Shown: positions 1 to 45,294 of the stretch, in pieces
Layout of the letters: each line of letters starts with the position of its first letter
Numbering within the stretch: position 1 is the stretch's first letter
From: Escherichia phage M01
Sequence record: OR061069
Length of the DNA stretch: 45,294 nucleotides
Direction: 5' to 3' (one strand)
Program-made: the position numbers and the translations under genes
The notes under the pieces: generated by a model
Database searches by the model: none
What the model was told of the DNA's origin: nothing
What the model saw: only the letters and a program-made list of their open reading frames with translations

Positions 1-12
1 AGTGGGGTAGTT

Positions 13-180
13 ATGTTCAGTGACATCGACGCAGCGATAGAAGAAGCAATCTGGCGTCGCTACAACGGCGAGCAACAACGGCACTTCTGCCTGGTGCAAC
101 GGGGTAACATGATTGCCGTAGTGCAGGACCGCGATAACAAATATCCGAATGCGATGTGGACAACGAGGAATTTCTTATGA
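13..180 (+). CDS. hypothetical small early protein (55 aa); frame is open to window start so may be truncated
   Basis: ATG 13, stop 178-180; tightly packed with following small ORFs. Confidence 0.3.
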   Translation: MFSDIDAAIEEAIWRRYNGEQQRHFCLVQRGNMIAVVQDRDNKYPNAMWTTRNFL

Positions 181-374
181 TGAAACGTTTCTTTATCAGT
201 TATGCCTGGACAAGCGTCGCAGGAACTGGCTTCGGCAACTGTACGGCGTCACCAGAAAAAGGTGAAAAACTTACAGTAAAGGATATTCGATCGATTGAAT
301 CAGATGTGGCCTCGCGTATGCCACCCAACTCGAAGGTTGCAATTATATCCATAGTGGAGATTGCTGCAGAATGA
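156..374 (+). CDS. hypothetical small protein (alternative starts ATG 177/180)
   Basis: ORF track; overlaps previous stop. Confidence 0.3.
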   Translation: MDNEEFLMMKRFFISYAWTSVAGTGFGNCTASPEKGEKLTVKDIRSIESDVASRMPPNSKVAIISIVEIAAE

Positions 375-607
375 TTACCAGCATTCCGAACCTGATAAAA
401 GAATACGGCACGATGGCGGAGACATGCCGACAAACCGGCATCAACGAAATGACGATTGCGAAGTACAGCAAAGACGTTGACTGCGAGCGCCACGTAATTT
501 ATAACAACCGTCTTATGACGCACGTTAAGACAAGCCCGGTGTTATTCACGCGCAGGGGCATCACTAAAACTGAGCAACGTATTGCTAAAGAGGAGAGTGG
601 GGAATGA
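371..607 (+). CDS. hypothetical protein, possible HTH DNA-binding
   Basis: 78 aa ORF; ATGA overlap with neighbours. Confidence 0.35.
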   Translation: MITSIPNLIKEYGTMAETCRQTGINEMTIAKYSKDVDCERHVIYNNRLMTHVKTSPVLFTRRGITKTEQRIAKEESGE

Positions 608-753
608 TTGAGTTTGATGATGTTTTATTTGAGGAATACCGCGGAACGGTGTTTTTGACTGTGATGTACGGTGTTTACTCAAAGTCCTTTAACGGGTTTT
701 CGAAAGCAGATTGCATAAATCAATTACTGCAATGGGTGGTAAGCCGAAAATAG
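604..753 (+). CDS. hypothetical small protein (49 aa)
   Basis: ATG 604 overlapping upstream stop; stop TAG 751-753. Confidence 0.3.
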   Translation: MIEFDDVLFEEYRGTVFLTVMYGVYSKSFNGFSKADCINQLLQWVVSRK

Positions 754-763
754 CCACACCACA

Positions 764-787
764 AGCCCTCTACGGAGGGCTTTTCTG
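764..787 (+). terminator. rho-independent terminator
   Basis: hairpin agccctc-tacg-gagggct followed by TTTT. Confidence 0.5.
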
Positions 788-809
788 TACATCCCGCCCA
801 ATCCCCTTA

Positions 810-840
810 TATAATCCCTTTAGACGCGTAGGGCGCGTCT
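810..840 (+). promoter_or_regulatory. TATAAT -10 (810-815) followed by inverted repeat agacgcg-N5-cgcgtct (822-840) upstream of terS
   Basis: read directly; half-site agacgc recurs at 857-862. Confidence 0.35.
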
Positions 841-880
841 GGTGCGCTCTGATGGTCAGACGCATATGCAAGGGGATTCT

Positions 881-1427
881 ATGAAGCTGAAACTCAAGCA
901 GCCATCGCCAGAGGTGGTGCAAGCGGCACATGAAGAAGCTGTTAGCGCAAACCGTCGCCGTAAACGACCGCGCGGCAAACAGAGCCTTTATCAGTCGTCC
1001 CGTAATTCCGCTGCGCTGTGGGACCCGGACTATTGCGACGCGTTAATCGAGTTCTTCGACCGACACGTCGTGGGAACTTGTGCCTACATCTAAGGGTGAC
1101 GAACGCCCACTGATTCAGGATAAACCGCCATCACTGGCCCGTTTCGCACTGCACATCGGCGTCACTACCCCAATTATTAAGCTGTGGCTGCGCGAGATTC
1201 CCGCATTTGCAGAAGCATACGAAACAGCGCAGGCGCTGGAAGAGGCGTACTTCACCGAGACAGGGGCCGCCGGCATCTCCGCTACGTTTGCCGCCGCTAA
1301 GCTGGGCCTCAGCAAAGAGAAACCGGTTGAATCCACCGAAGAAACAGCACCGACCGAGATTATTTTCGGTGTTGTGGAGCCTGTAGGTAAAATCGTTACC
1401 ACGAATATGGGCGAGGTAGAGGAATGA
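881..1427 (+). CDS. terminase small subunit (putative), split by a frameshift near 1047-1093
   Basis: RBS aagggga before ATG 881; sits directly upstream of terL; N-part frame 2, C-part frame 3. Confidence 0.5.
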
Positions 1428-2676
1428 GTATTCAGCTATCCGCGCCTCAGGCACTGTTCCTGAATTGCGATAACAAGTACAAAGCCTACGTCGGCGGCTT
1501 CGGAAGCGGCAAGACGTTTGTCGGCTGTCTCGACCTGCTTACGTTTATGCTCAAGCACCCCGGTACGCGCCTGGGCTACTTCGGCCCGACATACCCGGCC
1601 ATACGTGACATCTTCTACCCGACATTCGAGGAAGCGGCTAACCTGCTCGGCCTTGATGTGCTGGTTAAATCCGGCGACAAAGAAGTCGTTGTAACTCGCG
1701 GTAAGACGGTGCTCGGGACCGTTATCTGCCGTTCTATGGATAACCCCGGCTCGATAGTCGGCTTCAAAATCGCGGCTGCGGTCGTGGATGAGCTGGACGT
1801 ATTGAGCCGTGAGAAAGCCGAGCTGGCGTGGAACAAAATCGTAGCCCGCATGCGTCTGGTTATTCCCGGTGTAACTAACCACATCTCCGTCACCACGACG
1901 CCGGAAGGGTTTAAGTTCGTTTACGCCAAGTTCAAGGAGAACCCGACGCCGAGTTACTCAATGGTGCAGGCCTCCACCCACGAGAACGCGCAGATTCCTG
2001 CCGCCGGATTACATTAGCTCACTGACCGAGACTTACCCGGCGCAACTGATTAACGCGTACCTGAACGGCGAGTTCGTCAACCTGACATCCGGCAGCGTCT
2101 ATTACGCATACGACCGGCGCAAGCACCGCAGCAAAGAGACAATTCAACCGGGCGACACGCTGTACATCGGGCAGGACTTCAACGTTACGAAGAACGCCAG
2201 CGCCGTGTATGTACAGCGTAAAGATGGCTGGCACGCGGTTGCAGAGCTGAAGGGTCTGTTTGATACGCCGGACACCGTGCGCGTAATTACCGAGAAGTGG
2301 AAGTCACAAGGCCACCGCATCGTCGTTTACCCCGACGCTAGCGGCAAGAACCGTAAGACAAACTCGGCGTCAATCTCTGATATTGCATTACTCCAGCAGG
2401 CCGGGTTTCGATGTTCGCGCTAAATCAGCCAACCCACCGGTTAAAGACCGCGTTTTAGCCGTGAACACCGCGCTGGAAAAAGGTAAGCTGTGGGTTAATG
2501 ACCACTTATGTCCTGAGATAGCCAAGACGCTGGAACAGCAGGCATACGACGATAACGGAGAGCCGGCTAAAGACGGCGTCATTGACCATATGGCTGATGC
2601 TCTCGGCTATCCTGTAGTTTATGAGATGCCGGTGGTTAAACCAGTAATCAACATCCCGGTGACTTTCGCACTTTAA
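1424..2676 (+). CDS. terminase large subunit, split by frameshifts near 2000-2017 and 2400-2425
   Basis: Walker A GGFGSGKT; three consecutive frames give continuous terminase-like sequence. Confidence 0.8.
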
Positions 2677-2688
2677 GAGGATTATTAA

Positions 2689-4159
2689 ATGTTAACTATG
2701 AACGGTCAGAATCAGGGTGTTAAGACAAAACACCGGGAATGGCTGCATCACTTCGATAAATGGCAGAAGGTGCGCCACGCACTGGAGGGCGACCTTATCC
2801 GCTATCTGCGCAACGTCGGGAAGAACGAACCTGACCCCATCTACGCAGCCCAGCGCCAGGAAGAATACGAGAACGGCGCTATCTGCTACAACTTCACTAA
2901 ACGCACCCTGGCCGGGATGGTTGGTAGCGTCATGCGCAAAGACCCCGAACAGATTATCCCGCCTGAGCTTGAGTACCTGTTACGTAACGCCGACGGTTCG
3001 GGTGTAGGGCTGTGGCAGCACGCTCAGGATACTTTGATGGAGATTGACTCAGTAGGTCGTGGCGGGTTGCTGGTGGACGCCCCGGAGACAGCCGCGGCAA
3101 CGGCAGCCGAACAGAATGCGGGACTACTAAACCCGGTCATTGCATTCTATACCACAGAGAACATCATCAACTGGCGACTGACCCGCATCGGTTCAGTGAA
3201 CCGCGTGACGATGGTCGTGCTGCGCGAGGTGTGGGAGTACTCGGAGCCGGGCGCAGAGTTCGAAACCAAGTTCGGTGAGCAGTATCGCGTTCTCGATTTG
3301 ATTGACGGGCGCTACCGCCAGCGCATTTACCGCTTCGATGCCGAAGGTGGTGGCTAATGGTGAAGTAATCGAAATATTCCCGGAACTTGGCGAACAGTTA
3401 CGCGGCAAAATCCCGTTCACGTTCATTGGGGCAAGCAACAACGATGCGACCATCGACGATGCGCCTTTGCTGCCGTTAGCTGAGCTTAATATCGGACATT
3501 TCCGCAACAGCGCGGACAACGAGGAATCCAGCTTCGTTGTAGGGCAGCCCACTCTGTTCATCGCCCCTGGTGAAAACATGAGCATGGAACAGTGGAAAGA
3601 AGCCAACCCTCACGGCGTCCGCACGGGGTCGCGTTCAGGCCACAACATTGGTTACGGCGGCAATGCGTTTCTGGTTCAGGCAGGGGAGAACAACCTCGCC
3701 AAACAGAACATGCTGGATAAAGAGAATCAGGCGATTCAGATTGGTGCGCAGCTTATCACCCCGACGCAGCAAATCACCGCTGAATCGGCCCGTCTGCAAC
3801 GTGGTGCTGATACTTCAGTTATGGCAACAATCGCACGTAACGTAAGCATGGCGTACACTGATGCGCTGCGCTGGGTGGCTGCGATGCTTGGGCTGCGTGA
3901 AGGCACAGAGATTGAGTTCAAGCTGAATATGGAGTTCTTCCTGCAACCGATGACCGCTCAGGACCGTGCTCAGTGGATGGCGGATATTAACGCGGGTCTG
4001 TTACCGGCTACCGCTTATTATGCTGCGTTGCGCAAGGCAGGTGTAACTGACTGGACGGACGAGGACATTCAGAACGCTATTGAGGACGCACCTCTGCCGT
4101 TGGGTGCTGTTACTCAGGTGGCTGGAGAGATTCCGCAGTCGGCGCAACAACAGGAGTAA
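2689..4159 (+). CDS. portal protein, frameshift near 3300-3357
   Basis: about 490 aa across two frames; position after terL. Confidence 0.7.
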
Positions 4160-4165
4160 ATAGAA

Positions 4166-4195
4166 AGGCCCCTTAAGGGGCCTTATCTTTTCTTT
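4166..4195. terminator. bidirectional intrinsic terminator
   Basis: aaggcccc-ttaa-ggggcctt hairpin with flanking T-rich tract; between convergent genes. Confidence 0.6.
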
Positions 4196-4475
4196 ATACA
4201 AATATGAATCCATTGCTGGAAGAGGTGTATCGGGTGGTGCCGTTTTTCGTTTCGGGCCAACAGATATATGAGCGACCATGATACTCTACCCACCAAAGTT
4301 CTACATCGGCATCCCCATTAGGTCGCGTCAACCACCCGTGGTGCAGCCAATACTTGCGCCCTATTTTAAATATGCCTTCTTCGCATGAAGGCCTGCAACA
4401 GGCGACGCACTCTACTTGAACACCATCAACATGCACACATGTCATATGTAAATTACTGTTTGAATATTTAGCCAT
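4194..4475 (-). CDS. Cys-rich hypothetical protein (possible zinc-binding), moron-like
   Basis: 93 aa minus-strand ORF inside plus-strand late operon; RBS aaggaa; TATAAT 4521-4526 on minus strand upstream. Confidence 0.45.
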   Translation of the reverse strand: MAKYSNSNLHMTCVHVDGVQVECVACCRPSCEEGIFKIGRKYWLHHGWLTRPNGDADVELWWVEYHGRSYICWPETKNGTTRYTSSSNGFIFV

Positions 4476-4508
4476 TTCTAAATTCCTTATCTCTCGTTTT
4501 GATGTAAT

Positions 4509-4533
4509 GAATAGTACCCTATTATATTGGTGT
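4509..4533. promoter_or_regulatory. conserved 25-bp element copy A (gaatagtaccctattatattggtgt)
   Basis: near-identical to 6259-6283 and 16027-16051; IR aatag-tacc-ctatt; minus-strand reading gives TATAAT. Confidence 0.55.
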
Positions 4534-4583
4534 CTGCAAATATTATTTTTATGCGTTACACTGTCTATACTACAGGAGGGCTT

Positions 4584-5631
4584 ATGAGCTTACTTACATC
4601 CCTAATCAGCCACCAGATATGGCTACAACGCGCCGCATCCGGTGAAGTGAAAGACCTCGCACCGTTTATTAAGGAGATGCGGGACGAAATCAAACGGCAG
4701 GTGCTGTTATTCGGCGACGACGGGCGAAGCACTGCGCGACTGAATAAACTGTTACGCGACCTCGAAGAAGCACTGACAGGGCTTACAGGTGACTGGCAAA
4801 CAAAGCTGACAGAAGACCTTAAGGAACTGGCGGCGTATGAGGCGGAGTGGAACGTAAAGGCACTGACCGCCAACGTAGACGCGGAGTTTGTTACACCTAC
4901 CGCCGAACAGGTGTGGGCTGCTGCCGAGTTTCAACCGCTCTCATTGAGCGACAAGCCTGTTGATTTCTCTAAGCTGATGACCGGCTGGGGCGAAACAGAA
5001 GTCGAGCGCCTGGTAACCGGCGTTAAGATGGGCTTTGTACAAGGCCAAACCACACGGCAGATTGTTAAGAATGTCGTAGGCGCTGGCGGACTGGCCGACG
5101 TCTCTGAGCGTAACGCCGCTACCGTCATCCGCACCGCGCTGTCCCACGTGTCTAACGAAGCCCGTAACGAGACGTACCGCCAGAACGAAGACATCATCGA
5201 GAAGTACGAGTGGGTGTCGACGCTAGACAGCCGTACCAGTACGATTTGCAGAGCCAGAGACGGAATGACGTGGGAAATCGGTAAAGGGCCGATGCCGCCA
5301 GCCCATCCGAACTGCCGAAGTACGTGCACTGCACCTGTAATCAGTTCAGAGTTCGATTTCCTGGATAAAGGTGCAAAGCGAGCGGCTAAAGGTGCGGACG
5401 GCGGTACTCAGGTAAGCGCAGACACCACCTATTACGAGTTCCTGAAGCAACAACCGTCGTGGTTTCATCGATGAAGCGCTCGGCCCGGTGCGAGGCAAGA
5501 TTTTCCGTAACAGCGGTATATCACCGGAAGAGTTTCGCGTAATATCTGTAGATGGTTTCGGGAATCCGCTGACGCTTAAGCAGATGGCGGAACTCGATAA
5601 ACGTGTTGCTGATTATCTGAAAGGGGAATAA
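4584..5631 (+). CDS. head morphogenesis protein (SPP1 gp7 / Mu F-like), frameshift near 5460-5475
   Basis: RBS aggaggg before ATG 4584; C-terminal part continues in another frame to TAA 5629-5631. Confidence 0.65.
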
Positions 5632-6091
5632 TGATGGGCTTTTCAAAGTAACTGATGTACCGTCACGTCGCGTAGTCCAGTTTGCTCGTGTGTCAGGCTC
5701 CGGTGAGAACGTGGTGTCTATTGGGGATGAAAGTGTACTGGGTACGCCGGTAGATGATATGCCGTTTGCAGATAAAACCGGTATTGCGTTACCCGCGGCG
5801 GGCATGCTTTATGAGATTCCGTATCTGGCGGACGCTGGCGATGTGTATTTCTCTGTGCAACCGAAAGACGCTGAACTGGTTGACGGCAGCGCGACTATCA
5901 CTGTCGAAGTTAAGGCAGGTAAAGCGCCGTATACGCTGACCTGGTACAAAGACGGTAAGGAAGTAGTAAACGCCCCGGAAGAGGCTTTGTCTCTGACGGT
6001 TAACGCGGTGGGTGAATACTTCGTTAAAGTCACCGATGCCGATGGAGTAGAGGCGGTAAGTAAAGCGGCGAAGGTTACGAAGCCAGAATGA
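5631..6091 (+). CDS. Ig-like domain protein (possible capsid decoration); ATG 5631 frame broken at T4 run 5640-5643, alternative GTG start 5690
   Basis: Ig-like motif PYTLTWYKDG; frame 2 open from 5621 with no ATG. Confidence 0.5.
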
Positions 6092-6094
6092 TAA

Positions 6095-6122
6095 AAGGCC
6101 CCACTATGGGGCCTTATTTTTC
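6095..6122. terminator. bidirectional intrinsic terminator
   Basis: aaggcccc-actat-ggggcctt then TTTTT; A-tract upstream. Confidence 0.6.
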
Positions 6123-6258
6123 ATCAAAGTTCACCATTCCCGCTGACTCTGCGTCCTCGACCCGCGCTAACAGCCCACACAAACAATCCTAAATTAACCA
6201 GTAACACAAATGAAATTGCGTACCATCAGTAACTTCACCTCCACTATCACGTTTTACT

Positions 6259-6283
6259 GAATAGTACCCTATTATATTGGTGT
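6259..6283. promoter_or_regulatory. conserved 25-bp element copy B
   Basis: identical 25-mer; minus-strand TATAAT at 6271-6276. Confidence 0.55.
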
Positions 6284-6336
6284 GCGCAAACTATTTGTTT
6301 ACGTATTCCGGTTATTCCACTCGAATTGTAAATGTT

Positions 6337-6385
6337 GGAATAAACTATTCGAATAGTTGACTTTTCACCAAAAATGTGCTAAGCT
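6337..6385 (+). promoter_or_regulatory. sigma70-like promoter with upstream box (TGTTGGAATAA-N2-TATTC; -35 TTGACT 6357-6362; extended -10 TGcTAAGCT 6377-6385)
   Basis: 17-bp spacer; palindrome ctattcgaatag 6345-6356; same box recurs at 7119-7142. Confidence 0.45.
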
Positions 6386-6563
6386 CCACCTGAGCTTGTG
6401 AAGTATGAACAAGCGACCGCGGCGTGGCAGGTAACGGAGCCGGACGTTAAGTCCGAGTGTAGTTACGCTGACGCGTTCGGAAGGGCCATACTCTATTGCT
6501 TGTGTAAAAAGTAACTGGGTTTACTGAGATTACGCCGTTTCTATGTTTAAATGATAAGGACTA

Positions 6564-6590
6564 GCGCCCCGCTTTAAGGCGGGGCTTTAC
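6564..6590 (+). terminator. intrinsic terminator-like hairpin in leader upstream of Rz
   Basis: stem gccccgc/gcggggc, loop tttaag, then tttacttat. Confidence 0.4.
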
Positions 6591-6609
6591 TTATCGAGAA
6601 AGGGGAAAC

Positions 6610-7019
6610 ATGAATCTTAAAGCAACTGTCGTAGCAGGAGCATGTTTCATCATCCTGGCTTACGCACACGGCATCTACCAGTACCGCAGCTGGCTGGAAC
6701 GAAGGCCAGCGCGAATCTCGTTTCGCAGCAACAGCAGAAAGCACAGGCTGAGTTAGCGAAGAAAACACAACGGCAGCAGCAGGACGAATCAAAGGCCGCC
6801 GCCGCTGACAACGAAGGCAAGACGAAATCAGAGGTGATTACCCGTGAAGTCGTTAAGTACATTAAAACGCCTGGTCGCAGCGTGTGCACTTTTGACGATG
6901 CTCGCGTCCTGCTCAAGTCCCGCGCCGTCGCCAACGCCAATTCCATCTCCGGATACGACGATGATGCAGCCACCGTGCAAGCTGGCGCACGCCAAGTAGT
7001 GACGCGGACGAGGACTTAG
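6610..7019 (+). CDS. Rz: i-spanin (Rz-like), frameshift near 6700-6756
   Basis: N-terminal TM segment then Q/A/K-rich periplasmic domain; lipoprotein ORF embedded in +1 frame. Confidence 0.55.
6844..6999 (+). CDS. Rz1: o-spanin (Rz1-like) lipoprotein embedded in +1 frame of Rz
   Basis: GTG start; signal peptide with lipobox LASC; Pro-rich mature part with C-terminal Cys. Confidence 0.6.
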   Translation: MKSLSTLKRLVAACALLTMLASCSSPAPSPTPIPSPDTTMMQPPCKLAHAK

Positions 7020-7092
7020 CTATTGACGTTCAGAACGCCGAATGCGTGCGGCAACTGCGTCTGAAAGTGTTCATGTTGCAGGACTACGTGAG

Positions 7093-7165
7093 GAATATTC
7101 TGGAATAGTTGCCTTGCATGTTGGAATAATTTATTCTTGACATGTAAATCCGGGTGGCCCGGATT
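7093..7165 (+). promoter_or_regulatory. upstream regulatory region of scaffold/capsid operon (second GGAATAA-N2-TATTC box, TTGACA 7137-7142, 8-bp hairpin 7146-7165)
   Basis: box shared with 6337-6362; no clear -10 found. Confidence 0.3.
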
Positions 7166-7190
7166 CCAACGTCCAGGGGACATACTGACT

Positions 7191-7892
7191 ATGAATCGTT
7201 TTTTACGTTATCCGTTCCAGGAAGAAGCTGGAGCAGAAGATAAAGCCGGTGGCGGTGACGCGCCGAAAATGTTCACAGCCGAAGAAGTTCAGGCGCTGAT
7301 TGAGAAAGAAGTTGCCGGGCTTAAGGCCAATCAGGAAGCATTGCTGGCGGAGAAGAAAGAAGCCGCTCGCAAAGCAAAAGAGGCTGAAGAAGAACGGCAG
7401 CGCGCACACCAGGAGGCGTTAAAAGCCGCTGGTAAGATGGACGAGTTTGAAAAGACGATTCGTAGCCAGTATGACCCGGTGTTAGCCGAGAAAGATGGTC
7501 GCATCTCCAAAATGGCAGAGCGCATCCTCGGCAGCGAACGTAAAGCGGTGTTAGGCTCTTTCGCGGGTGACTTCATCACCCCGGAAGCAGTGGACATTCT
7601 TGCGCCGTTCGTCAAGACTGAGTTCGAAGGCGATGATGTGGTTACTAAGTTTGTCGGCGCAGACGGCAACGTAATCACGACTGACCCGGAACAGTTCCGC
7701 AAATACCTGCGCGAACACAAAGCGTTTTCGCATTTGATTAAAGCAAATGCAGCTTCCGGCGGCGGGGCTTCCGGTAGCAAAGGCGGCGGGGCCGCACCAG
7801 CGTTTAAAGACATGAGTGAAGCGGAGCGTTTAGCTCTGTATAAATCGAACCCTGCCGAATTTGAGCGGCAACTTAAAGCCCTGAGGAAATAA
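7191..7892 (+). CDS. scaffolding protein (putative)
   Basis: charged coiled-coil-like sequence immediately before major capsid gene. Confidence 0.55.
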   Translation: MNRFLRYPFQEEAGAEDKAGGGDAPKMFTAEEVQALIEKEVAGLKANQEALLAEKKEAARKAKEAEEERQRAHQEALKAAGKMDEFEKTIRSQYDPVLAEKDGRISKMAERILGSERKAVLGSFAGDFITPEAVDILAPFVKTEFEGDDVVTKFVGADGNVITTDPEQFRKYLREHKAFSHLIKANAASGGGASGSKGGGAAPAFKDMSEAERLALYKSNPAEFERQLKALRK

Positions 7893-7894
7893 TA

Positions 7895-8946
7895 ATGGCA
7901 ATTACCACTATCGGCGATATCGTAACTGGCAACATCCCGGTCCTGGCGTCTTACATGACCGAGGACCCGGTAGAAAAAACCGCGTTCTTCCAGTCTGGTA
8001 TTCTGACCCCGACTCCATACGCTGCCGAGATTGCCCGCGGCTCGTCCAACATCGCTAACATCCCTTTCTGGAAAGCGATTGATACTTCTATTGAGCCTAA
8101 CTACTCGAACGACGTATACCAGGACATCGCAACCCCGCGTAACGTGCAGACCGGCGAGATGATGGCGCGCGTTGCATACCTGAACGAAGGCTTCGGCCAG
8201 GCAGACCTGACTGTAGAACTGACCAGTCAGAATCCGCTGCAATCCGTAGCGTCCCGTCTGGATAACTTCTGGCAGCGCCAGGCGCAACGCCGTCTGATTG
8301 CTACCGCGCTCGGTCTGTACAACGACAACGTAGCCGCTGACCGATGAATACCATACGCAGAACGATATGGTTGTCGACGTGTCCTGCTTCTCTGGGCTTC
8401 GACGCTGGCGCATTCATCGACGCTACCCAGACTATGGGCGATGCGCTGATGGGCAACGGCGGTGAAGTGCTGGGCGCTATCGCGATGCACAGCTTCGTTT
8501 ATGCGCAGGCGCGTAAGCAGCAGCTTATCGACTTCATCAAAGATGCTGACAACGACACCCTGTTCGCCACCTACCAGGGCTACCGCGTGATTGTTGACGA
8601 CAGCATGACCGTAGTTGGCTCCGGCTCGAGCCGTAAGTTCATCTCCATCATCTTCGGCAACGGCGCTATCGGTTACGGTGAAGGTAATCCGTCCAACCCG
8701 CTGGAATACGAGCGCGAAGCATCTCGCGGTAACGGCGGCGGTGTCGAAACCCTGTGGACCCGTAAGACCTGGTTGCTGCACCCACTGGGCTACAGCTTCA
8801 CCAGTGCGGTAATCACCGGCAACGGCACCGAGACTGTAGCCCGCTCTGCTTCCTGGCAGGACCTGGCGAACGCCTCCAACTGGAACCGCGTTGTTGAACG
8901 TAAGCACGTACCGATTGCCTTCCTGGTAACTGGTGTTGGTGCTTAA
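7895..8946 (+). CDS. major capsid protein, frameshift near 8340
   Basis: about 350 aa across two frames; follows scaffold; terminator hairpin after. Confidence 0.65.
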
Positions 8947-8962
8947 GGTTAAGCTTATAATC

Positions 8963-8993
8963 GAGAGGGACTTCGGTCCCTATTTTCATTTAT
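8963..8993 (+). terminator. intrinsic terminator after capsid gene
   Basis: agggac-ttcg-gtccct then T-rich tract. Confidence 0.45.
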
Positions 8994-9008
8994 TAAGAGG
9001 ATTCCTTA

Positions 9009-9351
9009 ATGGCAGACGTATTGAAACGACGCATCACCGGCGTCTCCGCTGACGCCCCGGGTGCTAAGATTGATATGGCGACTATTTCTCCTGCGTCTTT
9101 CTCTACCCCACTTAACGCTACTACCTAGGTTGCCGCCGGACGAGACTATGACCCTGACCGTCGCAGTAACTGGCGGTCTGGAGCCATATTCCTATCAGTG
9201 GTACAAGAACAACAACGCCATCACAGGAGCAAACGCTGCCTCCTATGCTAAAGCGTCGACCACTACCGCCGATTCTGGCACGTATAAAGTGGTTGTTCAC
9301 GATGTGTATGGTAATATTATCTCCAGCAGCACTGTAGCAACTGTGTCTTAA
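9009..9351 (+). CDS. Ig-like domain protein; N-terminal 39-aa ORF (frame 3) joins Ig-domain frame near 9120, alternative ATG 9148
   Basis: motif PYSYQWYKNN paralogous to 5690-6091. Confidence 0.4.
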
Positions 9352-9388
9352 TACAAACGGCCCTTCGGGGCCGTAATAAGGAAAGGTC

Positions 9389-9568
9389 ATGGCAGATAAT
9401 TATGTAATCCGCGAAAAGTACACCCACGTTGATGTTGTTGACGGTCAGGTGATGCCTGTTCGCGGTGTTGTAGAAGCGGATGAACTGGTTGCAACCCAAC
9501 CGGACAACGAAGAAGCGCACAACAACGGCGGTGGTGCTAAGCGTCGTCGCCGTAAGTCAGAGGATTAG
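9389..9568 (+). CDS. hypothetical small basic protein (59 aa)
   Basis: ATG 9389 after hairpin 9359-9376; stop TAG 9566-9568. Confidence 0.3.
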   Translation: MADNYVIREKYTHVDVVDGQVMPVRGVVEADELVATQPDNEEAHNNGGGAKRRRRKSED

Positions 9569-9571
9569 GAC

Positions 9572-9724
9572 ATGAATATCATGCGGCGCTTGCTCTGTAC
9601 CCACAAATACCTAACGGTAAGAGTCGCGTATGGTGACGAGATAATTGGTAGAAATTACAAGCGATACTGCCAAGAGTGCACAAAATGCGGCGCAATCAGA
9701 TACGTGGGTGGTGATAAATGTTAA
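9572..9724 (+). CDS. hypothetical Cys-rich small protein (zinc-ribbon-like, 50 aa)
   Basis: C-x2-H and CxxCxxC spacing; overlaps next gene start. Confidence 0.3.
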   Translation: MNIMRRLLCTHKYLTVRVAYGDEIIGRNYKRYCQECTKCGAIRYVGGDKC

Positions 9725-10227
9725 TTGTAGAAACAGGCCAAATTATAGAGGGGGCCGATTCGTACATCTCATTAGCGGACGCCCGCGCGTTAGCGGCTAA
9801 TTATGGTCTGGAGTTACCCGCCGACGATACTGCCGCAGAAGTAGCCCTGCGCAATGGTGCTACTTATGTCGGGCTTGCAGAGCCGCAGATGTGCGGTCGT
9901 CGTGTATCCGCTGAACAGTCTCTGGCATACCCTCGTACCGGTGTTACGTTAAACGGATTCCCGGTAGCGGATAATGTTATCCCGAAACAGGTGATTCTTG
10001 CGCAGGTAATCGCCTCCGCCACATATGGCGCCGGCACGGAAGTGCGGGCCAACTCTGACGGTCGTTCCGTGCAGACTGAGCGTGTTGAGGGCGCAGTCAC
10101 AGTGACATACTTCAACAACGGCAGCAGTGGCGCTACGACCGCGATTACCGCCGCGGACGACGCCTTACGCCCGTTACTGTGTGGTGGTCTTAACAATGGC
10201 TTCTCATTTAATGTGTACCGGGGTTAA
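9718..10227 (+). CDS. virion structural protein (putative head-tail connector)
   Basis: position in late operon; 169 aa. Confidence 0.4.
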   Translation: MLIVETGQIIEGADSYISLADARALAANYGLELPADDTAAEVALRNGATYVGLAEPQMCGRRVSAEQSLAYPRTGVTLNGFPVADNVIPKQVILAQVIASATYGAGTEVRANSDGRSVQTERVEGAVTVTYFNNGSSGATTAITAADDALRPLLCGGLNNGFSFNVYRG

Positions 10228-10229
10228 AA

Positions 10230-10844
10230 ATGGCGAAGACTAAATCAGAGATGTTCACCCTCATCGGCGCGAATCTCCCCGATAACACCAACGGTGCCAT
10301 CACACCCGCGAAGCTACGCGAGGTAATGACGCAGATGGCGGACTCACCTATTTACGCCACTCCCGGTGTTAAAGAGGTTGAAGTTCTCCGCGCAGCGTCG
10401 ACCGTGATACAAGTGCCCACCGCAACGAACACGGCGTTGCAGTTAACTTTTGGAGCTGCACAGGGTAGCGCATCCGACCCTGTAATGATTAATGCCGCGG
10501 GGCTGGTTACGTTCAACACCGCGGGTAACTATGCCGTTCGCATCAAGTTACAGGCTGGGCGCACGGGGGCTAGCGGAACGTCTATCCTGCTATCACGCCT
10601 TCTTCTGAACGGCGCTCAGTACGGCTCGCCCGCCGCTACTAAACTGGTTAGCGCCGATACCACAATCCCGATTGAGTCTCGCGTCGTTATTAACCCGACC
10701 GCAGGCCAGACGTTTGCCGTTCAGATTATGCGGGATAGCGCCGGGAGTAACTTCGGCGGCGTATACCCGCAAGCGGCTACGGTAACTGCATGGGGCACAG
10801 CACCATCTGCGCTACTGGTTATTTCGAGACTGGAGGCTGCGTAA
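10230..10844 (+). CDS. virion structural protein (putative)
   Basis: 204 aa; position in late operon. Confidence 0.4.
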   Translation: MAKTKSEMFTLIGANLPDNTNGAITPAKLREVMTQMADSPIYATPGVKEVEVLRAASTVIQVPTATNTALQLTFGAAQGSASDPVMINAAGLVTFNTAGNYAVRIKLQAGRTGASGTSILLSRLLLNGAQYGSPAATKLVSADTTIPIESRVVINPTAGQTFAVQIMRDSAGSNFGGVYPQAATVTAWGTAPSALLVISRLEAA

Positions 10845-10975
10845 TGCGAAAAATAATTAATATGTGGATTAACTCTGATTTTTTGTGGAAGTACGAATTT
10901 TTGGTATCAGTGTTTGCGCTGGTATCAACAACAGCTCTAATTATATTTTTAGCGGTTTGCGGGGAGTCAACATGA
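10844..10975 (+). CDS. small hydrophobic membrane protein (43 aa), AT-rich insert
   Basis: ATGA overlaps on both sides; single TM segment; local AT-richness. Confidence 0.35.
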   Translation: MRKIINMWINSDFLWKYEFLVSVFALVSTTALIIFLAVCGEST

Positions 10976-11331
10976 GCACCGCTTTCAGCAAACGTATGCA
11001 GGGCGTGGGTACACGCCTGCTAACCAAATTCGGCAGCACAGTATCTCTGGTTCGCGCTGGCTCGAAAGTGTGGGATGAAGTTCTCGGTGAATGCGTCTGG
11101 TCCGCCGACGAAGTGTTGCCTTTGAAGGCCGTTCCGGTTCCGGTAAACGCGGGGCTGGTTAACGGTGCGACGATTCAGGCTGACGACATGATTGTTAAAG
11201 CGGATTACAGCGTCGTTCCGAAGATGGAAGACAAGGTGCAATTCGGCGGCGAGCAATGGTCTGTCGTAGCTATCGAGAAGAAGATGGTTAACGATGATGT
11301 CGTGGCCTACTTTATCCAGGTGAGAAAATGA
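10972..11331 (+). CDS. head-tail joining protein (putative)
   Basis: 119 aa; position. Confidence 0.4.
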   Translation: MSTAFSKRMQGVGTRLLTKFGSTVSLVRAGSKVWDEVLGECVWSADEVLPLKAVPVPVNAGLVNGATIQADDMIVKADYSVVPKMEDKVQFGGEQWSVVAIEKKMVNDDVVAYFIQVRK

Positions 11332-11828
11332 GTTTCGCGCTTGATGTCTCTAAGTTCGTCGAAAAGGCGAAGAAGAATCCCGAGAAGGTGATGCGCCAGG
11401 TGTCTATCAAGCTGTTTTCCGCTATCATAAAGGCGAGTCCGGTAGATACTGGTCGCTTTCGTATGAACTGGATGGCCTCTGGCGGTACTCCTGCTTCCGG
11501 TACAAGTCGCGGTACTGACCCTAGCGGAGCGAACGCAATAAGTGCTATGGTTTCTACCGTGTCGGGTTTACCCGACTGGAGCGAGTTCACCCTGACAAAT
11601 AACCTGCCGTATGCGGAAGTTATAGAGTTCGGAGGTTACGCTACCGGCTTCCACGGCCCTAAGCGCCCTTCTAACTTAGGCTCTAAATTTGTTGGCCCAT
11701 TGAGGCCGAAAGCGCCCAGCAGAACAACCACAGACGGATATTCCCTTCAGGCTCCGCAAGGTGTTGTCCGGGTTAACGTTCAGCGATTCAATAAACTGCT
11801 CGAAGAAGAAGCGAGGAAGTATAAATAA
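11328..11828 (+). CDS. HK97 gp10-like tail component
   Basis: motif PVDTGRFRMNW. Confidence 0.55.
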   Translation: MSFALDVSKFVEKAKKNPEKVMRQVSIKLFSAIIKASPVDTGRFRMNWMASGGTPASGTSRGTDPSGANAISAMVSTVSGLPDWSEFTLTNNLPYAEVIEFGGYATGFHGPKRPSNLGSKFVGPLRPKAPSRTTTDGYSLQAPQGVVRVNVQRFNKLLEEEARKYK

Positions 11829-12241
11829 TGGGCTACTTTGAGGACTTAACCAAAGCGTTTGATGTGCCGCTGGTAGCCTTCGGAACAACCAACGGCATCA
11901 AGGTGGCGCTTGAAAACATCGACGCGCCGACGTCAACCGATACACCGTATCTGGCGAGTTACATGTTGCTGGCAGATACGGAACAGGCTGACTTATTCTT
12001 CACCGAGCAACGTTCTGGTATTTATCAGGTCGACATTAACTACGCATCGGTGAAAGGTAGCGCGCCAATCAATAAAATGGCAGACTTACTTAACACGGCG
12101 TTTAAAGCAGGTAAGTCATTTTCACGTAACGACATCTGCGCCGAGGTTCAATCGGTTAGCCTGGGGCCACTGATTGTAGAAAACGGATGGGCCAAAAGAC
12201 CATTGTCAATTAACTTTATCGCATTCACCAAGAGGCTGTGA
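11828..12241 (+). CDS. tail completion / terminator protein (putative)
   Basis: position immediately before major tail gene. Confidence 0.4.
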   Translation: MGYFEDLTKAFDVPLVAFGTTNGIKVALENIDAPTSTDTPYLASYMLLADTEQADLFFTEQRSGIYQVDINYASVKGSAPINKMADLLNTAFKAGKSFSRNDICAEVQSVSLGPLIVENGWAKRPLSINFIAFTKRL

Positions 12242-12243
12242 AT

Positions 12244-13410
12244 ATGGCTACAACTCCTTTTAAGGGCGCGAATACCGCGCAATTCTATGTGGCGGAAGTC
12301 ACCCCGGGCGTAACACCGACTAACCCGGTCTGGTCACCGTTGCGTAACACTGGCGGTGTTCCTGCTATCACCCGCGACACGCTGACCTCCAACGAACTGG
12401 ACGGCAGCCGTGAAACTACATCCATCCGCACCGGTAACAAACAGGTTAGCGGTGAATACGCGATCGAGCTTAGCTCGAAAAGCCAGGATGACTGGCTGGC
12501 TGGTGCTTTAGGCTCTACGTGGCAATCCGGTGTTTCCCTGTCCAGTCTGTCGATTACCGTCGCACCGGCAGGCAAGACGTTCACACGCGCTACCGGCAGC
12601 TTTATCACTGACGGAGTTGGGGTAGGCGACCTGATTGCGTTTACCGATTTAACAGGCGATAACGCAAAACCATTTATTGTTACTGCAGTAACGGCTACGG
12701 TTGTTACTGGTGCTGGCATCCAACACACCCTGACCACCGAGACAAAAACTAGTAAGGCTAAAACCGGCGACACGCTGGAAACCGGTAACACGTGTAAGAC
12801 GTTCTCTATCCTTACCTGGTACAAAGGCCAGTGCGGCGGTACTAACGCGTACACGTTAACCAAAGGCGTGGAAGTTTCTGGTTTTACCATCGAACAGGCT
12901 GTTAACGCGATGGTAACTGGCAGCTTCCCATTCATCGGTCGCAGTCAGGAGATTCTCACCACGCCGCCGACCGGTTCCAACTTCTCATCTGTTACTTTTG
13001 GTGATGAGCCGTTTTCTTCGGTTGACGTTTCCGTGTTCGATGGTTCTACGCCGTTGCGATGCGACAGTCTGACTATCACCAACGATAACAGCGCGTCGGC
13101 GCAGTTCGAACTTGGTAACACTAACGTAGCGTTTGTTGAGCGTAGCCGCGCGGCTAACACTTTCTCCATCTCCGGCAAGCTGTACGACATGGCGATGATT
13201 CAGAAGTTTATCAACGAACAGCAGGTAGAGATTAACTCTATTCTGGCGGGGGTAAACGGGGCTATGTCTTTCAGTTTGAAACGCGCAGAGCTTACGGCGG
13301 TCACACCAGAGATTGGCGGACCCGAGTCAATCACTCAGTCCATTGAAGGCCAGGCTACCGGCAACCAGTACCAGTCGTCTATTGTCATCCAGCGTATCAC
13401 CTACCCATAA
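12244..13410 (+). CDS. major tail protein
   Basis: 388 aa, Thr/Gly-rich; sits before the chaperone and tape measure genes. Confidence 0.55.
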   Translation: MATTPFKGANTAQFYVAEVTPGVTPTNPVWSPLRNTGGVPAITRDTLTSNELDGSRETTSIRTGNKQVSGEYAIELSSKSQDDWLAGALGSTWQSGVSLSSLSITVAPAGKTFTRATGSFITDGVGVGDLIAFTDLTGDNAKPFIVTAVTATVVTGAGIQHTLTTETKTSKAKTGDTLETGNTCKTFSILTWYKGQCGGTNAYTLTKGVEVSGFTIEQAVNAMVTGSFPFIGRSQEILTTPPTGSNFSSVTFGDEPFSSVDVSVFDGSTPLRCDSLTITNDNSASAQFELGNTNVAFVERSRAANTFSISGKLYDMAMIQKFINEQQVEINSILAGVNGAMSFSLKRAELTAVTPEIGGPESITQSIEGQATGNQYQSSIVIQRITYP

Positions 13411-13412
13411 AA

Positions 13413-13440
13413 CTAAGGCCCCTGACGGGGCCTTTTTCTT
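13413..13440. terminator. bidirectional intrinsic terminator
   Basis: aaggcccc-tgac-ggggcctt then TTTTT; overlaps stop of minus-strand kinase gene. Confidence 0.6.
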
Positions 13441-13993
13441 ACAAACCTAATTTTAAAGCAATGTCTATAACGTTCGATTTAACATCACCCGGTATGATGT
13501 AGGTATCGTAATCTTTTACACCATCAACGCCATACAGATAACCACGGCTGTCCCCCTCAAATGTATAGCCTTCTCGGTGCAAGCGAACGATTCTTACATC
13601 ATGACCCGCGGCGACGATAGGGGCTACTTCACTGGCGAATCCACCGTCGGACACTACAAAAACTTCGTTGCCGTCTGGCAAGTTTTCAGCAAGATACTTA
13701 CCGAAATAATCATCACCGAATACCGGTTTAATGAATTGCTCAGAAACGGCAATCATGAACTGACGACGGGACAACCCATTAAGAAAACCCTCTGGCTTTT
13801 CTTTCCGTGCCCGGTCGTCGTAGCCGTCGAGAAATTCGCGGTAAGCATCCGGGCCTAACGCTGCCAAAGCAATATCGAACATTGGATTCTTGAAACTGGT
13901 AGTTCCTTTCGCAAAGCCCATTTCTACCAGCGCCATAGCAAGTGTGTCTTTCCCGCAACCCGCCGGACCATTAAGAATAATTACCTTAGCCAT
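13439..13993 (-). CDS. P-loop nucleotide kinase (dNMP kinase-like)
   Basis: Walker A GPAGCGKDT resembles T4 gp1 GVKRSGKDT. Confidence 0.6.
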   Translation of the reverse strand: MAKVIILNGPAGCGKDTLAMALVEMGFAKGTTSFKNPMFDIALAALGPDAYREFLDGYDDRARKEKPEGFLNGLSRRQFMIAVSEQFIKPVFGDDYFGKYLAENLPDGNEVFVVSDGGFASEVAPIVAAGHDVRIVRLHREGYTFEGDSRGYLYGVDGVKDYDTYIIPGDVKSNVIDIALKLGL

Positions 13994-14478
13994 TATTTAT
14001 CACTCCCGTGTGATTTTAAGTGTGTAGAGTTACCGTTACAGTCGTATCCAGTGACAGCGTGTGTGGTTATGCCGAGGCCTCGGAAATGCTTAATTACCGC
14101 CGGAGAATCATCGAATGCACACAAGATTCTCTCCAGCCCGATAGCACGCAACACCTCTTCTTTAATTGCGATGTCTTTTCTGTTGTCGTGTTTGCCGCGC
14201 ATGATTAGCTGATAAAATTCGACGCGGTGGCGCTGCAACCACATTCTGGTTTCTTTTTCTGCATCATCACTACGGCCCGTTAAAATAATAACGGCGTAGC
14301 GACGATTGAGGGCGTTACACAGTTCGATGTTATCTCTAATTGGTTCATCATCTTTGCACGCCATGTTAAAGGGCTTCCACGCCCACGTTTCGTTGTAGTT
14401 ATCTTTCGGCAGCAGGTGCAAACGATGCGTACCATCAGCCAATGTCCCATCTAAATCGAAAATTACAATATCTTTCAT
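13993..14478 (-). CDS. HAD-family phosphatase resembling T4 Pnk 3-prime-phosphatase domain
   Basis: motifs FDLDGTLA, IILTGRSDD and C-terminal DD motif align with T4 Pnk phosphatase recalled from memory. Confidence 0.6.
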   Translation of the reverse strand: MKDIVIFDLDGTLADGTHRLHLLPKDNYNETWAWKPFNMACKDDEPIRDNIELCNALNRRYAVIILTGRSDDAEKETRMWLQRHRVEFYQLIMRGKHDNRKDIAIKEEVLRAIGLERILCAFDDSPAVIKHFRGLGITTHAVTGYDCNGNSTHLKSHGSDK

Positions 14479-15659
14479 CCCAGCATCTCCGGTGAAATAG
14501 TTAAACGTGCGACCTCGCCATATTCGGCGCTATAAGTAATTACATTTGCACTACGGCCTGACATCCATCCGCCGCGGGAGGCGTAGGCATCCTTAGCCGC
14601 CAGGGTGCGGTGTTGCTCAACAATCATGTTACGGCTTTCTACAATCTTTTGATGGTGGAGATGCCCGACATGTGCGTAACTGTACTCGCTTTCGCCGAAT
14701 GCTTTACGGAACTTAGCTATCATAATCGGCTCGACTACCGTCAAACCGTGCATTTATGCCCGTGTGTGAAAGAACAGCGTCGTTTTGCCGTGTTGCACCA
14801 TCTTGTAAACATCCGGCGACGTATCGACGAACACACGAGGCTCGTTGTCGTATAGCGTACTGAACATCTCAGCCAACCAAATCATACCTGATTCGTCATG
14901 GTTCCCTTGCACGATAAGCAGGCGAACATTTTTATGTTTAACCAGAGCCATATCGACAACACGGCGGACCATACGAATCATGTAGCGGACCAGTTTCTGA
15001 TAGCGCGTATCCGCGTCAAGAACATGACCACTCGCTGGCGTAACGGCATCCAGACTATCAAAGTGCGCGAAGTCACCAAGAAGGTTAATAACCCCTGTTC
15101 CCGCATCTGGCGCTTTCTGAAACGCAGCATCAAACCACCGAGAGAACAGGTCTTCTGCAATCTTCATATCCCAGTCATCGCCGCTCTCGTCGGCCCATGC
15201 CAGCATACCGAGATGGAAATCAGACACAGTGTAAAGGTTGAGTAGCTTGTCGTCTCGTTTGGTGCGAACGGCTTTAACAGGAGCAACGGGGGTAATCTCC
15301 GACTTCATGCCCTCGATTACGGCCTTCATTAACTCGACCTGACGTTCCGCATCGGTGTCGGTCTTAACCCATTGCAGTTTAGTGTTGCCTAACTCGTCCA
15401 CAAGTGACGATGTTCCTTTAATCTTGTAGCCATCTGGCACAAGGTGGCTAACGTCCCGCCCGTGGCCTACGCCTTTCTTAGCCAGCTTCGCTTTACGGAT
15501 GCGAATAACGCGGTCTGAGATGCCGTATTTACGGGCGATGTCGATATTCTTCATACCGGCGTTCAATTCTTCCTGTAACTGTTCGTCGGTTATTTTCTTC
15601 CGGGCCATGCTTACTTCCTCGTGTTTAGGATTTGTCCTATTTAACCACAGTGCATTCAT
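14475..15659 (-). CDS. calcineurin-like (Mre11/SbcD-like) metallophosphoesterase with N-terminal HTH, frameshift near 14753
   Basis: motifs SDFHLG, GDFAHFD, GNHD, GHLHH; HTH-like first 50 aa. Confidence 0.6.
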
Positions 15660-15673
15660 TTAAATAAAGGCGA

Positions 15674-16000
15674 CTATTTACTTTCCGCGCCTATCGCCCA
15701 CCCGGTCATCACCATTTGCAGGCGGGTGGCTGTCAGTAGGCTGTAAAACGCGTCTCCGTTTTTCTCTACCGAACGTATTACAGAGTATGTTACGGCTTGC
15801 GGAGGCAGGCCCGATTTACCAACCCCTACGGCAGCCTCACACTCGCGAACGGTAGAGTCCTTAAATGCCTTTACAATAGTAGGGTCGGCTTTATCGAGCA
15901 CACCAGAAGTCATAAGAACAGATTCACTAAATACCTGTTCGCACGGGGACCCAAAAGCAGCAAAAGACATAAACCCCAGAGCTAATACTAATTTACGCAT
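15674..16000 (-). CDS. secreted/periplasmic small protein
   Basis: N-terminal signal peptide; RBS gaggaa; TATAAT 16039-16044 on minus strand upstream. Confidence 0.45.
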   Translation of the reverse strand: MRKLVLALGFMSFAAFGSPCEQVFSESVLMTSGVLDKADPTIVKAFKDSTVRECEAAVGVGKSGLPPQAVTYSVIRSVEKNGDAFYSLLTATRLQMVMTGWAIGAESK

Positions 16001-16026
16001 AATTATTTCCTCAGTAAGTTACAGGT

Positions 16027-16051
16027 GAATAGTACCCTATTATATTGGGGT
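16027..16051. promoter_or_regulatory. conserved 25-bp element copy C; minus-strand promoter of the 13439-16000 cassette
   Basis: minus-strand TATAAT about 40 nt upstream of ATG 16000. Confidence 0.55.
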
Positions 16052-16164
16052 GCGCAAGTAGTGTGTTAGAATAAGTTTGCGCCTAGTGTCGCACACGAAA
16101 AGCGGGTGGTTCCCGTCTGGCGCGTCAACCTTAACTTGTAACCTCTTAACCAAAGGATTAAATA

Positions 16165-16581
16165 ATGAAACTCTCTGATTTTTATTTTGCGGACCGCCAT
16201 GCTGCTGGCACTAAAATGCCCATCCTTCTGCCTAGCGGTAAAGATTCCGGTGAATGGTTGCAAGTCATCGGCCCTGATTGTGACGCTGGCGTTCGTGCTG
16301 GCCGTGCCTATACAACGGCAATTCGACGCCTTACGGAAGAACTTGCGCCGTTAGATAAAGAGTGCGAGGCACTGAATAACTGGGCGCGCTATAACGATGA
16401 GAAGGGCTGGCGGGTGATGGACTTGAACAAGCAGCTTGCCGTTGAAATCGTCACCGGTTGGTCGTTCGACGAACCTTTCAGCAAAGAGGCACTGGCTAAC
16501 CTGTTCGACCAGTACAGTGGGCTGGCGGAGGCCGTAGTTAAGCATCACACCGACAGTCGCGAGAAACTCTCGGAAAAGTAA
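16165..16581 (+). CDS. tail assembly chaperone (lambda G-like)
   Basis: position between major tail and tape measure; -1 frame ORF overlaps its 3-prime end. Confidence 0.6.
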   Translation: MKLSDFYFADRHAAGTKMPILLPSGKDSGEWLQVIGPDCDAGVRAGRAYTTAIRRLTEELAPLDKECEALNNWARYNDEKGWRVMDLNKQLAVEIVTGWSFDEPFSKEALANLFDQYSGLAEAVVKHHTDSREKLSEK

Positions 16582-16943
16582 AAGCGCTGTATGAATTTGC
16601 GCAATGGTGCTTTGTCGACCGCCACAAACGTAAGCAATTCGACGACATAGCGGCAGGCCACCAGGCGGCTTTGATTGCAATGGGCGTGATTAAAGAACCG
16701 CAGATGAAAGAAGCGACGGGGCCTGAATGCCCCGTTTCTCTTATCGACGTGTTCGAGAAATACCGCGCCATTAAATTCCTACAGCGCGAAACAGATGATA
16801 CTATCGTCATAATCCCGCGCGATGCGCTCAAATGGCAAGATTTGGTAGCGTTTCGTGATGTCGCCGGTTACGGCATAAGTTTGTTCGAAGCCGAGGTTAT
16901 CATGGGCTTAGACGGAATATTTGAGGGCAGAGAAGATGGCTGA
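16165..16943 (+). CDS. tail assembly chaperone -1 frameshift fusion product (lambda GT-like)
   Basis: frame 3 open from 16542; candidate slip site G-GAA-AAG at 16572-16578 just before the frame-1 stop. Confidence 0.45.
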
Positions 16944-19248
16944 TACGGCTTCCCTAATTGCCAGAGTAAAAACAGAAGGCGCCGACGTAGCCGCCAAACA
17001 GCTTGACGCTATGGCGGCATCCGCAGACCGGGCGGATACCGCGGTAAACAAGCTGACTCCGGATGTCAATAAAGTTAACACAGCTACCTCTAAAGCAGCC
17101 TCTGACGGTTTCGCTAAGTTCCGTAACGCCGCCGGGCAGGTGGGCTTCCAGGTACAGGACATGGTTGTCCAGTTGCAGTCCGGCACGTCTGCATTCGTAG
17201 CAATCGGGCAACAAGGCTCGCAGCTTGCAGGTGCTTTCGGCCCCGGTGGCGCGGTGCTCGGGGCTGTAATTGCTCTTGCGTCTGCTGTTGGCGGCGTCCT
17301 GTACAAATCGCTAACCGAAGCCGAAGGTAGTTCAAAAGACCTCGAAACCGCACAGAAACAGTTAAAAGATACTTTCCAGCAAACGGCATCTGGCTCTCTC
17401 GAACTGACAGACGGCCTCATCCAGCTTACCCAAATAAGCCGAGAAGCGGCAGAGACTCAGCTTGCTCTGGCTAAGGCTAACGCGGACCTTATCGCGCAGC
17501 AAACAGCTAAAGCTGTTCGTGAGGACGCAGAATCATGGGAAACGTGGAAAGCCTCCACGGCGTCGGCGATTAGCCAGTACGATGCACTGGTCTCTAAGGG
17601 TGCGGATGTAGGCGACACGTTAGAAAAACTAGGCGGCACTTACGAGGGTAACATCGTAGGCGTCAACATGCTGGCGCAGAATATCGCGGAGCTTAGCAGT
17701 AAGTTCGGGGTTAACCGTGACCAGGCGCTGGAGATGATAGCGGCGCAGAGCGCGTTTAACAAAGAGCCAACCGCGGAGAATGCCCGCCGCATCGCCGATG
17801 TGTTTACCGACTGGCTGGGTAACACAAAACAGTTGAACCCGGAGCTTATCCGCCTCACCGATAATGCCAACAAGAACGCCACGGCACTGGAAAACGCAGA
17901 GAAGTCAGCAAACGCGGCGGCAGAGGCCCAAAAGAATCTTGGTCGTAACGTCAACTCAACCACGCAGAGATTCCAGGAACAGAACGAAGCTATCGTCAAG
18001 AATCAGCAAATTGCCATCTTAAGAGACCGTGAGCGCATCAGGGCGCAAGCTGAGATGGATAAACAAGCGTTCGCTAAACGTGAAGCTGTCACCAAAGAAC
18101 AGATCGCCGCGTATAATGCCGCTCGTGACACGGAAGCACAGCAAGACATCGCCCGCATCGACGCTACCGAAAAAGCGAAGGCAGACCGTGAGGCTAAATC
18201 GAACGAGAAACGTCTGGCGGCGCAGGCCAAACGTGAAGAAACGGCGGCACAACGCCAGAAGAAAGCTGCGGAAGATTTCCTCGCTACGGTTGACCGTACA
18301 ACCGGAGATGAAATTTCTCGCATCACGGCGGCCGAAGAGCAGAAACTGGCGAAACTTGAAGAGTTCAACCGCGCCGGAACGATAAGCCAGCAGCAGTACG
18401 AAAACGCCAAAACTCAGATTATGCTCACAGCTGAGCAGGCCAGACAGGAAGAACTGGATAAGAAAAGAAAAGAGCAGCAGGAAAAGCAGCAGAAAGGCGA
18501 GGACTTCATGGCGCAGATTATGGGTCAGAATGCTGCCGAGCTTGAGCTTCTTGACATCCAGGAACAGCAAAAGCTGGCGGTCGCGGATAAGTACCGAGAA
18601 CAGGGGCTTATTAGCGAGAAGCAGTATCAGGCCGCGCTTAACGCCATCAACGAGCAGTACGCCACGAAGCGTGCCGACGCAACGGCAACCGCCTTCGGTA
18701 ACATGGCTTCAAACATCGGTTCGGCTTTGGGGGAGGCTTCCGGCGCGTACAAGGCATTCGCTATCGTACAGGCCACTATAGCCACATACACCGCGGCTAT
18801 CGAGGCTTACAAGTCAACGGCAGCTATCCCCGTTGTTGGTCCGTTCCTGGCCCCTGTAGCCGCTGCCGCTGCCGTTGGGGCGGGTATGGCGCAGGTTTCC
18901 GCTATCCGGTCCGCGCGTGAACAGGGCGGACAGTTATCCGCAGGGCAGGCTTCCACCATCGCCGAACGCGGTAAACCCGAAGTTATCATGCCCGCTGGCG
19001 CATCGCGTGTGCGTACCGCGCAGCAGATGAAAGAAATTATGGGGCAAAACGGGTCTTCTTCCGGCCCGTCTAATGTTACTATCGTAAACAACACGAGTTC
19101 TCAAATCGGCAACGTATCCACTGAGCAAGATGATGAAGGCCGTTTGCGTATCATCATCGAAGAGCAAGTGGCTGCGTCTTTGCAGAACAGCAACAGCAAG
19201 ATTAGCAAGGCCCGAAAGGCCACAAGAAATGCGCCGGGGTTCAAATAA
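16936..19248 (+). CDS. tail tape measure protein
   Basis: 771 aa, Ala/Gln/Lys-rich coiled-coil; RBS gagggcagag. Confidence 0.85.
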   Translation: MADTASLIARVKTEGADVAAKQLDAMAASADRADTAVNKLTPDVNKVNTATSKAASDGFAKFRNAAGQVGFQVQDMVVQLQSGTSAFVAIGQQGSQLAGAFGPGGAVLGAVIALASAVGGVLYKSLTEAEGSSKDLETAQKQLKDTFQQTASGSLELTDGLIQLTQISREAAETQLALAKANADLIAQQTAKAVREDAESWETWKASTASAISQYDALVSKGADVGDTLEKLGGTYEGNIVGVNMLAQNIAELSSKFGVNRDQALEMIAAQSAFNKEPTAENARRIADVFTDWLGNTKQLNPELIRLTDNANKNATALENAEKSANAAAEAQKNLGRNVNSTTQRFQEQNEAIVKNQQIAILRDRERIRAQAEMDKQAFAKREAVTKEQIAAYNAARDTEAQQDIARIDATEKAKADREAKSNEKRLAAQAKREETAAQRQKKAAEDFLATVDRTTGDEISRITAAEEQKLAKLEEFNRAGTISQQQYENAKTQIMLTAEQARQEELDKKRKEQQEKQQKGEDFMAQIMGQNAAELELLDIQEQQKLAVADKYREQGLISEKQYQAALNAINEQYATKRADATATAFGNMASNIGSALGEASGAYKAFAIVQATIATYTAAIEAYKSTAAIPVVGPFLAPVAAAAAVGAGMAQVSAIRSAREQGGQLSAGQASTIAERGKPEVIMPAGASRVRTAQQMKEIMGQNGSSSGPSNVTIVNNTSSQIGNVSTEQDDEGRLRIIIEEQVAASLQNSNSKISKARKATRNAPGFK

Positions 19249-19305
19249 TGAGCTGACTTATATTTTCCACGTAGCCTTAAGCCGGTGGTGTCGAAAGGCT
19301 ACTCA

Positions 19306-20641
19306 ATGACCAGACGCAACAACGTCTGGAGTGTCGAGTTAGCTGGCGGCGGAGTGCGTCAAGGCCGTGACACGTATTACGATGTGTTCCCAATAAGCGT
19401 AACCCTGATTACATCCGCAATGGGGCGGCAGGCGTTTCTGTCGTTCCTCGAAAAAGTAGACGGCGGTGCGTCAAGTTTCTGGATGGCGCACGACTTCGGC
19501 ATGGGCATTGAGGATTACCAGGTAACAATTACATCCACCATCGCGGAGTCCACCGAAGACGGCATTAACTGGACGATTACCTTCACGGCAACCGCCGAGA
19601 AATCACCGTTCCAGGACCTAGAGAACCAGTGTCTGATTAACAATCTGCCAGATTTGTATGGCTGTTATGGTGATTGCCTGGGCAGTTTCCTGAAAATATA
19701 CGCGAACTATGAAACGACGTTCCCGCGTATCTGGAGCGACGAAGGGCCCCGCCGGATTATCCGCCGATTAACCTTCTGGCATCGACTCTTGATAGCCGCA
19801 TTGTGTATGACGGGCCACAGGTTTACTACATCAACAGAAATGGCAATCTTGTGCAGTCCGCCGCCAATGAATGGCCTCTTACGTTCATTGATGGTGTTGC
19901 GGTTGGGCGAGTTCCTCCTGAAAATGCTGCAGAAAATATAATAATTGAGTCTTCAAACATAACTGATGCGTCGTGGAATAAGCAGAGGACAACAGTGAGC
20001 TATGACGGAAGCCTGGTTTTATCTTTCGCCGCTACCCCAAATGAAAACACGGGCGCCCACACCATTAATCAGACAGTTCATGCGCAAATTCTAGAAGGTG
20101 AAAAATACACATTCAGTGTTTTTTTAAGGCTAATGGGTATAATTTTGCCAGGCTCCGCGCGGCAAATCAGGATACTACGCACATCTCTTCCGCGATAGTA
20201 GACCTCACATCCGGGACTATTGTCGATGGCGAAGCATATTCCACAATAACATCTATAGGAGGCGGATGGTATCGAGTTACTGAAACTATAACGGCACCAC
20301 CCGGCGGGTTTGACGGCCTCAATCTGTCGATGTGGATTTACGAAACAGCAACAATATCATCGTTTCCAGGGGATGGGGTTAGTGGCATTCTCGCATCCAC
20401 TCCACAAATAGAAAAAACAGAGTTCTCCACGTCCCCAATAGTAACTGAATCGTCATCAGTAACACGCCCATCCGCAGGTGCAAAAGTAGTAATGAACGGC
20501 GCAATAAGCATCGACATAACCTATTCCGACGGCTCTGTGGTAAACGTTCAGGCTGTTGACGGTTATGCCGCCATCCCCCAAGCGGATTCTTCGTGGGGCA
20601 GTAAATACATCACTCGTATCGACTTTAATGTGGGCGGTTAA
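19306..20641 (+). CDS. distal tail protein (lambda M-like N-terminus) with C-terminal extension; frameshifts near 19745 (CCCC run) and 20119-20125 (T7 run); could be two genes
   Basis: N-terminal pattern matches lambda gpM recalled from memory; three frames give a continuous plausible sequence. Confidence 0.45.
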
Positions 20642-20644
20642 TTT

Positions 20645-21160
20645 ATGAGTCAGGAATCAGTAGAAGCAGCCTATCGCCGTAAGCTGGCCTCAAACCCCGA
20701 CGGCGAGATGGACTACATCACGTTGCAAATCAGCCACCCGTTGCTGTCAAAGACGTACTATCTTGTGCGCGGGTTGCAGGAGCTTACAGCAACGCTGGAG
20801 ACAGGAGAAACAATCACGTTCGAACCAACCCCGATGGAAGCGTCGGGTGCTTCGAACAATAGTGATATGGACCAGACGACGACGTTTACTCTACCTGATA
20901 TTCTCAATCAACTGGATGATGAGATGGATAAAATCCCGATGAGTAACACCGAGTTGCCGAAGTTTATTTTTCGCCGTTACGTCAGCACAGACCTGTCTTA
21001 TCCAGCTGACGGCCCTGTCGTGTATGAGTTGCAGGCTATAAACCAAGAGAAGGGTGAGTTCTCTGCGGATGTCGGTACACCTATGCTGAACCAACGAAGC
21101 ACTGGTATACTGATGACACCTAAAGAGATACCGTTATTACGCGGCCTGTTGACCACATGA
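20645..21160 (+). CDS. minor tail protein (L-like position)
   Basis: synteny only. Confidence 0.4.
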   Translation: MSQESVEAAYRRKLASNPDGEMDYITLQISHPLLSKTYYLVRGLQELTATLETGETITFEPTPMEASGASNNSDMDQTTTFTLPDILNQLDDEMDKIPMSNTELPKFIFRRYVSTDLSYPADGPVVYELQAINQEKGEFSADVGTPMLNQRSTGILMTPKEIPLLRGLLTT

Positions 21161-21522
21161 ATATTAACGACTACACGGGCATACCTTACGACTTTCGCAA
21201 ACGCAATTGCTGGCATCACGTGCGCATTGTCCGCGCGGATGCCGGGTTAGAAACACCGGCGTTCGACGTTACAAGCCCAACGGCAATTAACGAAGCGTTT
21301 GACGAAGGCCACCGTGACACGAAGGGGCTTACGAAGATTGATAAGCCTGAAAACTTCTGCGCGGTGCTTATGGGGTATCGACGCGGCGGTCGTATCGTGT
21401 GGCATGCGGGGGTTTACTTCGACGGGATGGTGAGTCATTGCGAGCTTGCTTCACGTCAGGTGCGGCTTGACAGGCTGGCGGACCTCAGAGACACGTACAC
21501 GGAGATTGAATTTTGGCGATAA
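21157..21522 (+). CDS. tail assembly protein K-like (NlpC/P60-type Cys/His)
   Basis: Cys in NCWHHV and His in HAGVY; position. Confidence 0.55.
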   Translation: MNINDYTGIPYDFRKRNCWHHVRIVRADAGLETPAFDVTSPTAINEAFDEGHRDTKGLTKIDKPENFCAVLMGYRRGGRIVWHAGVYFDGMVSHCELASRQVRLDRLADLRDTYTEIEFWR

Positions 21523-24071
21523 TCCTGCACTACACGCGAAACGCTGATGGCGCTTTCGACCGTACAAAACACGTCGGGACGCCGATGGAGTTTGTCGTTA
21601 ACCGTATTCCTGACGGCGTGCCTGTGCGCGTCTACCTCGGCGAAATTGGTGATGATACAGACGTAACGGACGACTTCGATGCGCTTAAAGACGAGGACGC
21701 CGTGTACCACATTATTGAGGGAGCGGGTAGCGGGGCGCTTGGTGCCGTTAGTAAGGTATTTGGTTTTATCCTTAAGCCAATTGCCAAGTTGTTCGGCCTT
21801 AACACAGCCACCAACGCCAACTACACGGCGACTAACAACCAGACAACATCACCAAATAACAGCCTCACAGACCGCTCCAACAAACCACGCCCTTACGAGC
21901 GCTCTTATGACATCTGCGGGACTGTACAGACAATCCCTAACGACCTGATGCAGACGTATAAGGCGTTCAACTCCACCGGTGCTTTGCTGGAGTATTCATA
22001 CTACGACGCAGGGCGCGGGCATCTGTATATTGAGGCTGATGGCGTCACGGAAGGTGACACCCTGATAAGCGACATCACAGGTTCCTCTGTTGCCGTGTAT
22101 GCGCCGTATACGTCGCCGAACAACACCACATCTCCGCAACTACAAATCGGCGACGTCATTGACCAGAAACTCTATGTGACATACTCCAACGACGACGTTG
22201 ACGGTATTGTACTGAAAGCTCCAAACGACATTGGGGCTAACCCAAGCGCCGACGGGAAAGTTCGTTATGACTCGTCAACTAAAATAGGCTACATATATGA
22301 TAGCTCTGGGGATTCCGCCTTCACCGAGTTTCTTAACGTCGGAGACATCGCGGTCTTAACTGAATTTTGGGTTAAGGACGTTGCCGTTTTAGACGGGGAG
22401 TTTGAAGTTCTTTACGTGGACGATTTTGAGGTGAGAATAGCTACAGGCGGTACTAACCAATGGCCTAACCTCGGAAGCACCACCTACAACCTGACCGAGC
22501 AATCAATCACGTTTATCGGGCCTAAAGACACTTATGAACCCTCGCTTTCAGACTGGTACTACATGGTGCGGGGAGAAGTTGACCGGGTGCTCGTTAACGT
22601 TGCAGGGCAAAACGGTCTCTACAAATACGACGGCGGCTATAACCGCACCAGCGTAACCGTAGAACTCCAGTACCAGATGATTGATTCTCAACGCAACCCG
22701 TTGAGCGATATCTACACGGTACAGGCTACGATTACCGGTAATAGCACGGATTACGTCGGTACGACCATTTATGGGCAGTTGCCTACCGCATCGCGTTTCC
22801 GCGCCCGTATGCGCCGTATAACGAATTTTGATAAGGACTACGACGGAACGGTAAGCGACGAGATAACCTTCATCAACCTTTATGGGCAATCACTCGACAC
22901 CACCCCACACTACGGCAACAGAACTACCGTACATTGCGCCCGTAAACAGACGCCACGTGCCGCCAGCATAGACAACCCGGAACTGCGCATGATTGCGACC
23001 GAGATGTGCTACAAATACTTAGGCAATGGGGTGTTCGATACAGTAATGTCGCCAAATACCCAGGCTGTGCAGTCACTAATTCGACTGGCGCGCGACCCTG
23101 CAGTGGGCAATCTGGAACTGACGACGGCAAACATGGACAAGTTACTTGCTGTGCAGGAAGAAATTGAGTCCTATTTTGGTAGCGAATTGGCCGGGCAATT
23201 CTGCTATACATTCGACGACTACGACACCACGATGCAGGACATCGTCCAGACCATAGCGGAAGCCGTGTTCTGCACCGCGTACCGTAAAGGCGCGGATATT
23301 ATGCTGCGATTCGACCGTCCGGTTGCGGGGCCTGAAATGGTGTTCACCCACCGCAGTAAAACGACCGGTACGGAGAAATGGACGCGCACGTTCAATGATT
23401 CCACGACATACGATAGCCTTTCGTTCTCGTACATTGACCCGGATACAAACGTACAGGAAACGATTTATATCCCGGAAGAACTCGGCGCAAACACCGAGGA
23501 ATACGAATCGAAGGGTGTACGCAACTACCAACAGGCATATTGGCTGGCGTGGCGTCGATACCAGCGCAACGCGTTAAGTAAAGTTGTCGTAGAGTTCGAA
23601 GCCACTGAAGAAGGCGCGCTCGCCACACCCGGCGGTGTAATCAGCGTGGTTAAAGGTTCACGTATCGCGCCACAGGACGGCTATGTTGTTGCCGTTAATG
23701 GGCTTACGTTGACGCTGTCTCAGCCTATTACGTTTACTCCCGGTGACGACCACTCCATCATCCTCAAGAAGCGCGATGGCTCCGTGCAGAGTATTTCTGT
23801 TATCAAAGGAAGCCACGACCGCGAAGTGATTATGCTCTCCGCGCCGGAGGAGGCAATCTACACGGGGAATAGCGCACTAAAAACTGAGTTTTCATTCGGC
23901 AACGAAGCAAGGCATAATGCTCAGAAGATAGTTGTTTCTTCAATCGACCCGGGCGACGACCGCACGGTCAAGATTACGGGCTACAACTATGACGACGGAT
24001 TCTATAAATACGACGGCGTCGCGCCATACGGCAGCGGTTTCTCCGACGGATTCAGCAATGGTTTTAATTAA
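21513..24071 (+). CDS. central tail fiber / host specificity protein (lambda I/J-like); TTG start in track, first ATG at 21585
   Basis: 852 aa continuous ORF after K. Confidence 0.6.
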   Translation: MAIILHYTRNADGAFDRTKHVGTPMEFVVNRIPDGVPVRVYLGEIGDDTDVTDDFDALKDEDAVYHIIEGAGSGALGAVSKVFGFILKPIAKLFGLNTATNANYTATNNQTTSPNNSLTDRSNKPRPYERSYDICGTVQTIPNDLMQTYKAFNSTGALLEYSYYDAGRGHLYIEADGVTEGDTLISDITGSSVAVYAPYTSPNNTTSPQLQIGDVIDQKLYVTYSNDDVDGIVLKAPNDIGANPSADGKVRYDSSTKIGYIYDSSGDSAFTEFLNVGDIAVLTEFWVKDVAVLDGEFEVLYVDDFEVRIATGGTNQWPNLGSTTYNLTEQSITFIGPKDTYEPSLSDWYYMVRGEVDRVLVNVAGQNGLYKYDGGYNRTSVTVELQYQMIDSQRNPLSDIYTVQATITGNSTDYVGTTIYGQLPTASRFRARMRRITNFDKDYDGTVSDEITFINLYGQSLDTTPHYGNRTTVHCARKQTPRAASIDNPELRMIATEMCYKYLGNGVFDTVMSPNTQAVQSLIRLARDPAVGNLELTTANMDKLLAVQEEIESYFGSELAGQFCYTFDDYDTTMQDIVQTIAEAVFCTAYRKGADIMLRFDRPVAGPEMVFTHRSKTTGTEKWTRTFNDSTTYDSLSFSYIDPDTNVQETIYIPEELGANTEEYESKGVRNYQQAYWLAWRRYQRNALSKVVVEFEATEEGALATPGGVISVVKGSRIAPQDGYVVAVNGLTLTLSQPITFTPGDDHSIILKKRDGSVQSISVIKGSHDREVIMLSAPEEAIYTGNSALKTEFSFGNEARHNAQKIVVSSIDPGDDRTVKITGYNYDDGFYKYDGVAPYGSGFSDGFSNGFN

Positions 24072-24083
24072 AGAGGACTCTAT

Positions 24084-25735
24084 ATGTCAAGCGGATGCGG
24101 TGACGTTTTAAGCCTGGCGGATTTACAGATCGCCAAAAAACACCAGATTTTCGAAGCCGAGGTTATCACAGGTAAATCCGGCGGGGTTGCTGGGGGCGCG
24201 GATATTGATTACGCGACCAATGCTGTTACGGGTCAGGCACAGAAGACCCTCCCGGCCGTGTTGCGTGACGCTGGCTTTTCTCCCGTGTCGTGGGATTTTT
24301 CAACCGGCGGAACGTTCACGGCTAACGACCGCGACAAAGTGGTGTACGACCCGGTAAGCAATACATGGTACTCGTACGCGGGTACGCTTCCGGTTGCGGT
24401 TCCTGCAGCGTTTTAACCCGGTTGGCAACGCTAGACTGGAAACCGCAGACAGACCCGGATTTGCGTACGGAGTTAGGGTCTGCACAAGGTGCCGATATGA
24501 TCGGACTCCCGCAAGGTGGTACTGTGGCGCAAGGGGTAGATGTGGTAACGCCCGCTATGTTTGGCGCTGTTGGCGACGGCGTTGCAGATGACTCAGTTGC
24601 AATACAGGCCGCAATGGATTATTGCCAGATTAACAATAGAAAGCTAGTCATTCCATCCCGGCGCTATCGAATCACCAAGCCATTGCTATATCGCAATCAA
24701 GGTTTTTATAACTATGAGATTGAAGGGCACGGAGGTGCTGCTGTAATCATCATGGATTCTCTGGAAAAAACTGGAATTACTGCGCCTGATGCCTTTGGCG
24801 ATGATTTTAACGTTAACGCCGCGATGGTAGTTCTGAATGACACTAACCAGAGTAAGTATTGCCGCATTAGTGGATTGCGCTTCGAATCACCAGTTGGTGC
24901 TGAATACGCTATTTATGTTGGGCAAACCGAGAATAGCTATATCCATGACTGCTTTTGTACTGGGTTCACATTTGGATGGTACGACATTGGATCATGGATA
25001 TGCCGGATAGAGCGATGTGTCGCGCGCAGTATTGTAGATACTGGTTTTTTCAAGAAGACTGGGACGAGTACTAATATCAGTGAATGCTATGCGGACCAGA
25101 TGGAGCGAGGGTATTATTTAGGCGGTGGGTATTCGTCGATAGTAAATTGCGCATGTGATAAGACCACGCGCTGGGGTTATTACTTTAAAGGCGGCCCTGC
25201 AGGAACCGATTTAGCTACGTTCAGTATGAAAGGGTGCGGCTCAGAGCAATCAGGTGCAGATTCAGTATTCTACGTGGACGGCTTGGTTTCGCTAAGCATA
25301 GAAGACCATAACGCGTTCAACGATCCTTCTTTATCCGCCGCGCCAGCTGCATTACTTAGCATGGCTTCGAATACATCATATTCACAAGTTGTGCTGAAAA
25401 ATATTAGAACAGTAAATGTAGATACATTAATTTTGGATGCTGCTGACCATAATTATTTTGATTTAACAAACGTCACATGTCGTAGCGCCATGTCTAAAGA
25501 GTTTTACTTAGGGAGTAATTCAAGAGTTTTAAAAAGGACGTATGATGGCACGCGATTTATTACTAGCAACGACCAAGTTGGTATTGGATTTACGGAATCT
25601 GATATCGTTGACGGATGGACAGATCTCACTTTATCTGGGTTGCGAAATGGGCAGTTTGTAATTAGAAGGTCTATATCCGTATCTAGGACTTCGGGAGACG
25701 CTGGTGCGGCAGTTGTAACACTCCTTTTAATATGA
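24084..25735 (+). CDS. tailspike with pectate-lyase-like beta-helix domain, frameshift near 24380-24420
   Basis: conserved N-terminal anchor; motif AMFGAVGDGVADDS; C-terminal half AT-rich. Confidence 0.65.
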
Positions 25736-25920
25736 ACACCAATTACACTGTTGCAGCTACGCTTGAAGGTACATTCAGTCAGCTGCAATCCATTTGCCCT
25801 GTGTTCAGTGTTACAGATAAAACATCATCTAGTTTTTCCTTGTGTGCGTCATCGGCAAAAGGCAACACTTCATGGTCGGCTATAACTGTTGAAGTTATTA
25901 TATATGGGTTAAAAGCTTAA
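25732..25920 (+). CDS. small ORF, possibly a frameshifted C-terminal extension of the tailspike
   Basis: overlaps tailspike stop; ends at terminator. Confidence 0.25.
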   Translation: MNTNYTVAATLEGTFSQLQSICPVFSVTDKTSSSFSLCASSAKGNTSWSAITVEVIIYGLKA

Positions 25921-25923
25921 AAC

Positions 25924-25950
25924 TAAGGCCCCAAACGGGGCCTTTTCTCT
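25924..25950. terminator. bidirectional terminator between convergent late and replication operons
   Basis: aaggcccc-aaac-ggggcctt flanked by T-rich tracts. Confidence 0.6.
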
Positions 25951-26086
25951 ACTCTTCCGATAACTTCTCCAGTACAAACGCCAGTTGCGCATTAGCGGCA
26001 TCTCTCTGTTGCCGTAGTCGTAGAACCTCCTCCTCAAGTTCCTTGATACGTTTTTGCAATGCCGGAATCGGTGCTATGATGTTCAT
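25949..26086 (-). CDS. hypothetical small coiled-coil protein (44 aa)
   Basis: ATG overlaps stop of upstream gene. Confidence 0.3.
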   Translation of the reverse strand: MNIIAPIPALQKRIKELEEEVLRLRQQRDAANAQLAFVLEKLSEE

Positions 26087-26600
26087 CTGGTAAATTTCCT
26101 CGCAAGATACGTTATTTCTTCTTCACAAAGTTCATCAAGGTCGTTTGACACAAATCCTCTGGTGAATGTTTTGCTGAACTTTAAGCCAGCTTTATCATTG
26201 TCGCCCGCGCACACCCAGTCATACGGCAAAAGTGACATTTGCTGCCGTAGGTCAGTTGGTATATTTGACCCCAAGTGCGCTTACGGCATTGAACCCGCAA
26301 TTCATCAAAGCAACAGCTTTAAATATGCTTTCGGTAACAAATACGGTCCCGCTTTCGCGGAAGGTATTCCAACCCCCATAAACAAGGTCTTGTTGTTCTG
26401 GTGAAGTACCGCGCGTCTTTAGGATTTTTACAGTTCTTTTCAGCATGTGGCTTGTAATGCTGGTATCCGCGAAGCCTACCATCAAACCCCCACAGGTAAA
26501 ATGTAGCTACTCCAGAGCCTAAGACTACACGTAAACGGTCAGCGTCAAAACCTCGCGACAGCAGATGCACCTTAAGTAGTAACTCCTCGCAATCCATCAT
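26083..26600 (-). CDS. TOPRIM-domain primase-like protein, frameshifted
   Basis: motifs VFVTESIFKA and GDNDKAG across three frames. Confidence 0.45.
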
Positions 26601-28023
26601 TTCTTACCTCGTCTCTTCATGTAATTAAACAATTCTTCCTGCACCGATTTCTTCTCGTCGGTACGCGCAGCGACAACCTCGTCCAGCGTGTCTTTAGCAA
26701 CGATATGATAGAGGAACACCGGTCGCTCGTGACCCGCCTGTTTCTGGCGGACAGGGCCTATGCGTTCGACAACCTGCAAATAGTGCTCAAGGTTCCAGCC
26801 TTGCGAGATGAATGCCAGATGGTGTCCTCCGTCCTGTAAATTCAAACCATGACCGGCTGACGCGGGATGCACGCATAAGATTTCTATTTCACCCGCGGTT
26901 CCACGCCTCCATCTGCTTATTACCCTTCGCGCCTTTGGCAAACGCCTGCGCCTGCGGGAATCGCTTAAGGATGCGCTCCAGTTCGTGCTTGAACTGATAG
27001 GCCACCAGTAACGGTAGCGCCCTGTAACTCCTCAACAATGGACTCGAGCGCATCAAGTTTCGTGTCGTGCACTTTCTCCCATTCTTTGGTTGATTCGCCA
27101 TCTGGCCCCGATACATACACGGCACCGGAGGCAATCTGTAGGCACTTCGACGTCTTCGCCGCAGCGTTAGCCGCTTCAACTTCTCCGCTCTCCAGTTCCG
27201 CGAATAACTTCTCCTCCATATCGATGTACGCCTGACGTGCTTTCTTCGGCAGGTCGATTTCAACCGGCACAATAATCGGCGCTTCACACCCGAACCACTC
27301 GGCGGCGTCAATCGTGAGACTAATGTCCTTCATCTTCTGGTGAATTTCATTATCCGCACCCGGTCGCGCATGATACTCACGCGCCATAGCTGACTTACCT
27401 TTCTGTACCGAGTTAAACCAGCGGTCGGTGAAGGCGGTGTATGAAGACCCGAGGCGCTCACCAGCGTCGATAAACCAGTTCTGGCCCCACAAGTCTTTGA
27501 GGCCGTTTGGCGACGGTGTACCTGTCAGGTTGATAAAACGTTTAACCTTACCGAACGCAACTTTACTAAGCGCCTTCGCTCTCTTACTGCCACCTGAACG
27601 GCTGCGGAATGATTTCAGCTTCGTGCTCTCGTCTGCAACGATAACAGTAAATGGCCAGTCGTCTTTGCCGTAGTAGTCAATCAGCCACTCAATAACTTCG
27701 TAGTTTGTGCAAACCACGTTAGCATCAGACTCCAGCGCCGCGATGCGGCGCTTCTCTGAACCGGTGGCATCGACGACACGCAGACAGGGAAGTTCCACTT
27801 CGTCTTGCTCCGCGGGCCACGTACCGGACGCAACCCGCAGCGGGGCGAGGATTAACACGCGGTCCTCTTCAGTAAGCTGCCCGTTGCGGAACAGTCGGTT
27901 TAACACCCACATTGTCGACGAGGTCTTGCCGCCGCCCATACCGCACCAGATATTGCAACGTGGGTGCTGTAGCATAAACGACGTCATTATTTTCTGATAT
28001 TCCCTGCGCCTAAACTTACTCAT
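26597..28023 (-). CDS. SNF2-family DNA helicase, frameshifts near 26900-26965
   Basis: Walker A GMGGGKT; DEAD-box-like VIVADES; helicase C-terminal motifs in adjacent frame. Confidence 0.7.
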
Positions 28024-28516
28024 GCCTTGAACTCCCCGAAGTATATTTCCGCGGCTCTTTGGTATACGCGCGACGCTTCTTCTATAGTATCAAAATAGCC
28101 AAGGTGGATGTATTTGTTGTTGACGCCTATTCTGGCGCGCCACCTGCCAGAGGGTATTTGGTAAACCCCTACCGCGCCGCTAGTGTTATGTGATGAGCAG
28201 TCTCGGTTCTGAATCTGCTGGCTCCTGGCTGCTGGCCTTATATTATTTATGGCGTTATTAGCCCTGTTACGGTCTTTATGGTCAAGCTCACCATTATGAT
28301 ATTCTCCGTAGACGAAAGCCCATGCCAGATGGTGGGCTTTTATTCTTACACCGGAGACTGTAATAACTATGTATCCTTTGTCGTTTGGCCCTCCGGCTAC
28401 CTCCCCGCATTTCTCCCTTTAATGCTTACTTTTCGTGTAAATATACCTGTTTCGGGGTCATAGTTAAGAAGACGTTTCGCCTCCTCAATATCAGGCCTTC
28501 TTGTTAATTTGTTCAT
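28020..28516 (-). CDS. HNH homing endonuclease with AP2-like domain, frameshifted
   Basis: HNH-type His cluster AHHLAW...DHKDRNRANN; AP2-like C-terminus; ATGA overlaps both sides. Confidence 0.55.
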
Positions 28517-28704
28517 TTCAACACCAGAACTAACTCTTTACGCCCAAACGCCGTAACGTTGCCGGTTACATCTTCAATAACCAGTTTACCGTTCGACTCT
28601 ACGTACACCGTATCAACGGCAACAGGGCGACGGGTCTTAACGTTGAAAATCATGTCGCCAGGTACGATGTCGCGTGCTGGTTTGCGGTCATATTCGTGTT
28701 TCAT
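28513..28704 (-). CDS. hypothetical protein (63 aa)
   Basis: RBS aaggaa; ATG 28704. Confidence 0.4.
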   Translation of the reverse strand: MKHEYDRKPARDIVPGDMIFNVKTRRPVAVDTVYVESNGKLVIEDVTGNVTAFGRKELVLVLK

Positions 28705-28734
28705 TTCTCAATTCCTTATATTGTTGGTGTAGGA

Positions 28735-29218
28735 CTAACTATAATAGCTCGCTATTAGGTCGTCAACCTGTTTAAACGAACCAACGACAAAAACATTAGC
28801 ACCGCGTTTACGCATCCGCTCATGCTCCCGTAACTGGTGCGGGTCTGGCTTCGTGTTTTCGTCTTTCTTCACCTCGACGAACCAGACGATGCCGCCGGGG
28901 AGAATTGCCAGCAGGTCGGGGGCGCCGGAGCGTCCTTCGTAGGAGAGCTTACGAACGAGGCCACCAATGGCCTCGAATCGGTCTTTGCGTATTTCTGTAT
29001 CTTGCCTTCCGGTGTCACAGCAAAGGCTCCGCATCTGGATTACGCAGGAAGTACGCTTGATAGATGTCGTGTTCCGAATAGTAAACGCCTTTGTGCGTGC
29101 ACCCCGCGCAAACGTCACTGAAGAACCCATCACCCATTACCATGATAAATTCCCATTCTGGCATATCCACCAACGCCGCTAGTTTCTTACTAAATGGCTT
29201 GTTACTCATAATACGCAC
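28735..29218 (-). CDS. VRR-NUC domain nuclease, frameshift near 29030
   Basis: motif GAPDLLAILPGGIVWFVEVKK. Confidence 0.55.
28738..28766 (-). promoter_or_regulatory. sigma70-like promoter with IR in spacer (-35 TTGACG, 17 bp, -10 TATAGT)
   Basis: IR aatag-ctcg-ctatt 28743-28756; overlaps last codons of VRR-NUC gene. Confidence 0.5.
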
Positions 29219-29292
29219 CCCTCACGTTTCGTATGCTCAACTACCGCAGCGCGGACAGATTCGACAGTCTTCTTCATAGAACCAGTAAATTT

Positions 29293-29424
29293 TCATTCCA
29301 GCACCCACAGATAAATTGCGATGAACATGCCCAATACGGCTACCATCATGCCGTATTGGCCCTCGTGACAGTAGACACCGGCAGCGAATCCCGCCAGTAC
29401 CGCGATAATCAGTTTACTTAGCAT
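29293..29424 (-). CDS. small membrane protein (43 aa)
   Basis: hydrophobic; ATG just after polymerase stop. Confidence 0.3.
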   Translation of the reverse strand: MLSKLIIAVLAGFAAGVYCHEGQYGMMVAVLGMFIAIYLWVLE

Positions 29425-31628
29425 AACGTTTTAACTCCTGCACCTTCCGCTACAAGAGGGAACCCCTCGGCCCACTCCGGCAATTCGCACATCAATTTTT
29501 CCAGTTCAGCCACCGTGTACTCAGGTAAGTCCGGAGTTTCACAGACTAATCTCATCGTGGACACGAAAGCACGATCGGGTAGCCGTCCGCCCTCAACATT
29601 CAATCAGTCGCATATAGCCAGCAAATCACGGCACAGCGCCTGAATGCAATGTTTTCGCAGAGCTTTGCCGCCGTGGGTGTACAGGGTAGTCCCCACTGGC
29701 GGGTTAACTGGTTTTCACCCTGATACTTGATTCGCACATTCGTGTTTACCCGTCCGTCTTCGTCTGTTTCCTTTGTCACACTAACGCCGATTCCCGGATA
29801 CGAGAGGATGCGACCCGACGGCAACTCCATACACAACCACCAACCAGGAACCTTCCTGCCGGATGAATCAAATTCTACAGTACGCCATATGCGGATAGCA
29901 CGCTACGCCATTCTTGCGCAGATGCGCCCCGCCGCAAAATTCACGACCAGGATTACGAACAGCAGCTAAAATTCCGTCTTTAAGGTCGCGCCAGAAAGCT
30001 ACTGTTTCAGGGTGAGACTCCCGCCACATACGCTTGATAGCGTCGCAGGTACGCCACACTTTCTTATCAAGAATATACGATGGTCGGTCATCCTTTTCAC
30101 CGGGATGTGGCGGTCGCTTTGCTTCCTGAATACGCGCCCACTCATACCCACGTGCGGTAGCAGCCCAGATGTGGTCGGGGAAAGTCCCGTCCATTGTTTT
30201 TGCCATCTCAATAAGGTCAAGACCTAAGTTTTTAGCAAACGTAACGAACGCTCCGACGCCCCCTCATAGCCGAGGCCAAGCTCGCAAGCCTTGCCTATCT
30301 GTCTGATTTCCTTGAAGTTTTTCTTAATATCATCTGGGTCCATGCCAAACATCTTACCCGCGGTTACATAGTAAATATCAACCCGGCGCGGAACGTATCA
30401 AACGCGGTTTCTCCCCAGCCAGCCACGCAAGCCCGCGACCTTCAACGTTAGAGTAGTCAGCAACAACAAACTTATGCCCTTCTTCCGGTATGATGCAGCT
30501 ACGCACGGTAGATGCCGTCAGTTTTGCCACATCGAAACGGCGATGCGCTCGGCCCTTAAGTAACGCTGAAATGCCTTTATCCAGTTCATCATCGTGATAG
30601 TACCCGCGTGCGAGATTCTGCGGCTGGAAGCCTTTACCCGCCCATCGCAGAGTACGTTTTGCCCCGCCATACTGTAAACAACCGCGACGGCGGTCGTCCG
30701 ACGAGCGGCCTAACAGCAGCGGGTTATATTTCGTTGATGCGGTGGACGCGGCCCCGAGGCGCATTTCGATAATCGTGCGGGCGTCGTCAGGTAAATCATC
30801 GTCCGCCAGCAGGTCATGAAGCGTTGACTTCTGCGCGTTGTGGATGCGGTGCGCGGGGGCGAGTTCACGCAGAATCGGCAGAAAGTCTTTACCGGTAAGC
30901 GAGCCGCCGTATTTGCGTTGGGCTTCTTCCTGTAACTGTGCCTTGTGCTTCTCCACGGCTTCAATCGCGGCTTCCGCCAGTGCAACGTCAACCTTAAACC
31001 CACGGTCATTGATTAACTGGTCAAGTTCCAGTACACGGTCCTCGAACTCGGAGTTACCCCAACGCGGCAGCTTATGAAAGACTTCACGCATCGCGGTGAT
31101 GTCGCTCACGGCGTACTTGATGAACAGCGCCCACTCGTCCGGGTGTGTTTCGGCGGTGTAACGGCGGATTTTGTAGTTCTTCGGTGTAGGTTTGGAGAAA
31201 CGCTGAATCAGCGCCTTGCCGCGTTTATCTTTCGCGTTGTCCGCGGATACGCACAAGCACTTCGCACAATGCATCGAGCGACCCCGGCAGCGCGTGACGA
31301 AACGCCCAAATCATCGTATCAATGGTGTTGCTTACCGGAATATCAAAGCCCCAGCAGTGCTTCATGATGAGCCTGTCGAACATTGAGCCGTTGTGCCACA
31401 CCATCTTAATGCGGCTGTTCGGCTTAACCAGGCGGCGTAAGTGCGCGGTGCAAATCACCCGGCATGTCGCTGCTGTCGGTGCAATCCCATACCCTGCACA
31501 GGCTCGTCGTCAAAAGCATAGGTACAGATTAGCACTTCGGTAGTTGGGTGTTCGGCATAAGCGTAGGAGCCGACTTTCTTTAAATCGGCTTCGGAGAATG
31601 TTTCAAAGTCCAGGTATAAGTAGCTCAT
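29418..31628 (-). CDS. family A DNA polymerase with 3-prime-5-prime exonuclease domain, at least five frameshifts
   Basis: Exo motifs LDFETFS and WHNGSMFD; polymerase motifs DYSNVEGR and RQIGKACELGLGYEGG spread over several frames. Confidence 0.75.
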
Positions 31629-31644
31629 TATTTTTGACCCTTAG

Positions 31645-31670
31645 TAAAAAAGGCCCAATGAAGGGCCTTA
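31645..31670 (-). terminator. intrinsic terminator downstream of SSB gene
   Basis: stem aggccc/gggcct with T-tract on minus strand. Confidence 0.5.
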
Positions 31671-31688
31671 GTTAAATTGATTCAGATA

Positions 31689-32315
31689 TTAGCGGCGACG
31701 ACGTTCGCGGCGCGGTGCTTCATCTTCTTCATCGTCTTCCAGGTCATCGACGCTTGCAGCGACTTTAGAACCGCCGAACGCTTTACCTTCGCCGACGTAT
31801 TTAATCGCCAGCAGGTTAACGCCGAGAACTTTATATTTCTGGCTGAACCAGATTTCAACGCTTACATTAGCAACGCAGCCGCTGTAAACCTGTTCACCTT
31901 CAATCTGTTCGCCGTCTACATTGAAGTCCTGCTCTACCTGAGTCTCGCCTTTTTTAGAGGTTACAATAAGCGGCTGTTTCTGCGCCTTCGCTTTGAAGTA
32001 GAAGCCTTCCGGGAAGTCTTCAAACGGATTGTCGCGCTCTGCAATATCTTTAATCGCGCATTTATCCATGTGCTTACCTTCGCCGTAGTTGGACTTCATC
32101 CATTTCTCGGCGGCGGCTGCGCCTAACGCTTCTTCGACTACAGCGTAAACGGTGTCGTAGAGCGCATCGATTTGAGCATGGTCCGACGGCAGGATAATGG
32201 TTGCACTGTACTGGCCTTTGGTGATTGAGCCATCATCGTTTTCACGGTCTTTTTCGCGTTCAAATACGTTAACCCATGCAGTGTTTACTTTACGCAGATT
32301 TAATTTCAGTCCCAT
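31689..32315 (-). CDS. single-stranded DNA-binding protein (T7 gp2.5-like, acidic C-terminus)
   Basis: acidic tail DDLEDDEEDE; overall pattern resembles gp2.5 from memory. Confidence 0.5.
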   Translation of the reverse strand: MGLKLNLRKVNTAWVNVFEREKDRENDDGSITKGQYSATIILPSDHAQIDALYDTVYAVVEEALGAAAAEKWMKSNYGEGKHMDKCAIKDIAERDNPFEDFPEGFYFKAKAQKQPLIVTSKKGETQVEQDFNVDGEQIEGEQVYSGCVANVSVEIWFSQKYKVLGVNLLAIKYVGEGKAFGGSKVAASVDDLEDDEEDEAPRRERRRR

Positions 32316-32376
32316 CTTAATTTCTCGCTTCTTCAGTTTTCAGTTTACTCCGGTAGCTGCCCGGCCAGTGATTAGA

Positions 32377-32405
32377 AATATAATAGCTAACTATTCAGGT
32401 GTCAA
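32377..32405 (-). promoter_or_regulatory. sigma70 promoter with IR in spacer (-35 TTGACA, 17 bp, -10 TATATT)
   Basis: IR aatag-ctaa-ctatt; upstream of SSB gene. Confidence 0.55.
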
Positions 32406-32435
32406 CCCTTCCAGCCAGTTATTTTCTCAACTATC

Positions 32436-32654
32436 TCAATATACTTGTTTGGCCATTTCATGTTGTTTATGAAACGTAAGCGCCTGTGTCTTCCACGATT
32501 TGTCGCTCAGGATGGCTTCGATGTCGCGTGTTCGCATTAGGCATATCGTAAGGCACGCTATGATAAATGTTGGTATCGTTAGCGGCGACATAAGAACCCA
32601 GAAAATAATACACGCTACAAAACCGCCAATTACTCTGAACATTTTACGAATCAT
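32436..32654 (-). CDS. small membrane protein
   Basis: two hydrophobic segments; ATGA overlap with exonuclease stop. Confidence 0.4.
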   Translation of the reverse strand: MIRKMFRVIGGFVACIIFWVLMSPLTIPTFIIACLTICLMRTRDIEAILSDKSWKTQALTFHKQHEMAKQVY

Positions 32655-33898
32655 TCCAAATCCTCCTCTGTTACCTGATTCCACTCAGGACGTTTGTCGT
32701 CCGCCGTTGCGACGCATGGCGCGCCTGGTTTACGGGTAATGAAGTCTTTCAGTTCTTCTTCCGGTATTACTTTAACCGCTTCGGTCGGCGTCATGAGCAC
32801 TTCTTTGGTCAGCTTGCCGCCGTATTTCTCGGCCACTTTCTCTGCGTCTTTCCACGCGCGATTACCCGGCCGACCCTCAACCAGCTTGTACCCCGGTACT
32901 TTCTTGCCAGAATGCAACGCGGCGGCCATAGCTTTCTCGACCTTGTCGATGTGCTGGCGCAACAACGGCAACTTCTCATACTCAGCCACGAGTTGCTCCG
33001 GTGTAAGTTCCAGTGCGAAATCGTCCTCCAGTTCTTCCGCCAGCGCCGCGTTAACCGTCTTTGTACGCGCTGCGCACTGTTCTGAGAACCGACACCACTG
33101 ACAGCCGTCGACAGACGGCCTGAAGTCCGACGCTTTCAGGTTCTTCTTGCCGCGGAAATACGCATCTAAGCGCTAACAGTGCACGTTTCTGCGCGAACTT
33201 AGCGAACAGTTCCAGACCTTCAACCGAGATGTCCCACTCCGACGCACCGCCAGCGTACGGCTGGAAGATGACCAGACGGACAACTGTGATGTTATAACGT
33301 CTCTTGAGTCGGCGATAAACACCGAGAGCGTAAAGCATAAGCTGCTTGTTTTCTTTCGCTTCGACACGATGCCGTCCTGTTTTCAGGTCGCCGATAATGA
33401 GCATGTGATCGTCGGTGTTCGCCAGCTCCTGAACGGCAACAAGGTCAGCGGTTCCGAACGTCTCGACACCTTCATAGCCCAGGATGCAATACCTCAGTAA
33501 GATTGACTCGCATTTCCAGCTTGGCGTAAGTCGCTACGTCGATAATCGCTTTGCAGTAGTCTGTGTACTTGCGCACCTGCTCAATCATATCCGCCGTAAT
33601 CAGTACCGCGCCCTTCATCGGGCTGATTAGCGCCTTAATCTGGCCTTTACCTTCATCAAGCACATAAGCACCGACTTCGCGCTCTAACGGCAGCGCAGTA
33701 CCGCGTGATATAGTGCGTTGAGATGTACCTCAGCTATTGTATGCATAGCTGTGCCTAACACGGCAGCTTTGCCGGACGTGTTAGGAATATCTTTTTCACA
33801 GGCCAGTGATGCACTGCACAGCTCAGCCACTTTTTAGCACCTGACGGCGATAGTAATGCGTGCACATCGTTATTGCCGCCGCGTTCTTTTAGAATCAT
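32651..33898 (-). CDS. PD-(D/E)xK exonuclease (Cas4/RecB-like) with C-terminal extension, multiple frameshifts
   Basis: motifs LSPSGAKKW, DLKTGR, Cys cluster CQWCRFSEQC across frames. Confidence 0.55.
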
Positions 33899-34243
33899 CG
33901 TAAACTCTCCAAATACAAGTTTAATGCCTGTAACTGTTCTTCTGTGGGAATGAAAGAATCATCGCGGTGTAAGTCGCTTAACTGTTGCAACATTCCTGCG
34001 AACTTACGTCTTGCGTCGACAGCGACCATGTGATGCTTTTCACTTTTGTATATTAATGTTTTCGGGTAATCCCTCAAGCCTGCCAGACGATTTATTCACT
34101 CGGAGCGCCCGAGCTTCATGCGCAATGTGTATGTACTTTTTACCGTTTTGTAGCACAGTAGCTACACCGCTGTTCTTTCTGCGGTCGCCGACGGTATAAA
34201 CTTTGTCGCCGCTGCGCAAATTAAGCCACCATTTATCAGTCAT
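33895..34243 (-). CDS. hypothetical protein, frameshift near 34050
   Basis: two overlapping ORFs in adjacent frames; ATGA overlaps. Confidence 0.3.
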
Positions 34244-34512
34244 GCTCTGTTCTCCCACTGGTCAATTAAATGTCTGGTCTTATGGTCGCAGTGCATAGCC
34301 CACCCATACATCGACTCGAAGACATAAAAGTCAGGTTTGGCGAATGTCGTGCGCTTAATCTGCGACACGTGACGGCCTATATCTTTAGGCCGCGGTACTT
34401 TGCCTAAGTACGCCATCTCTTCCATCTGGTGCGCACCCGACGGCGCACGCAACAGCCACAGAGCCTCTGTGTTATCCCGCCTGTCCACGGCAAGGTAGAG
34501 TTGGTAAATCAT
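34240..34512 (-). CDS. hypothetical protein (90 aa)
   Basis: ORF track. Confidence 0.4.
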   Translation of the reverse strand: MIYQLYLAVDRRDNTEALWLLRAPSGAHQMEEMAYLGKVPRPKDIGRHVSQIKRTTFAKPDFYVFESMYGWAMHCDHKTRHLIDQWENRA

Positions 34513-34823
34513 TGTGCCTTCTCCTGCATTTCCAGAAAGACTATCATGGCCGCGCGGAGTGGCTTGCCATAGGCAACACCCACTTCTGTATCGTCGTCGT
34601 TAAATAAATCCCGAGCGTTTGACGTCGCACACGGCATTGTCGGGTTATCTAAAATAAGGCTGATGTTGTTTTCTTCAATAATAGGCCACGCATCCTCTAT
34701 CCGATTACAATAGTCTACCGCCCCAGAAGCTAACTCCATCTGATGTCCTCGAGAAACATCGCCGTATAGCGTACGGCTAACCCGTGCATTAATTTCTATG
34801 TCTGTTAAATTTTCGTAGTTCAT
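34509..34823 (-). CDS. hypothetical protein (104 aa)
   Basis: ORF track. Confidence 0.4.
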   Translation of the reverse strand: MNYENLTDIEINARVSRTLYGDVSRGHQMELASGAVDYCNRIEDAWPIIEENNISLILDNPTMPCATSNARDLFNDDDTEVGVAYGKPLRAAMIVFLEMQEKAQ

Positions 34824-34865
34824 AATTCCGACCCCAGTTAAAGCGGCCCGAAGGCCGCCGGATAG

Positions 34866-35356
34866 TTATTCTTCTTCGAAATACTTGTTCTTGATTGCCG
34901 TCAGGCGCTCCAGGTATTCAGCCAGGTCTTCGTCTTTAATCGCGGCAATCTTCATCTTCTTACCGGTGAACTCCTCCAGCAGTTCATCGGAATCATCGCA
35001 CGCAGCATCACTAGGACCTTCATTAATCGCATCGTCGATGGCCTGAATCTGGTCACGAAGAGACTGGTAATCGACTTCTTCTTTCACTTCTTCCGGTTCT
35101 GGCGTTGGTTCCTCTACTTTAGCTTTACGCTGCTTGCGTTTCGGCTTTCTTCTTCTGCTGGTTGAGTGTCGACGGTGTCTTCACCTTCTACCGGGATTTC
35201 TTTTGTTGTTTTTCGCAACAGTAGGTCTCGATTGTTGCAGTTTCGCGCACCACTGCGACGGATAGCTTCGGCAGTTCGGTCGGCGCACTGTTCGCTGCAA
35301 TAATTTCGTGCGCAACTACGAAACGTTCCAGTAATACTAAGAATTGTCTCTAACAT
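34866..35356 (-). CDS. hypothetical protein with Cys-rich N-terminus and acidic C-terminus, frameshift near 35100
   Basis: two ORFs in adjacent frames. Confidence 0.35.
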
Positions 35357-35390
35357 TTGTTTCTCTCCTGTTTATTTATATTTAACGGTT

Positions 35391-35522
35391 TTAACTAACT
35401 GACTCTGTTACTTTGTCGAAGAAGCCAACACGATTGTTGCTCACGCGATAGCGCGCAGTTTCTTTAACCCCGAATGCTATATCAAGTCCTAACAGAATCT
35501 TTGCTTTGCGGTTGTTAATCAT
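35391..35522 (-). CDS. hypothetical small protein (43 aa)
   Basis: first ORF downstream of promoter 35554-35582. Confidence 0.25.
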   Translation of the reverse strand: MINNRKAKILLGLDIAFGVKETARYRVSNNRVGFFDKVTESVS

Positions 35523-35553
35523 TTGTTTCTTTCCTCTCATTTGGTATGGGCTA

Positions 35554-35582
35554 ACTATAATAGCGAACTATTCACATGTCAA
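35554..35582 (-). promoter_or_regulatory. sigma70 promoter with IR in spacer (-35 TTGACA, 17 bp, -10 TATAGT)
   Basis: IR aatag-cgaa-ctatt. Confidence 0.55.
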
Positions 35583-35600
35583 TTGGCTTTTCTAAAATAA

Positions 35601-35627
35601 TTAATATGGTACTATTCACATATCAAC
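35601..35627 (+). promoter_or_regulatory. putative promoter/operator of HTH regulator gene (degenerate IR copy)
   Basis: ggtactattca half-site; -10-like TAATAT 35602-35607; divergent from 35554-35582. Confidence 0.4.
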
Positions 35628-35646
35628 TGACTAAGGAGTAATTGAC

Positions 35647-35862
35647 ATGCAACCATCTGAACTAGGCATTCGTGTAGAACAACGCCGTAAAGAACTCGGC
35701 ATCTCACAGCGCCGTCTGGCTGTCCTGGCCGGCGTTTCCCAGGGTGCGATTAACCAGCTCGCACTCGGGGTAACTCAGGACGTCCGCCCGGCAACGCTGT
35801 TTAAACTGGCGGAAGTGCTGCAAGTAGACGCCAAGTGGCTGGCGTTCGGTGAAGGGGCTTAA
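35647..35862 (+). CDS. XRE-family HTH transcriptional regulator (Cro/CI-like, 71 aa)
   Basis: HTH QRRLAVLAGVSQGAINQL; flanked by operator-like repeats. Confidence 0.6.
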   Translation: MQPSELGIRVEQRRKELGISQRRLAVLAGVSQGAINQLALGVTQDVRPATLFKLAEVLQVDAKWLAFGEGA

Positions 35863-35878
35863 CGCCCCTTTCTTTTTA
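35852..35878. terminator. intrinsic terminator after HTH gene
   Basis: aggggc-ttaac-gcccct then TTTCTTTTT. Confidence 0.5.
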
Positions 35879-35879
35879 C

Positions 35880-38122
35880 CTATTCCAAATCCTCCTCTGT
35901 AACCACCAGCATTTCATTTGGTTCGTATATTGTCTTCGGTCTTAATCTGTCACCCATCTTTTCCGGTATCCGGTATGTGCCTGGCATAACTTCACCGTTA
36001 ACATCGCACCCGAGCATCAACTCCCCGTCTTTCAGCATCTTCTCGAGATGGTGGTTGGTGATGGCGTGGTCGCCCGAGTTCGCTACTATCTGCCGTTGGG
36101 TAAAACCTCGTCCGGTGTCGTTAGACTGTTGCAGGTCTTCCAGCGCGGCGAGTATGGATTCCTTACGTCCTCCATCCTTCCCACGTTTTACGGCATTCTT
36201 TACGTTTTCTTTACCTTCCTTTGTTATGCCTTCTTCCCGCTCTTTCTCCTCGTCAGTTTTGAACGGTTCGAAGCCCCACGGCATCAGCACAAGCGCCTTG
36301 TGAGGCTCAGGCAGGTCGAGGTTTACGATTGTGCCATATTCCTCGGTGCTACCCAGGAACTCAACAGCACGGTATTCTTTCGGCGGCGGGGCTTCACGGA
36401 ACTGTACGGACTCCAGAACCATACCGACAGTTTTCTGTTGAGGCCCGTGCTTAAATTTAGAGTGGTATACATTTATTTGACGGTCGGTTGCACGTTCGAT
36501 TGTCAGTTCCACGTCGACACCTGCATACAGTGCCCCGCTGCCACGGGCTTTCTTTCCCCCTTCGGCGTATGATGGACAACACCTACCGCGGCTTTAGTCG
36601 CGTCGCGTACTTCTTTCAGGATGGCGATAACTTTACCCATGCCGATTGCCGTTGATGAACTGTTCTCGTCAAACTTATCAATCGTCAGGGCCAGCGTCTG
36701 GTTGAGGGTGTCGAACGCGACCATACCGATTGGCTCGTCGCCAGCAGTTTCGCGCATTAACTTAATCAGGTTTTTCAGTTTGCGCGAGACTTCGCCCATA
36801 TCAATGACATGTATGTAATCTTTACCTTCCTCGCCGTATTTAGCCGCGAGCGCGTCAATACGTGTGCGTGTAGCAGCGCCACCCTCACCGTCGATATAGA
36901 AGTGATGACAACGCTGGGTATCAGCCCCCGCAAACCGGTATCCGGCGGCGCTGAGATACATCATCCCCAGAGTATAAAACGATTTGTACGTGCCAGATTC
37001 CCCGACAATATCCCATATGCAATCCGACGGCATGTACCCTTCAACGACGAAATCAGCCTTTACCGGTTCTGGTAACTCGTCCTCCTCTGAGTCCTCGTCG
37101 TCTTCCAGGTCGTCGAGGCTGCATGAAACGGATTCACGCACACCCCAGCCGATTGCCTCAGCGACTTCACTGAACGGTAGCCCGGTCGCATCACACGCAT
37201 ACTTCCACACCTCTTTCGGTGACATGCCTTCGGTCGCCGTAATGTCGGTGTCGTGAATCATTGTTACGTTAGGCGCTTCGTACCCTTCACGCGGGAAACA
37301 CAGCAGGAAGTCGTCCGGGCGCGGCGTCGGGTCGCTGTAGTTTTCTGCGTGTTCTGGCGTAGCTGGCATCTTTAGGCCACGCGGCGTCATGATGCCACCG
37401 TACTCGAACGCCAGTGCCTCAAACGCATCTGTAAACGCGGTGCGCAGTTCTTCCGGTATCTGGTAGTCAGATGCGCTGCTGATGTCAACGGCTGGGACGC
37501 CTTCCAGTAACTCATCAGGGTCAATCAGGTCGTTGCGGCGCGACCAGATAACAGTAGAGCCAACTGGCGGCAGGTACATCGGCTGCGACAGAGTGAACCC
37601 GCTGCGGTCCGCGCCCATGCCTTTGAAGAAGTGCTCCAGTAATCCATGGCGAACACGGATGATGTCGCCACCTTCAACCGGGCGGGCCAGCGGCATGACG
37701 ACGCGAAAGCGCGGCGACTCGTCGGTATGTGATGCCGTGGTGTAGAGACACATCGCCTGGCGGCTGCGCTTAACCAGGCGCACCGCTTCCTGATACTCTT
37801 CCGGTGTTGCGCTGTCGAAGTCCAGGTACGCCAGCGAAGATTTGCTTACAGACGCATCACAGCGATAGAAGAAGCCTTTACGCGCTTGCTTAAAGTCGCC
37901 TGTTTCCGGGTCTTTTACGGTGCTGTGTGTGGAGTCGCACGCGGCGGTGATATAACCGGGTGCGGTCTTCGGGTTAATTCCGTCACGGACAGCATCAAGC
38001 GGCTGGATTAAATCTTTCAGGTCGCCCAGCGTTGCCGTGTGTGTGGTTCTGACGTTTATATCCTTTTTCTCCGCCCGCGCGTTGCGACGAGACCACGAGT
38101 AGGATAAAATTACATCGGACAT
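35880..38122 (-). CDS. primase-polymerase / RecA-fold helicase fusion, frameshift near 36510
   Basis: Walker A GESGTYKS, Walker B MVAFDTL, HHTPK motif; N-terminal AEP-like AYLDFD. Confidence 0.7.
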
Positions 38123-38180
38123 GTTATATTTCCTTCAGCAAGTAATTTAGCCTCGGCGTTCACCGCGTCGGGGCTTTCTT

Positions 38181-38413
38181 TTATTCCAGGTCTTCTAAAG
38201 TAGCGGTCATTCCGCGAACTTCGGCAACAGCACTATATTTCCCGCCAACATTTTTCACGACACCAGATTTAACCAGTACCTTCAACGACCCTTCAATAAT
38301 GGCGGAACTATAGTACCTAAAATAACTACGGCGCAAGTCCATAACGCTGCACGACCCTTTTTACAGGTTAATGAAACGACTGCCGTAAATACGCGGGACT
38401 GGAACTCGGTCAT
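38181..38413 (-). CDS. hypothetical protein, probable frameshift; boundaries uncertain
   Basis: good RBS ggagaa; ATGA overlap with upstream HTH gene. Confidence 0.2.
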
Positions 38414-38581
38414 TTTACATTCTCCTTAATCCACGCTTCCACTTTCTCCGGGTCGAAAGTACCCGGCTGCCGGCGGCCCATAATACGGATACAACAATCC
38501 GGGAACTTCCCACTCTTTAACCAGTTATTCAGCGTGCGGCGAGTAACCCCGATACGCTCAGCTACTTCATTCTGTGTCATT
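38410..38581 (-). CDS. HTH DNA-binding protein (excisionase/MerR-like fold)
   Basis: motif TQNEVAERIGVTRRTLNNW. Confidence 0.5.
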
Positions 38582-38608
38582 CTCAAACCCCCATTATCAG
38601 TTAACGAA

Positions 38609-38640
38609 ACCAAGTATACATTGCGAATAATGGGAAATCA
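38609..38640 (-). promoter_or_regulatory. sigma70-like promoter (-35 TTGATT, 17 bp, -10 TATACT) for HTH/primase-helicase operon
   Basis: read on minus strand. Confidence 0.4.
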
Positions 38641-38657
38641 AACATAATCGCACCTAT

Positions 38658-38955
38658 TGACATTATGAAAATCTTCGTTTAAGGTGCTTCTGTATCTTAG
38701 TTACTTTGATTCCTGTTCACCTTGTAAGAATGTTTAACCGAAAACGTGCGTCAACGCAAAGTGTTAAGCGACAGGCTTACTGAACATTCGAGAATTATCG
38801 TAACTTTCCTTCCTAAGTATCTCCGGTTGCCCTGGGCAAGCTCTATTCTCATCGGCAGCATATCTCTTAAGTATCTGATTTTCTTAAAGTGCCGTAGATT
38901 CGCAACCGTAAAAATGTAACGATTATTGGGCAGGCTTAGGGCCTGCCCTTTAGTT
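38658..38955 (+). other. noncoding region: plus-strand promoter-like TTGACA 38658-38663, direct repeats TAAGTATCT (38814-38822, 38868-38876), terminator 38928-38955
   Basis: no ORF of 60 aa or more; adjacent to replication genes. Confidence 0.3.
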
Positions 38956-39042
38956 ACCAAGTAATAAGAATAAAGGCACAACCCTACCTGAAGAATCACA
39001 ACGGCAACGTAACCATTTTCAATGAATCTCTTGCACACCCCA

Positions 39043-39068
39043 ACATAATAGGATACTATTCACTTATC
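39043..39068 (+). promoter_or_regulatory. promoter with IR copy (-10 CATAAT, aatag-gata-ctatt)
   Basis: same architecture as copies A-C; upstream of ATG 39094. Confidence 0.45.
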
Positions 39069-39093
39069 GAAACGAGACATAAGGAATTCAGAA

Positions 39094-39312
39094 ATGAACA
39101 AAGCGACTGCAAGCGTGGTTTCCGCAATCAGAGAAGTTTACGGCATCGATATTTCAGAGCGCGTAATTATCGGGAACAAACGCAACTTCTTTACGTTCGA
39201 CACCGACGGAATGGATGAAAATGATTTTATTAACGTACAACGTTTCGCCATCGGTAAAGGGCTCCGTAACGAGCCTGCAGGTTACAAGAAATTCGCTATC
39301 TACTTTAAATAA
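39094..39312 (+). CDS. hypothetical protein (72 aa)
   Basis: RBS aaggaa; ORF track. Confidence 0.4.
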   Translation: MNKATASVVSAIREVYGIDISERVIIGNKRNFFTFDTDGMDENDFINVQRFAIGKGLRNEPAGYKKFAIYFK

Positions 39313-39330
39313 GACAAAGGGGTGAGGGTT

Positions 39331-39516
39331 ATGTTTAAGAAAGGTCAGTTGGTTAGGGATAAATTTAGCGGCGATTTATTCACTGTAATAGAGTCGAAGC
39401 TAATGTGGTTCGGTTTTGTTGAGGTTAATAGCGTAGCTGGGTTTGGTAAAGGACTGCTCCGTAAATGCGATTTAACACTCATCGGCAACAATTTTAAATT
39501 CAAAGGGGCGAAGTGA
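39331..39516 (+). CDS. hypothetical protein (61 aa)
   Basis: RBS aaagggg; AT-rich. Confidence 0.35.
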   Translation: MFKKGQLVRDKFSGDLFTVIESKLMWFGFVEVNSVAGFGKGLLRKCDLTLIGNNFKFKGAK

Positions 39517-39840
39517 TGGAAGAATTAATTTGCGTTGAATCAAGTCAAATGTGAGCGTGAGTTTGAAGTCAGGTAACAAGTATTCGTACGGCGGTATATT
39601 ACAACGACCTGATTACGATTATGTTATTGGTGAAGACAGTGATGCGAATGGGTTTAGTTGACGCAGTTCGGAGACTGATGACCGTTCGGTATATTTGATG
39701 GTGGACTGAGAGCCTCATTCACAACGGCATCGAATCATGATGCTCGTGCCGACGACTCTGAGGGAGGTTGCCGTGAATAATTACCCGTTTATTTTAATTG
39801 TCAGCGCCGTTTATGCGGTGCACGCGTTGTGGGGGTTGGT

Positions 39841-40044
39841 ATGGTAGCCGCGGGATATGCTGTACATCTCTATTGTGATTGCGATGAGTGTAATTCAAAA
39901 CAATGGAGTATGCCGGACTCAGGGGAGTATACCGGGGAAACGTGGTCCGAGTGTGCAAGGCAAGCAAGGTCCGACGGTTGGGTGATAAGCAAAGACAGAA
40001 CACGGTGCTATGCCCCTGGGCACAATGTTAGACGCAGGAGTTGA
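39841..40044 (+). CDS. Cys-rich hypothetical protein (possible zinc-binding)
   Basis: CDCDEC...C...C pattern; GTG 39829 alternative start. Confidence 0.4.
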   Translation: MVAAGYAVHLYCDCDECNSKQWSMPDSGEYTGETWSECARQARSDGWVISKDRTRCYAPGHNVRRRS

Positions 40045-40047
40045 GTT

Positions 40048-40239
40048 ATGAAAAATTATGATGCGACTAAGTTTGACCAGGCGTTACTAATTAACAAGTT
40101 CTATGAAAGATACCCTTTGTCTGAGTTTAAAACAGATTCTGAAAGAGCCGAAGCACTTGGATATTTTATGGCTGGCGCCGAGTTGCAAAGGCTTGGAGAT
40201 TTCATAGTGTACCCTGACTTAGAAGACGATGAGGACTAA
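40048..40239 (+). CDS. hypothetical acidic protein (63 aa)
   Basis: RBS aggag. Confidence 0.4.
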   Translation: MKNYDATKFDQALLINKFYERYPLSEFKTDSERAEALGYFMAGAELQRLGDFIVYPDLEDDED

Positions 40240-40242
40240 GTT

Positions 40243-40434
40243 ATGAGAATTCGTATAACAGAGGTGAACAGTTTTCAACCCGCACACTATGGTGACCATC
40301 CCCTATACCATTTTGGCGTGGCCGTCGGGGATGAGTTTGAGGTTGTAGATGTGCATGGGTACGGGTTTATCGTCGAAACTGATGATGGACCGTTATTCAT
40401 TAGACGTGGTGAATGTGAAGTTCTGGAGGACTAA
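40243..40434 (+). CDS. hypothetical acidic protein (63 aa)
   Basis: ORF track. Confidence 0.4.
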   Translation: MRIRITEVNSFQPAHYGDHPLYHFGVAVGDEFEVVDVHGYGFIVETDDGPLFIRRGECEVLED

Positions 40435-40437
40435 GTT

Positions 40438-40581
40438 ATGAGAGAAGCATTCGAACGGTGGGCTGTCGTCGAGGGTCTGCCGGTTAACAAAGGTTCAAAG
40501 AAAGAGTACCTGAACGTTAAGACGCGTCTAGCGTGGCGGGCGTGGAAAGCTGGTGTGCAAGCTGTGATGAATACGAGGTGA
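40438..40581 (+). CDS. hypothetical protein (47 aa)
   Basis: ATG 40438, stop 40579-40581. Confidence 0.3.
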   Translation: MREAFERWAVVEGLPVNKGSKKEYLNVKTRLAWRAWKAGVQAVMNTR

Positions 40582-40584
40582 GAT

Positions 40585-40785
40585 ATGGGTAAGTGGATTA
40601 AGTGCAGTGAGCAGATGCCCGCTCCTTTCTCTCATGTACTTGTGACTGATGGGGGAGAGGTTGAGATTAAATGGTTCGATGATGATTCGGATGAGTGGGA
40701 TAGTTGGGATGAATTCAACTCTGTCATAGACAACGAGGATATAACGCACTGGAGGAAATTGCCTAAACCGCCGAAACTGGTGTAA
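40585..40785 (+). CDS. hypothetical protein (DUF551-like pattern)
   Basis: W-rich acidic pattern with C-terminal HWRKLPKPP. Confidence 0.4.
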   Translation: MGKWIKCSEQMPAPFSHVLVTDGGEVEIKWFDDDSDEWDSWDEFNSVIDNEDITHWRKLPKPPKLV

Positions 40786-40920
40786 CAGGTCAATAGGTTA
40801 CTATTTGACTGAGTGACTTACGCTGCTACACAGCAGCGTACAACTTTAGATTAGTGTCGTCAAAAAGCGACACTTTCACCGAACGCAACAATAGAAGCGA
40901 TTATTGCAGGAGATGCAACA

Positions 40921-41151
40921 ATGAAACTAACGAAACGACAGGCAGAGACCCTACGGGAAATAGCGAACGGCAGAACTATGCTCATGGGCAGGTTCGACCG
41001 TTACTGGTGGCAAGATTCTGATGAGTTATGCACTATGGTCGCCAGACGCCTCCGTAGTAAAGGGCTTATAAGAACCGTGTACCTCAATGCTGCTCGTGAT
41101 GTGGTTCAGATAACCGGAGCGGGTGAAAGCGAGTTACTAAAACACCAATAA
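40921..41151 (+). CDS. hypothetical protein (76 aa)
   Basis: ORF track. Confidence 0.4.
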   Translation: MKLTKRQAETLREIANGRTMLMGRFDRYWWQDSDELCTMVARRLRSKGLIRTVYLNAARDVVQITGAGESELLKHQ

Positions 41152-41169
41152 AATTTACTTGCACACTGA

Positions 41170-41199
41170 GATAGAATAGACTACTATTCATTTACACAA
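41170..41199 (+). promoter_or_regulatory. promoter with IR copy (-10 TAGAAT, aatag-acta-ctatt)
   Basis: upstream of ATG 41218. Confidence 0.45.
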
Positions 41200-41217
41200 A
41201 CGAGAGGGAGAGAGAAT

Positions 41218-41754
41218 ATGAGTAACAAAAACGAAGTATTCGAGTACCTGATTGACCAGTTACGGCAGCAGGTAAATAAGAAAGATGTCACATCTTTCAG
41301 TGTGTCTGTGCGGATATCCGACCTTGATGAGGTCAAGCAGGTAATTCACAACCTACAGCAGCATATCGCTGGTAAGGATGACGAAATACGGGCGCTGAAA
41401 GACAGTTTACGCCGGCAGGCGGATAACAACCTGTACAAGCAACAGTGCGAAGACCTGGCGCATGAGGTGCAGTCACTTAAGAATCAGTTACGTGACGCGT
41501 CGGCGCAGATTAAGGAGTTGCATCTTGCATTGGCTACAGCTACTGGTGACGTGGAGGCGTACAAACTTATCCGTAAAGGTGGGCGCATTTCTGATGGTCA
41601 GAGCTACGTAGTAGGTGAACACGGACCTGAGCAATCTGGTTGCTGTAAGGAAGACGTGAGGCTGTCTGTATGCCAGTGCGTTCCTGCCCACTGCGGAACT
41701 TACCACGGCAATATCGTAGTCTGCGATAACCGCGGCGGGGTTATACCCGAATGA
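41218..41754 (+). CDS. coiled-coil protein with Cys-rich C-terminus
   Basis: 178 aa; RBS gagggagagag. Confidence 0.45.
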   Translation: MSNKNEVFEYLIDQLRQQVNKKDVTSFSVSVRISDLDEVKQVIHNLQQHIAGKDDEIRALKDSLRRQADNNLYKQQCEDLAHEVQSLKNQLRDASAQIKELHLALATATGDVEAYKLIRKGGRISDGQSYVVGEHGPEQSGCCKEDVRLSVCQCVPAHCGTYHGNIVVCDNRGGVIPE

Positions 41755-41954
41755 CCAGCATCTTATTTATATGGGTGTTGCACGCGGGCCAGATGCACCT
41801 CGCGGCATCAGAAACGTTTTACTCGATGGAGGCGTGCCAGTCAGCGGCACGCGCCGCTGAGAACGCGCACTTCCTGTTTCAGGGCGACAAGCCCAACGAT
41901 TCAGAGGTACGCGCTATCTGCTCACCTAAGCGACTTGGAAAACAGGAGAAGTGA
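41751..41954 (+). CDS. hypothetical protein (67 aa)
   Basis: ORF track. Confidence 0.35.
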   Translation: MTSILFIWVLHAGQMHLAASETFYSMEACQSAARAAENAHFLFQGDKPNDSEVRAICSPKRLGKQEK

Positions 41955-42471
41955 TTGTGGTACAGAGATATTCGTAAGTATGGGTCTGATGAAGCATGGT
42001 CATTGACCGCCACGGGAAGTGGGTTAAGTTTGAGGACTACCAGTAAGCTTGACCTGAAGCTGTACGCGAAGCTGGAGCGCAAGCTGCTGAACTACAAAGA
42101 CCAGTATCGCACGCGCCTTATGTCGAAAGTTGCGCGAAGAAATGGGTCAGTTACGACATGTGTCAGGGATGGAGTGATGTCTCTCGCAACTGACATCCTG
42201 AAACGAAGCGGCCTTGCGCCGCTGTCGCCGAGAGCAAACACCCGAATATACAAGCGCTGCCGTAATGCGCTGTACCATGAGATACAGGCACAGGCGCAAA
42301 GCTGTCCGCGCCTGCGGATTCCAGAACGGGAAGGCCGTGAATCTCGGTGAGTTTAAAACACAGGAACGCGCAGCTATCGCTAATCGGCTATTTAATTACT
42401 GGAAATCGCTGGGGTACGATGATATTCCAACGAAACCGCAGAGACGACAATACATCTGGAGACACAAATGA
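41955..42471 (+). CDS. putative endonuclease with AP2-like C-terminal domain, frameshifted
   Basis: GKAVNLGEFKTQERAAIA resembles AP2 domain of HNH endonucleases. Confidence 0.35.
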
Positions 42472-42909
42472 CTACTATCGCATTTGATGGAAAGACAATG
42501 GCCTGTGATACACGCGTTGTGTGCGGAAGTAACTGCTACAACACTGACACAAAGATATACGAGAATGATACTTATGTTATAGGTGTAGCGGGTGATGCTG
42601 GAGTTGGCACTATGCTTATCGACTGCCCGTATATCCTCCAGGCCAGACCATTACGAATTCGATTTCGAAGCCCTGGTGTTCGTGAAAGACACAGAAAAGG
42701 TGTACAAAGTCGCGTTCTATAAATCATGGGATTGTGCACTTAGTTCAGTTATTCCGGTTGCTGATGTGTACGCCGCCGTGGGGTCTGGCTCGCCATATGC
42801 ATTAGCCGCTATGGAGTGCGAATATTCGGCGCATGGCGGCGTAGCCGTTGCATCGAAGTTCGACACTAACACCGGCGGCAAGATTATTACCAAACAACTA
42901 TTAGGATAA
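42468..42909 (+). CDS. Ntn-hydrolase (HslV / proteasome beta-like) protein, frameshift near 42640-42660
   Basis: N-terminal MTTIAFDG, then VIGVAGDAG and GSGSPYALAAME. Confidence 0.45.
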
Positions 42910-42968
42910 TTCCTACCCGTGGTATCCTCCAGTTACTGCATACTTAATACGCACCTGGAGGATTCATC

Positions 42969-43278
42969 TTGGATAAATTTACTGAAACAGTGACGGGGTG
43001 GCTTCTGGCTGCCGCACTAGCTGGTGGGGTAATCGGACTAAGACAACATAAGTCCATTATTTCTGGCCCTATCGATGGCTTCTGCTTTATTGCAACCGGC
43101 TTCACCTGCGCAGTATTTGGCGCGCCTCTCGCAGCTCAATGGTTTGGAATCACGGGCGACCGTGAAATCGCCGGGCCTGGGCTTCATTATCGCTATTCTC
43201 TGGATGCCTATCTATTCCCGCCTCTCTGGCATCGTCGCCGGAGAATACATCGCACGTCGAGGAGGCCCGGATGAATGA
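42969..43278 (+). CDS. holin (three TM segments), TTG start, frameshift near 43170
   Basis: RBS ggagga; hydrophobic segments in two frames; directly upstream of endolysin. Confidence 0.5.
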
Positions 43279-43543
43279 GCTATTCTGGTTCGGCGGTATG
43301 CTGGCAATCGGAGGCACATCGCTGTTTAATGTGTATCACCCCAGCGTGAACGACGGGCTGTTTGGTCGGGTGCTCTATATCCTGACCGCTATCGTCTGCG
43401 CCGCCGGATGTATCCACCTGTTACAGGGCAGCATGTCACCAACGTTGCCGGAGACATTAATCACATTAGTTGCGCTGCGTCAGATTCGTCAGGCGTGGCT
43501 GTCATACGGAGGATATAAGCGTGTCTCGAAACATTTCAGATAA
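43271..43543 (+). CDS. membrane protein (second holin / antiholin candidate)
   Basis: two hydrophobic segments. Confidence 0.4.
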   Translation: MNELFWFGGMLAIGGTSLFNVYHPSVNDGLFGRVLYILTAIVCAAGCIHLLQGSMSPTLPETLITLVALRQIRQAWLSYGGYKRVSKHFR

Positions 43544-44009
43544 CGGACTGCATTTCACCGCCGCGTTTGAGGGATTTCCGTGGAACTGCGTATCGTGCTA
43601 CGCCTGAACGAGAAGTACCTGACTATAGGCTACGGTCACTACGGACCAGACGTAACACCAGGTAAGACCATCACACCAGGACAGGGCTTGCTGTTACTGA
43701 ATCGCGATATGGCTAAGGCTGTAGCTGCTGTTGACGCAGCAGCACACCATTCACTGACACAGGCACAGTTCGATGCGGTGTGTGACCTGGTGTATAACGC
43801 CGGTGCTGGCGTGATTGCCGTCTACTACGGGCACAGGCAAGGCACTGCGCTCAGGAGATATTGCAACACTGCGTGCCAAGCTGGCGCTGTTCATCAACCA
43901 GAACGGCAAGCCGTTACTCGGCCTGCGTCGCCGTACAGCCGGACGTCTGGCGCTGTTCGACGGTAAACCGTGGCAAGAGGCTGAGGCGATTGGGAGGGCT
44001 GTTAAATGA
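43521..44009 (+). CDS. endolysin (GH24 lysozyme-like), frameshifts near 43570 and 43830
   Basis: LTIGYGHYG and DAVCDLVYNAGAG motifs across frames. Confidence 0.65.
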
Positions 44010-44122
44010 GTAGACGTGAAATTTTAGATGAAATGGTTGCGTTAGCTGACCGTATATCCGAGATTGTTTCGGAAATGGAAAGTAGGAAAAAAGCGATGAT
44101 GGAAGAAAACTGGGATGTATAG
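44006..44122 (+). CDS. hypothetical small protein (38 aa)
   Basis: ATG overlaps endolysin stop. Confidence 0.25.
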   Translation: MSRREILDEMVALADRISEIVSEMESRKKAMMEENWDV

Positions 44123-44226
44123 TAATCTTATCCCTACGCTGCTTGTGCTTGCATACTAAGCCCTGGTAAACCTGAAGCAGCAGCCCAAGCGGTGGAGACT
44201 GCGTAGGGTTCAGGGGCTTATGGCCA

Positions 44227-44258
44227 AAACCCGGACCGCGAATCCGGGTTTTATTTTA
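44227..44258. terminator. bidirectional intrinsic terminator
   Basis: aaaa-cccgga-ccgcgaa-tccggg-tttt. Confidence 0.55.
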
Positions 44259-44330
44259 CCAATTGACACCTAAGACTAATCCGACGATACTTAAATCACC
44301 TCCTGTTCCATCCCTCTGCTATCCAGTTTA

Positions 44331-44362
44331 TCCCGGCCCTGACCCAGCCGGGATTTTTTTAT
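44331..44362 (+). terminator. intrinsic terminator
   Basis: cccggc-cctgaccca-gccggg then TTTTTTT. Confidence 0.55.
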
Positions 44363-44380
44363 CTATTTTCTGCAATGACT

Positions 44381-44416
44381 AGTTGACTATTACCTTACGA
44401 CCCTATTATATTTACT
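44381..44416 (+). promoter_or_regulatory. sigma70 promoter (-35 TTGACT, -10 TATATT) with half IR
   Basis: ccctattatatt matches right half of 25-bp element. Confidence 0.5.
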
Positions 44417-44445
44417 TCATCGACAACGAGAACGGAGTAGAGAAG

Positions 44446-44595
44446 ATGAAAATCACAGATATCGAAGCCTTCAAAGACGCACAACTGATGGCACGCATCG
44501 CCGTTGGTAACCTGAGCAACAGCATTCCAGCGGACGCGTTCTGGTTCGCCGCGATGCAGACACTGAAAGCAGCTTATGCAGGAGAGAAGAAATGA
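44446..44595 (+). CDS. hypothetical small early protein (49 aa)
   Basis: RBS ggagtagagaag. Confidence 0.4.
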   Translation: MKITDIEAFKDAQLMARIAVGNLSNSIPADAFWFAAMQTLKAAYAGEKK

Positions 44596-44789
44596 AAGTT
44601 AAAGCCGCTAAAATTCTCTGGTTAGCCACCCTTGACTATGTGACAGAGGGTAAAGTGTATGATGTATACAACCCGACAGCTACTGGTTTCGGTTATATAG
44701 TCTCCGACGACGACTGCGATATTTTCATAGACTTTGGTAACGATGAAGGTGATGGTTTCCACGGCGTTAAATGGGAGGTTGTAGAATGA
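44592..44789 (+). CDS. hypothetical acidic protein (65 aa)
   Basis: ATGA overlap. Confidence 0.4.
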   Translation: MKVKAAKILWLATLDYVTEGKVYDVYNPTATGFGYIVSDDDCDIFIDFGNDEGDGFHGVKWEVVE

Positions 44790-44941
44790 GCGAACAAGGT
44801 CAAGTAAGCCAACCATTACGAGTAGGCCGCAAAGTTAGTCACACCCCGTTCCCTACACGCGAGGAACTGATGAAACGTAACAGTTTCCCTGGGCCGGACA
44901 AGAACAAGTATCTCAATCGCATGTGGGGAGAGAAGAAATGA
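44786..44941 (+). CDS. hypothetical protein (51 aa)
   Basis: ATGA overlap. Confidence 0.35.
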   Translation: MSEQGQVSQPLRVGRKVSHTPFPTREELMKRNSFPGPDKNKYLNRMWGEKK

Positions 44942-45135
44942 CTGACCGCGAATACGAAAAGATGATGGTAGAGGCTGTTAACGGCGGCGTAGACATCAGC
45001 CACGTGATGCACGTCCTGAATACTAAAATCGCTGTAGCTGAACAAATGGTAGAGTCGCTTTACGAGACACGTCGTGAACTGATTAACCGCTTCAACCTTA
45101 ACAAAGCCTCCGGTGATGGGTATGAAAGCGCCTGA
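44938..45135 (+). CDS. hypothetical protein (65 aa)
   Basis: ATGA overlap. Confidence 0.4.
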   Translation: MTDREYEKMMVEAVNGGVDISHVMHVLNTKIAVAEQMVESLYETRRELINRFNLNKASGDGYESA

Positions 45136-45294
45136 GCCAGTAGTTATAGATGGCGTCTTGTGGAAACCCTACTCGGTTAACCATATCGACGCCGACGGGA
45201 AGAAGTTCAGCTTCTACATTTTTGCAATTAGCCGTGAGCACGCTGCGTGTGTAGTAGACGATATACGAGAAACGGCGTGGCTTGGCGATGAGAT
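45122..45294 (+). CDS. hypothetical protein, 3-prime partial at window end
   Basis: ATG 45122; open to end of window. Confidence 0.3.
   Translation, partial: MKAPEPVVIDGVLWKPYSVNHIDADGKKFSFYIFAISREHAACVVDDIRETAWLGDE

Follow-up and report, generated by a model that had tools for sequence, protein, structure and literature searches.

Frameshifted genes in the genome of Escherichia phage M01 very probably reflect consensus errors of a long-read-only assembly

Introduction

In long-read-only (Nanopore) assemblies, indel errors that fragment predicted proteins are a known class of artefact, and the consensus errors of R9 Nanopore data are mainly homopolymer deletions, a one-base loss in a homopolymer run being the classic systematic error. 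The genome considered here resembles this class in its many one-base indels, which affect conserved genes and cut open reading frames into adjacent frames, in its origin from a low-coverage unpolished assembly, and in the recurrence of its homopolymer deletions in the sister assembly CR01. It differs from the textbook pattern in that homopolymer-neutral insertions dominate, and in that the errors form bursts and leave a 15-kb block almost untouched. Multiple interrupted essential genes are also found in decaying cryptic or defective prophages, but such decay is accompanied by relaxed selection, large deletions, IS insertions and host flanks, features that are all missing here, and the phage is lytic and productive. 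As in the programmed −1 ribosomal frameshift of siphovirus tail assembly chaperones, which is of the lambda gpG/gpGT type, one protein is spread over two overlapping frames, but a site of that type is single and conserved across relatives, unlike the ~100 breaks of the present genome.

The stretch of DNA that was analysed, hereafter the window, measures 45,294 bp and represents a whole genome (OR061069), that of a virulent E. coli siphovirus of the genus Kagunavirus, subfamily Guernseyvirinae. Its whole length is collinear with lytic Kagunavirus genomes, and host flanks are absent. The relatives used for comparison, CR01 (OR061068), UTEC10 (PP291582), fFiEco03 (MT711524) and Bas73 (PQ850603), all belong to Kagunavirus and have the gene order and content of the window, with nucleotide identities from 97.2% (CR01) down to 90% (Bas73). 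All genes that are broken in the window are intact in UTEC10, fFiEco03 and Bas73, whereas 11 CR01 genes carry a total of 15 frame jumps, almost all of them −1.

Results

Extent of breakage

In tblastn searches of the window with proteins of UTEC10 and Bas73, two relatives whose genes are intact, successive protein segments fell in different frames. Frameshift-aware protein-to-DNA alignment against intact relatives, which yields an identity and a number of frame jumps for each gene, recovered proteins that are mostly 95–100% identical once jumps are allowed, with ~70 jumps in total, and the identity is unchanged on both sides of each break. At least 27 genes are divided across frames. They include every gene that the sequence-only reading had named as split, and its description of continuous conserved sequence in adjacent frames holds throughout. 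The same procedure applied in both directions between Bas73 and UTEC10, with the proteins of one aligned to the genome of the other, gave 1–2 jumps in 31–32 genes, compared with 37 jumps affecting 19 of 33 genes in the window. Gaps that are not a multiple of three number 33 between UTEC10 and Bas73, and 95–149 for the window. The breakage is far above chance.

Alignment to related genomes, a check proposed by the same reading, located ~96 window-only indels, 85 of them private to the window across the four references and 11 seen only against CR01; among these events are 66 one-base insertions and 12 one-base deletions. When 91 catalogued events were undone, 99 instead of 69 of the 125 reference proteins matched over their full length in a single frame, 30 proteins being returned to one frame. 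Substitutions private to the window amount to only 0.7%, and 85 of 118 are at the third codon position.

Structural and morphogenesis genes

The broken structural genes are as follows, with identities to the intact relatives given as fractions:

881–1427, + strand: terS, small terminase; 175/181 to UTEC10 TerS; one +1 jump at ~1064, from an extra base near 1062–1066
1424–2676, + strand: terL, large terminase; 414/416; two +1 jumps, from extra bases at ~1990 and ~2401
2689–4159, + strand: portal; 478/495; one +1 jump, from an extra base at ~3351
4584–5631, + strand: head morphogenesis (Mu F-like); 329/347; one jump, from an extra base at ~5463–5469; three more at 5318–5322 are net in frame
5631–6091, + strand: Hoc/fibritin-like decoration gene; T5→T4 deletion at 5640–5643
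7895–8946, + strand: major capsid protein; 342/349; two +1 jumps, from an extra G at 8339 and an extra C at ~8383
9009–9351, + strand: Ig-like capsid decoration protein; extra base at ~9140
19248–20641, + strand: distal tail protein; three jumps, one of +2 nt, corresponding to four single-base events
24084–25920, + strand: tailspike; 598/610; three jumps, from extra bases at ~24407 and ~24432 and a missing C at 25723

The terL gene, which had been described as split twice, indeed contains two extra bases, both absent from CR01, UTEC10 and Bas73; its middle third (2018–2382) carries no annotation in the RAST table. The sequences flanking the two major capsid insertions are identical in three relatives. 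Three breaks had originally been tied to homopolymers. The T4 run at 5640–5643 is a true deletion, the run being one base longer in all three references used, but it lies in the Hoc/fibritin-like gene (which starts at 5631) and not in the head morphogenesis gene; the loss falls in codon 4 and ends the frame after 6 codons. In the distal tail gene a break does occur close to CCCC at 19747–19750, but the C run itself is unchanged, and the insertions are a T at 19254, a G in the adjoining G run 19744–19746, and an A at 19756. At the T7 run 20119–20125 one T is missing, which confirms the break placed there: CR01 has the identical sequence, and the intact phage Ivi keeps its frame there, reading GTA TTT TTT AAG. 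Judged from the codon frame, the change is probably T8→T7. The receptor-binding ORFs of M phage were reported as 852, 110 and 437 aa, and the tailspike was annotated and analysed as separate proteins, the fragments of 110 aa and 437 aa included (PMC10754912).

Replication, nuclease and small genes

The following genes outside the structural and lysis regions are affected:

14478–15608, − strand: metallophosphoesterase; 371/376; three +1 jumps, all within 14735–14768
26086–26600, − strand: Toprim-like protein (the "primase" of the sequence-only reading); 164/171; two jumps, from extra bases at ~26269–26275 and ~26355
26600–28023, − strand: SNF2-type DNA helicase; 464/474; two jumps, from extra bases at 26891 and 27013; the events at 27786/27804 form a compensated pair
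28023–28516, − strand: HNH homing endonuclease (HNH_3 + AP2); 162/164 to the fFiEco03 protein; one −1 jump, from a C5→C4 deletion at 28404–28407 common to CR01
28719–29018, − strand: VRR-NUC nuclease; 87/93; one or two jumps, from a T lost in the T run 28984–28986 (common to CR01) and a possible second event near 28737
29417–31628, − strand: DNA polymerase I; 710/730 to the fFiEco03 polymerase with jumps allowed; at least 14 frame jumps
32654–33898, − strand: DUF2800/PD-(D/E)XK exonuclease; 401/412; four jumps, with four or five events, at ~33170, 33478, 33707 and 33814–33822
34869–35356, − strand: small conserved hypothetical gene; three jumps; bases are missing in a burst at 35208–35284, 20 nt among them
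35883–38122, − strand: replicative helicase-primase; 733/745; one −1 jump, from one base missing at ~36558 (CC[A]CCC)
38184–38413, − strand: small replication-associated protein; T lost in the T5 run 38358–38362, common to CR01
39516–39777, + strand: small hypothetical gene, within a burst of ~20 extra bases at 39534–39681
41957–42468, + strand: two small hypothetical genes (41957–42174 and 42177–42468), the former with a burst of ~17 extra bases at 41973–42154, the latter with a single insertion at ~42290
42468–42909, + strand: HslV/proteasome-like protease; extra base at ~42648

The three events in the metallophosphoesterase gene add up to a net +3, yet a stop falls inside the shifted stretch. 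For the polymerase, five or more breaks had been suggested; the number found is considerably higher, with a burst of 13–14 extra bases in 29420–30000, and the RAST annotation divides the gene into six CDS. Several broken genes had not been listed by the earlier reading, namely the Hoc/fibritin-like, Ig-like decoration, metallophosphoesterase and HslV-like protease genes and the small genes at 34869–35356, 38184–38413, 39516–39777, 41957–42174 and 42177–42468.

Lysis genes

The lysis genes are broken as follows:

6610–7108, + strand: Rz/Rz1 spanins; 124/128; three jumps, from extra bases at 6688, 6708 and 6987
42969–43278, + strand: holin (first of two); 100/102; one jump, from an extra base at ~43173
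43521–44009, + strand: endolysin; 158/161; three +1 jumps, from extra bases at ~43572, ~43605 and 43821

Error types and distribution

Single-base insertions without a preference for homopolymers make up approximately 70% of the events. Of the 27 inserted bases in the clean set, 16 differ from both neighbouring bases, in line with the 56% that random insertion predicts. Homopolymer deletions are few (T5→T4 at 5640, T8→T7 at 20119, C5→C4 at 28404), and slippage in homopolymers accounts for a minority of the events, roughly 15%. The original hint at homopolymers applies to a few true deletions but not to most events. This insertion-dominated, homopolymer-neutral profile differs from the R9 expectation and as such counts against an artefact. 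Five deletions are common to CR01 (20119, 28404, 28984, 30258 and 38358), every one a loss of one base, and four of the five are in runs of 4–7 identical bases.

The errors are clustered (index of dispersion 4.4, p = 8e-21), and one block is nearly free of them:

9355–24405, no strand assigned: nearly error-free block, with event-free stretches of 5.4, 4.5 and 4.7 kb

This block holds the genes for the connector, tail tube, PNK, tail chaperones, tape measure, minor tail proteins and the 852-aa tail protein, and is interrupted only by clusters at 14.74–14.77 kb and 19.25–19.76 kb and by the T7 deletion shared with CR01.

Assembly provenance and phage viability

The published M phage sequence is a circular contig assembled with Flye, 45,294 bp long and with 50.9% GC (Sci Rep 2023;13:23040; PMC10754912). 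The reads were obtained with MinION SQK-LSK109 at a maximum coverage of 21x, the assembly went through four Flye polishing rounds in which Illumina data were not used, and the phage was 97% similar to CR phage (PMC10754912). CR01 was produced by the same laboratory with the same pipeline, at 248x. The first 103 of the 104 coordinates in RAST Table S5 all correspond to open ORFs of the window. The phage had been plaque-purified three times; it reaches 1e13 PFU/ml, its latent period lasts 20 min and its burst size is 150.

A second record, PQ474795.1, is identical to the window in its arbitrary start base, its length, all 103 CDS coordinates and all indels. It shows zero indels relative to the window at 7% substitutions, while 37 gaps separate two real genomes that are 9.5% divergent. 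Because of the common start, length and CDS coordinates, and the lack of indels at this divergence, PQ474795.1 is not an independent confirmation, and was evidently built on the indel scaffold of the window.

Discussion

Because the contig is a MinION-only Flye assembly at 21x or less without short-read polishing, and the phage was plaque-purified and productive, the breaks are best understood as assembly errors. We are highly confident that the frameshifts are consensus errors of a low-coverage, unpolished, MinION R9-only Flye assembly of a viable phage with intact genes, and that the broken genes are a problem of data quality, not of biology. The direct evidence is provided by the indels themselves, their absence from relatives, the continuity of the proteins, the agreement with the figures of the original paper, and the viability of the phage. 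Errors of one class would be the ~70–80 single-base (rarely two-base) insertions private to this assembly, placed singly or in local bursts irrespective of homopolymers. The other would comprise fewer single-base deletions, many in homopolymer runs, and those at the same sites in CR01 would represent systematic basecalling undercalls; the real phage would encode intact genes. Low local read depth and a mixed or cross-contaminated read set are candidates for the pipeline step that presumably produced the excess of insertions. The sequence-only reading, which favoured indel errors over a decayed prophage and regarded gene boundaries as approximate, is borne out by the absence of the indels from relatives, the repair test, the sequencing strategy and the productive infection.

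A mixed read set, whether from two related phages in the lysate or from barcode cross-talk with the co-sequenced CR phage, would give a chimeric consensus of two haplotypes, and is a sub-variant of assembly error, not an alternative to it. We consider it possible, if somewhat doubtful. The CR and M reads were separated by demultiplexing of MinION data, and only the "contig with maximum coverage" was kept from the M assembly (PMC10754912). The number of indels per kb rises with the substitution divergence from CR01 (Spearman 0.43, p = 0.003), stretches identical to CR01 are free of errors, and the burst at 29545–29690 alternates between CR01-like and UTEC10-like bases. However, the excess of neighbouring polymorphism at isolated indels is weak (22% vs 16% within 3 nt, relative to CR01), many insertions have flanks identical across all relatives, and the phage had been plaque-purified. 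That a few breaks are genuine, chiefly those shared with CR01 in the distal tail T tract and in the C/G tract of the HNH gene, a dispensable selfish gene, is unlikely. The breaks at 20119–20125 and 28404–28407 are identical in two separately assembled phages, and HNH genes are often degraded; but both assemblies share the R9 chemistry and the pipeline, the shared breaks are all one-base losses, and the distal tail protein is essential in phages that are both viable.

Real frameshifts in a defective or decaying phage or prophage, with the genes as pseudogenes, would agree with the many interrupted essential genes and with the same interruptions in PQ474795.1, but that record is not independent, and the phage forms plaques, with the burst size given above. 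Relaxed selection is not indicated, because identity is 95–100% across the breaks and the private substitutions are biased to third positions, and the circular, collinear contig has no host flanks; we regard decay as highly improbable. Pervasive recoding, with dozens of sites of programmed ribosomal frameshifting or bypassing, would account for the continuation of the conserved protein in an adjacent frame at every break. It would also fit the substitutions between the window and PQ474795.1, which fall on third positions of the frame that matches the homologues even in unannotated segments (28 of 28 in terL 2018–2382). We nevertheless give it next to no credence, as the sites are not conserved in UTEC10, Bas73 and fFiEco03, where each of these proteins is read from a single frame, or in CR01, apart from the shared one-base deletions. 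The inserted bases lack a slippery motif, their flanks agreeing with random insertion, and some sites are bursts of 13–20 extra bases. The tail chaperone pair (16165–16581 and 16587–16940), for which a frameshift product is annotated in fFiEco03, is distinct from the breaks; it is intact in the window and 100% identical to that of Bas73.

Essential genes are split across reading frames

In megablast searches with both halves, the window is collinear over its full length with siphoviruses of E. coli that belong to the genus Kagunavirus (Guernseyvirinae). Its nearest relative is CR01 (OR061068; about 97%), a sister Nanopore assembly from the same laboratory and pipeline, followed by UTEC10 (PP291582; 92.9%) and Bas73 (PQ850603; 90%). 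Other classified Kagunavirus genomes show ~90% identity to the window over 76–83% of the query stretch. By this collinear similarity, M01 is a member of Kagunavirus. The gene names assigned from the sequence alone concur with Pfam scans and with the curated annotation of a further relative, fFiEco03 (MT711524).

In tblastn searches of the window with proteins from UTEC10 and Bas73, relatives with intact genes, successive segments of one and the same protein fell in different frames for every gene that the sequence-only reading had described as split. With a purpose-written protein-to-DNA aligner that permits frame changes (jumps), the window proteins become nearly identical to their intact homologues, mostly at 95–100% identity.

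Split genes in the window: gene product; identical residues relative to the intact homologue; frame jumps
terS; 175/181; 1
terL; 414/416; 2
Portal; 478/495; 1
Head morphogenesis; 329/347; 1
Rz; 124/128; 3
Capsid; 342/349; 2
Distal tail protein; –; 3, one of them +2 nt
Tailspike; 598/610; 3
Toprim-like protein; 164/171; 2
Helicase; 464/474; 2 and a compensated pair
HNH; 162/164; 1
VRR-NUC; 87/93; 1–2
DNA polymerase; 710/730; 14
DUF2800/PD-(D/E)XK exonuclease; 401/412; 4
Helicase-primase; 733/745; 1
Holin; 100/102; 1
Endolysin; 158/161; 3

The original observation is thus correct, and it was understated: two capsid decoration genes, a metallophosphoesterase, an HslV-like protease and several small genes are also split, which brings the total to ~27 genes with ~70 frame jumps. 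As a control, Bas73 proteins were aligned to UTEC10 and the reverse with the identical aligner, which gave 1–2 jumps in 31–32 genes, confined to the C-terminal ends of two small proteins; under the same filters the window has 37 jumps, in 19 of 33 genes. The DNA alignments agree, with 33 gaps of a length that is not a multiple of three between UTEC10 and Bas73 compared with 95–149 between the window and its relatives, an excess that persists despite a divergence of merely 2% from CR01.

The HNH (HNH_3 + AP2) homing endonuclease at 28023–28516 has the helicase on one side and a small gene on the other, a position where UTEC10 and Bas73 have a DNA methyltransferase. The HNH allele is common to fFiEco03 and several Salmonella Jersey-like phages (94–99%), and the difference is a module swap.

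The indels are absent from close relatives

For a catalogue of indels, the window was aligned to CR01, UTEC10, Bas73 and fFiEco03, and every gap was left-normalised. An event was taken as specific to the window if CR01 and one or more further references supported it or, in stretches not aligned to CR01, if two or more of the others did. There are 85 such events, of which 66 insert and 12 delete a single base, 5 insert two bases and a few are longer; a further 11 are seen against CR01 at sites that no other reference covers. The indels are absent from the close relatives, which concur with each other. Undoing 91 events, from an earlier version of the catalogue with three references, raised the number of reference proteins found full-length in a single frame from 69 to 99 (n = 125), and the breaks that persisted lie in dense indel clusters (bursts) and in genes without a close reference.

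Two events exceed the typical length of an error and could be real variation:

39017–39026, 10 extra nt at the 5' end of a small minus-strand gene
35260, 20 nt missing relative to CR01

The former had been considered a 10-nt tandem duplication, which was rejected when inspection of the sequence showed a plain extra stretch of 10 nt.

Two classes of error

Homopolymer runs had been proposed as the site of several breaks, and this holds for the minority class of deletions only. The insertions are not enriched in runs: 50 of the 66 one-base insertions are flanked on both sides by different bases (16 of 27 where the flanks are clean), a share of 56% being expected for such singletons from random insertion. 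The deletions alone favour homopolymers, as seen for T4 at 5640, T7 at 20119, C4 at 28404, C5 at 30258 and T5 at 38358, and those at 20119, 28404–28407, 28984, 30258 and 38358 are identical in CR01. Two error classes can thus be distinguished, namely insertions specific to the M01 assembly, and systematic homopolymer undercalls in both Nanopore assemblies. The homopolymer mechanism is a minor component.

Of the three runs singled out initially, the T7 tract at 20119–20125 has indeed lost one base. The intact phage Ivi reads GTA TTT TTT AAG at this point, and the frame suggests that the change in the window is from T8 to T7. At 5640–5643 there is a true loss from T5 to T4, although it affects codon 4 of a decoration gene starting at 5631. 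The break at the CCCC run is real as well, but its cause is an extra G in the adjoining G run together with an extra A twelve bases further on.

Distribution along the genome

Clustering of the events is strong (index of dispersion 4.4, p = 8e-21). The bursts and the near-clean block are:

29420–30000, insertion burst at the polymerase C-terminus, with 13–14 extra bases relative to every relative found
39534–39681, insertion burst
41973–42154, insertion burst
35208–35284, burst of missing bases
36760–36788, burst of missing bases
9355–24405, nearly error-free 15-kb block with the connector, tail tube, tape measure and tail-tip genes

Outside the near-clean block there are ~3 errors per kb on average. 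Where the substitution divergence from CR01 is higher, indels tend to be denser (rho 0.43, p = 0.003), which, together with the near-clean block, gives a hint of uneven depth or of CR-like reads in the consensus. The bursts at 29420–30000, 39500–39800 and 41940–42200 are not just divergent natural alleles, since a search of the phage collection gave no allele closer than that of CR01; every relative listed is 9–25 nt shorter across the three insertion bursts.

Source of the assembly and viability of the phage

The M phage (M01, OR061069) was described as a sister of the CR phage, to which it is 97% similar, and was deposited as a partial genome (Sci Rep 2023;13:23040, PMC10754912). According to the same study, MinION reads (SQK-LSK109, Guppy basecalling) were assembled with Flye into a circular contig of 45,294 bp (50.9% GC) covered at most 21x; polishing with Flye took four rounds, and short reads were not used (PMC10754912). 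The window agrees with this contig in length, in GC content and in its similarity to CR01. The literature match gives the platform as MinION R9, and the record combines an error-prone platform with low depth and a lack of short-read polishing. The candidate receptor-binding ORFs reported for the M phage are 852, 110 and 437 aa long (PMC10754912), and the window carries ORFs of exactly these lengths; likewise, the first 103 of the 104 coordinate pairs in the RAST Table S5 each correspond to an open reading frame of the window. The identification of the window as this contig is based on these agreements.

The phage itself was triple plaque-purified and grows to 1e13 PFU/ml; its latent period is 20 min and its burst size 150 (PMC10754912). 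A phage without terminase, portal, capsid, polymerase and lysis genes would be incapable of such growth, and the phage is functional although these essential genes appear broken. Taken together, the relatives without the indels, the continuity of the proteins, the restoration of ORFs, the error-prone assembly at low depth and the viable phage bear out what had been read from the sequence, namely that the frameshifts are sequencing errors. Nothing here is a biological feature.

A second record on the same scaffold

A second GenBank record, PQ474795.1 (vB_Eco_AMO_3701M, Kazakhstan), is equal in length to the window and aligns to it without gaps, with 3,204 differing positions. The two share an arbitrary start base on the circular contig; PQ474795.1 has no indel in 45 kb at 7% substitutions, and its 103 CDS coordinates equal those of the M phage RAST table. 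These shared properties mean that PQ474795.1 is not an independent confirmation of the indels. Blocks in which the two sequences are identical reach 2.4 kb, and several fall within the most variable modules. Where they differ, the differences fall on third positions of the true frame even in unannotated sequence (28/28 in terL 2018–2382) and match the alleles of relatives at four-fold sites (67–73%). The differences are genuine natural alleles; a synthetic, annotation-aware mutation of the sequence was considered and rejected on these same grounds. PQ474795.1 is most simply read as a consensus of another phage's reads on the M01 scaffold, to which only substitutions were applied; the frameshift errors would thereby have spread to a second record. 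A literature search for PQ474795 and AMO_3701M found no publication.

None of the 49 stop codons that lie off the reference protein ends, most of them created by frameshifts, differs between the window and PQ474795.1, where about 10.5 changes would be expected from the local divergence. The true stop codons show four changes, all from stop to stop. A SNP filter acting near indels was rejected as the cause of the unchanged 49, as differences are not depleted close to indels.

Alternative explanations

A decayed phage or prophage with real mutations is contradicted by the viability of the phage and by protein identity that is undiminished across the breaks. Substitutions private to the window amount to 0.7% and are biased to third codon positions (85/118), so that neither relaxed selection nor prominent substitution errors are indicated, and 76% of the differences from PQ474795.1 are synonymous. 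There are no host flanks; the window is collinear with lytic Kagunavirus genomes and the contig is circular. With no trace of relaxed selection or of integration into a host, the earlier view that this is not a decayed prophage stands. Pervasive recoding or programmed ribosomal frameshifting is also contradicted. No site is conserved in any relative, and the relatives encode these proteins in one frame; there is no slippery motif, the insertion contexts being heterogeneous and without a common motif, and at some sites a dozen extra bases come in a burst. Moreover, the tail chaperone pair, which according to the fFiEco03 annotation gives a frameshift product, is intact here. Two putative frameshift pairs are annotated in fFiEco03, both intact in the window, and these need to be kept apart from the artefactual breaks:

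16165–16581 and 16587–16940, tail assembly chaperone
10972–11331 and 11328–11828, neck/tail protein

Mixed or cross-contaminated reads may be partly responsible for the errors, but the signature of such a read set at isolated indels is weak: substitution differences from relatives within 3–5 nt of each event are enriched to 22% versus 16%, and 35% versus 22%, in local controls (percentages relative to CR01). It is very improbable that a few of the homopolymer breaks common to the window and CR01 are genuine. The distal tail T tract (20119–20125) and the HNH C/G tract (28404–28407) are identical in two separately assembled phages, and for this subset we give a genuine break hardly any credence. 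If real, a length-variable tract at 20119–20125 could switch the tail-tip protein on and off, and the break at 28404–28407 could mean a truly dead homing endonuclease.

Consequences for use of the records

With sequencing error as the explanation, the frameshifts carry no biological weight, and the phage has ordinary intact genes. Gene calls, protein family counts and receptor-binding-protein analyses based on the M01 record are, however, unreliable. The tailspike fragments of 110 and 437 aa were analysed as separate receptor-binding proteins, and the 852-aa tail protein was among the machine-learning receptor predictions (PMC10754912). The two fragments are pieces of one tailspike at 24084–25920, in which 598 of 610 residues are identical to the 611-aa UTEC10 protein. 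Since the error scaffold recurs in PQ474795.1, agreement between database entries is no proof of correctness in this case. Records of this kind will come up as false positives in screens for recoding or pseudogenised phages.

The CR01 record (OR061068) is likewise unreliable for gene calls. This assembly (Nanopore, 248x) has 15 jumps of its own, spread over 11 genes with terL, portal, capsid and tailspike among them, at sites such as 1792, 3756, 9094, 19315, 40821, 41387 and 42640 (CR01 coordinates). Nearly all are –1 jumps, i.e., one-base deletions, and many lie in runs of G4–G5, A6 or T5.

Follow-up and report, generated by a model that had tools for sequence, protein, structure and literature searches.

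A repeated promoter-like element heads exchangeable gene cassettes in the late operon of a Kagunavirus coliphage

Three leftward cassettes and the element in front of them

The window, i.e., the whole 45,294-nt stretch of Escherichia phage M01 (record OR061069), comes from a coliphage assigned to Kagunavirus (Guernseyvirinae). The rightward structural operon of these phages contains three fixed slots, located between the portal and head-morphogenesis genes, after the Hoc-like gene, and between the major tail and chaperone genes. Minus-strand units lie within this operon in M01, each preceded directly on its 5' side by a copy of a short repeated element, as the first-pass annotation had proposed. 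The units, and two further copies of the element, are the following:

4165..4184, no strand assigned: bidirectional terminator of cassette A, AAGGCCCCTTAAGGGGCCTT
4194..4475, minus: cargo A, a 93-aa Cys-rich ORFan with its start codon 33 nt after the element
4509..4539, minus: putative type-1 promoter/operator, copy A; TTGCAG (4539-4534), N17, TACTAT (4516-4511); TATAAT at 4526-4521; dyad at 4510-4523
6095..6115, no strand assigned: bidirectional terminator of cassette B, with the shared stem
about 6122..6240, minus: cargo B, homolog of a gene for a hydrophobic peptide of 33-37 aa, its start disrupted by indels in this assembly
6259..6289, minus: putative type-1 copy B; TTGCGC (6289-6284), N17, TACTAT (6266-6261); dyad at 6260-6273
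13415..13434, no strand assigned: bidirectional terminator of cassette C, with the shared stem
13439..16000, minus: cargo C, encoding a signal-peptide protein (phrog_14165), an exonuclease/phosphoesterase, a PNK-type phosphatase and a dNMP-kinase-like protein
16027..16057, minus: putative type-1 copy C; TTGCGC (16057-16052), N17, TACTAT (16034-16029); dyad at 16028-16041
39031..39061, plus: putative type-1 promoter, copy D; TTGCAC-N17-TACTAT, with CATAAT; heads 39094-39312 and downstream plus-strand genes
41159..41189, plus: diverged type-1 copy E, TTGCAC...TAGAAT...TACTATTC; between two plus-strand genes, upstream of 41218-41754

Cargo A shares its 5'UTR and ribosome-binding site with copy D, and it is present in just five Kagunavirus records, its nearest further relatives being found in Wifcevirus myoviruses (36-41% identity). 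For unit B, a transcript of roughly 140 nt had been suggested; the terminator is there, and the unit corresponds to a damaged small-peptide gene and is not obviously non-coding. In cargo C, the DNA-repair exonuclease/phosphoesterase is split by a frameshift (14475-15659), and an annotated "transcriptional regulator" was rejected as a fragment of this same gene. All three units are closed by one bidirectional terminator stem, AAGGCCCC-N3/4-GGGGCCTT.

The 25-mer GAATAGTACCCTATTATATTGGTGT described by the first-pass annotation at three sites has exact copies at 4509-4533 and 6259-6283 and one with a single mismatch (GGGGT) at 16027-16051; a fourth copy, absent from that annotation, lies on the opposite strand at 39037-39061 with three mismatches. 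No copies are expected by chance (100 dinucleotide shuffles). Read on the minus strand, each of the three copies gives ACACCAATATAATAGGGTACTATTC, which includes TATAAT (4521-4526, 6271-6276 and 16039-16044) and the 14-bp dyad AATAG-N4-CTATT (4510-4523, 6260-6273 and 16028-16041). The conserved block is in fact about 31 bp long, thus 6 bp longer than the 25-mer, starts with TTGCRC and follows the consensus TTGCRC-N17-TACTAT(TC), with the dyad inside. This block is sharply bounded in an information-content profile; an A/T-rich, UP-like stretch precedes it, and the 5'UTR downstream is only partly conserved. The three sites are real but do not exhaust the family, which comprises at least five full copies in the genome plus six to seven additional dyad sites. 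In all, 150 phage records contain the element, each with one to four full copies. In well-annotated relatives the 25-mer copies are intergenic rather than embedded in coding sequence, the location that had been held incompatible with a regulatory element.

Direction of the putative promoter and exchange of cassettes among relatives

The hexamers TTGCRC and TACTAT, 17 bp apart, form an invariant arrangement that scores 7/12 against the sigma-70 consensus (3/6 and 4/6, respectively). A consensus scan for promoters did not flag these forward hexamers at type-1 copies; at copies A and C, it flagged hexamers in the reverse orientation. The perfect TATAAT noted earlier is present in the three copies, but it has no accompanying -35 and its first T varies (T/C), so that TACTAT, 17 bp from the invariant TTGC, is more likely to be the functional -10. 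Predicted transcription starts are 4504, 6254 and 16022 with TACTAT as -10, and 4514, 6264 and 16032 with TATAAT. The start codon usually follows the element by 23-33 nt (median 25 nt, range 5-69, 76 instances), and the position of copy E between two plus-strand genes fixes the direction of the module. From these features we infer promoter activity of the 31-bp module, which would be used by the host sigma-70 RNA polymerase for leftward accessory-gene ("moron") cassettes. Each cassette is made of a bidirectional GC-rich terminator, one or several cargo genes, a short 5'UTR with a ribosome-binding site, and the putative promoter, with the dyad embedded in it and overlapping the -10.

Comparison with 75 related contigs and several full genomes agrees with this direction, in line with the original proposal that the element faces the minus-strand units. 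It was found in none of 67 empty slots and in 57 of 94 filled ones, always on the strand of the cargo (Fisher p about 1e-18, a value that overstates independence given that the loci are phylogenetically related). It precedes 26 unrelated families of first genes (76 instances), including Imm_superinfect and an N6/N4 DNA methylase. The same cargo is found in slot A of one phage and slot B of another; two such copies share 88-91% identity over a stretch that begins at the terminator and stops 5-14 nt after the element, and alignment of empty and filled versions of slot B gives the same cassette boundaries. In Bas76, the portal and head-morphogenesis genes are only 36 nt apart, without cassette A. 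The units are thus insertions into the late operon, and the earlier suggestion of a shared mobile promoter cassette fits these data, as does the alignment with related phages once proposed as a check, in which element and cargo travel together. These comparisons indicate that related phages swap cassettes among the same few slots, a known type of phage genome shuffling. Near-identity of the copies probably has two sources, namely functional constraint on the sequence and recurrent homologous recombination, in which entire cassettes pass from slot to slot or from one co-infecting phage to another, with the promoter block and the terminator serving as short homology arms.

It is unlikely, in our view, that the module acts mainly in the reverse (GAATAG) orientation, or bidirectionally, as a type-2-like promoter (-35, N4, AATAG-N4-CTAT, TATATT) that takes its -35 from the cargo side and restarts the rightward late genes after the cassette terminator. 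Such a reading would account for the higher score of the reverse hexamers (8-9/12 versus 7-7.5/12 forward) at copies A, C and D and at all K1B4 copies with a "TCGATA" UTR. The reverse pairs, TTGATG-N18-TATATT, GTTACA-N17-TATATT and TCGATA-N17-TATGTT/TATATT (copy D reads TCGATA-N17-TATGTT toward the minus-strand replication operon), are in exactly the register of type-2 promoters and were flagged by the consensus scan, and whether position 13 of the element is T or C makes no difference to a reverse TATRTT. However, the reverse -35 is missing with the commonest UTR (AAGTTAACTG) as well as at copies B and E, the latter facing forward between its two plus-strand genes, and empty slots lack the element yet keep the downstream late genes and the upstream terminators. 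Moreover, cargo genes would be left without a conserved promoter. A role as a mere recombination or mobility site without any part in transcription, for instance one that a mobile element or homing system uses as its target or carries at its end, is very unlikely. Cassette boundaries do coincide with the element, and an HTH_17 protein described below is annotated as an "excisionase" in relatives, but the phage encodes neither an integrase nor a transposase, the element stands solely 5' of the cargo at a fixed distance from the Shine-Dalgarno sequence and ATG, the hairpin of the dyad within the promoter is negligible (-1.9 kcal/mol, z -0.34), and near-consensus promoters of core replication genes, which are not mobile, contain the dyad as well.

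The dyad and its candidate regulators

Sites matching the dyad with at most one mismatch number 14, versus 1.2 expected, and about 12 are promoter-like. The dyad was also the top palindrome in a de novo search of five genomes, and it was found neither in a lambdoid control genome nor in 5,426 E. coli genomes. Outside the cassettes it recurs in near-consensus promoters of the replication and early regions, either within the spacer or at the -10; these type-2 promoters score 10-11/12 against the sigma-70 consensus. The central 4 bp differ from site to site, and the dyad occurs in three registers relative to the -35 (offsets 10, 13 and 16), each of which touches the -10. Other sites and the candidate regulators are listed here:

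28738..28766, minus: putative type-2 promoter/operator, TTGACG-N17-TATAGT
32377..32405, minus: putative type-2 promoter/operator upstream of a gp2.5-like SSB gene
35554..35582, minus: predicted type-2 promoter, TTGACA-N4-AATAG-N4-CTAT, TATAGT; 11/12 to the sigma-70 consensus, dyad in the spacer
35603..35616, plus: dyad with one mismatch; overlaps the putative promoter from which the Cro-like gene would be read
35647..35862, plus: HTH_3 protein of 71 aa, homologous to Cro of phage 434; candidate for the regulator that binds the dyad
38410..38580, minus: HTH_17 (Xis/MerR-like) protein of 56 aa; alternative candidate, whose spread among relatives matches that of the dyad
40792..40805, no strand assigned: orphan perfect dyad without recognisable promoter hexamers, conserved in K1B4

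Most likely, an HTH protein encoded by the phage uses the dyad as its operator. This protein would be either the 434-Cro-like product of 35647-35862 or the HTH_17 product of 38410-38580, and it would occlude the -10 and thereby repress all dyad promoters together. The former matches Pfam HTH_3 (E 1.2e-12) and 434 Cro (1zug; E 4.9e-7, residues 6-68 aligned, both proteins of 71 aa), and two dyads (35559-35572 and 35603-35616) lie in front of its gene. However, its recognition helix differs between Kagunavirus (SQGAINQ) and Jerseyvirus (SQSLITH) whereas the half-site is the same in both, and Cornellvirus retains the Cro-like protein but has no dyads. The HTH_17 protein fits the taxonomic distribution of the dyad better; it gives a weak MerR_1 match, and proteins of this type usually bind direct repeats, not dyads. 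The early idea of one regulator over all three units is plausible; the dyad is common to other promoters, and there are two HTH candidates. An HTH-domain gene, not mapped to either candidate, is expressed early in RNA-seq data of Kagunavirus K1B4 (PMC12645636). The same study classifies as "late" an Imm-like gene that is, in this phage, the first one past the slot-C copy; this counts against the reading of the module given here, although the time course of 5-120 min is coarse.

This late class, together with a type-1 -35 of just 3/6 and the ability of MerR-like HTH proteins to act from promoter spacers, which recalls the MerR_1 match of the HTH_17 protein, would suit an alternative in which the dyad is bound by an activator or an appropriated host factor rather than a repressor, promoters with a weak -35 needing a phage protein and the cassettes being middle or late. 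We hold this to be quite unlikely, as the dyad overlaps the -10 whatever the architecture, a placement typical of occlusion, takes three registers relative to the -35, and is also found in promoters that, with 10-11/12 matches and an optimal 17-bp spacer, need no activator.

Likeness to known systems

The same repeat has been reported by PHIRE in two genome papers, as tgAATAGTa-ccTATTat-T in fBC-Eco01 (PMC9825357) and as TAATAGTACCCTATTATGTT in SGP-C (PMC8790156). These papers list the repeat, labelled "phage-specific promoter/regulatory element", without analysis of its orientation, dyad, cargo association or cassette exchange. The former credits a phage RNA polymerase, listing seven promoters of this kind (PMC9825357), and a repeat length of 25-31 bp does resemble T7-type promoters. 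Nevertheless, a promoter of a phage-encoded polymerase is extremely improbable: the annotated CDS of Bas76 (85), skrot (67) and this record include no RNA polymerase gene, each ORF above 700 aa has an assignment (tape measure, tail, tailspike, DNA polymerase and helicase-primase), a variable centre with dyad symmetry is ill-suited to single-subunit RNA polymerases, and PHIRE finds repeats only.

The closest parallel is the promoter-early stem-loop (PeSL), a mobile regulatory cassette of T4-type phages (Arbiol et al., 2010, PMC2839356; Comeau et al., 2014, PMC4122927), for which exchange through short homology arms has been described. Both systems have repeated sigma-70-type motifs with an A/T-rich upstream stretch, a dyad in or over the promoter, ORFans directly downstream and terminator stem-loops. 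As in PeSLs, many conserved promoter-motif copies precede variable or ORFan genes (76 instances, 26 cargo families), and breakpoints of insertion, deletion or replacement, here in the cross-slot and empty/filled comparisons, coincide with the motif, which suggests recombination between short repeats. On the contrary, no stable terminator stem-loop is fused to or contained in the putative promoter of this 45-kb siphovirus, in which the cargo separates the promoter from the GC-rich terminator. The dyad is a weak A/T stem of 5 bp, and thus looks like a protein operator rather than a terminator. Furthermore, the cassettes run against the late operon around them, and they are confined to three fixed slots instead of lying in hyperplastic regions.

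Similarly, the cassettes recall the morons of lambdoid and HK97-type phages, reportedly described by Juhala et al. (2000) and Hendrix et al. (2000), as they place extra genes between late-operon genes, with their own terminator and putative promoter, in some relatives only (67 slots empty, 94 filled), the cargo often serving superinfection exclusion or host interaction. Classical morons each have their own unrelated promoter, whereas here one putative promoter sequence is common to at least 26 cargo families as well as to core early promoters, in a virulent phage. With phage 434 Cro, the shared traits are the 71-aa HTH_3 homolog (E about 5e-7), 14-bp dyads, conserved in their outer bases and variable at the centre, which overlap promoters, including the putative one of the regulator itself, and two sites in the divergent region before its gene. 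Unlike in 434, there is no CI partner or lysogeny module, about 12 scattered promoters replace the OR/OL triplet, the half-site is AATAG instead of ACAA, and binding of the dyad is putative.

The system is an example of known phage shuffling, around a repeat already known from two genome papers, and not a new type of element. On sequence grounds, we consider it probable that the elements combine a promoter for the host RNA polymerase with an operator, that they head moron cassettes bounded by terminators, and that recombination keeps them alike, as in the PeSLs of T4. A more ambitious version, which we judge improbable, would make the three slots of Guernseyvirinae a gene-cassette platform, with terminator-cargo-promoter units actively circulated, either as PeSL-like minicircles or with the help of the lineage-specific, "excisionase-like" HTH_17 protein that co-occurs with the dyad, and with the dyad as a shared early-gene switch. 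If true, this would give a virulent phage an integron-like system for acquiring genes, each newly acquired gene falling at once, through a single dyad, under the phage's own early-gene switch.

Structure and orientation of the repeated element

The sequence GAATAGTACCCTATTATATTGGTGT occurs exactly at 4509-4533 (copy A) and 6259-6283 (copy B); a third occurrence, copy C at 16027-16051, departs from it by one mismatch. A mismatch-tolerant search of the window also retrieved an opposite-strand copy with three mismatches at 39037-39061 (copy D). None is expected from 100 dinucleotide-preserving shuffles. The repeat reported in the first-pass annotation thus holds, except that one of its three supposedly identical copies carries a mismatch and that copy D had been overlooked. 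The minus-strand reading of the copies is ACACCAATATAATAGGGTACTATTC, which includes a TATAAT and the dyad AATAG-N4-CTATT. Alignment of the four copies extends the conserved block by 6 bp, to an invariant TTGC, and copies A and D also have the downstream 5'UTR, the Shine-Dalgarno sequence and the start context in common.

Relaxed searches of the window recovered 14 dyad sites with at most one mismatch, nine of them perfect, against a mean of 1.2 and a maximum of 3 in shuffled sequences. De novo enumeration ranked this dyad as the top palindrome with 5-bp arms in five Guernseyvirinae genomes (9, 7, 8, 4 and 5 perfect copies), and a lambdoid control genome held a single one-mismatch site, i.e., the chance level. 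Several sites in the window belong to promoter-like architectures.

Promoter-like architectures containing the dyad
4509-4539, minus strand: copy A, type 1 (TTGCRC-N17-TACTAT, the dyad spanning the spacer end and the -10)
6259-6289, minus strand: copy B, type 1, same layout
16027-16057, minus strand: copy C, type 1, same layout
39031-39061, plus strand: copy D, type 1 (TTGCRC-N17-TACTAT)
41159-41189, plus strand: copy E, diverged type 1
28738-28766, minus strand: type 2, replication-gene block, dyad in the spacer
32377-32405, minus strand: type 2, same block and layout
35554-35582, minus strand: type 2, same block and layout

Type 2 reads TTGAC(A/G)-N4-AATAG-N4-CTAT abutting TATAGT and matches the sigma-70 consensus at 10-11 of 12 positions, and a third register is found in the Jerseyvirus promoters of slot C, one of the cassette positions of the structural operon (TTGCAT-N17-TATTAT). 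All architectures keep a TTG-type -35 and 17 bp to a TAnnnT hexamer, with the dyad always touching the -10, a pattern that favours the dyad as a separable, putative operator and TACTAT as the probable working -10 of type 1. The TATAAT, earlier described as perfect, is less well placed, as it lacks a -35 and varies between T and C at its first position. Two further sites were observed. A perfect dyad at 40792-40805, between two plus-strand genes and kept in K1B4, is not accompanied by recognisable -35 or -10 hexamers, whichever strand is read. At 44378-44420 (plus strand), a promoter-like TTGACT-N18-TATATT conserved in Bas76, K1B4, Jersey and skrot has, of the dyad, just the right half (CCCTATTATATT), the left being degenerate.

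The first-pass annotation had the elements facing minus-strand units, and this orientation is borne out. Copy E faces forward with a plus-strand gene on either side, the start codon usually lies 23-33 nt past the element (76 instances in relatives, best start; median 25, range 5-69), and no other conserved sequence was found upstream of the cargo genes. Together, these data show that the module at copies A-C, a predicted promoter, points toward the minus-strand units. Firing in both directions may occur at copies A, C and D and at copies with a TCGATA-type UTR, where the reverse orientation presents a type-2-like hexamer pair (8-9/12); this pair is absent at copies B and E and with the commonest UTR.

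Other roles for the repeat fit less well. A hairpin or terminator role of the dyad was rejected given its negligible fold (-1.9 kcal/mol, z -0.34), and the spacing, judged by eye, is unsuitable for a T4 MotA box or a class II activator geometry. Previous reports based on PHIRE gave the repeat without analysing it, as tgAATAGTa-ccTATTat-T in fBC-Eco01, with seven copies ascribed to a phage RNA polymerase (PMC9825357), and as TAATAGTACCCTATTATGTT in SGP-C (PMC8790156). No RNA polymerase gene is annotated in the window's record, Bas76 or skrot, which speaks against a promoter of this kind and corrects the published attributions to a phage RNA polymerase. Similarly, a host regulatory site or a prophage origin was dismissed, since a 37-mer around copy B had no match in 5,426 complete E. 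coli genomes. This 37-mer was found in 150 of 50,697 phage records, all Guernseyvirinae, at 1-4 places per record that are almost always intergenic and unannotated.

Occupancy, cargo and mobility of the cassettes

The window belongs to the genus Kagunavirus, subfamily Guernseyvirinae (megablast and record annotation), and its plus-strand genes from ~1.4 to 25.9 kb encode packaging, head and tail functions. The slots that receive minus-strand cassettes in this operon were surveyed with tblastn anchors in 75 IMG/VR loci around the head-morphogenesis gene and in full genomes.

Slot occupancy and presence of the element among relatives
Slot A, between portal and head-morphogenesis genes: empty in 40 loci, 0 elements; filled in 36, 13 elements
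Slot B, after the Hoc-like gene: empty in 20, 0 elements; filled in 40, 31 elements
Slot C, between major tail and assembly chaperone genes: empty in 7, 0 elements; filled in 18, 13 elements

The element was thus present in 0/67 empty and 57/94 filled slots, invariably on the cargo strand (Fisher p ~1e-18, which overstates independence since the loci are related), in agreement with the proposal that the units are insertions with which the element travels. In Bas76, only 36 nt separate the portal and head-morphogenesis genes, and copy A is lacking. The shared promoter is not used by every slot occupant. Slot A of Jerseyvirus contains a gene for a 216-aa amidase devoid of type-1 element or dyad (skrot 8654-9304; Jersey 35004-35654).

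Across the surveyed relatives, the first cargo genes form 26 unrelated families, most of them ORFans, including a superinfection-immunity protein (PF14373) and an N6/N4 DNA methylase (PF01555). The Cys-rich cargo A is restricted to five Kagunavirus records, its next relatives being found in the unrelated Wifcevirus myoviruses (36-41% identity). Cargo B, previously taken for a transcript of about 140 nt, is a damaged homolog of a gene for a 33-37-aa hydrophobic peptide, in which indels of this assembly disrupt the start. In cargo C, a gene for a signal-peptide protein is accompanied by those for a repair exonuclease (split by a frameshift), a PNK-type phosphatase and a dNMP-kinase-like protein. 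The main lines of the initial interpretation are supported; its copy number, its choice of -10 and its reading of unit B needed correction.

Five cargo families were found in slot A of one phage and slot B of another. In the four slot-A/slot-B pairs aligned, all flanks are unrelated; three pairs present one stretch of 88-90% identity from the terminator to 5-14 nt past the TTGC end of the element, and in the fourth an identity of 84-91% is confined to both cassette ends. Comparison of empty and filled slot B gave matching boundaries, and all three window cassettes end with a common bidirectional terminator stem (AAGGCCCC-N3/4-GGGGCCTT). From these limits, the predicted mobile unit is terminator-cargo-UTR-promoter with a short shared sequence at each end, and the early suggestion of a shared mobile promoter cassette fits, the same cargo occupying different slots with homology from the terminator to just past the element. 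A fourth copy of the stem (AAGGCCCCAAACGGGGCCTT) is located at 25925-25944, where the plus-strand tail genes meet the minus-strand replication block.

The gene set of these phages includes an SSB/annealing protein and also an exonuclease, which together could exploit homologies of 20-37 bp. The modular-shuffling logic of PeSL, the promoter-early stem-loop cassettes of T4-type phages (PMC2839356, PMC4122927), is matched by the Guernseyvirinae cassettes, but here the cargo separates the stable stem-loop from the promoter. We interpret the elements as moron- or PeSL-like mobile promoter cassettes with a common operator, their promoter activity and repression being predicted from sequence. One promoter/operator module, reused as a "plug" for accessory genes (superinfection immunity, DNA methylase, many ORFans), would explain the exact 25-31-bp repeat at three places of the structural operon, and would extend to small siphoviruses the promoter-mediated shuffling of modules described for T4-type myoviruses.

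Candidate dyad-binding proteins

Proteins considered as dyad binders
35647-35862, plus strand: Cro-like HTH_3 protein, 71 aa (Pfam E 1.2e-12; 434 Cro homolog, E 4.9e-7)
38410-38580: HTH_17 protein, 56 aa, alternative candidate

The Cro-like ORF is an isolated plus-strand gene, preceded by two dyads in a divergent promoter region, and 14-bp dyads whose outer bases are conserved are the binding sites of 434 Cro. This candidate is weakened by its recognition helix, which is not the same in Kagunavirus and Jerseyvirus (proteins 52% identical overall) despite identical half-sites, and by Cornellvirus, which has an ortholog at 39-41% identity yet no AATAG dyads; covariation of helix and operator gave mixed results. 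The distribution of the HTH_17 protein fits the dyad better: its conservation across Kagunavirus and Jerseyvirus is 84-100%, all 442 records with the protein are Guernseyvirinae, and both dyad-less genomes examined lack it. The HTH_17 family usually binds direct repeats. The Cro-like protein is the likeliest of the possible binders, at slightly less than even odds; the HTH_17 protein is less probable, and another protein, or none, a little less probable still.

The "transcriptional regulator" of cassette C was discarded as binder, being the mis-annotated C-terminal fragment of the frameshifted exonuclease (phrog_704). The AlpA antiterminator of P. aeruginosa was also set aside as an HTH_17 analog: its C-terminal HTH, with DNA-contact residues 128-142, implies a protein far longer than 56 aa, and its target is a 6-bp non-dyad element. 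In the Salmonella phage PhiSTP1 (Cornellvirus), TATTA-N6-TAATA palindromes lie at promoter-like positions (17318, 31655, 38721) and precede reverse-oriented inserts of the structural operon. They may serve a diverged regulator as a distinct operator; three sites are too few to count, and this alternative operator was not retained.

Kagunavirus and Jerseyvirus phages are frequently chosen as candidates for therapy and biocontrol. For them, the analysis offers a concrete map of their likely early promoters, a putative global regulator, and defined slots with ready promoter/terminator arms usable for payload engineering. An RNA-seq study of K1B4, a Kagunavirus, lists four early genes, one with an HTH domain, which may be either candidate or neither; its scheme of three timing classes is too coarse to date the cassettes (PMC12645636).

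Assembly quality and a neighbouring RNA candidate

Frameshifts appear to be frequent throughout the assembly (e.g., 29293-31628, 1424-2676, 2689-4159, 7895-8946, 14475-15659). DNA polymerase I falls into six ORFs, and the genes for terminase, the portal (annotated as "62 kDa structural protein"), the major capsid protein and the repair exonuclease are broken up as well. Each of these is a single ORF in relatives such as Bas76, and ORF calls in this assembly should therefore be taken with caution. Compared with PQ474795.1 (Escherichia phage vB_Eco_AMO_3701M; same length of 45,294 bp), the window exhibits 3,204 differing positions and no indel. Differences are uneven, from 0 to 247 per kb, with several identical 1-kb bins, as if the window were a mosaic or a modified form of that record. 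None of the differences falls in a copy of the element.

A candidate structured non-coding RNA of ~200 nt was noticed at 6357-6592 (plus strand), where the annotated 38-aa ORF (6398-6514) is broken by 1-nt indels.

Parts of the RNA candidate
6357-6385, plus strand: promoter, TTGACT-N17-TAAGCT
6566-6585, plus strand: terminator

No known RNA family of Rfam matched the window, this candidate included. The region is 94-99% identical over 38 Kagunavirus and Jerseyvirus loci, above the neighbouring genes, and RNAalifold predicted 39 pairs, five with compensatory changes. Its Jersey counterpart is shorter (~126 nt) and has the core CGCATTCGGAAGGGCC in common with it.

Follow-up and report, generated by a model that had tools for sequence, protein, structure and literature searches.

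Why should a phage promoter be separated from the lysis genes that follow it by a leader of about 220 nt and a GC-rich hairpin? The question is raised by positions 6337-7019 of the window, by which we mean the whole 45,294-nt stretch analysed here, from the Kagunavirus-type Escherichia phage M01 (OR061069; subfamily Guernseyvirinae). Read from the sequence, the order of parts is a palindrome, a promoter, the leader, the GC hairpin, and then Rz/Rz1 from 6610. A sequence-only reading had likened this order to the PR'/6S RNA/tR' arrangement of lambda, with a stand-alone small RNA or a riboregulated leader as alternatives. The riboregulated leader has turned out to be the best-fitting of these proposals, given a structured, covarying leader and a helix predicted over the Rz start.

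The lysis genes lie where that reading had placed them, after the GC hairpin. The i-spanin (Rz), with the o-spanin embedded at 6844-6999, occupies 6610-7019 on the + strand and begins with an ATG at 6610; the assignment follows from matches to phrog_2536, an Rz-like spanin family in PHROGs (E = 1e-40), and to phrog_1267 (E = 5e-5). In the window the i-spanin gene is frameshifted, being split between frames 6610-6756 and 6642-7019. Its Shine-Dalgarno sequence AAGGGGA and its AUG (6600-6612, + strand) were located in the sequence and in the alignment of relatives, and the gene starts with ATGAAT at every locus of lineages A, B, and C; at the D/E loci, which are more distant, the start differs. 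The gap between the GC hairpin and the Rz ATG is 24 nt, which leaves no space for a second promoter. In lineage C, the unit consisting of promoter, leader, and Rz/Rz1 closes with a strong terminator and is separated from the scaffold gene. Thus, the leader belongs to the spanins.

The promoter is of the sigma70 type and spans 6357-6385 on the + strand, with the -35 element TTGACT (6357-6362), a 17-bp spacer, a TG at 6377-6378, and the -10 hexamer TAAGCT (6380-6385). These elements, as claimed in the sequence-only reading, can be read directly, and their architecture is conserved in relatives. All 50 of 50 matched promoters have TnGACT-14nt-TGn-TA(A/C)(G/C)CT in common, where the n of TGn may be any of the four bases. 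Among about 60 related Guernseyvirinae loci compared, the palindrome, the -35 element, the spacing, the TG, and the -10 element are retained in three diverged lineages, and the spacer sequences diverge. This comparison supports the view that the promoter upstream of the leader is real. Because the -10 hexamer agrees with TATAAT at only three of six positions, the promoter is missed by a simple consensus scan; its credibility derives from conservation across lineages and not from the quality of the consensus match. The same promoter carries a "host promoter" prediction in OM272052.1, and the fBC-Eco01 record contains an earlier automatic prediction of both the promoter and the terminator. Judged by the position of these elements, transcription probably starts near 6392-6393.

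Immediately upstream lies the palindromic box GGAATA-AAC-TATTC(G) (6337-6351, no strand assigned), which motif searches and conservation mark as a presumed regulator-binding site. The palindrome ends 6 nt (GAATAG) before the -35 element; lineages A, B, and C have kept both its half-sites and this 6-nt distance, and its spacer diverges. Exact matches to GGAATA-N3-TATTC occur only twice in the 45 kb, at 6337-6350 and at 7123-7136. When one mismatch is allowed on both strands, there are five matches against 0.62 expected, a number reached in none of 100 shuffles. Two direct TATTCC half-sites (at 6304 and 6313, together 6304-6318 on the + strand) precede the palindrome, and the sequence ATTCCnGTTATTCC at these half-sites is retained in lineages A, B, and C. 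The trio that they form with GGAATA at 6337 is matched by another trio at 7092, 7102, and 7123, within a second cluster of GGAATA boxes (7092-7137, no strand assigned) that lies upstream of the scaffold gene and includes the palindrome at 7123-7136. The proposed recurrence of the box before the scaffold gene has therefore been confirmed by exact, conserved copies. Lineages A, B, and C all retain the scaffold-side cluster, even in cases in which the scaffold gene lies apart from the spanins.

Does the leader itself encode a protein? It had been described as some 200 nt free of any ORF. The length is about right, as the leader measures ~220 nt, but an ORF of 38 aa starting with GTG does exist at 6398-6514, although it is not conserved. 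The region might then encode a small protein, the "hypothetical protein" of 36-38 aa found in annotations; most variants have an open frame of 34-43 aa, and several GenBank records, including those that annotate 6398-6514, list it. Among the relatives, however, the ORF is truncated or frame-shifted: 23 of about 45 have a stop after 19 aa in the window's GTG frame, and other frames are open in other variants. The ORF also has no convincing Shine-Dalgarno sequence, and substitutions in the leader are compensatory in stems. Since neither reading frame nor length is conserved among relatives, we rejected 6398-6514 as protein-coding. A coding role for the region is extremely improbable, and the GenBank "hypothetical protein" inside the leader is spurious.

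The leader is instead a structured non-coding RNA on the + strand, outside the known Rfam families. Its 5' module (6394-6487) consists of a terminal hairpin, P1, and a long three-tier arm, P2-P3-P4. P1 (6394-6414, + strand) forms the 5' end of the RNA by pairing GCUUGU with ACAAGC, as found in folds and in variants; the pairing is preserved as GCUUGUG/CGCAAGC in L008 and the paralogs and as UACGCU/AGCGUA in lineage B. The arm (6417-6480, + strand) has a conserved bulged C and tandem G.U pairs in P2. All 20 distinct promoter-leader variants fold to the same P2-P3-P4 arm, and in a stricter collection each of the 19 distinct arms, folded alone, gives one nested hairpin. Position 6 of P2 is C-G, U-A, or A-U, and positions in P3 and P4 take two to four pair types. 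The fold of the 5' module has z = -2.9, with the MFE structure making up 58% of the ensemble, and the fold of the whole leader has z = -2.5.

Covariance analysis with homologous regions, which the sequence-only reading had suggested, showed that the leader stems covary across related loci. In these stems, 90.4% of cells are paired, as compared with 37-47% when partners are slid. The covariation score was reached by none of 500 shuffles, controls that related sequences without structure can also exceed, and the depth of the covariation is small, comprising about three lineages and a few variants. Lineage B could not be refitted to the R1 model at P3, P4, and the lower stems; because many of the resulting "not paired" cells were alignment artefacts, per-sequence folds were used instead of the refit. 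About eight leader pairs are predominantly G.U, which fixes the RNA strand as +.

The 3' boundary of the portable 5' module is marked by the conserved, mostly unpaired stretch CGGAAGGGCC-N5-CUAUUG (6478-6498, + strand), which shows little or no variation in lineages A and B and in the paralogs; CGGAAGGG(U/C)C is present in lineage C, too. Beyond it lies a variable region, HP-b (6488-6524, + strand), where a hairpin is predicted in every lineage and both sequence and length vary. HP-b and P1 have a direct repeat in common.

With a mean identity of 97.4%, the leader is more conserved than the spanin genes (92.4%) and the scaffold gene (94.4%). Two lineages of the subfamily carry the 5' module ahead of their spanin genes, and a subset of phages has it before the holin-endolysin operon as well: among related IMG/VR contigs, at least 10 show the module duplicated, together with the core promoter, at the head of that operon. 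Because the same module thus heads a different operon as well, it is not specific to spanins. The second operon of the window itself is without the module. The window's other long leader does contain a related feature at 38886-38958 (+ strand), with an AGAUUC motif and a two-tier hairpin, GUAAC-GGGCAGGC-UUAG-GGCCUGCCC-UUUA-GUUAC; the match is weak (13.4 bits, E = 0.11) and indicates a relationship without proving it. The R1 model did not detect the 5' part of the lineage C leader, so homology of that part to domain 1 is not established.

Searches of the window and six related loci against Rfam 15 (4227 families, among them riboswitches, 6S RNA, and phage motifs) gave zero matches at gathering thresholds and only chance-level ones at E <= 10. 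A tRNA/tmRNA scan found neither kind of RNA, and no homologue of the leader was found in the E. coli genomes searched. Loose DNA patterns in IMG/VR and GC-rich metagenome matches were noise, none of them matching the model. Our literature search found no paper describing the leader RNA, and published Kagunavirus RNA-seq presents classes at the level of genes only.

We now turn to the GC-rich hairpin, which had been taken for a terminator. A hairpin is indeed present: the stem-loop GCCCCGCT-TTAA-GGCGGGGC at 6566-6585 is followed by TTTACTTATC and appears terminator-like in a terminator scan, where the apical stem-loop and its interrupted U-tract UUUACUUAUC extend over 6566-6595 on the + strand. 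The apical stem has 8 bp, seven of them G-C and one a terminal U.G (dG = -15.8). The stem covaries, with C-G replaced by G-C in lineage B and by U-A in L012 and L018. The tail UUUACUUAUC has five U in 8 nt and a T-score of 3.0, resulting in a borderline to moderate terminator score of d = +14, which is near that of the terminator at 4167 (14.6) and under those of operon-end terminators (21-36). Besides lacking conservation, the tail is paired within the conserved lower stem; d falls to -3 in lineage B, -39 in lineage C, and -28 in a paralog. With a U-tract that is borderline in this lineage and missing from its sisters, it is the hairpin, and apparently not a terminator, that is conserved. The GC apex with its broken U-tract most likely works as a partial attenuator.

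This hairpin forms the end of a longer helix in which the ribosome-binding region of Rz is predicted to be buried, an arrangement that points to translational control. In the predicted fold, a long interrupted hairpin covers the translation start of the i-spanin (6525-6619, + strand). Its outer tiers pair UGAGAUU (6525-6531) with AAUCUUA (6613-6619), CG with the UG of the AUG, and GUUUCU (6537-6542) with GGAAAC (6604-6609). Further in follow UUU/GAA, UGAUAAG (6552-6558) with CUUAUCG (6590-6596), UAG/UUA, and the GC stem at the apex. The hairpin has a predicted energy of -32.7 kcal/mol (z = -4.34), and none of 200 shuffles was equally stable. The prediction for its base is that the spacer between the Shine-Dalgarno sequence and the AUG, the AUG itself, and codons 2-3 of Rz are all base-paired, with the spacer GGAAAC showing P(unpaired) <= 0.08.

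A tiered layout burying the start codon is also predicted, with different sequences, in lineage B (z = -2.37) and lineage C (z = -3.62), and the lower stem shows matching exchanges from GAUAAG/CUUAUC to UAUACG/CGUAUA and from GUUUC/GAAAC to GUAU/AUAC. In the context of the full-length leader, the predicted occlusion is weaker in lineage B. Taken as a bare duplex, the AGAUU element and the start region have a pairing energy no stronger than that of shuffled controls, and covariation cannot test this pairing because both partners are conserved. Whole-domain folds and the conserved architecture nevertheless suggest that the Rz start is occluded. An additional switch pairing between CGGCG and CGCCG, which corresponds to CGGAG/CUCCG in paralogs, was set aside as speculation; in the full leader it is ~5 kcal/mol less favorable than the MFE, and it is broken in the natural variant L100.

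Taken together, we see a roughly even chance that the region is a regulated promoter followed by a cis-acting structured leader of the Guernseyvirinae Rz/Rz1 unit, which attenuates transcription and occludes spanin translation. According to this model, host sigma70 polymerase would initiate near 6392 at the extended -10 promoter, and a DNA-binding factor at GGAATA-N3-TATTC, the box that precedes the scaffold gene as well, probably sets the timing; two HTH proteins of the phage (35647-35862 and 38410-38613) are candidates for this factor. The first ~100 nt of the RNA would fold into P1 and the P2-P3-P4 module, which form a cassette with the core promoter, and the last ~95 nt into the single long interrupted hairpin. 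Its GC-rich tip probably halts a fraction of the polymerases and would so release a leader RNA of ~200 nt. In the read-through RNA, the base of the hairpin would pair with the Rz start region, because of which little spanin would be translated before opening or cleavage of the helix. Candidate openers are an RNase III cut in the two-tier hairpin, a phage protein, or a ligand acting via the 5' module. Among the candidate binding partners of the leader RNA is a protein with a weak ProQ-C-like match (34043-34258). A more specific version, in which the module is a new ligand- or protein-responsive sensor RNA, a portable promoter cassette that gates lysis through an attenuating and RBS-hiding hairpin switch, we regard as doubtful. 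If true, the sensor cassette would be a dedicated RNA switch timing host lysis.

Other explanations place the regulation elsewhere. The likeness to lambda holds for the order of parts but not for the Q mechanism, according to which a constitutive promoter would yield an RNA of ~200 nt up to an efficient terminator, and a Q-type protein acting at the promoter would permit read-through into Rz/Rz1 and the head genes. The layout is that of lambda (promoter, ~200 nt, hairpin, lysis genes, head genes), the hairpin is a moderate intrinsic terminator in the window's own lineage, and genes resembling NinH, NinX, and NinZ, typical of lambdoid nin regions, occur elsewhere in the genome. Yet no Q-family protein was found among 30 small proteins compared with Pfam and 20 compared with PHROGs, nor is one listed for Snoke, a close relative with a curated annotation; a non-homologous protein of equivalent function may still exist. 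The U-tract is not conserved, as the scores for lineages B and C attest. In lambda, the Q-binding element sits between -35 and -10, whereas here the conserved palindrome lies upstream of -35 and the sequence between -35 and -10 is not conserved. Early in the transcript, the sole hexamer resembling a -10 element is AAGTAT (about +9 to +14), which is weak and missing from lineage B; the covariance model of the leader had no match in the lambda Q-PR'-S region, and a Q mechanism would not need strong covariation in the leader. Control of the Q type is thus very unlikely. Antitermination without a protein factor, as in the put system of HK022, would have the 5' module bind polymerase in cis and carry it past the hairpin and later terminators. 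In its favor, the module has two stem-loop units immediately downstream of the start site, forms a mobile cassette with the core promoter, and in the same at least 10 contigs heads two different operons, like putL and putR in HK022, both of them with downstream hairpins or terminators. However, the R1 model revealed no homology in the whole HK022 genome with filters off (best E = 0.54, generic hairpins only), the window's own second operon does without the module, and the downstream hairpins are weak terminators in most lineages, so that little antitermination would be needed. We consider a put-type mechanism quite unlikely.

Alternatively, the main product could be a stable, trans-acting sRNA of ~200 nt whose 3' end is made by termination or processing at the hairpin, with the spanins expressed by leakage. 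Such an RNA would have its own promoter and a terminator-like 3' hairpin, the leader is very highly conserved, unpaired motifs included, and low read-through would suit the spanins. But the U-tail is short and interrupted rather than the long tail of Hfq-dependent sRNAs, and lineages B and C lack the U-tract. Complements of CGGAAGGGCC occur in the phage genome, where they were sought, at chance level without enrichment, and the paralogous copies of the 5' module have no terminator nearby. Moreover, both the 3' arm of the conserved lower stem and the pairing with the start codon are located downstream of where the sRNA would end, which argues for selection on the read-through RNA. A stand-alone small RNA is therefore the less likely option, and we think it unlikely that it is the main product.

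A cis-acting leader of the spanin genes, our preferred reading, would have consequences beyond this locus. Kagunavirus and Jerseyvirus are among the commonest E. coli and Salmonella phage isolates for therapy and biocontrol. To our knowledge, their gene regulation is essentially unstudied. Better conserved than the neighboring genes and exchanged as a module, the leader probably sets both the timing and the amount of spanin. It constitutes a concrete RNA candidate for Rfam and gives access to the control of late genes and lysis outside the lambda Q paradigm, and the compact promoter-leader cassette may be useful in phage engineering.

In conclusion, the locus combines elements reminiscent of several known systems. 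With the late region of lambda it has in common the order of promoter, untranslated RNA of ~200 nt, GC hairpin, lysis genes, and then head genes; unlike lambda, the phage leader has covarying stems and a hairpin predicted to reach into the ribosome-binding region. By analogy, it resembles putL and putR of HK022 in a promoter-proximal stem-loop RNA that heads two operons in some genomes and would require no dedicated protein, but the second copy of the phage module is optional among close relatives. In T7, RNase III sites of the R1.1 type comprise an upper stem, an asymmetric internal loop, and a lower stem. The two-tier hairpin described here, of ~17-20 bp with an internal loop of 7 nt on the 5' side and 4 nt on the 3' side, is predicted in lineages A and B, in a paralog, and in the second leader of the same genome; it would lie between the upstream RNA and the ribosome-binding site of the next gene, and its likeness to R1.1 is architectural only, as there is no similarity in sequence.

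Closest to the predicted occlusion are leaders that hide a ribosome-binding site. A hairpin does so in early transcripts of the T4 lysozyme gene (e) and in the Mu mom leader, which is opened by Com, and the ribosome-binding site in the lambda N leader lies in a hairpin cut by RNase III. Here, likewise, the prediction places the spacer, the AUG, and the first codons of a lysis gene in a helix, and translation would require opening; in contrast to these cases, the phage helix is ~95 nt long and multi-tiered, has a terminator-like tip, and is preceded by a separate conserved RNA module. With riboswitch-type leaders, finally, the phage RNA shares covarying stems around conserved junctions and a terminator-like or SD-occluding hairpin downstream. 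As modelled, this union of a structured domain with covarying stems and a predicted downstream expression platform makes the leader riboswitch-like in kind.

The roughly 220 nt that separate the promoter at 6357-6385 from the ATG of the i-spanin (Rz) gene, hereafter the leader, are a structured, non-coding RNA of the + strand. The transcript probably starts near 6392-6393 and carries a 5' module (6394-6487), consisting of the P1 hairpin (6394-6414) and a P2-P3-P4 arm (6417-6480), and a 3' hairpin (6525-6619). Sequence identity in the region is 93-98% over about 180 phage records, and among 28 loci of lineage A, one of three diverged leader groups, the leader (mean identity 97.4%) exceeds the scaffold gene (94.4%) and the spanin genes (92.4%). 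The leader has been exchanged independently of its neighbours: the related loci L033, L042 and L043 combine a near-identical leader with divergent spanins, and locus L008 is the opposite case. The sequence-only reading had seen about 200 nt free of ORFs; in fact a 38-aa GTG ORF (6398-6514) is present and annotated in public records, but its frame is not conserved. In 23 of about 45 relatives a stop cuts it to 19 aa, and the open frames differ between variants. A small protein was therefore rejected as the product of this region, and we consider it extremely improbable that one is encoded there.

Covariance analysis of homologous regions, which the same reading had proposed, showed that the stems covary. 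All 19 distinct variants of the arm self-fold to one nested hairpin (20 variants are listed with folds in another collection), with C-G, U-A or A-U at one P2 position and two to four pair types at positions of P3 and P4. In a model-based alignment 90.4% of cells were paired, against 37-47% with partners slid by one to three columns; because lineage B fits the model poorly, this alignment understates the pairing. None of 500 shuffles scored as high in covariation, a control that related sequences can exceed without any structure. About eight pairs are mainly G.U, which the opposite strand would give as A.C. Fold z-scores were -4.3 (3' hairpin), -2.9 (5' module) and -2.5 (leader), and the minimum free energy structure of the 5' module makes up 58% of its ensemble. 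Rfam 15 returned no match for the leader, and a tRNA scan found none.

The P1 hairpin (6394-6405) and a variable hairpin (6501-6516) have a direct repeat in common that changes in step between lineages: GCUUGUG..AAGUA twice in A, GCUUUCAG twice in B, and CUUGUGAGUUAUC versus CUUGUCUGAGAAUUAUC in L008. In L008 and a further related locus, L035, it occupies places equivalent to the window's. The two sites may compete for one partner or bind one factor. Separately, a 72-aa protein encoded at 34043-34258 (- strand) matched a phage ProQ C-terminal-like domain weakly and below threshold (17.6 bits where the cut-off is 27, E = 0.006); if the match is true, the protein becomes a candidate RNA-binding partner of structured leaders.

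Promoter, leader, hairpin and upstream box were all found where they had been placed, promoter and hairpin having already been auto-predicted in the fBC-Eco01 record. Across 58 related loci collected via the scaffold protein, and further loci found by DNA patterns, one architecture upstream of the i-spanin gene is common to lineages A (Kagunavirus type, window included), B (Jersey type) and C (a more distant group): GGAATA-N3-TATTC, 6 nt, TnGACT, 14 nt, TGn, TA(A/C)(G/C)CT. Every distance is fixed, as are the TG and the hexamers; the sequences of the spacers are unrelated, and n in TGn can be any of the four bases. A functional extended -10 promoter with its regulator site centred near -48 would be expected to look like this, which supports the proposed sigma70 promoter. 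A plain hexamer scan missed it because its -10 hexamer, TAAGCT, fits the consensus at only three of six positions. The palindrome occurs in two places only, before the -35 of this promoter and, as had been noticed, before the scaffold gene. Each site holds three GGAATA/TATTCC hexamers within about 45 bp, and the scaffold-side cluster is kept even in lineage C, though there the scaffold gene lies apart from the spanins. The two clusters suggest a common DNA-binding regulator; the phage encodes one HTH_3 and one HTH_17 protein.

Other putative signals lie nearby. A second 'host promoter' is annotated within the leader in fBC-Eco01 (6518-6546, TTTACT-16-TATGTT in the window) and is not kept in lineage B; if used, it would yield transcripts without the strand that pairs to the Rz start region. 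The repeat TGAATAGTACCCTATTATATTGG, which carries the palindrome AATAG-N6-CTATT and a minus-strand TATAAT, stands at 4505-4551, 6255-6301 and 16023-16069, always at a leftward/rightward gene junction, and has related copies at 32381, 35558 and 35602. It agrees with the 'phage promoter' consensus of fBC-Eco01 (PMC9825357); as the close relative Snoke has no annotated phage RNA polymerase, the repeat probably serves as an operator or a leftward promoter rather than a phage-RNAP promoter.

The GC-rich hairpin had been read as a terminator. Its stem (6566-6585) is real, its pairs covary, and its d'Aubenton-Carafa discriminant is +14, compared with 14.6 for one internal terminator and 21-36 for operon-end terminators of the same genome. 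The values fall to -3 in lineage B, -39 in lineage C and -28 in the paralog, a diverged second copy of promoter and 5' module, because the U-tract is absent there. The feature that is conserved is a lower stem, formed between upstream sequence and the region where the U-tract would lie: GAUAAG/CUUAUC in lineage A, UAUACG/CGUAUA in lineage B, AGAGUAC/GUACUCU in the paralog and, in a second leader of the window, GUAAC/GUUAC. Thus, selection acts on the RNA beyond the putative termination point.

Together with the first Rz codons, 6525-6619 is predicted to form a single six-tier hairpin of -32.7 kcal/mol, a stability reached by 0 of 200 shuffles. Its tiers would pair UGAGAUU with AAUCUUA (codons 2-3), CG with the UG of AUG, and GUUUCU with the spacer GGAAAC. 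The same layout is predicted from different sequences in lineage B (GAUUCG/UGAAUU and GUAU/AUAC, z = -2.4) and lineage C (SD GGG and AUG paired, z = -3.6), and A and C have a GAUU(A/C) element 82-86 nt upstream of the ATG. Scored as a bare duplex, the start-region pairing did not rise above shuffles; covariation is no test of it, as both partners are conserved. The predicted folds suggest that the Rz start is occluded. Directly before the scaffold-gene SD (about 7172-7183) stands another hairpin, AUCCGGG-UGGC-CCGGAU (7148-7164), present in all five lineages with covarying basal pairs (AUCC/GGAU, CACC/GGUG, AGCC/GGCU, GACGGG/CCCGUC), a possible translational operator of that gene.

The 5' module also occurs elsewhere. 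Searches with R1, the covariance model of the spanin leader, found the paralog in 10 or more contigs of IMG/VR, and additional metagenome contigs also contained it. The -35 hexamer and CUAUUG are the exact limits of the copied unit, which leaves out the palindrome; beyond CUAUUG comes a different continuation, with another two-tier GC hairpin at its end. This copy heads a rightward operon extending from a 72-aa gene, whose window homologue is at 39094, to holins and endolysin, so the 5' module is a portable promoter partner and not spanin-specific. The window's version of this operon is preceded by a promoter-like TTGACA-17-TAAGGT and by a different leader, about 400 nt long and lacking the 5' module (site and leader together span 38658-39093). 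This leader contains an AGAUUC motif and a two-tier GC hairpin (38923-38958) that resembles the 3' module of the spanin leader; the 5' module replaces the 5' part of such a leader in at least 10 related contigs. In lineage C the promoter-leader-Rz/Rz1 unit stands alone, closed by a strong terminator, which ties the whole leader to the spanins. True homologues turned up only on Guernseyvirinae-like contigs of about 44 kb, and a search of 5,426 E. coli genomes found none.

The window itself is a complete phage genome of Kagunavirus type (Guernseyvirinae). The leader is flanked by the head-decoration gene, with a bidirectional terminator at its end (6095-6115), and by the i-spanin (ATG at 6610; PHROG Rz-like spanin, E = 1e-40) and o-spanin (6844-6999) genes; the scaffold gene (7191) and then the major capsid gene follow, and holins and endolysin (42969-43966) are distant. 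Aligned over 3600-9120 to its closest public record, Escherichia phage vB_Eco_AMO_3701M (PQ474795.1), which is equally long, it shows 341 substitutions, chiefly at third codon positions, and no indels; the two are therefore not identical. Just 3 of the 341 (6560, 6577, 6604) fall in the leader and none in 6610-7115. In many relatives the interval from the decoration-gene terminator to the repeat at 6255-6301 holds a leftward gene (960-1481 in the related locus L003, for example), encoding a sliding-clamp-like protein in Snoke, or two small genes in fBC-Eco01; in the window (6116-6254), as in phage K1H, it is just some 140 nt of non-coding DNA. Compared with close relatives, the i-spanin (6610-7019), major capsid (7895-8946) and many replication genes are split by frameshifts, most likely through homopolymer errors of the source assembly. 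Two single-base indels in the leader are also peculiar to the window, one additional G near 6516-6518 and one base missing after 6425.

How the leader acts can be weighed against known arrangements. The likeness to lambda PR'/6S/tR' and Q antitermination was not supported: no Q-family protein was detected among 30 small proteins of the phage scanned against Pfam and 20 against PHROGs, or in the curated annotation of Snoke, the regulator box is in the wrong place, a conserved pause signal is absent, the terminator is not conserved among lineages, and R1 has no match in the lambda late region. We regard such a mechanism as very unlikely. Only slightly better placed, and still unlikely, is antitermination by the RNA itself as in HK022 put, which like the 5' module is a promoter-proximal RNA heading two operons; R1 finds no similarity anywhere in HK022. 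A stand-alone, trans-acting small RNA as the main product, also raised earlier, is doubtful though less so; for an Hfq-type sRNA the hairpin lacks a proper U-tail, and no enriched target was found in the phage genome. It ranks below a cis-acting leader.

The riboregulated leader, offered before as an alternative, fits best, with stems that covary and predicted burial of the Rz start in all three lineages. We propose, with about even confidence, a regulated promoter with a leader that acts in cis and has two parts. In every lineage the 3' part would hide the ribosome-binding region of Rz, and in the window's lineage it would also weakly attenuate transcription; the conserved 5' part may act on polymerase, bring in a factor or keep the 5' end stable. 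No description of this leader RNA, its promoter-fused portable module or its multi-tier hairpin was found in Rfam or the searchable literature. By analogy with the T7 and lambda N leaders, RNase III cleavage is an attractive candidate for opening the two-tier hairpin, and structured regulatory leaders ahead of lysis genes are already known as a kind of element.

Follow-up and report, generated by a model that had tools for sequence, protein, structure and literature searches.

Positions 6610-7108 of the Escherichia phage M01 sequence (OR061069), which we analyzed over its full 45,294 nt (hereafter, the window), carry two overlapping genes that are both interrupted in the record as deposited. 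The first gene, which we identify below as that of an inner-membrane spanin subunit (i-spanin), is split between an open reading frame (ORF) at 6610-6756 (48 aa, frame 1), which includes a membrane segment and encodes MNLKATVVAGACFIILAYAHGIYQYRSWLE... followed by nonsense, and a second ORF at 6642-7019 (125 aa, frame 3), which holds the Gln/Ala/Lys-rich part. The first-pass annotation had described 6610-7019 as one ORF with a transmembrane segment and a coiled coil; it consists instead of these two. The second gene, that of the outer-membrane subunit (o-spanin), appears as a 51-aa ORF at 6844-6999 (frame 1), with a GTG start codon, a Shine-Dalgarno sequence (GAGGTG) at 6831-6836, and a product of MKSLSTLKRLVAACALLTMLASC followed directly by SSPAPSPTPIPSP..., which is Pro-rich after the lipobox Cys. 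In the raw sequence, this ORF ends within the 6642-7019 ORF. The C-terminal 38 amino acids of the o-spanin continue in frame 2, at 6992-7105, and by tblastn they are 100% identical to those of phage K1ind1.

We aligned the region with K1ind1 alone at first, then with a set of six Kagunaviruses (K1ind1, CR01, UTEC10, fEg-Eco06, Golestan, and Bas76). Three single bases, T6691, C6710, and A6989, are extra in the window and absent from all six relatives. The 1-nt insertions at 6691 and 6710 break the i-spanin frame, while the insertion at 6989 truncates the o-spanin. Removal of T6691, C6710, and A6989 gives a 128-aa i-spanin (6610-6999, plus strand, stop codon TAG at 6997-6999), and removal of A6989 gives an 87-aa o-spanin (6844-7108, plus strand, stop codon TAG at 7106-7108); after correction, the spanin ORFs are intact and of equal length in all seven sequences. 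The o-spanin gene starts 232 nt into the corrected i-spanin gene, which places it in the +1 frame, overlaps it by 155 nt, and extends 109 nt past the i-spanin stop codon. The embedded arrangement, which had been taken for the classic Rz/Rz1 layout, is thus a product of the insertion at 6989, and the true layout of the family is overlapped.

The corrected i-spanin has an N-terminal transmembrane segment, predicted by hydropathy, at residues ~5-22 (6622-6675, plus strand; ATVVAGACFIILAYAHGI). In a Kyte-Doolittle analysis with a 15-residue window, hydropathy reached its maximum of 2.21 at residues 5-19, and there were no other hydrophobic segments in the protein. The N-terminal hydrophobic segment is kept in all seven Kagunavirus sequences, and a single membrane segment at this end fits a predicted type II topology in which the remainder of the protein, including Cys92, would be periplasmic. 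In a single-sequence AlphaFold model, the periplasmic part (6642-7016) is helical, although at low confidence (mean pLDDT 53), with helices at residues 24-74, 84-98, and 108-124 of the modelled fragment. For i-spanins of the Jersey family, two helices and a beta-containing linker have been predicted (Kongari 2018, PMC6139136).

The N-terminus of the o-spanin is arranged as a lipoprotein signal: a basic stretch (MKSLSTLKR), then a hydrophobic stretch, and then LAS followed by Cys. The lipobox, L-A-S-C, lies at 6901-6912 (plus strand; residues 20-23), and Cys23 is the predicted lipidated residue. Because the residue at +2 is Ser and not Asp, the Asp+2 retention rule for E. coli lipoproteins implies sorting to the outer membrane. 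Two further cysteines, Cys45 and Cys67, are predicted to be periplasmic. A window-wide lipobox scan yielded 6844-6999 as the sole convincing ORF with a lipoprotein signal. The earlier description of this ORF as a Pro-rich lipoprotein in the +1 frame with an LASC lipobox was therefore sound, and the lipobox is kept in the corrected 87-aa product.

Among the seven sequences, the overlap region corresponding to 6895-6915 occurs in two variants, one with TMLASC in the o-spanin and DDARVLL in the i-spanin, the other with TLSAC and DPERVQL, respectively. The lipobox Cys shifts by one residue between the variants, and the lipobox (LASC or LSAC) and the lengths of both proteins are kept. This conservation of the lipobox and total length in both variants suggests, at the level of sequence, that selection acts on both overlapping frames. 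The start of the o-spanin is called differently among records. An 87-aa protein with a GTG start is used in RefSeq K1ind1 and GenBank Jersey; in several related records the o-spanin is only 47-48 aa, from an internal Met (MMQPPCK...) that leaves out the signal peptide and lipobox. The 47-position profile phrog_5672 seems to have been built from such shortened calls.

In PHROG profile searches, the corrected i-spanin had a full-length match to phrog_2536 (Rz-like spanin; E=1.3e-54), and the corrected o-spanin matched phrog_1267 (Rz-like spanin) with E=9.5e-19 as well as phrog_5672. The i-spanin shares 82 of 128 residues (64%) with Jersey gp09, covering 128/128 aa (E=6e-58), and the o-spanin shares 56 of 88 (64%) with Jersey gp10, end to end (E=2e-35). 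The Jersey i-spanin and Jersey o-spanin families have 27 members of the overlapped class, including those of phages Jersey, SETP3, K1G, K1H, and K1ind1-3 (Kongari 2018, PMC6139136). Their genes overlap by 155 bp, and Cys45 and Cys67 of the o-spanin are constant (Kongari 2018, PMC6139136); the overlap and both cysteines in the corrected genes agree with this description. By tblastn, the o-spanin has matches in 664 phage records, and by megablast the region 6000-7600 matches 361 phage records, nearly all of them Escherichia and Salmonella phages of the Guernseyvirinae (Kagunavirus, Jerseyvirus). We are confident that 6610-7108 encodes the two-component spanin of a Kagunavirus (Guernseyvirinae), that its subunits belong to the i-spanin and o-spanin families published under the name Jersey, and that the genes have the overlapped architecture.

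Searches outside these families gave no significant match. In Pfam, the Rz and Rz1 models were absent for the corrected proteins even at E<=1, the best weak match being DUF2514 (14.5 bits against a cut-off of 26). In NCBIfam, NF038368 (P2_Rz1) was sub-threshold (15.2 bits against a cut-off of 27, E=0.018), and a PDB sequence search with the corrected proteins returned nothing significant to lambda Rz/Rz1 or to P2 LysB/LysC. Because spanin families are very diverse, these negative results neither support nor contradict the spanin assignment. They do mean that the label Rz/Rz1, as applied by the first-pass annotation, holds as a functional analogy only: the pair is a two-component i-/o-spanin by its PHROG matches and its homology to Jersey, and it does not belong to the lambda Rz and Rz1 sequence families.

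Gene breaks of the kind seen in the spanin genes are found throughout the window. By tblastn, 12 of 28 K1ind1 proteins map to it across at least two reading frames. TerL is spread over three frames, the portal protein over two, the head morphogenesis protein over two, the major capsid protein over three, the helicase over three, the exonuclease over three (in five pieces), the primase over two, the holin over two, and the endolysin over three (in four pieces), and both spanins are split. Examples of such stretches are 1424-2673, 2689-4156, 7895-8943, 26600-28023, 32819-33898, 35883-38122, and 43521-44009. No viable phage could have all of these genes broken, which makes assembly errors the best explanation for the indels; judged by comparison with relatives, the three insertions in the spanin genes are most likely sequencing or assembly errors as well. 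Programmed frameshifting was considered for the split i-spanin and rejected, since no relative has the insertions and comparable breaks are found genome-wide.

If the insertions were genuine, M01 would naturally lack a functional spanin, or would have a real 51-aa embedded o-spanin, the full-length proteins being dispensable in laboratory plating. The three bases are present in the deposited record and lie outside homopolymer runs. In addition, lambda Rz/Rz1 mutants still form plaques, their lysis defect appearing mainly when divalent cations stabilize the outer membrane. Nevertheless, equivalent frameshifts interrupt the indispensable TerL, portal, major capsid, primase, and helicase genes, none of the six relatives is disrupted at any of the three sites, and a 51-aa product would be without the most conserved part of the o-spanin, the C-terminus that matches K1ind1 perfectly in frame 2. 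We regard genuine insertions as very unlikely, and we refer to the corrected genes throughout.

The top match in the megablast of 6000-7600 is PQ474795.1 (Escherichia phage vB_Eco_AMO_3701M, a Kagunavirus), which is base-identical to the window over 6610-7019. Over 3508-10097, the two sequences differ by 443 substitutions and no indels, and none of the substitutions falls in 6605-7115. Many of the 443 are spaced at multiples of three, and within annotated CDSs they look mostly synonymous. PQ474795.1 annotates 103 features, compared with 51 in K1ind1, and its major capsid protein is given as two CDSs. Neither spanin is annotated in that record; a minus-strand, 72-aa "hypothetical protein" at 6574-6792 is called over the start of the i-spanin, and this antisense gene call is almost certainly spurious.

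The spanin pair is among head genes, where the first-pass annotation had placed it: the gene for a Hoc-like decoration protein is on one side and the scaffolding gene on the other, and the pair is encoded on the strand that also carries the packaging and head genes. The holin and endolysin genes, correctly located before at 42969-44009, comprise three genes on the plus strand: a frameshifted holin (phrog_2359, 42969-43275), an intact second holin or antiholin (phrog_2508, 43271-43543), and an endolysin (phrog_7, 43521-44009), which is split over three forward frames in four matched pieces. The endolysin is given as a lysozyme type in the Golestan paper. That no spanin follows the endolysin was borne out: the ORFs downstream of it matched only PHROGs of unknown function or had no match, and none of them carried a lipoprotein signal or was spanin-like. 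There was likewise no candidate for a unimolecular spanin of the T1 gp11 type downstream of the endolysin or in any other part of the window, and K1ind1 and Jersey annotate none at that place.

K1ind1 (RefSeq) and Jersey have a common gene order: holin, holin, endolysin, small ORFs, TerS, TerL, portal, head morphogenesis, Hoc-like, i-/o-spanin, scaffold, and major capsid protein. K1ind1, which is deposited as circular, aligns unbroken across the junction between the end and the start of the window, and a relative packages its DNA by a headful mechanism. Taken together, the colinearity across the junction and the headful packaging of the relative indicate that the point at which the map was cut is arbitrary. 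The ~36 kb previously given as the distance between the spanins and the holin and endolysin is an effect of this cut; on the circular map the gap from endolysin to spanins is ~7.9 kb (45294-44009+6610), with the spanins downstream on the same strand. The split from the holin-endolysin genes is real, but it is not unusual in this subfamily, contrary to what had been proposed: it is seen in the order of K1ind1 and Jersey, and several hundred phage records have matches to the region. In the literature, the paper on phage Schulenberg states explicitly that the spanins are separate from the holin and endolysin, and the Golestan paper gives the spanins as ORF7/8 and the holins and endolysin as ORF66-68.

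Several structures flank the pair. A strong, GC-rich hairpin at 6566-6585 (plus strand), followed by the T-rich stretch TTTACTTAT, precedes the i-spanin ATG by 25 nt. In all of the relatives that were examined, the stem is conserved. The hairpin looks like a terminator, or it could be a structure of the 5'-UTR. Farther upstream, just after the stop codon of the Hoc-like gene, a hairpin at 6095-6115 matches a terminator on both strands and has a folding z-score of -4.25. The stretch between the two hairpins (6116-6565) varies among relatives; many database matches align in two pieces, and Golestan and fEg-Eco06 have minus-strand ORFs there, so that it looks like a hotspot for inserted genes. 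A small conserved ORF is present at 6398-6514.

On the other side of the pair, the spacer from the o-spanin stop codon to the scaffold ATG at 7191 (7109-7190) is near-invariant in the seven phages. Position 7156 alone varies, and the fold comprises two or three hairpins (folding z-score -2.4). The start of the scaffold gene also differs between records, being either the TTG at 7137 (251 aa, as in K1ind1) or the ATG at 7191 (233 aa).

The first-pass annotation had put the spanins under a late promoter region. This remains unsubstantiated, given that a scan of 5600-7400 for sigma-70-type promoters found none. A promoter-like site is present after the endolysin, at 44263-44291 (TTGACA, 17 nt, GATACT; 10/12 matches), and at the equivalent place in phage Jersey there is an annotated promoter (42343-42371). 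Because of this site and its annotated counterpart in Jersey, the packaging, head, and spanin genes may form a transcription unit apart from that of the holins and endolysin. The structures that bracket the pair (the hairpin at 6566-6585 and the spacer at 7109-7190) could uncouple the dosage or timing of the spanins from those of the holin and endolysin, perhaps by attenuated read-through. Such a deliberate regulatory design behind the placement in the head block, in place of a historical accident, we consider most improbable, and likewise the possibility that the insertions are real and the phage is naturally spanin-null.

By analogy with lambda Rz/Rz1, we infer how the two proteins would be placed in the membranes, that they would form a complex, and that they would act by fusion. 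The N-terminal segment of the 128-aa i-spanin would hold the protein in the inner membrane, with a mostly helical domain extending into the periplasm. The 87-aa o-spanin would be processed at its lipobox, lipidated on Cys23, and, given the Ser at +2, sorted to the outer membrane. The C-terminal regions of the two proteins would bind each other across the periplasm. Once the holin and endolysin had destroyed the peptidoglycan, the spanin complex would fuse the inner and outer membranes, completing lysis.

A quite different view is that the two ORFs do not encode lysis proteins at all, but small membrane proteins or accessory proteins of head assembly in which a membrane segment and a lipobox occur by chance. 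The position of the genes between those for decoration and scaffolding would suit such a role, as would the lack of a Pfam match to Rz or Rz1. In addition, our search of the literature on Jersey-family spanins found no direct functional test of the family, whose assigned function rests on homology-free feature logic and on curated bioinformatic classification. Set against this is the co-occurrence of a type II membrane segment, an overlapping lipoprotein gene in the +1 frame, a signal for outer-membrane sorting, periplasmic cysteines, and conserved C-termini. Furthermore, the genome of this phage, which lyses a Gram-negative host, offers no other spanin candidates, and specialists in spanins have curated the pair as a spanin family (Kongari 2018, PMC6139136). 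Chance membrane and lipoprotein features in non-lysis proteins are therefore, in our judgment, barely credible, and we retain the assignment of the pair as a two-component spanin.

As a spanin pair, the genes are ordinary: they are already catalogued, and they occupy the standard genomic position for the subfamily. The result carries little biological weight, because for this subfamily the catalogue already includes such a pair, the overlapped layout of its genes, and their distance from the holin and endolysin genes. Its value lies in curation. PQ474795.1 is rich in indels and leaves the spanins unannotated, with a spurious antisense ORF in their stead, and in several related records the o-spanins are mis-started. 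It also offers a caution, namely that an error of a single base can flip the call between an embedded and an overlapped architecture.

The pair can be compared with several known systems. By prediction, its functional class and logic are those of lambda Rz/Rz1: an inner-membrane protein with a periplasmic domain, possibly helical in our case, and a lipoprotein of the outer membrane whose +1-frame gene lies within or overlaps the same DNA. Both systems have periplasmic cysteines. Homology to the lambda proteins is undetectable at the sequence level with Pfam. In addition, lambda Rz1 is fully embedded, whereas the o-spanin gene here runs 109 nt beyond the i-spanin stop codon, and in lambda the spanin genes come immediately after S and R, within a single lysis cassette, whereas the pair here is ~7.9 kb away among head genes. 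The unimolecular spanin gp11 of phage T1 also acts at the stage of lysis in which the outer membrane is disrupted; an ORF of this kind is absent from the window.

Spanin genes that lie away from the holin and endolysin are found in other phages. The T7 spanin genes, gp18.5/18.7, are not adjacent to its holin and endolysin genes. T4 pseT.3/pseT.2 provide a further precedent, the lysis genes being unclustered in T4-like genomes (Kongari 2018, PMC6139136). The T4 and T7 spanins belong to sequence families and genome types that are unrelated to those of the pair described here, and the T4 pair has the separated architecture.

The closest counterparts are Jersey gp09/gp10 and K1ind1 gp06/gp07. As in the corrected genes, these pairs consist of 128 and 87 aa, overlap by 155 nt in the +1 frame, and have Cys45 and Cys67 in the o-spanin. 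Identity is 64% to the Jersey proteins and 85-100% per matched segment to those of K1ind1. The sole difference from either is the set of three 1-nt insertions in the M01 sequence, which interrupt the i-spanin frame and shorten the o-spanin. In Jersey and K1ind1, as in M01, the pair is found between the Hoc-like and scaffolding genes, apart from the holin-holin-endolysin cluster.

Follow-up and report, generated by a model that had tools for sequence, protein, structure and literature searches.

A recurrent 14-bp dyad over the host-type promoters of a virulent Kagunavirus, a probable operator for its 434-Cro-like protein

Introduction

Which protein, if any, recognises the inverted repeat AATAG-N4-CTATT that recurs at promoters of Escherichia phage M01 (record OR061069), and what does it do there? 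An earlier note, made from the letters of the sequence, read the repeat as the operator of a dimeric repressor and named two helix-turn-helix (HTH) proteins of the phage as candidates. The window analysed here is the whole stretch of 45,294 nucleotides. It belongs to a strictly lytic siphovirus of the genus Kagunavirus (Guernseyvirinae).

Results

The dyad is 14 bp long. The window has nine exact copies of it, where 100 dinucleotide-preserving shuffles average 0.04 and never exceed 1. The repeat described in the earlier note thus holds up, and its set is larger than listed there. When up to one mismatch is allowed there are 14 sites where 1.07 are expected. When every 4-6 nt palindrome with a spacer of 0-10 nt is enumerated without bias, the dyad ranks first in the window, a terminator hairpin being the sole other recurrent palindrome. 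The dyad also heads the ranking in Kagunavirus and Jerseyvirus loci, sharing first place in a few. Of the nine exact copies, eight fall strictly between genes and the remaining one lies within the final codons of a gene. At least nine host-type promoters are overlain by the dyad, and three imperfect copies stand in promoter contexts besides the nine exact ones (Table 1).

Table 1. Dyads, the promoters they overlie and candidate binding proteins
Feature	Coordinates	Strand	Elements	Genes served and remarks
Class A promoter	28738-28766	-	TTGACG-17-TATAGT; dyad 28743-28756	sigma-70 match 10/12; drives 28513-28704 and SNF2-type helicase block; orthologues found
Class A promoter	32377-32405	-	TTGACA-17-TATATT; dyad 32382-32395	sigma-70 match 11/12; drives ssDNA-binding (DUF2815) and DNA polymerase genes; orthologous dyads in L002, L004 and L003
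Class A promoter	35554-35582	-	TTGACA-17-TATAGT; dyad 35559-35572	sigma-70 match 11/12; footprint, 35 distinct sequences; drives leftward operon from 35540 (small ORFs, Cas4-like nuclease)
Class B promoter	39031-39060	+	TTGCAC (39031-39036)-17-TACTAT (39054-39059); dyad 39047-39060	drives rightward small-ORF cluster from 39094
Class B promoter	41159-41188	+	TTGCAC-17-TACTAT; dyad 41175-41188	drives 41218 onward, in direction of lysis genes
Class B promoter	6260-6289	-	TTGCGC (6289-6284)-17-TACTAT (6266-6261); dyad 6260-6273	drives small leftward island, with exonuclease-like gene in relatives; dyad orthologue at L002 5591, upstream of gp07
Back-to-back overlapping promoters	16018-16057	both	common dyad 16028-16041; minus (class B), TTGCGC (16057-16052)-17-TACTAT (16034-16029); plus (16018-16046), GTTACA-17-TATATT	minus, leftward accessory island 16000-13439; plus, faces tail-chaperone and tape-measure genes
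Back-to-back promoters	4499-4539	both	common dyad 4510-4523; minus, TTGCAG (4539-4534)-17-TACTAT (4516-4511); plus (4499-4528), TTGATG-18-TATATT	minus, 4475-4194; plus, faces head-morphogenesis gene at 4584
Orphan exact dyad	40792-40805		AATAGGTTACTATT	abuts TTGACT, then hairpin GCTGCTACACAGCAGC
Imperfect dyad	35603-35616	+	AATAT-GGTA-CTATT	over own promoter or start site of Cro-like gene
Imperfect dyad	44378-44412	+	ACTAG-TTGA-CTATT overlapping -35 of TTGACT-18-TATATT (44383-44412)	match 10/12; upstream of nin-like genes and terminase
Imperfect dyad	6352-6385	+	AATAG-TTGA-CTTTT overlapping -35 of candidate TTGACT-17-(TGc)TAAGCT (extended -10)	promoter called by eye, under scanner threshold; upstream of spanin, scaffold and capsid genes
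71-aa 434-Cro-like HTH (XRE/HTH_3) gene	35647-35862	+		candidate repressor; Pfam HTH_3 E=1.2e-12
HTH_17 (excisionase/MerR-like) gene	38410-38580	-		alternative binder, disfavoured; Pfam HTH_17 E=2.1e-7

The dyad is carried by two promoter architectures. Class A is a strong TTGACA-17-TATAGT promoter with the dyad inside the spacer. Its three minus-strand members were correctly placed by the earlier note, down to the 17-bp spacing and the dyad in the spacer. Within 26-45 kb they rank as the top three sigma-70 matches, and in each the dyad begins 4 nt past the -35 and reaches as far as the first T of the -10. Eighteen different N4 sequences occur among class A dyads.

Class B, whose consensus was built from 68 distinct sequences, reads TTGCRC-17-TACTAT with the dyad covering the -10 TACTAT. 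Three plus-strand copies had been described as lying over the -10; those at 39047 and 41175 are exact and contain TACTAT, but the one at 35603 is imperfect. All the copies listed in the earlier note are real, but it missed exact ones at 40792, inside the range it considered, and at 4510, 6260 and 16028, outside it, where the set reaches into the structural module. These last are an identical AATAGGGTACTATT on the minus strand, in the structural-gene half. The Jerseyvirus orthologue of the bidirectional 16028 site is symmetric, with TTGCAT-17-TATTAT and TTGACG-17-TATTAA.

The orphan dyad at 40792-40805 has no recognisable core promoter; it is kept in Kagunaviruses, and TGGTGTAACAGG repeats lie upstream. 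The imperfect dyad at 35603 is 44 bp, centre to centre, from that at 35559, and the candidate promoters there are TTCACA-16-TAAAAT (35571-35598) and an extended -10 TGgTACTAT (35606-35614). Among 35 distinct Kagunavirus and Jerseyvirus upstream sequences its right arm, GTACTATT, is 100% conserved and its left arm variable; it is proposed to be a weak autoregulatory operator. A weak operator is likewise proposed at 44378, where the Jerseyvirus orthologue has its mismatch in the opposite arm.

The dyad is kept at orthologous sites in Kagunavirus and Jerseyvirus. Across 35 distinct sequences from these genera the half-sites do not change, unlike the central 4 bp; CTATT in the spacer of the leftward promoter is 100% conserved and the central N4 40-70%. 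Sigma-70 has no sequence requirement in the promoter spacer. The dyad sequence stays fixed as its offset from the -35 varies, being 4 or 5 nt in class A and, in class B, 10 nt in the window, 7 nt in the Jerseyvirus orthologue and 7-10 nt in Pantoea phage AH01. In AH01 the motif is AATAC-N4-GTATT (10 sites against 0.99 expected; 0 copies in the window) and in STP-1 it is AWTAS-N4-STAWT (5 sites against 0.47 expected), in both cases at equivalent promoters. Neither a conserved host factor nor a sigma-70 requirement is compatible with such symmetric half-site switches, and their occurrence in distant relatives argues for a co-evolving, phage-encoded dimeric binder. Invariant half-sites, a variable centre, a variable offset and symmetric lineage variants are what the operator reading calls for, and it passes every computational test available.

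The protein encoded at 35647-35862, the first candidate of the earlier note, is the favoured binder. Its best sequence match in the PDB is 434 Cro (E=4.9e-7, residues 6-68), its nearest solved relative. An AF2 model (pLDDT 84, five helices) returns 2cro and 1pra as top Foldseek matches, 434 Cro aligning with a TM of 0.72-0.78 at ~40% identity. The gene is monocistronic with its own terminator at 35851-35871. It had been placed between two divergent copies of the dyad; instead it adjoins both, and in every case two dyads and a divergent promoter region adjoin it. The protein is found in 6/6 Guernseyvirinae-type genomes tested and is the only HTH protein common to all six. In Smarc3 the protein is present and a recognisable dyad family was not found. 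The Gln aligned with Gln28 of 434 Cro is invariant, and the half-site keeps its outermost A in all lineages. Between Kagunavirus and Jerseyvirus the proteins share only ~52% identity and their recognition helices differ (SQGAINQL versus SQSLITHL), yet both genera share the AATAG half-site, so that covariation of protein and DNA is not one to one. In temperate phages, full-length CI repressors with homologous HTH domains adjoin ATAAC-N4-GTTAT triplets of the same geometry.

Discussion

Taken together, the dyads are probably operators to which the phage's 434-Cro-like protein binds as a homodimer. We infer binding, repression rather than activation, and timing as follows. Host sigma-70 RNA polymerase would initiate at both promoter kinds, class A driving the leftward replication and recombination operons and class B the rightward cluster of small ORFs together with three leftward accessory islands within the structural module. 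With rising levels of the Cro-like protein, one dimer would occupy each 14-bp site by way of its two recognition helices (SQGAINQL). The occupied stretch would run from about -25 to -12 in class A promoters and from about -20 to -7 in those of class B. Bound there, the protein would keep RNA polymerase off the promoter and lower its activity, like Cro at PL and PR. At 4510 and 16028 a single dyad on the axis of fully overlapping divergent promoters may silence both, and the imperfect operator at the protein's own promoter may give negative autoregulation at higher protein concentration. If all dyad promoters are repressed, including the plus-strand ones at 4510 and 16028, late transcription needs another source. 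A search of the Guernseyvirinae literature returned data on binding, reporters or transcripts for none of these phages.

Other readings account for part of the data. The Cro-like protein might have a dual role, repressing class A and activating, or setting direction, at class B and the bidirectional promoters, in the manner of restriction-modification (R-M) controller (C) proteins or of CI at PRM. The class B -35 TTGCRC has only 3/6 consensus positions yet is strictly conserved, so an activating role there is possible; the class B dyad sits 5 bp (half a helical turn) downstream of the class A position; C.AhdI, C.BclI and C.Esp1396I are among the structural neighbours of the protein; and late operons need promoters past each bidirectional terminator. 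However, the class B dyad covers the -10 itself, where known activators do not work, and with spacers at the optimal 17 bp MerR-type spacer remodelling is unneeded. A dual role is unlikely.

The dyad could also be the operator of another phage protein, such as HTH_17, NinH or an unrecognised DNA-binding protein, many small ORFs being without annotation. HTH_17 has a DNA-binding fold and is 87% identical between Kagunavirus and Jerseyvirus, tracking the common dyad better within that pair. As the second candidate of the earlier note it has fared poorly: neither HTH_17 nor NinH is significantly matched in AH01, a phage with a clear dyad regulon, and HTH_17 is absent from STP-1 and has no significant match in Smarc3. 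Its operon promoter (38641-38613) has no dyad, against two adjoining the Cro-like gene. HTH_17/excisionase-type proteins are not generally known to bind 14-bp palindromes as symmetric dimers. We regard a different phage binder as quite improbable.

A by-product of promoter symmetry without a dedicated binder, or a site for a conserved host factor, is very improbable. The -10-like hexamers TACTAT and TATATT do overlap or abut the dyad arms, and promoter matches on the two strands fall together at 4510 and 16028; but class A promoters keep invariant even the arm that falls entirely within the spacer, and the orphan at 40792 has no promoter. Sigma-70 does not account for the symmetric G-to-C switch in AH01, where GTATT is no better a -10, or for AWTAS in STP-1, nor do host factors common to Enterobacterales account for these variants.

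Kagunavirus genome papers using PHIRE describe the motif as a phage promoter, with seven PHIRE promoters in one case (PMC7203180) and seven copies of tgAATAGTa-ccTATTat-T for 'the phage-encoded RNA polymerase' in another (PMC9825357). The motif does coincide with promoters, but a promoter for a phage-encoded polymerase or sigma factor is scarcely credible: no phage RNA polymerase is encoded (all proteins of at least 370 aa in fPoEco01, a well-annotated relative, are assigned otherwise), no sigma-factor domain is among the 25 families listed of 33 matched for 42 small proteins, canonical sigma-70 hexamers stand 17-18 bp apart at the dyad sites, and a directional polymerase promoter does not predict a perfect palindrome, a variable -35 offset or the promoterless copy at 40792. 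The single-subunit phage RNA polymerase reading is refuted by gene content.

Comparison with known systems

The PHIRE motif of the Kagunavirus papers (fBC-Eco01, Golestan) is the same sequence as the dyad, in seven copies (PMC9825357); dyad symmetry, the two architectures, the link to the Cro-like gene and the lineage variants are not noted there. The C-proteins of R-M systems, such as C.AhdI and C.Esp1396I, are small, autoregulatory XRE-fold dimers whose dyad operators overlap their own promoter. They use paired operators (OL/OR) and activate, then repress, one operon, unlike the single dyads found here at many promoters outside any R-M context.

P22 C2 is a weaker relative in sequence and fold. 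In its operators a core of ...AAG-N4-CTT... is conserved, and the central spacing equals that of the dyad. In lytic growth lambda Cro lowers early transcription from PL and PR, the role proposed for the Cro-like protein, although its fold differs. P22 and lambda are temperate and Cro acts in a bistable switch against CI, whereas a lone, one-way turn-down is proposed here.

The 434 operators are 14 bp long with a 5-N4-5 layout, ACAAn-N4-nTTGT, and a non-contacted centre. Phage 434 Cro (PDB 2CRO, 3CRO) has 71 aa, as does the protein studied here, and is its best match in both sequence and fold. The two systems share a 14-bp site whose outer positions are conserved and whose central 4 bp vary, overlap with sigma-70 promoters, and a divergent region with two sites adjoining the gene. 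The half-site is AATAG here and ACAA in 434, and the phage has no CI partner, tripartite OR1-3/OL1-3 arrays or lysogeny module. In place of these, single putative operators lie over at least nine promoters genome-wide, including the structural module, in a virulent phage. A familiar type of switch, Cro/operator control, would be unusually widespread across a virulent phage genome.

The dyad and its promoters

The inverted repeat AATAG-N4-CTATT occurs exactly nine times in the window, against a mean of 0.04 and a maximum of 1 in 100 dinucleotide-preserving shuffles, so that the repeat described in an earlier note on this DNA withstands the shuffled control. Allowing one mismatch raises the number of sites to 14, where 1.07 would be expected. 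When all palindromes of 4-6 nt with 0-10 nt spacing are enumerated in the window, this dyad comes out as the top family, and apart from it only a terminator hairpin recurs. All but one of the nine exact copies are strictly intergenic. The sites listed in the earlier note are real, and its three minus-strand promoters, which were placed exactly, are the best three sigma-70 matches in 26-45 kb. Two of its plus-strand copies (39047 and 41175) are exact and the third (35603) is imperfect, while the exact copies at 4510, 6260, 16028 and 40792 had been overlooked.

The dyad is found in two promoter architectures. In class A (TTGACA-17-TATAGT type) it begins 4 nt past the -35 hexamer and shares its final T with the start of the -10 element, which places it at about -25 to -12. 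Downstream are leftward operons for replication and recombination. In class B the hexamer TTGCRC is followed by 10 nt and the dyad, with the -10 element TACTAT inside the right arm and coverage of about -20 to -7. Among 189 distinct site contexts of both classes from 51 genomes and contigs, the consensus is TTGACa-N4(5)-AATAG-N4-CTATTATAGT for class A and CTTGCACAC-N8-AATAG-NNTA-CTATTCA...AACGAGA for class B. Both classes fit the layout of sigma-70 promoters, with -35- and -10-like hexamers 16-18 bp apart ahead of a gene that has a Shine-Dalgarno sequence. Class A sites match sigma-70 at 10-11 of 12 hexamer positions and are the top scanner matches; they are predicted promoters. The predicted class B promoters match at 3/6 and 5/6 positions with 17-bp spacing, which is under the scanner threshold, and are strictly conserved and followed by a Shine-Dalgarno sequence and an ATG.

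Dyad-associated promoters, their targets and recurrent elements in the window
Feature	Position	Strand	Basis or detail
Class A promoter TTGACA-17-TATAGT	35582-35554	-	sigma-70 scan
Class A promoter TTGACA-17-TATATT	32405-32377	-	sigma-70 scan
Class A promoter TTGACG-17-TATAGT	28766-28738	-	sigma-70 scan
Class A operon genes			Cas4-like nuclease, DUF2815-type ssDNA-binding protein, DNA polymerase A, VRR-NUC, SNF2 helicase
Class B rightward targets	39094, 41218	+	small-ORF clusters
Class B leftward targets	4475-4194; around 6216; 16000-13439	-	accessory islands in structural module
Promoter TTGATG-18-TATATT	over dyad 4510	+	scanner
Promoter GTTACA-17-TATATT	over dyad 16028	+	scanner
Imperfect dyad on -35 (TTGACT)	44378	+	promoter facing nin-like/terminase genes
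Imperfect dyad on -35 (TTGACT)	6352	+	promoter facing capsid genes
Orphan exact dyad	40792		no core promoter
Hairpins AAGGCCCC-N3/4-GGGGCCTT	4165-4184, 6095-6115, 13415-13434, ~25925-25946, 31650-31669		near-identical; 31650 is a shorter variant
Shared leaders	4476-4510, 28704-28742	-	past dyad promoters
Shared leaders	39060-39096, 41188-41220	+	past dyad promoters

The sites at 4510 and 16028 look like fully overlapping divergent promoters with one common dyad. In the Jerseyvirus orthologue such promoters are near-symmetric between the strands (TTGCAT-17-TATTAT and TTGACG-17-TATTAA). Both junctions lie directly past the bidirectional terminators that end each leftward island. The recurrent hairpins, several of which are called as terminators on both strands, stand where plus- and minus-strand gene blocks converge, except for the 31650 copy inside the leftward replication block. 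These hairpins resemble bidirectional terminators that would insulate the leftward islands, and the same family is carried by the Pantoea phage AH01 and the Serratia phage Smarc3. Leaders past the dyad promoters share the elements …AAACGAGAG…ATAAGGAATTnAGAAATG, as if cassettes of promoter, leader and Shine-Dalgarno sequence had been duplicated around the genome. The orphan dyad is conserved across Kagunaviruses (region 40770-40850; 14569-14592 in the comparison sequence L012), with one or two copies of the direct repeat TGGTGTAACAGG upstream, occasionally a degenerate third, and the hairpin GCTGCTACACAGCAGC downstream. This region may serve as a regulatory node, as an origin of replication or in packaging.

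Genome context

The window is a Kagunavirus of the subfamily Guernseyvirinae, virulent siphoviruses related to the Salmonella Jerseyviruses. It equals PQ474795.1 (Escherichia phage vB_Eco_AMO_3701M) in length and differs from it by 3,204 substitutions and no indels; the nearest genome after that is CR01, with 96.7% identity. The differences from PQ474795.1 are biased to transitions and frequent at third codon positions. Many genes are split: the DNA polymerase (29418-31628) is represented by six CDS, and terminase, capsid and helicases are likewise broken. The split genes and the many indel-free substitutions together suggest a frameshift-rich or reference-guided assembly, and gene calls in the window are therefore unreliable. 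Since the deposited annotation is fragmented, functions are assigned via the well-annotated relative fPoEco01.

Relics of a lambdoid nin region are present upstream of the terminase genes at 371-607 and 44446-45135, both on the plus strand (NinH; NinX, DUF2737 and DUF551 in relatives). Together with a gene for a Cro-like protein (35647-35862, plus strand), they hint at a virulent lineage derived from a temperate lambdoid or P22-like ancestor. The operator and cro cassette has no prophage copy in 5,426 complete E. coli genomes, consistent with a strictly lytic lifestyle. The sole match in these genomes is a 35-nt segment inside the Cro-like gene (35810-35844, 97% identity), which is annotated as CRISPR in strain 2017.09.02CC (NZ_AP025214.2) and looks like a spacer against this gene.

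A probable binding site within the promoters

Four results argue for the dyad as a protein-binding site: its conservation, its footprint, its variable register and its symmetric switches between lineages. It is found at orthologous positions in fPoEco01, CR01, the Jerseyvirus horsemountain and IMG/VR contigs of Kagunavirus and Jerseyvirus, and in these contigs it is the top or joint top palindrome with no pre-selection. In an alignment of the region upstream of the Cro-like gene (35 distinct sequences, picked by position and not by motif) the half-sites are invariant, and conservation falls to 40-70% at the four central bases and tails off in the flanks. CTATT is conserved at 100% despite its position in the spacer of the leftward promoter. 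Class A sites carry 18 different central tetranucleotides. The register relative to the -35 varies while the dyad sequence stays constant: class A promoters have 4 or 5 nt between the two, and class B promoters have 10 nt in the window, 7-10 nt in AH01 and 7 nt in the Jerseyvirus orthologue.

The fourth result comes from the more distant relatives. Equivalent promoters of AH01, a distant member of the Guernseyvirinae, carry AATAC-N4-GTATT, with five exact and five one-mismatch copies, a total for which 0.99 would be expected; no copy of this variant is found in the window. The Salmonella phage STP-1 and its relatives have AWTAS-N4-STAWT sites, five of them exact against 0.47 expected. A symmetric change of both arms over a whole promoter set is predicted by a co-evolving dimeric protein and not by sigma-70 or an Enterobacterales-wide host factor. 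A dyad of about 14 bp with conserved outer bases, a variable centre and overlap with -35 or -10 elements has the features of a 434-type operator. The proposal of the earlier note that the dyad is a dimeric repressor operator is thus sustained by comparative sequence evidence.

The candidate binder

The earlier note had named two helix-turn-helix (HTH) proteins as candidates. A scan of 42 small non-structural fPoEco01 proteins finds clear HTH domains in just these two, the XRE-type gp48, which is the Cro-like protein, and the HTH_17 protein gp51 (38410-38580, minus strand in the window), along with a weak match in NinH. By tblastn the Cro-like protein is present in all six genomes tested, whereas HTH_17 is confined to Kagunavirus and Jerseyvirus and NinH is absent from AH01 and Smarc3. 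HTH_17 is disfavoured as the binder because it is absent from AH01, STP-1 and Smarc3, and the Cro-like protein is favoured from its distribution. The Cro-like protein matches Pfam HTH_3 (E=1.2e-12). Its best phmmer matches in the PDB are 434 Cro, which like it has 71 residues (E=4.9e-7), the 434 repressor (E=1.2e-5) and P22 C2 (E=2.6e-3). A single-sequence AF2 model (pLDDT 84) predicts a five-helix fold, with helices at 5-17, 21-28, 32-39, 48-57 and 62-66 and the second and third forming the putative HTH. The top Foldseek matches of this model are 2cro (434 Cro) and 1pra (434 repressor) with TM 0.72-0.78. The gene, a monocistronic cassette, has a terminator of its own, and in each lineage it lies in a divergent promoter region with two dyads, an imperfect one over its own promoter, apart from Smarc3, where there is no clear dyad.

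The amino acid aligned to Gln28 of 434 Cro is an invariant Gln, and the outermost A of the half-site is invariant too. At helix position 5, Asn or Thr occurs with G at half-site base 5, and Gly or Ser with C or S. This protein-DNA covariation is suggestive. It is not one to one, as AATAG is the half-site in both Kagunavirus and Jerseyvirus although their proteins are only about 52% identical and have different recognition helices; a one-to-one code between this residue and base 5 is no more than suggestive with so few independent lineages. In temperate contigs the homologous HTH domains of full-length CI repressors adjoin three ATAAC-N4-GTTAT dyads of the same geometry, and the temperate lambdoid Klebsiella phage RCIP0098 has the homologue annotated as Cro, between CI and CII. 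This phage informs the ancestry of the protein and was set aside as a Guernseyvirinae comparison. Smarc3 has a Cro-like gene in the same position and four copies of GATTGC around the divergent promoters (region 36640-36810). It has no AATAG-type dyad family and no clear dyad near the XRE gene, and the repeats may mark a further shift of specificity or geometry. No further relatives of this type were found in viral contigs.

On these comparisons, the dyads are probably operators of the Cro-like repressor. A live rival gives the same protein a dual role as activator and repressor, like the C-proteins of R-M systems. The published reading differs in kind. The motif itself is already known: the fBC-Eco01 genome paper used PHIRE to find seven copies of tgAATAGTa-ccTATTat-T and read them as promoters of a phage-encoded RNA polymerase (PMC9825357), and the Golestan paper gives seven PHIRE promoters (PMC7203180). 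Gene content contradicts this attribution, as the genome encodes no RNA polymerase. The large fPoEco01 proteins are all tape measure, tail, tailspike, DNA polymerase A, primase-helicase, SNF2 helicase, portal or nuclease proteins, and no sigma-factor domain is among the 25 families listed, of 33 matched, for the 42 small ones. MerR-type activation is rejected on spacer length, which is 17 bp in the window, or reads as 18 bp in some relatives, and not the over-long 19-20 bp of MerR-type sites. A role as an RNA or DNA hairpin is unlikely, since the class A dyad lies upstream of the predicted start and the stem has just five A/T-rich pairs.

Proposed regulation

Upon entry, host sigma-70 polymerase would fire all dyad promoters. 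The Cro-like protein would then accumulate and bind the dyads as a dimer, as co-occurrence and the lineage-specific half-site changes suggest, and exclude polymerase at -25 to -12 (class A) and -20 to -7 (class B). This would turn down early, replication and accessory-island transcription. In lambda, Cro lowers transcription from PL and PR. The imperfect operator over the promoter of the Cro-like gene would provide negative feedback. At bidirectional junctions a single dimer could silence both directions, sparing collisions between leftward-island and rightward-late transcription. Late transcription may originate at the promoters that carry imperfect operators, at 44378 and 6352. No dyad accompanies the sigma-70-like promoter (38613-38641, minus strand, TTGATT-17-TATACT) of the leftward operon for HTH_17, a small ORF and the primase-helicase, which may escape the proposed repression.

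A wider and more doubtful reading is that in strictly lytic Guernseyvirinae the Cro-like protein is the solitary relic of a lambdoid immunity region and has become a genome-wide master regulator acting on at least ten dispersed single operators. These would include operators on the symmetry axis of overlapping divergent promoters at junctions of islands and late operons, and the grades of operator (perfect, imperfect and half) would time the order of shut-off. The relic part is hinted at by the nin-region genes that the genomes keep. If this reading is true, the half-site switches (AATAG, AATAC and AWTAS) would keep the regulators of co-infecting relatives from acting on one another's genomes, and phages relevant to therapy would be vulnerable to, or engineerable with, matching repressors.

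Relation to known systems

Among candidates for phage therapy and biocontrol, Kagunaviruses and Jerseyviruses are some of the most commonly isolated, and they have been proposed as synthetic-biology chassis. Their sole reported recurrent regulatory motif has been credited to an RNA polymerase that is not encoded, and annotations of "transcriptional repressor" raise doubts about lysogeny. A 2026 Kagunavirus paper states that repressor genes are absent (PMC12919940). The literature search on Guernseyvirinae found neither an operator or Cro reading nor transcriptome work. Reading the dyads as Cro operators would account for a repressor-like gene in a strictly lytic phage and would provide a testable wiring diagram of promoters, co-regulation and a knock-out target. 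It would also make available a compact, orthogonal family of repressors and operators that varies naturally in specificity. As a mechanism this is textbook, and the conceptual surprise is modest.

Phage 434 operators are 14 bp long and follow a 5-N4-5 pattern in which the centre is not contacted, and the dyads have the same geometry. By predicted fold and operator geometry the protein fits the 434 Cro/CI-type repressor family, and the system would work like 434 or lambda Cro. Because CI, tandem OR1-OR3 and lysogeny genes are missing, it does not qualify as a lambdoid immunity switch: neither CI nor an S24 protein is found among the annotated or the 42 small scanned proteins of fPoEco01. In the lambdoid immunity region CI is divergent from cro and OR1-OR3 stand in tandem, whereas here the divergent neighbour is the replication-side operon and there are just two dyads, 44-45 bp apart. 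A full CI with three tandem dyads is found in temperate relatives elsewhere. What is distinctive here is the spread of operators over the whole genome, which is unusual in a virulent phage.

Follow-up and report, generated by a model that had tools for sequence, protein, structure and literature searches.

What is carried by the gap between the two divergent early operons of a Kagunavirus phage? We addressed this question in the 45,294-nucleotide sequence of Escherichia phage M01 (record OR061069), the whole of which is called the window here and which is a complete genome of this group of small virulent siphoviruses (Guernseyvirinae) infecting E. coli. Comparison with related phages suggests that the gap holds a unit with an unusually clear comparative signature, either a transcribed replication origin like that of phage c2 or a phage noncoding RNA.

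This unannotated unit is of practical importance. Kagunavirus and Jerseyvirus phages are common candidates for therapy and biocontrol, and phage engineers are taking them up as small chassis. Annotators sometimes lay a spurious open reading frame (ORF) over the unit, genome minimizers may delete it, and those who build replicons or reboot genomes need to know whether it must stay. Our search of the literature found neither an origin nor a noncoding RNA described for these phages. The transcriptome paper on the relative K1B4 reports genes only and is silent on the gap (PMC12645636), as is the BASEL paper; the CiPGr genome-reduction paper was set aside because it concerns Skatevirus, another group.

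A noncoding gap between divergent early operons

The window is colinear with GenBank PQ474795.1 (Escherichia phage vB_Eco_AMO_3701M), gap-free and of equal length, with ∼4.7% substitutions clustered in blocks. The noncoding gap sits between the divergent early operons, immediately upstream of the HTH, p77 and helicase-primase genes (Table 1). To its left, on the minus strand, lie the gene for the HTH_17 regulator, that for a 77-aa protein (p77) for which no Pfam or PDB sequence relative was found, and that for the helicase-primase, the last two being split by frameshifts in the window assembly. To its right, on the plus strand, a series of small early genes begins at 39094. In K1B4, the HTH gene is classed as early (PMC12645636). 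The phage encodes a Pol A-type polymerase in addition to the helicase-primase, and the genes beside the gap form a mosaic hot-spot of accessory genes. In UTEC10, a cleanly annotated relative, no other noncoding stretch is as large as the equivalent gap (497 bp). Two GenBank records, templet and celemicas, start or stop within the gap, a possible clue to a genome end for which the record offered nothing in support.

A blastn search of 50,697 phage records returned matches to the gap in 447, all from Kagunavirus, Jerseyvirus or close kin. Sequences like that of the window, here called type A, are represented by 25 sequences from two genera. In other Kagunaviruses the same slot is occupied by two unrelated sequences, namely type B, which is K1G-like, and type C, a third unrelated allele.

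PQ474795.1 carries a 95-aa CDS annotation across the gap. This CDS is unannotated in UTEC10 and K1ind1, and its frame and ends vary among relatives. No conserved ORF was found in 25 homologous regions, two of which have no ORF of at least 25 aa, and the annotation is therefore judged to be spurious; the preliminary description of this DNA had likewise seen no convincing ORF. Insertions and deletions among type-A relatives (1, 4, 8 and 12 nt) are scattered between conserved elements and are not all multiples of three.

Table 1. Features in and around the gap; promoters and RNA elements are predictions
Feature	Position	Strand	Remarks
HTH_17 (excisionase/AlpA-like) regulator gene, 56 aa	38410..38580	-	Pfam HTH_17, E = 2e-7
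Noncoding gap, 513 bp	38581-39093		Back-to-back promoters, 12-nt direct repeat, GC hairpin plus T run
P_L, leftward promoter, TTGATT-17-TATACT	38613..38641	-	Consensus scan; serves HTH_17 gene and replication operon
P_R1, rightward promoter, TTGACA-17-TAAGGT	38657..38685	+	TTGACA 38657-38662, TAAGGT 38680-38685
Predicted noncoding transcript, ∼260 nt	38692..38952	+	Both ends inferred
Hairpin 1, 105 nt	38699..38805	+	Five stacked helices, variable tip
Hairpin 1, P1	38699-38704/38800-38805		
Hairpin 1, P2	38708-38712/38792-38796		
Hairpin 1, P3	38714-38719/38781-38786		
Hairpin 1, P4	38724-38728/38776-38780		
Hairpin 1, P5	38731-38737/38764-38770		
Annotated CDS, 95 aa, GTG start	38751..39038	-	GenBank PQ474795.1; judged spurious
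Direct repeat copy 1 (TCCTAAGTATCT)	38811..38822	+	C/U-rich stretch after hairpin 1, unpaired in predicted fold
Direct repeat TAAGTATCT, 9-mer	38814-38822 and 38868-38876		54 bp apart
Extended direct repeat TCYTAAGTATCT, 12-mer	38811-38822 and 38865-38876		Contains TAAGTATCT
Second smaller stem, UUGCC...GGCAG	38826..38857	+	RNAalifold; encloses alternative small hairpin 38827-38839
3′-domain core	38859..38897	+	Alignment of types A, B and C; holds repeat copy 2 (38865-38876)
3′ GC-rich stem-loop plus TTTAGTT	38928..38955	+	Stem 38928-38948, 9 pairs, 7 G-C
Conserved box CACAACGGCAACGTAAC	38997..39013	+	Just upstream of P_R2
P_R2, second rightward promoter, TTGCAC-17-TACTAT	39031..39059	+	Read by eye; not called by scan

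Promoters, repeats and a 3′ stem-loop

The preliminary description had proposed a minus-strand promoter, a plus-strand TTGACA element, two repeat copies spaced 54 bp apart and a strong hairpin terminator. All are present, with the TTGACA element one base to the left of the 38658-38663 given there and the repeat extending to a 12-mer. Within P_L, AAGTATAC and ATAATGGGAAATCAA are invariant among the 25 type-A relatives. In P_R1, TTGACA and T-A-A-G-n-T are invariant in the same number of sequences, and in Salmonella phage AG11 this site bears an RpoD-type promoter annotation. P_R1 was absent from the calls of the consensus scan because TAAGGT fits at only three of six positions; the scan picked TTGCGA-16-CATAAT (38621-38648) instead, and the exact transcription start, predicted near 38692, is uncertain for this reason.

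P_R2 precedes the first small early gene. It is a 30-nt element that recurs on the minus strand at 16029-16058 (chance matches expected: 0) and belongs to a family of sites with TACTATTCAC in common. The distance from the −10 element of P_R1 to the −35 element of P_R2, both promoters being predicted, is 346 bp. The box CACAACGGCAACGTAAC occurs in Kagunavirus types A, B and C and in many Jerseyviruses, and its exact copy is unique in the window.

Judged from the window sequence alone, these elements do not stand out. Promoter-like counts are within noise (7 found versus 3.5 expected), and the 9-mer pair is not remarkable: allowing up to one mismatch, the genome has 11 matches where 6.9 are expected, a count reached by 6 of 100 shuffles, and a rough estimate gives ∼0.2 chance 9-mer pairs in 350 bp. 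The elements exceed chance because relatives conserve them. TTGACA, TAAGnT, both repeats (with an occasional one-base change) and the 3′ hairpin are kept in all 25 type-A relatives from two genera. Repeat copy 1 in particular, apart from a single-base change here and there, is kept in type A; types B and C do not have it. Neither repeat copy qualifies as a promoter on either strand, as no −35 element lies at a workable spacing.

The 3′ stem-loop of the window is likely an intrinsic terminator. Its stem occurs among relatives in variants that keep pairing, namely GGGCAGGC/GCCTGCCC, GGGCAGGT/ACCTGCCC, GGGTGGGC/GCCCACCC, CTTGCC/GGCAAG and GGTGCC/GGCACC, and no U tract follows the last three. Since three of the five stem versions lack a U tract, the element is better regarded as a conserved structural end that probably acts as a true terminator only in some alleles, including that of the window.

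A covarying hairpin in a predicted RNA

A transcript running from P_R1 to the 3′ stem-loop is predicted to fold at −69.7 kcal/mol in the window copy (z −2.6), and the whole RNA reaches z −2.8 to −6.9 in natural relatives. The 5′ part forms hairpin 1, whose five-helix fold is identical in every type-A allele. A covariance model built from 13 Kagunavirus copies recovers the Jerseyvirus copies at 25-39 bits and, with both strands of the window searched, finds no further copy there.

In an alignment based on this model, with 26 distinct sequences, 98.4% of cells are paired versus 83.4% in shuffles (none of 500 reaches the natural value), and pairing falls to 30-48% when the partners are slid by one to three columns. 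Both sides change and yet stay paired in 13 of the 29 pairs; these two-sided changes include all seven pairs of P5, the closing pair of P4 (G-C, A-U and U-A) and two pairs of P2, and P3 has a compensated base-pair insertion. Because the alignment follows the model and its sequences share ancestry, fewer independent events underlie these figures than the cell counts suggest. Against shuffles, hairpin 1 scores z −4.5 to −8.1 in natural variants. The window's version is weaker (−27.8 kcal/mol), and its differences from PQ474795.1 leave P5 paired by way of two G-U wobbles. Bulges and internal loops are conserved, and the tip of the hairpin is its most variable part.

Additional structure is predicted downstream. 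The pairs of the second smaller stem vary on one side only (U-G to C-G, A-U to G-U), which makes this stem a weakly supported candidate, and its inner hairpin was also listed by the terminator scan. In the 3′-domain core, the motif AUAUCY..AAGUnnCUGAU..UGCCGWRR is largely common to all alleles, with type C lacking the AAGU element.

Several observations bear on which strand is used. Helices of hairpin 1 contain 38 G-U cells versus 2 A-C cells when read on the plus strand, a ratio that favors plus-strand RNA, with only about three independent G-U events behind it. Folding energies show no consistent strand bias, as Kagunavirus copies favor the plus strand and Jerseyvirus copies slightly favor the minus strand. 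With folding energy uninformative and G-U events few, the assigned direction of the RNA depends mainly on the orientation of promoter and terminator.

On these grounds, the view that the gap is a noncoding RNA unit with an evolutionarily maintained hairpin is well supported by comparative evidence. The preliminary suggestion of a noncoding RNA of about 280 nt is borne out to the extent that a promoter, a covarying hairpin, a 3′ stem-loop and the lack of a conserved ORF all point to one, although its predicted length is closer to 260 nt.

Unrelated alleles occupy the same slot

In the 44 Guernseyvirinae loci gathered from IMG/VR, the slot between the early operons is filled in every case, despite sequence replacement. 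The 5′ domains of types A, B and C cannot be aligned, the 3′ domain is partly homologous, and P_R2 and the rightward flank are common to all three. In place of P_R1, type C has TTGAAA-18-TATAAT, which matches the consensus at 11 of 12 positions. Type B appears by eye to have a rightward promoter with an extended −10 element, TTGACT-17-TGcTAAGCT, and its sequence includes a leftward equivalent of P_L, TTGCTT-17-TATACT. Both alleles then continue with ∼215-240 nt that lack an ORF, fold more stably than shuffled versions (z −2.5 to −3.0) and end in a GC hairpin, followed by the box CACAACGGCAACGTAAC and P_R2.

The HTH_17 gene is co-inherited with the gap allele. The segment predicted to read DNA is GVTRRTLNNW in phages with type A and GVTRQTINNW in those with type B or C; in both genera, the type-A segment and p77 are seen only with type-A sequence. 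The helicase-primase follows another pattern, being 95% identical between some type-B and type-A phages, and covariation of the RNA allele with this protein was rejected for this reason.

Co-inheritance of the HTH_17 segment and p77 with type A would also be expected if the gap were a control region that acts as DNA. The TCYTAAGTATCT repeats would then be in-phase sites for HTH_17 or p77 and would function as operators or make up a minimal origin of the iteron type; the inverted repeat would form a cruciform or bind a protein, and transcription would be incidental. Repeat spacings near whole helical turns (54 bp here; 53 and 104 bp between the three copies of Jerseyviruses, which are in helical phase) and the inconsistent strand bias of folding energies are compatible with this arrangement. 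However, there are only two or three copies, of which copy 1 is absent from types B and C, and simple adjacency would explain why the HTH gene travels with the gap. Moreover, the helices tolerate plus-strand G-U and almost never A-C, it is the bulges and internal loops that are conserved and the hairpin tip that varies, and every allele keeps a promoter in front. We consequently consider a DNA-level role to be quite improbable.

A possible transcribed origin of replication

The reading that we place first, and hold only tentatively, is that the unit is the cis-acting transcribed core of the phage replication origin. Host polymerase with sigma-70 would start at P_R1 and produce an RNA of ∼260 nt from near 38692. 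The first 105 nt would fold into the long maintained hairpin, a C/U-rich unpaired stretch carrying both repeat copies would follow, and the GC stem-loop would end or stabilize the RNA just ahead of P_R2. The transcript might then open the duplex or prime DNA synthesis beside the helicase-primase operon. The production of this RNA, the location of its ends and the origin function as a whole are inferred.

Several features speak for this possibility, including the position of the gap, the fact that the slot is never empty, the lack of origin-like repeats elsewhere and the geometry shared with c2 (see below). The genome-wide minimum of cumulative GC skew near 39000 also agrees, but is confounded by its coincidence with the switch in transcription direction. 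The same helicase-primase occurs with types A and B, and any recognition would thus have to be independent of sequence. The accessory-gene hot-spot around the gap counts against an origin in that it fits an accessory RNA equally well.

An origin of the iteron form, which the preliminary description had envisaged, is not borne out. The repeat is present in two copies here and three in Jerseyviruses, copy 1 is lost in types B and C, and no tandem, clustered or other origin-like repeat array was found genome-wide. DnaA boxes are not enriched (39 genome matches versus 33.9 expected), and the gap contains a single box with one mismatch and no cluster, by which a DnaA-dependent origin was rejected as well. 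The word TGTTCACC, which we take to be the iteron of P4, occurs once at 38714-38721 and becomes TGTTTCACC in Jerseyviruses, and this lack of conservation led us to discard a P4-type iteron. If there is an origin here, it may be transcript-dependent like that of c2.

A 2020 study of the lactococcal prolate phages summarizes the published features of their origins: a noncoding origin stretch in c2 flanked by the promoters PE1 and PE2, an untranslated PE1 transcript implicated in replication initiation, and three unrelated origin types that differ between the promoters and yield non-functional chimeras (PMC7150918). In the c2 record, the origin lies in a 611-bp intergenic region between early and late genes, with ∼333 bp from the −10 element of EP1 to the −35 element of EP2. 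The resemblance of our gap to the Ceduovirus origins of c2, bIL67 and 923 is considerable: a noncoding gap (611 bp in c2, 513 bp here) separates divergent gene clusters and is bounded by the first two tandem early promoters at nearly the same distance (∼333 bp in c2 versus ∼346 bp between the predicted promoters here), the transcript template has neither an ORF nor a ribosome-binding site, and mutually unrelated types lie between the promoters, with the downstream flank (P_R2 and the rightward genes) conserved here.

There are also differences. The region proximal to P_L and P_R1 also varies between our alleles. No sequence similarity exists and no Lactococcus phage is among the 447 matching records, which makes this a case of analogy and not of membership. 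The c2 transcript does not fold unusually (z 0.16) and no terminator was called in it, whereas the gap RNA combines a covarying hairpin of 105 nt with a stem-loop at its 3′ end; this strong structure argues against the origin reading and is more like that of a stand-alone RNA. Also counting against it, c2 origins replicate plasmids with host proteins only, while Kagunavirus phages encode their own helicase-primase and DNA polymerase. If the parallel proves true, origins that depend on a transcript and whose templates can be swapped would occur in enterobacterial phages as well as in a Gram-positive phage group.

Promoter-dependent origins also include the primary origin of T7, ColE1 RNA II and the R-loop origins oriF and oriG of T4. 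As in these systems, a promoter-driven untranslated transcript near replication genes could prime synthesis or open the duplex here, and iterons and initiator boxes would be unnecessary. Like T7, the phage encodes a helicase-primase and a Pol A-type polymerase. In contrast to them, the promoter here is of the host sigma-70 type and not the phage-polymerase type, the RNA is not G-rich and has no obvious R-loop-favoring run in type A, a stem-loop plus T run follows it, and the sequence points to no RNase H or primer-transition site.

A stand-alone RNA as the main alternative

The arrangement of promoter, structured body and 3′ stem-loop is also the classic layout of a small-RNA gene. Ranking close behind the transcribed origin, and in our estimation somewhat unlikely, is a stand-alone early RNA that acts in trans as a regulator, a protein sponge or a decoy against the host or a competing phage, with no role in replication. 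Hairpin 1 and the 3′ stem-loop would stabilize such an RNA, and C/U-rich stretches with AUAUCY..AAGU..CUGAU would be its working surface. That most of one motif is common to otherwise unrelated alleles fits this proposal, and the existence of several unrelated alleles together with swappable neighbor genes suggests diversifying selection of the accessory type. On the other hand, none of the 44 loci has an empty slot, an unusual pattern for an accessory element, and ∼260 nt is long for a base-pairing small RNA.

A target search covering all 103 start regions of the genome yielded a sole outlier, in which nucleotides 38804-38828 pair with nucleotides 14471-14494, at the start codon of the polynucleotide kinase gene and its ribosome-binding site, at −31 kcal/mol, a value matched by 2 of 300 shuffles. 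However, comparison of 16 genomes with different RNA alleles revealed that phages with type-B or type-C RNA, which is unable to pair with the kinase site, have this site in the same or almost the same form, and a search with the kinase gene returned no Jerseyvirus contig. These two results led us to reject the pairing as a conserved function. A base-pairing small RNA of the Hfq type was discarded because its best target does not covary with the allele and because the U tail, missing altogether in several alleles, is here a short UUU-AG-UU.

Mimicry of host or plasmid sequences was likewise rejected. No match to the region was found in the E. coli chromosome, and plasmids gave only a 27-nt chance match in traN. 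At the gathering threshold, the whole window has no match in Rfam 15. With a permissive cutoff (E ≤ 10), the region 38300-39300 returned only sbrA (19.3 bits; threshold 45) and Hrs12 (17.2 bits; threshold 70), which we dismiss as terminator-driven chance matches below threshold. A metagenome scan for transcript-sized contigs gave 12 matches, nearly all of them multi-kb genomic contigs.

Among small or terminated leader RNAs of phages, well-known examples are lambda oop, the 6S RNA from lambda PR′ and the CI RNA of P4. The gap RNA would share with them a short, constitutively promoted and terminated noncoding transcript near replication or regulatory genes, all of which is predicted here. It differs from them in being antisense to no gene and much longer than oop or CI RNA, and in coming from a virulent phage without a repressor or immunity context.

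A possible structured leader or allele-specific determinant

P_R1 and P_R2 are in tandem and aimed at the same operon, which raises the possibility that the gap RNA serves these rightward early genes as a long structured leader or attenuator. The hairpin at 38928 would halt transcripts from P_R1 or let them pass into the genes from 39094 onward, and hairpin 1 would be an RNase III processing site or a cis-acting antitermination element. Suitable points of comparison are the 6S RNA of lambda PR′ with tR′, the early RNase III sites of T7 and put of HK022. Several alleles have no U tract after the 3′ hairpin and are likely to permit read-through, RNase III typically cuts hairpins that are long and imperfect, and a −10-like TATCTT lies at about +2 to +7 of the predicted transcript. 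Nevertheless, P_R2, a member of a repeated promoter family, is located only ∼35 nt ahead of the first gene and so should suffice for expression of the operon. No Q-like or N-like gene was recognized in a scan of six nearby proteins, and the complete replacement of sequence between alleles argues against a specific antiterminator site. A leader function is therefore improbable in our view.

A more speculative proposal, to which we give little credence, is that the Guernseyvirinae have a mandatory "RNA slot" between their two early operons that is filled by interchangeable unrelated structured RNAs, each with a matching HTH_17 allele, and that constitutes a new determinant of phage specificity. 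Such an RNA would differ both from a passive origin and from an ordinary small RNA; it could, for example, be an allele-specific primer or licensing RNA that chooses between co-infecting genomes, or a decoy against an RNA-sensing host defense. The gap alleles themselves are ready material for swap and compensatory-mutation experiments.

Variable gene content beside the noncoding unit

In loci L004-L045, the position that follows the HTH_17 gene and precedes the helicase-primase gene is a swappable slot. Where the noncoding gap carries the type A allele, as in the window, this slot encodes the 77-aa protein p77. With the unrelated alleles B and C it encodes one of two other proteins, of 96 aa (MKGVIFH...) or of 70-77 aa (MIGRMGC...). 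None of these three slot proteins has a match in Pfam. The exchange extends in some type-B phages to the helicase-primase itself, with replacement of the N-terminal 330 aa or of the entire protein.

The noncoding unit of one type-B variant (locus L023) has a (CTCA)7 microsatellite in its 3′ domain. The 14-mer TCAGATACTTAAGA, given here on the locus strand, occurs three times in Jerseyviruses (L022, 1706-1876), with spacings of 53 and 104 bp that are near 5 and 10 helical turns, and the third copy resides within the 5′ arm of hairpin 1, the five-helix fold at the 5′ end of the predicted noncoding RNA.

Features in the window and in one related locus
Feature	Position	Description
Candidate small RNA	44263-44362	TTGACA-17-GATACT promoter, ~60 nt C/U-rich without ORF, hairpin
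(CTCA)7 microsatellite	L023, ~330-357 of 530-nt upstream stretch	window orientation
Promoter-like site family	16025-16058 (-), 35566 (+), 35610 (+), 39030-39063 (+), 41182 (+)	share TACTATTCAC
Direct repeats, 2 x 31 nt	35558-35588 and 35602-35632	44 bp apart, 81% identical
Split genes	35880-38122, 38181-38413, 29418-31628 and others	essential genes in fragments

Complementarity to the polynucleotide kinase gene

Over 21 bp (-31 kcal/mol), the unpaired stretch 3′ of hairpin 1 (38804-38828) is complementary to the polynucleotide kinase gene (14471-14494, minus strand), at a segment that covers this gene's ribosome-binding site and start codon. The target site is unchanged or almost so in phages whose RNA alleles are unable to pair with it, and therefore the match is probably due to chance or specific to one lineage.

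Promoter-like sites and possible operators

Among the promoter-like sites that share TACTATTCAC, the 30-mer CTTGCRCACCCCAAYATAATAGGRTACTAT occurs at full length twice, once before the operon that begins at 39094 and once before the one at 16000. This pairing points to a common regulator. The two 31-nt direct repeats are directly upstream of a Cro-like HTH_3 gene (35647-35862, plus strand), the lone plus-strand gene within a leftward operon, and probably represent tandem promoters or operators.

Assembly quality and comparison with PQ474795.1

Many essential genes of the window are in pieces, including those for helicase-primase (two fragments), p77 (two) and DNA polymerase I (six), as well as terminase and capsid genes. 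Their counterparts in the relatives UTEC10 and K1ind1 are intact, and therefore the assembly appears to contain many indel errors. Across the whole window, Escherichia phage vB_Eco_AMO_3701M (PQ474795.1) has equal length, identical ORF coordinates and zero indels, with substitutions (~4.7%) clustered in blocks. There are 313 between 35500 and 42100 and none between 38900 and 41200; hairpin 1 has 11 differences. The window may be either an altered copy or a mosaic relative of natural origin.

A second candidate small RNA

Besides the unit in the 38581-39093 gap, a further candidate small RNA is found at the position listed in the table. Its hairpin (CCCGGC...GCCGGG) is followed by seven T's, and another terminator-like hairpin (~44231-44258) precedes the candidate.
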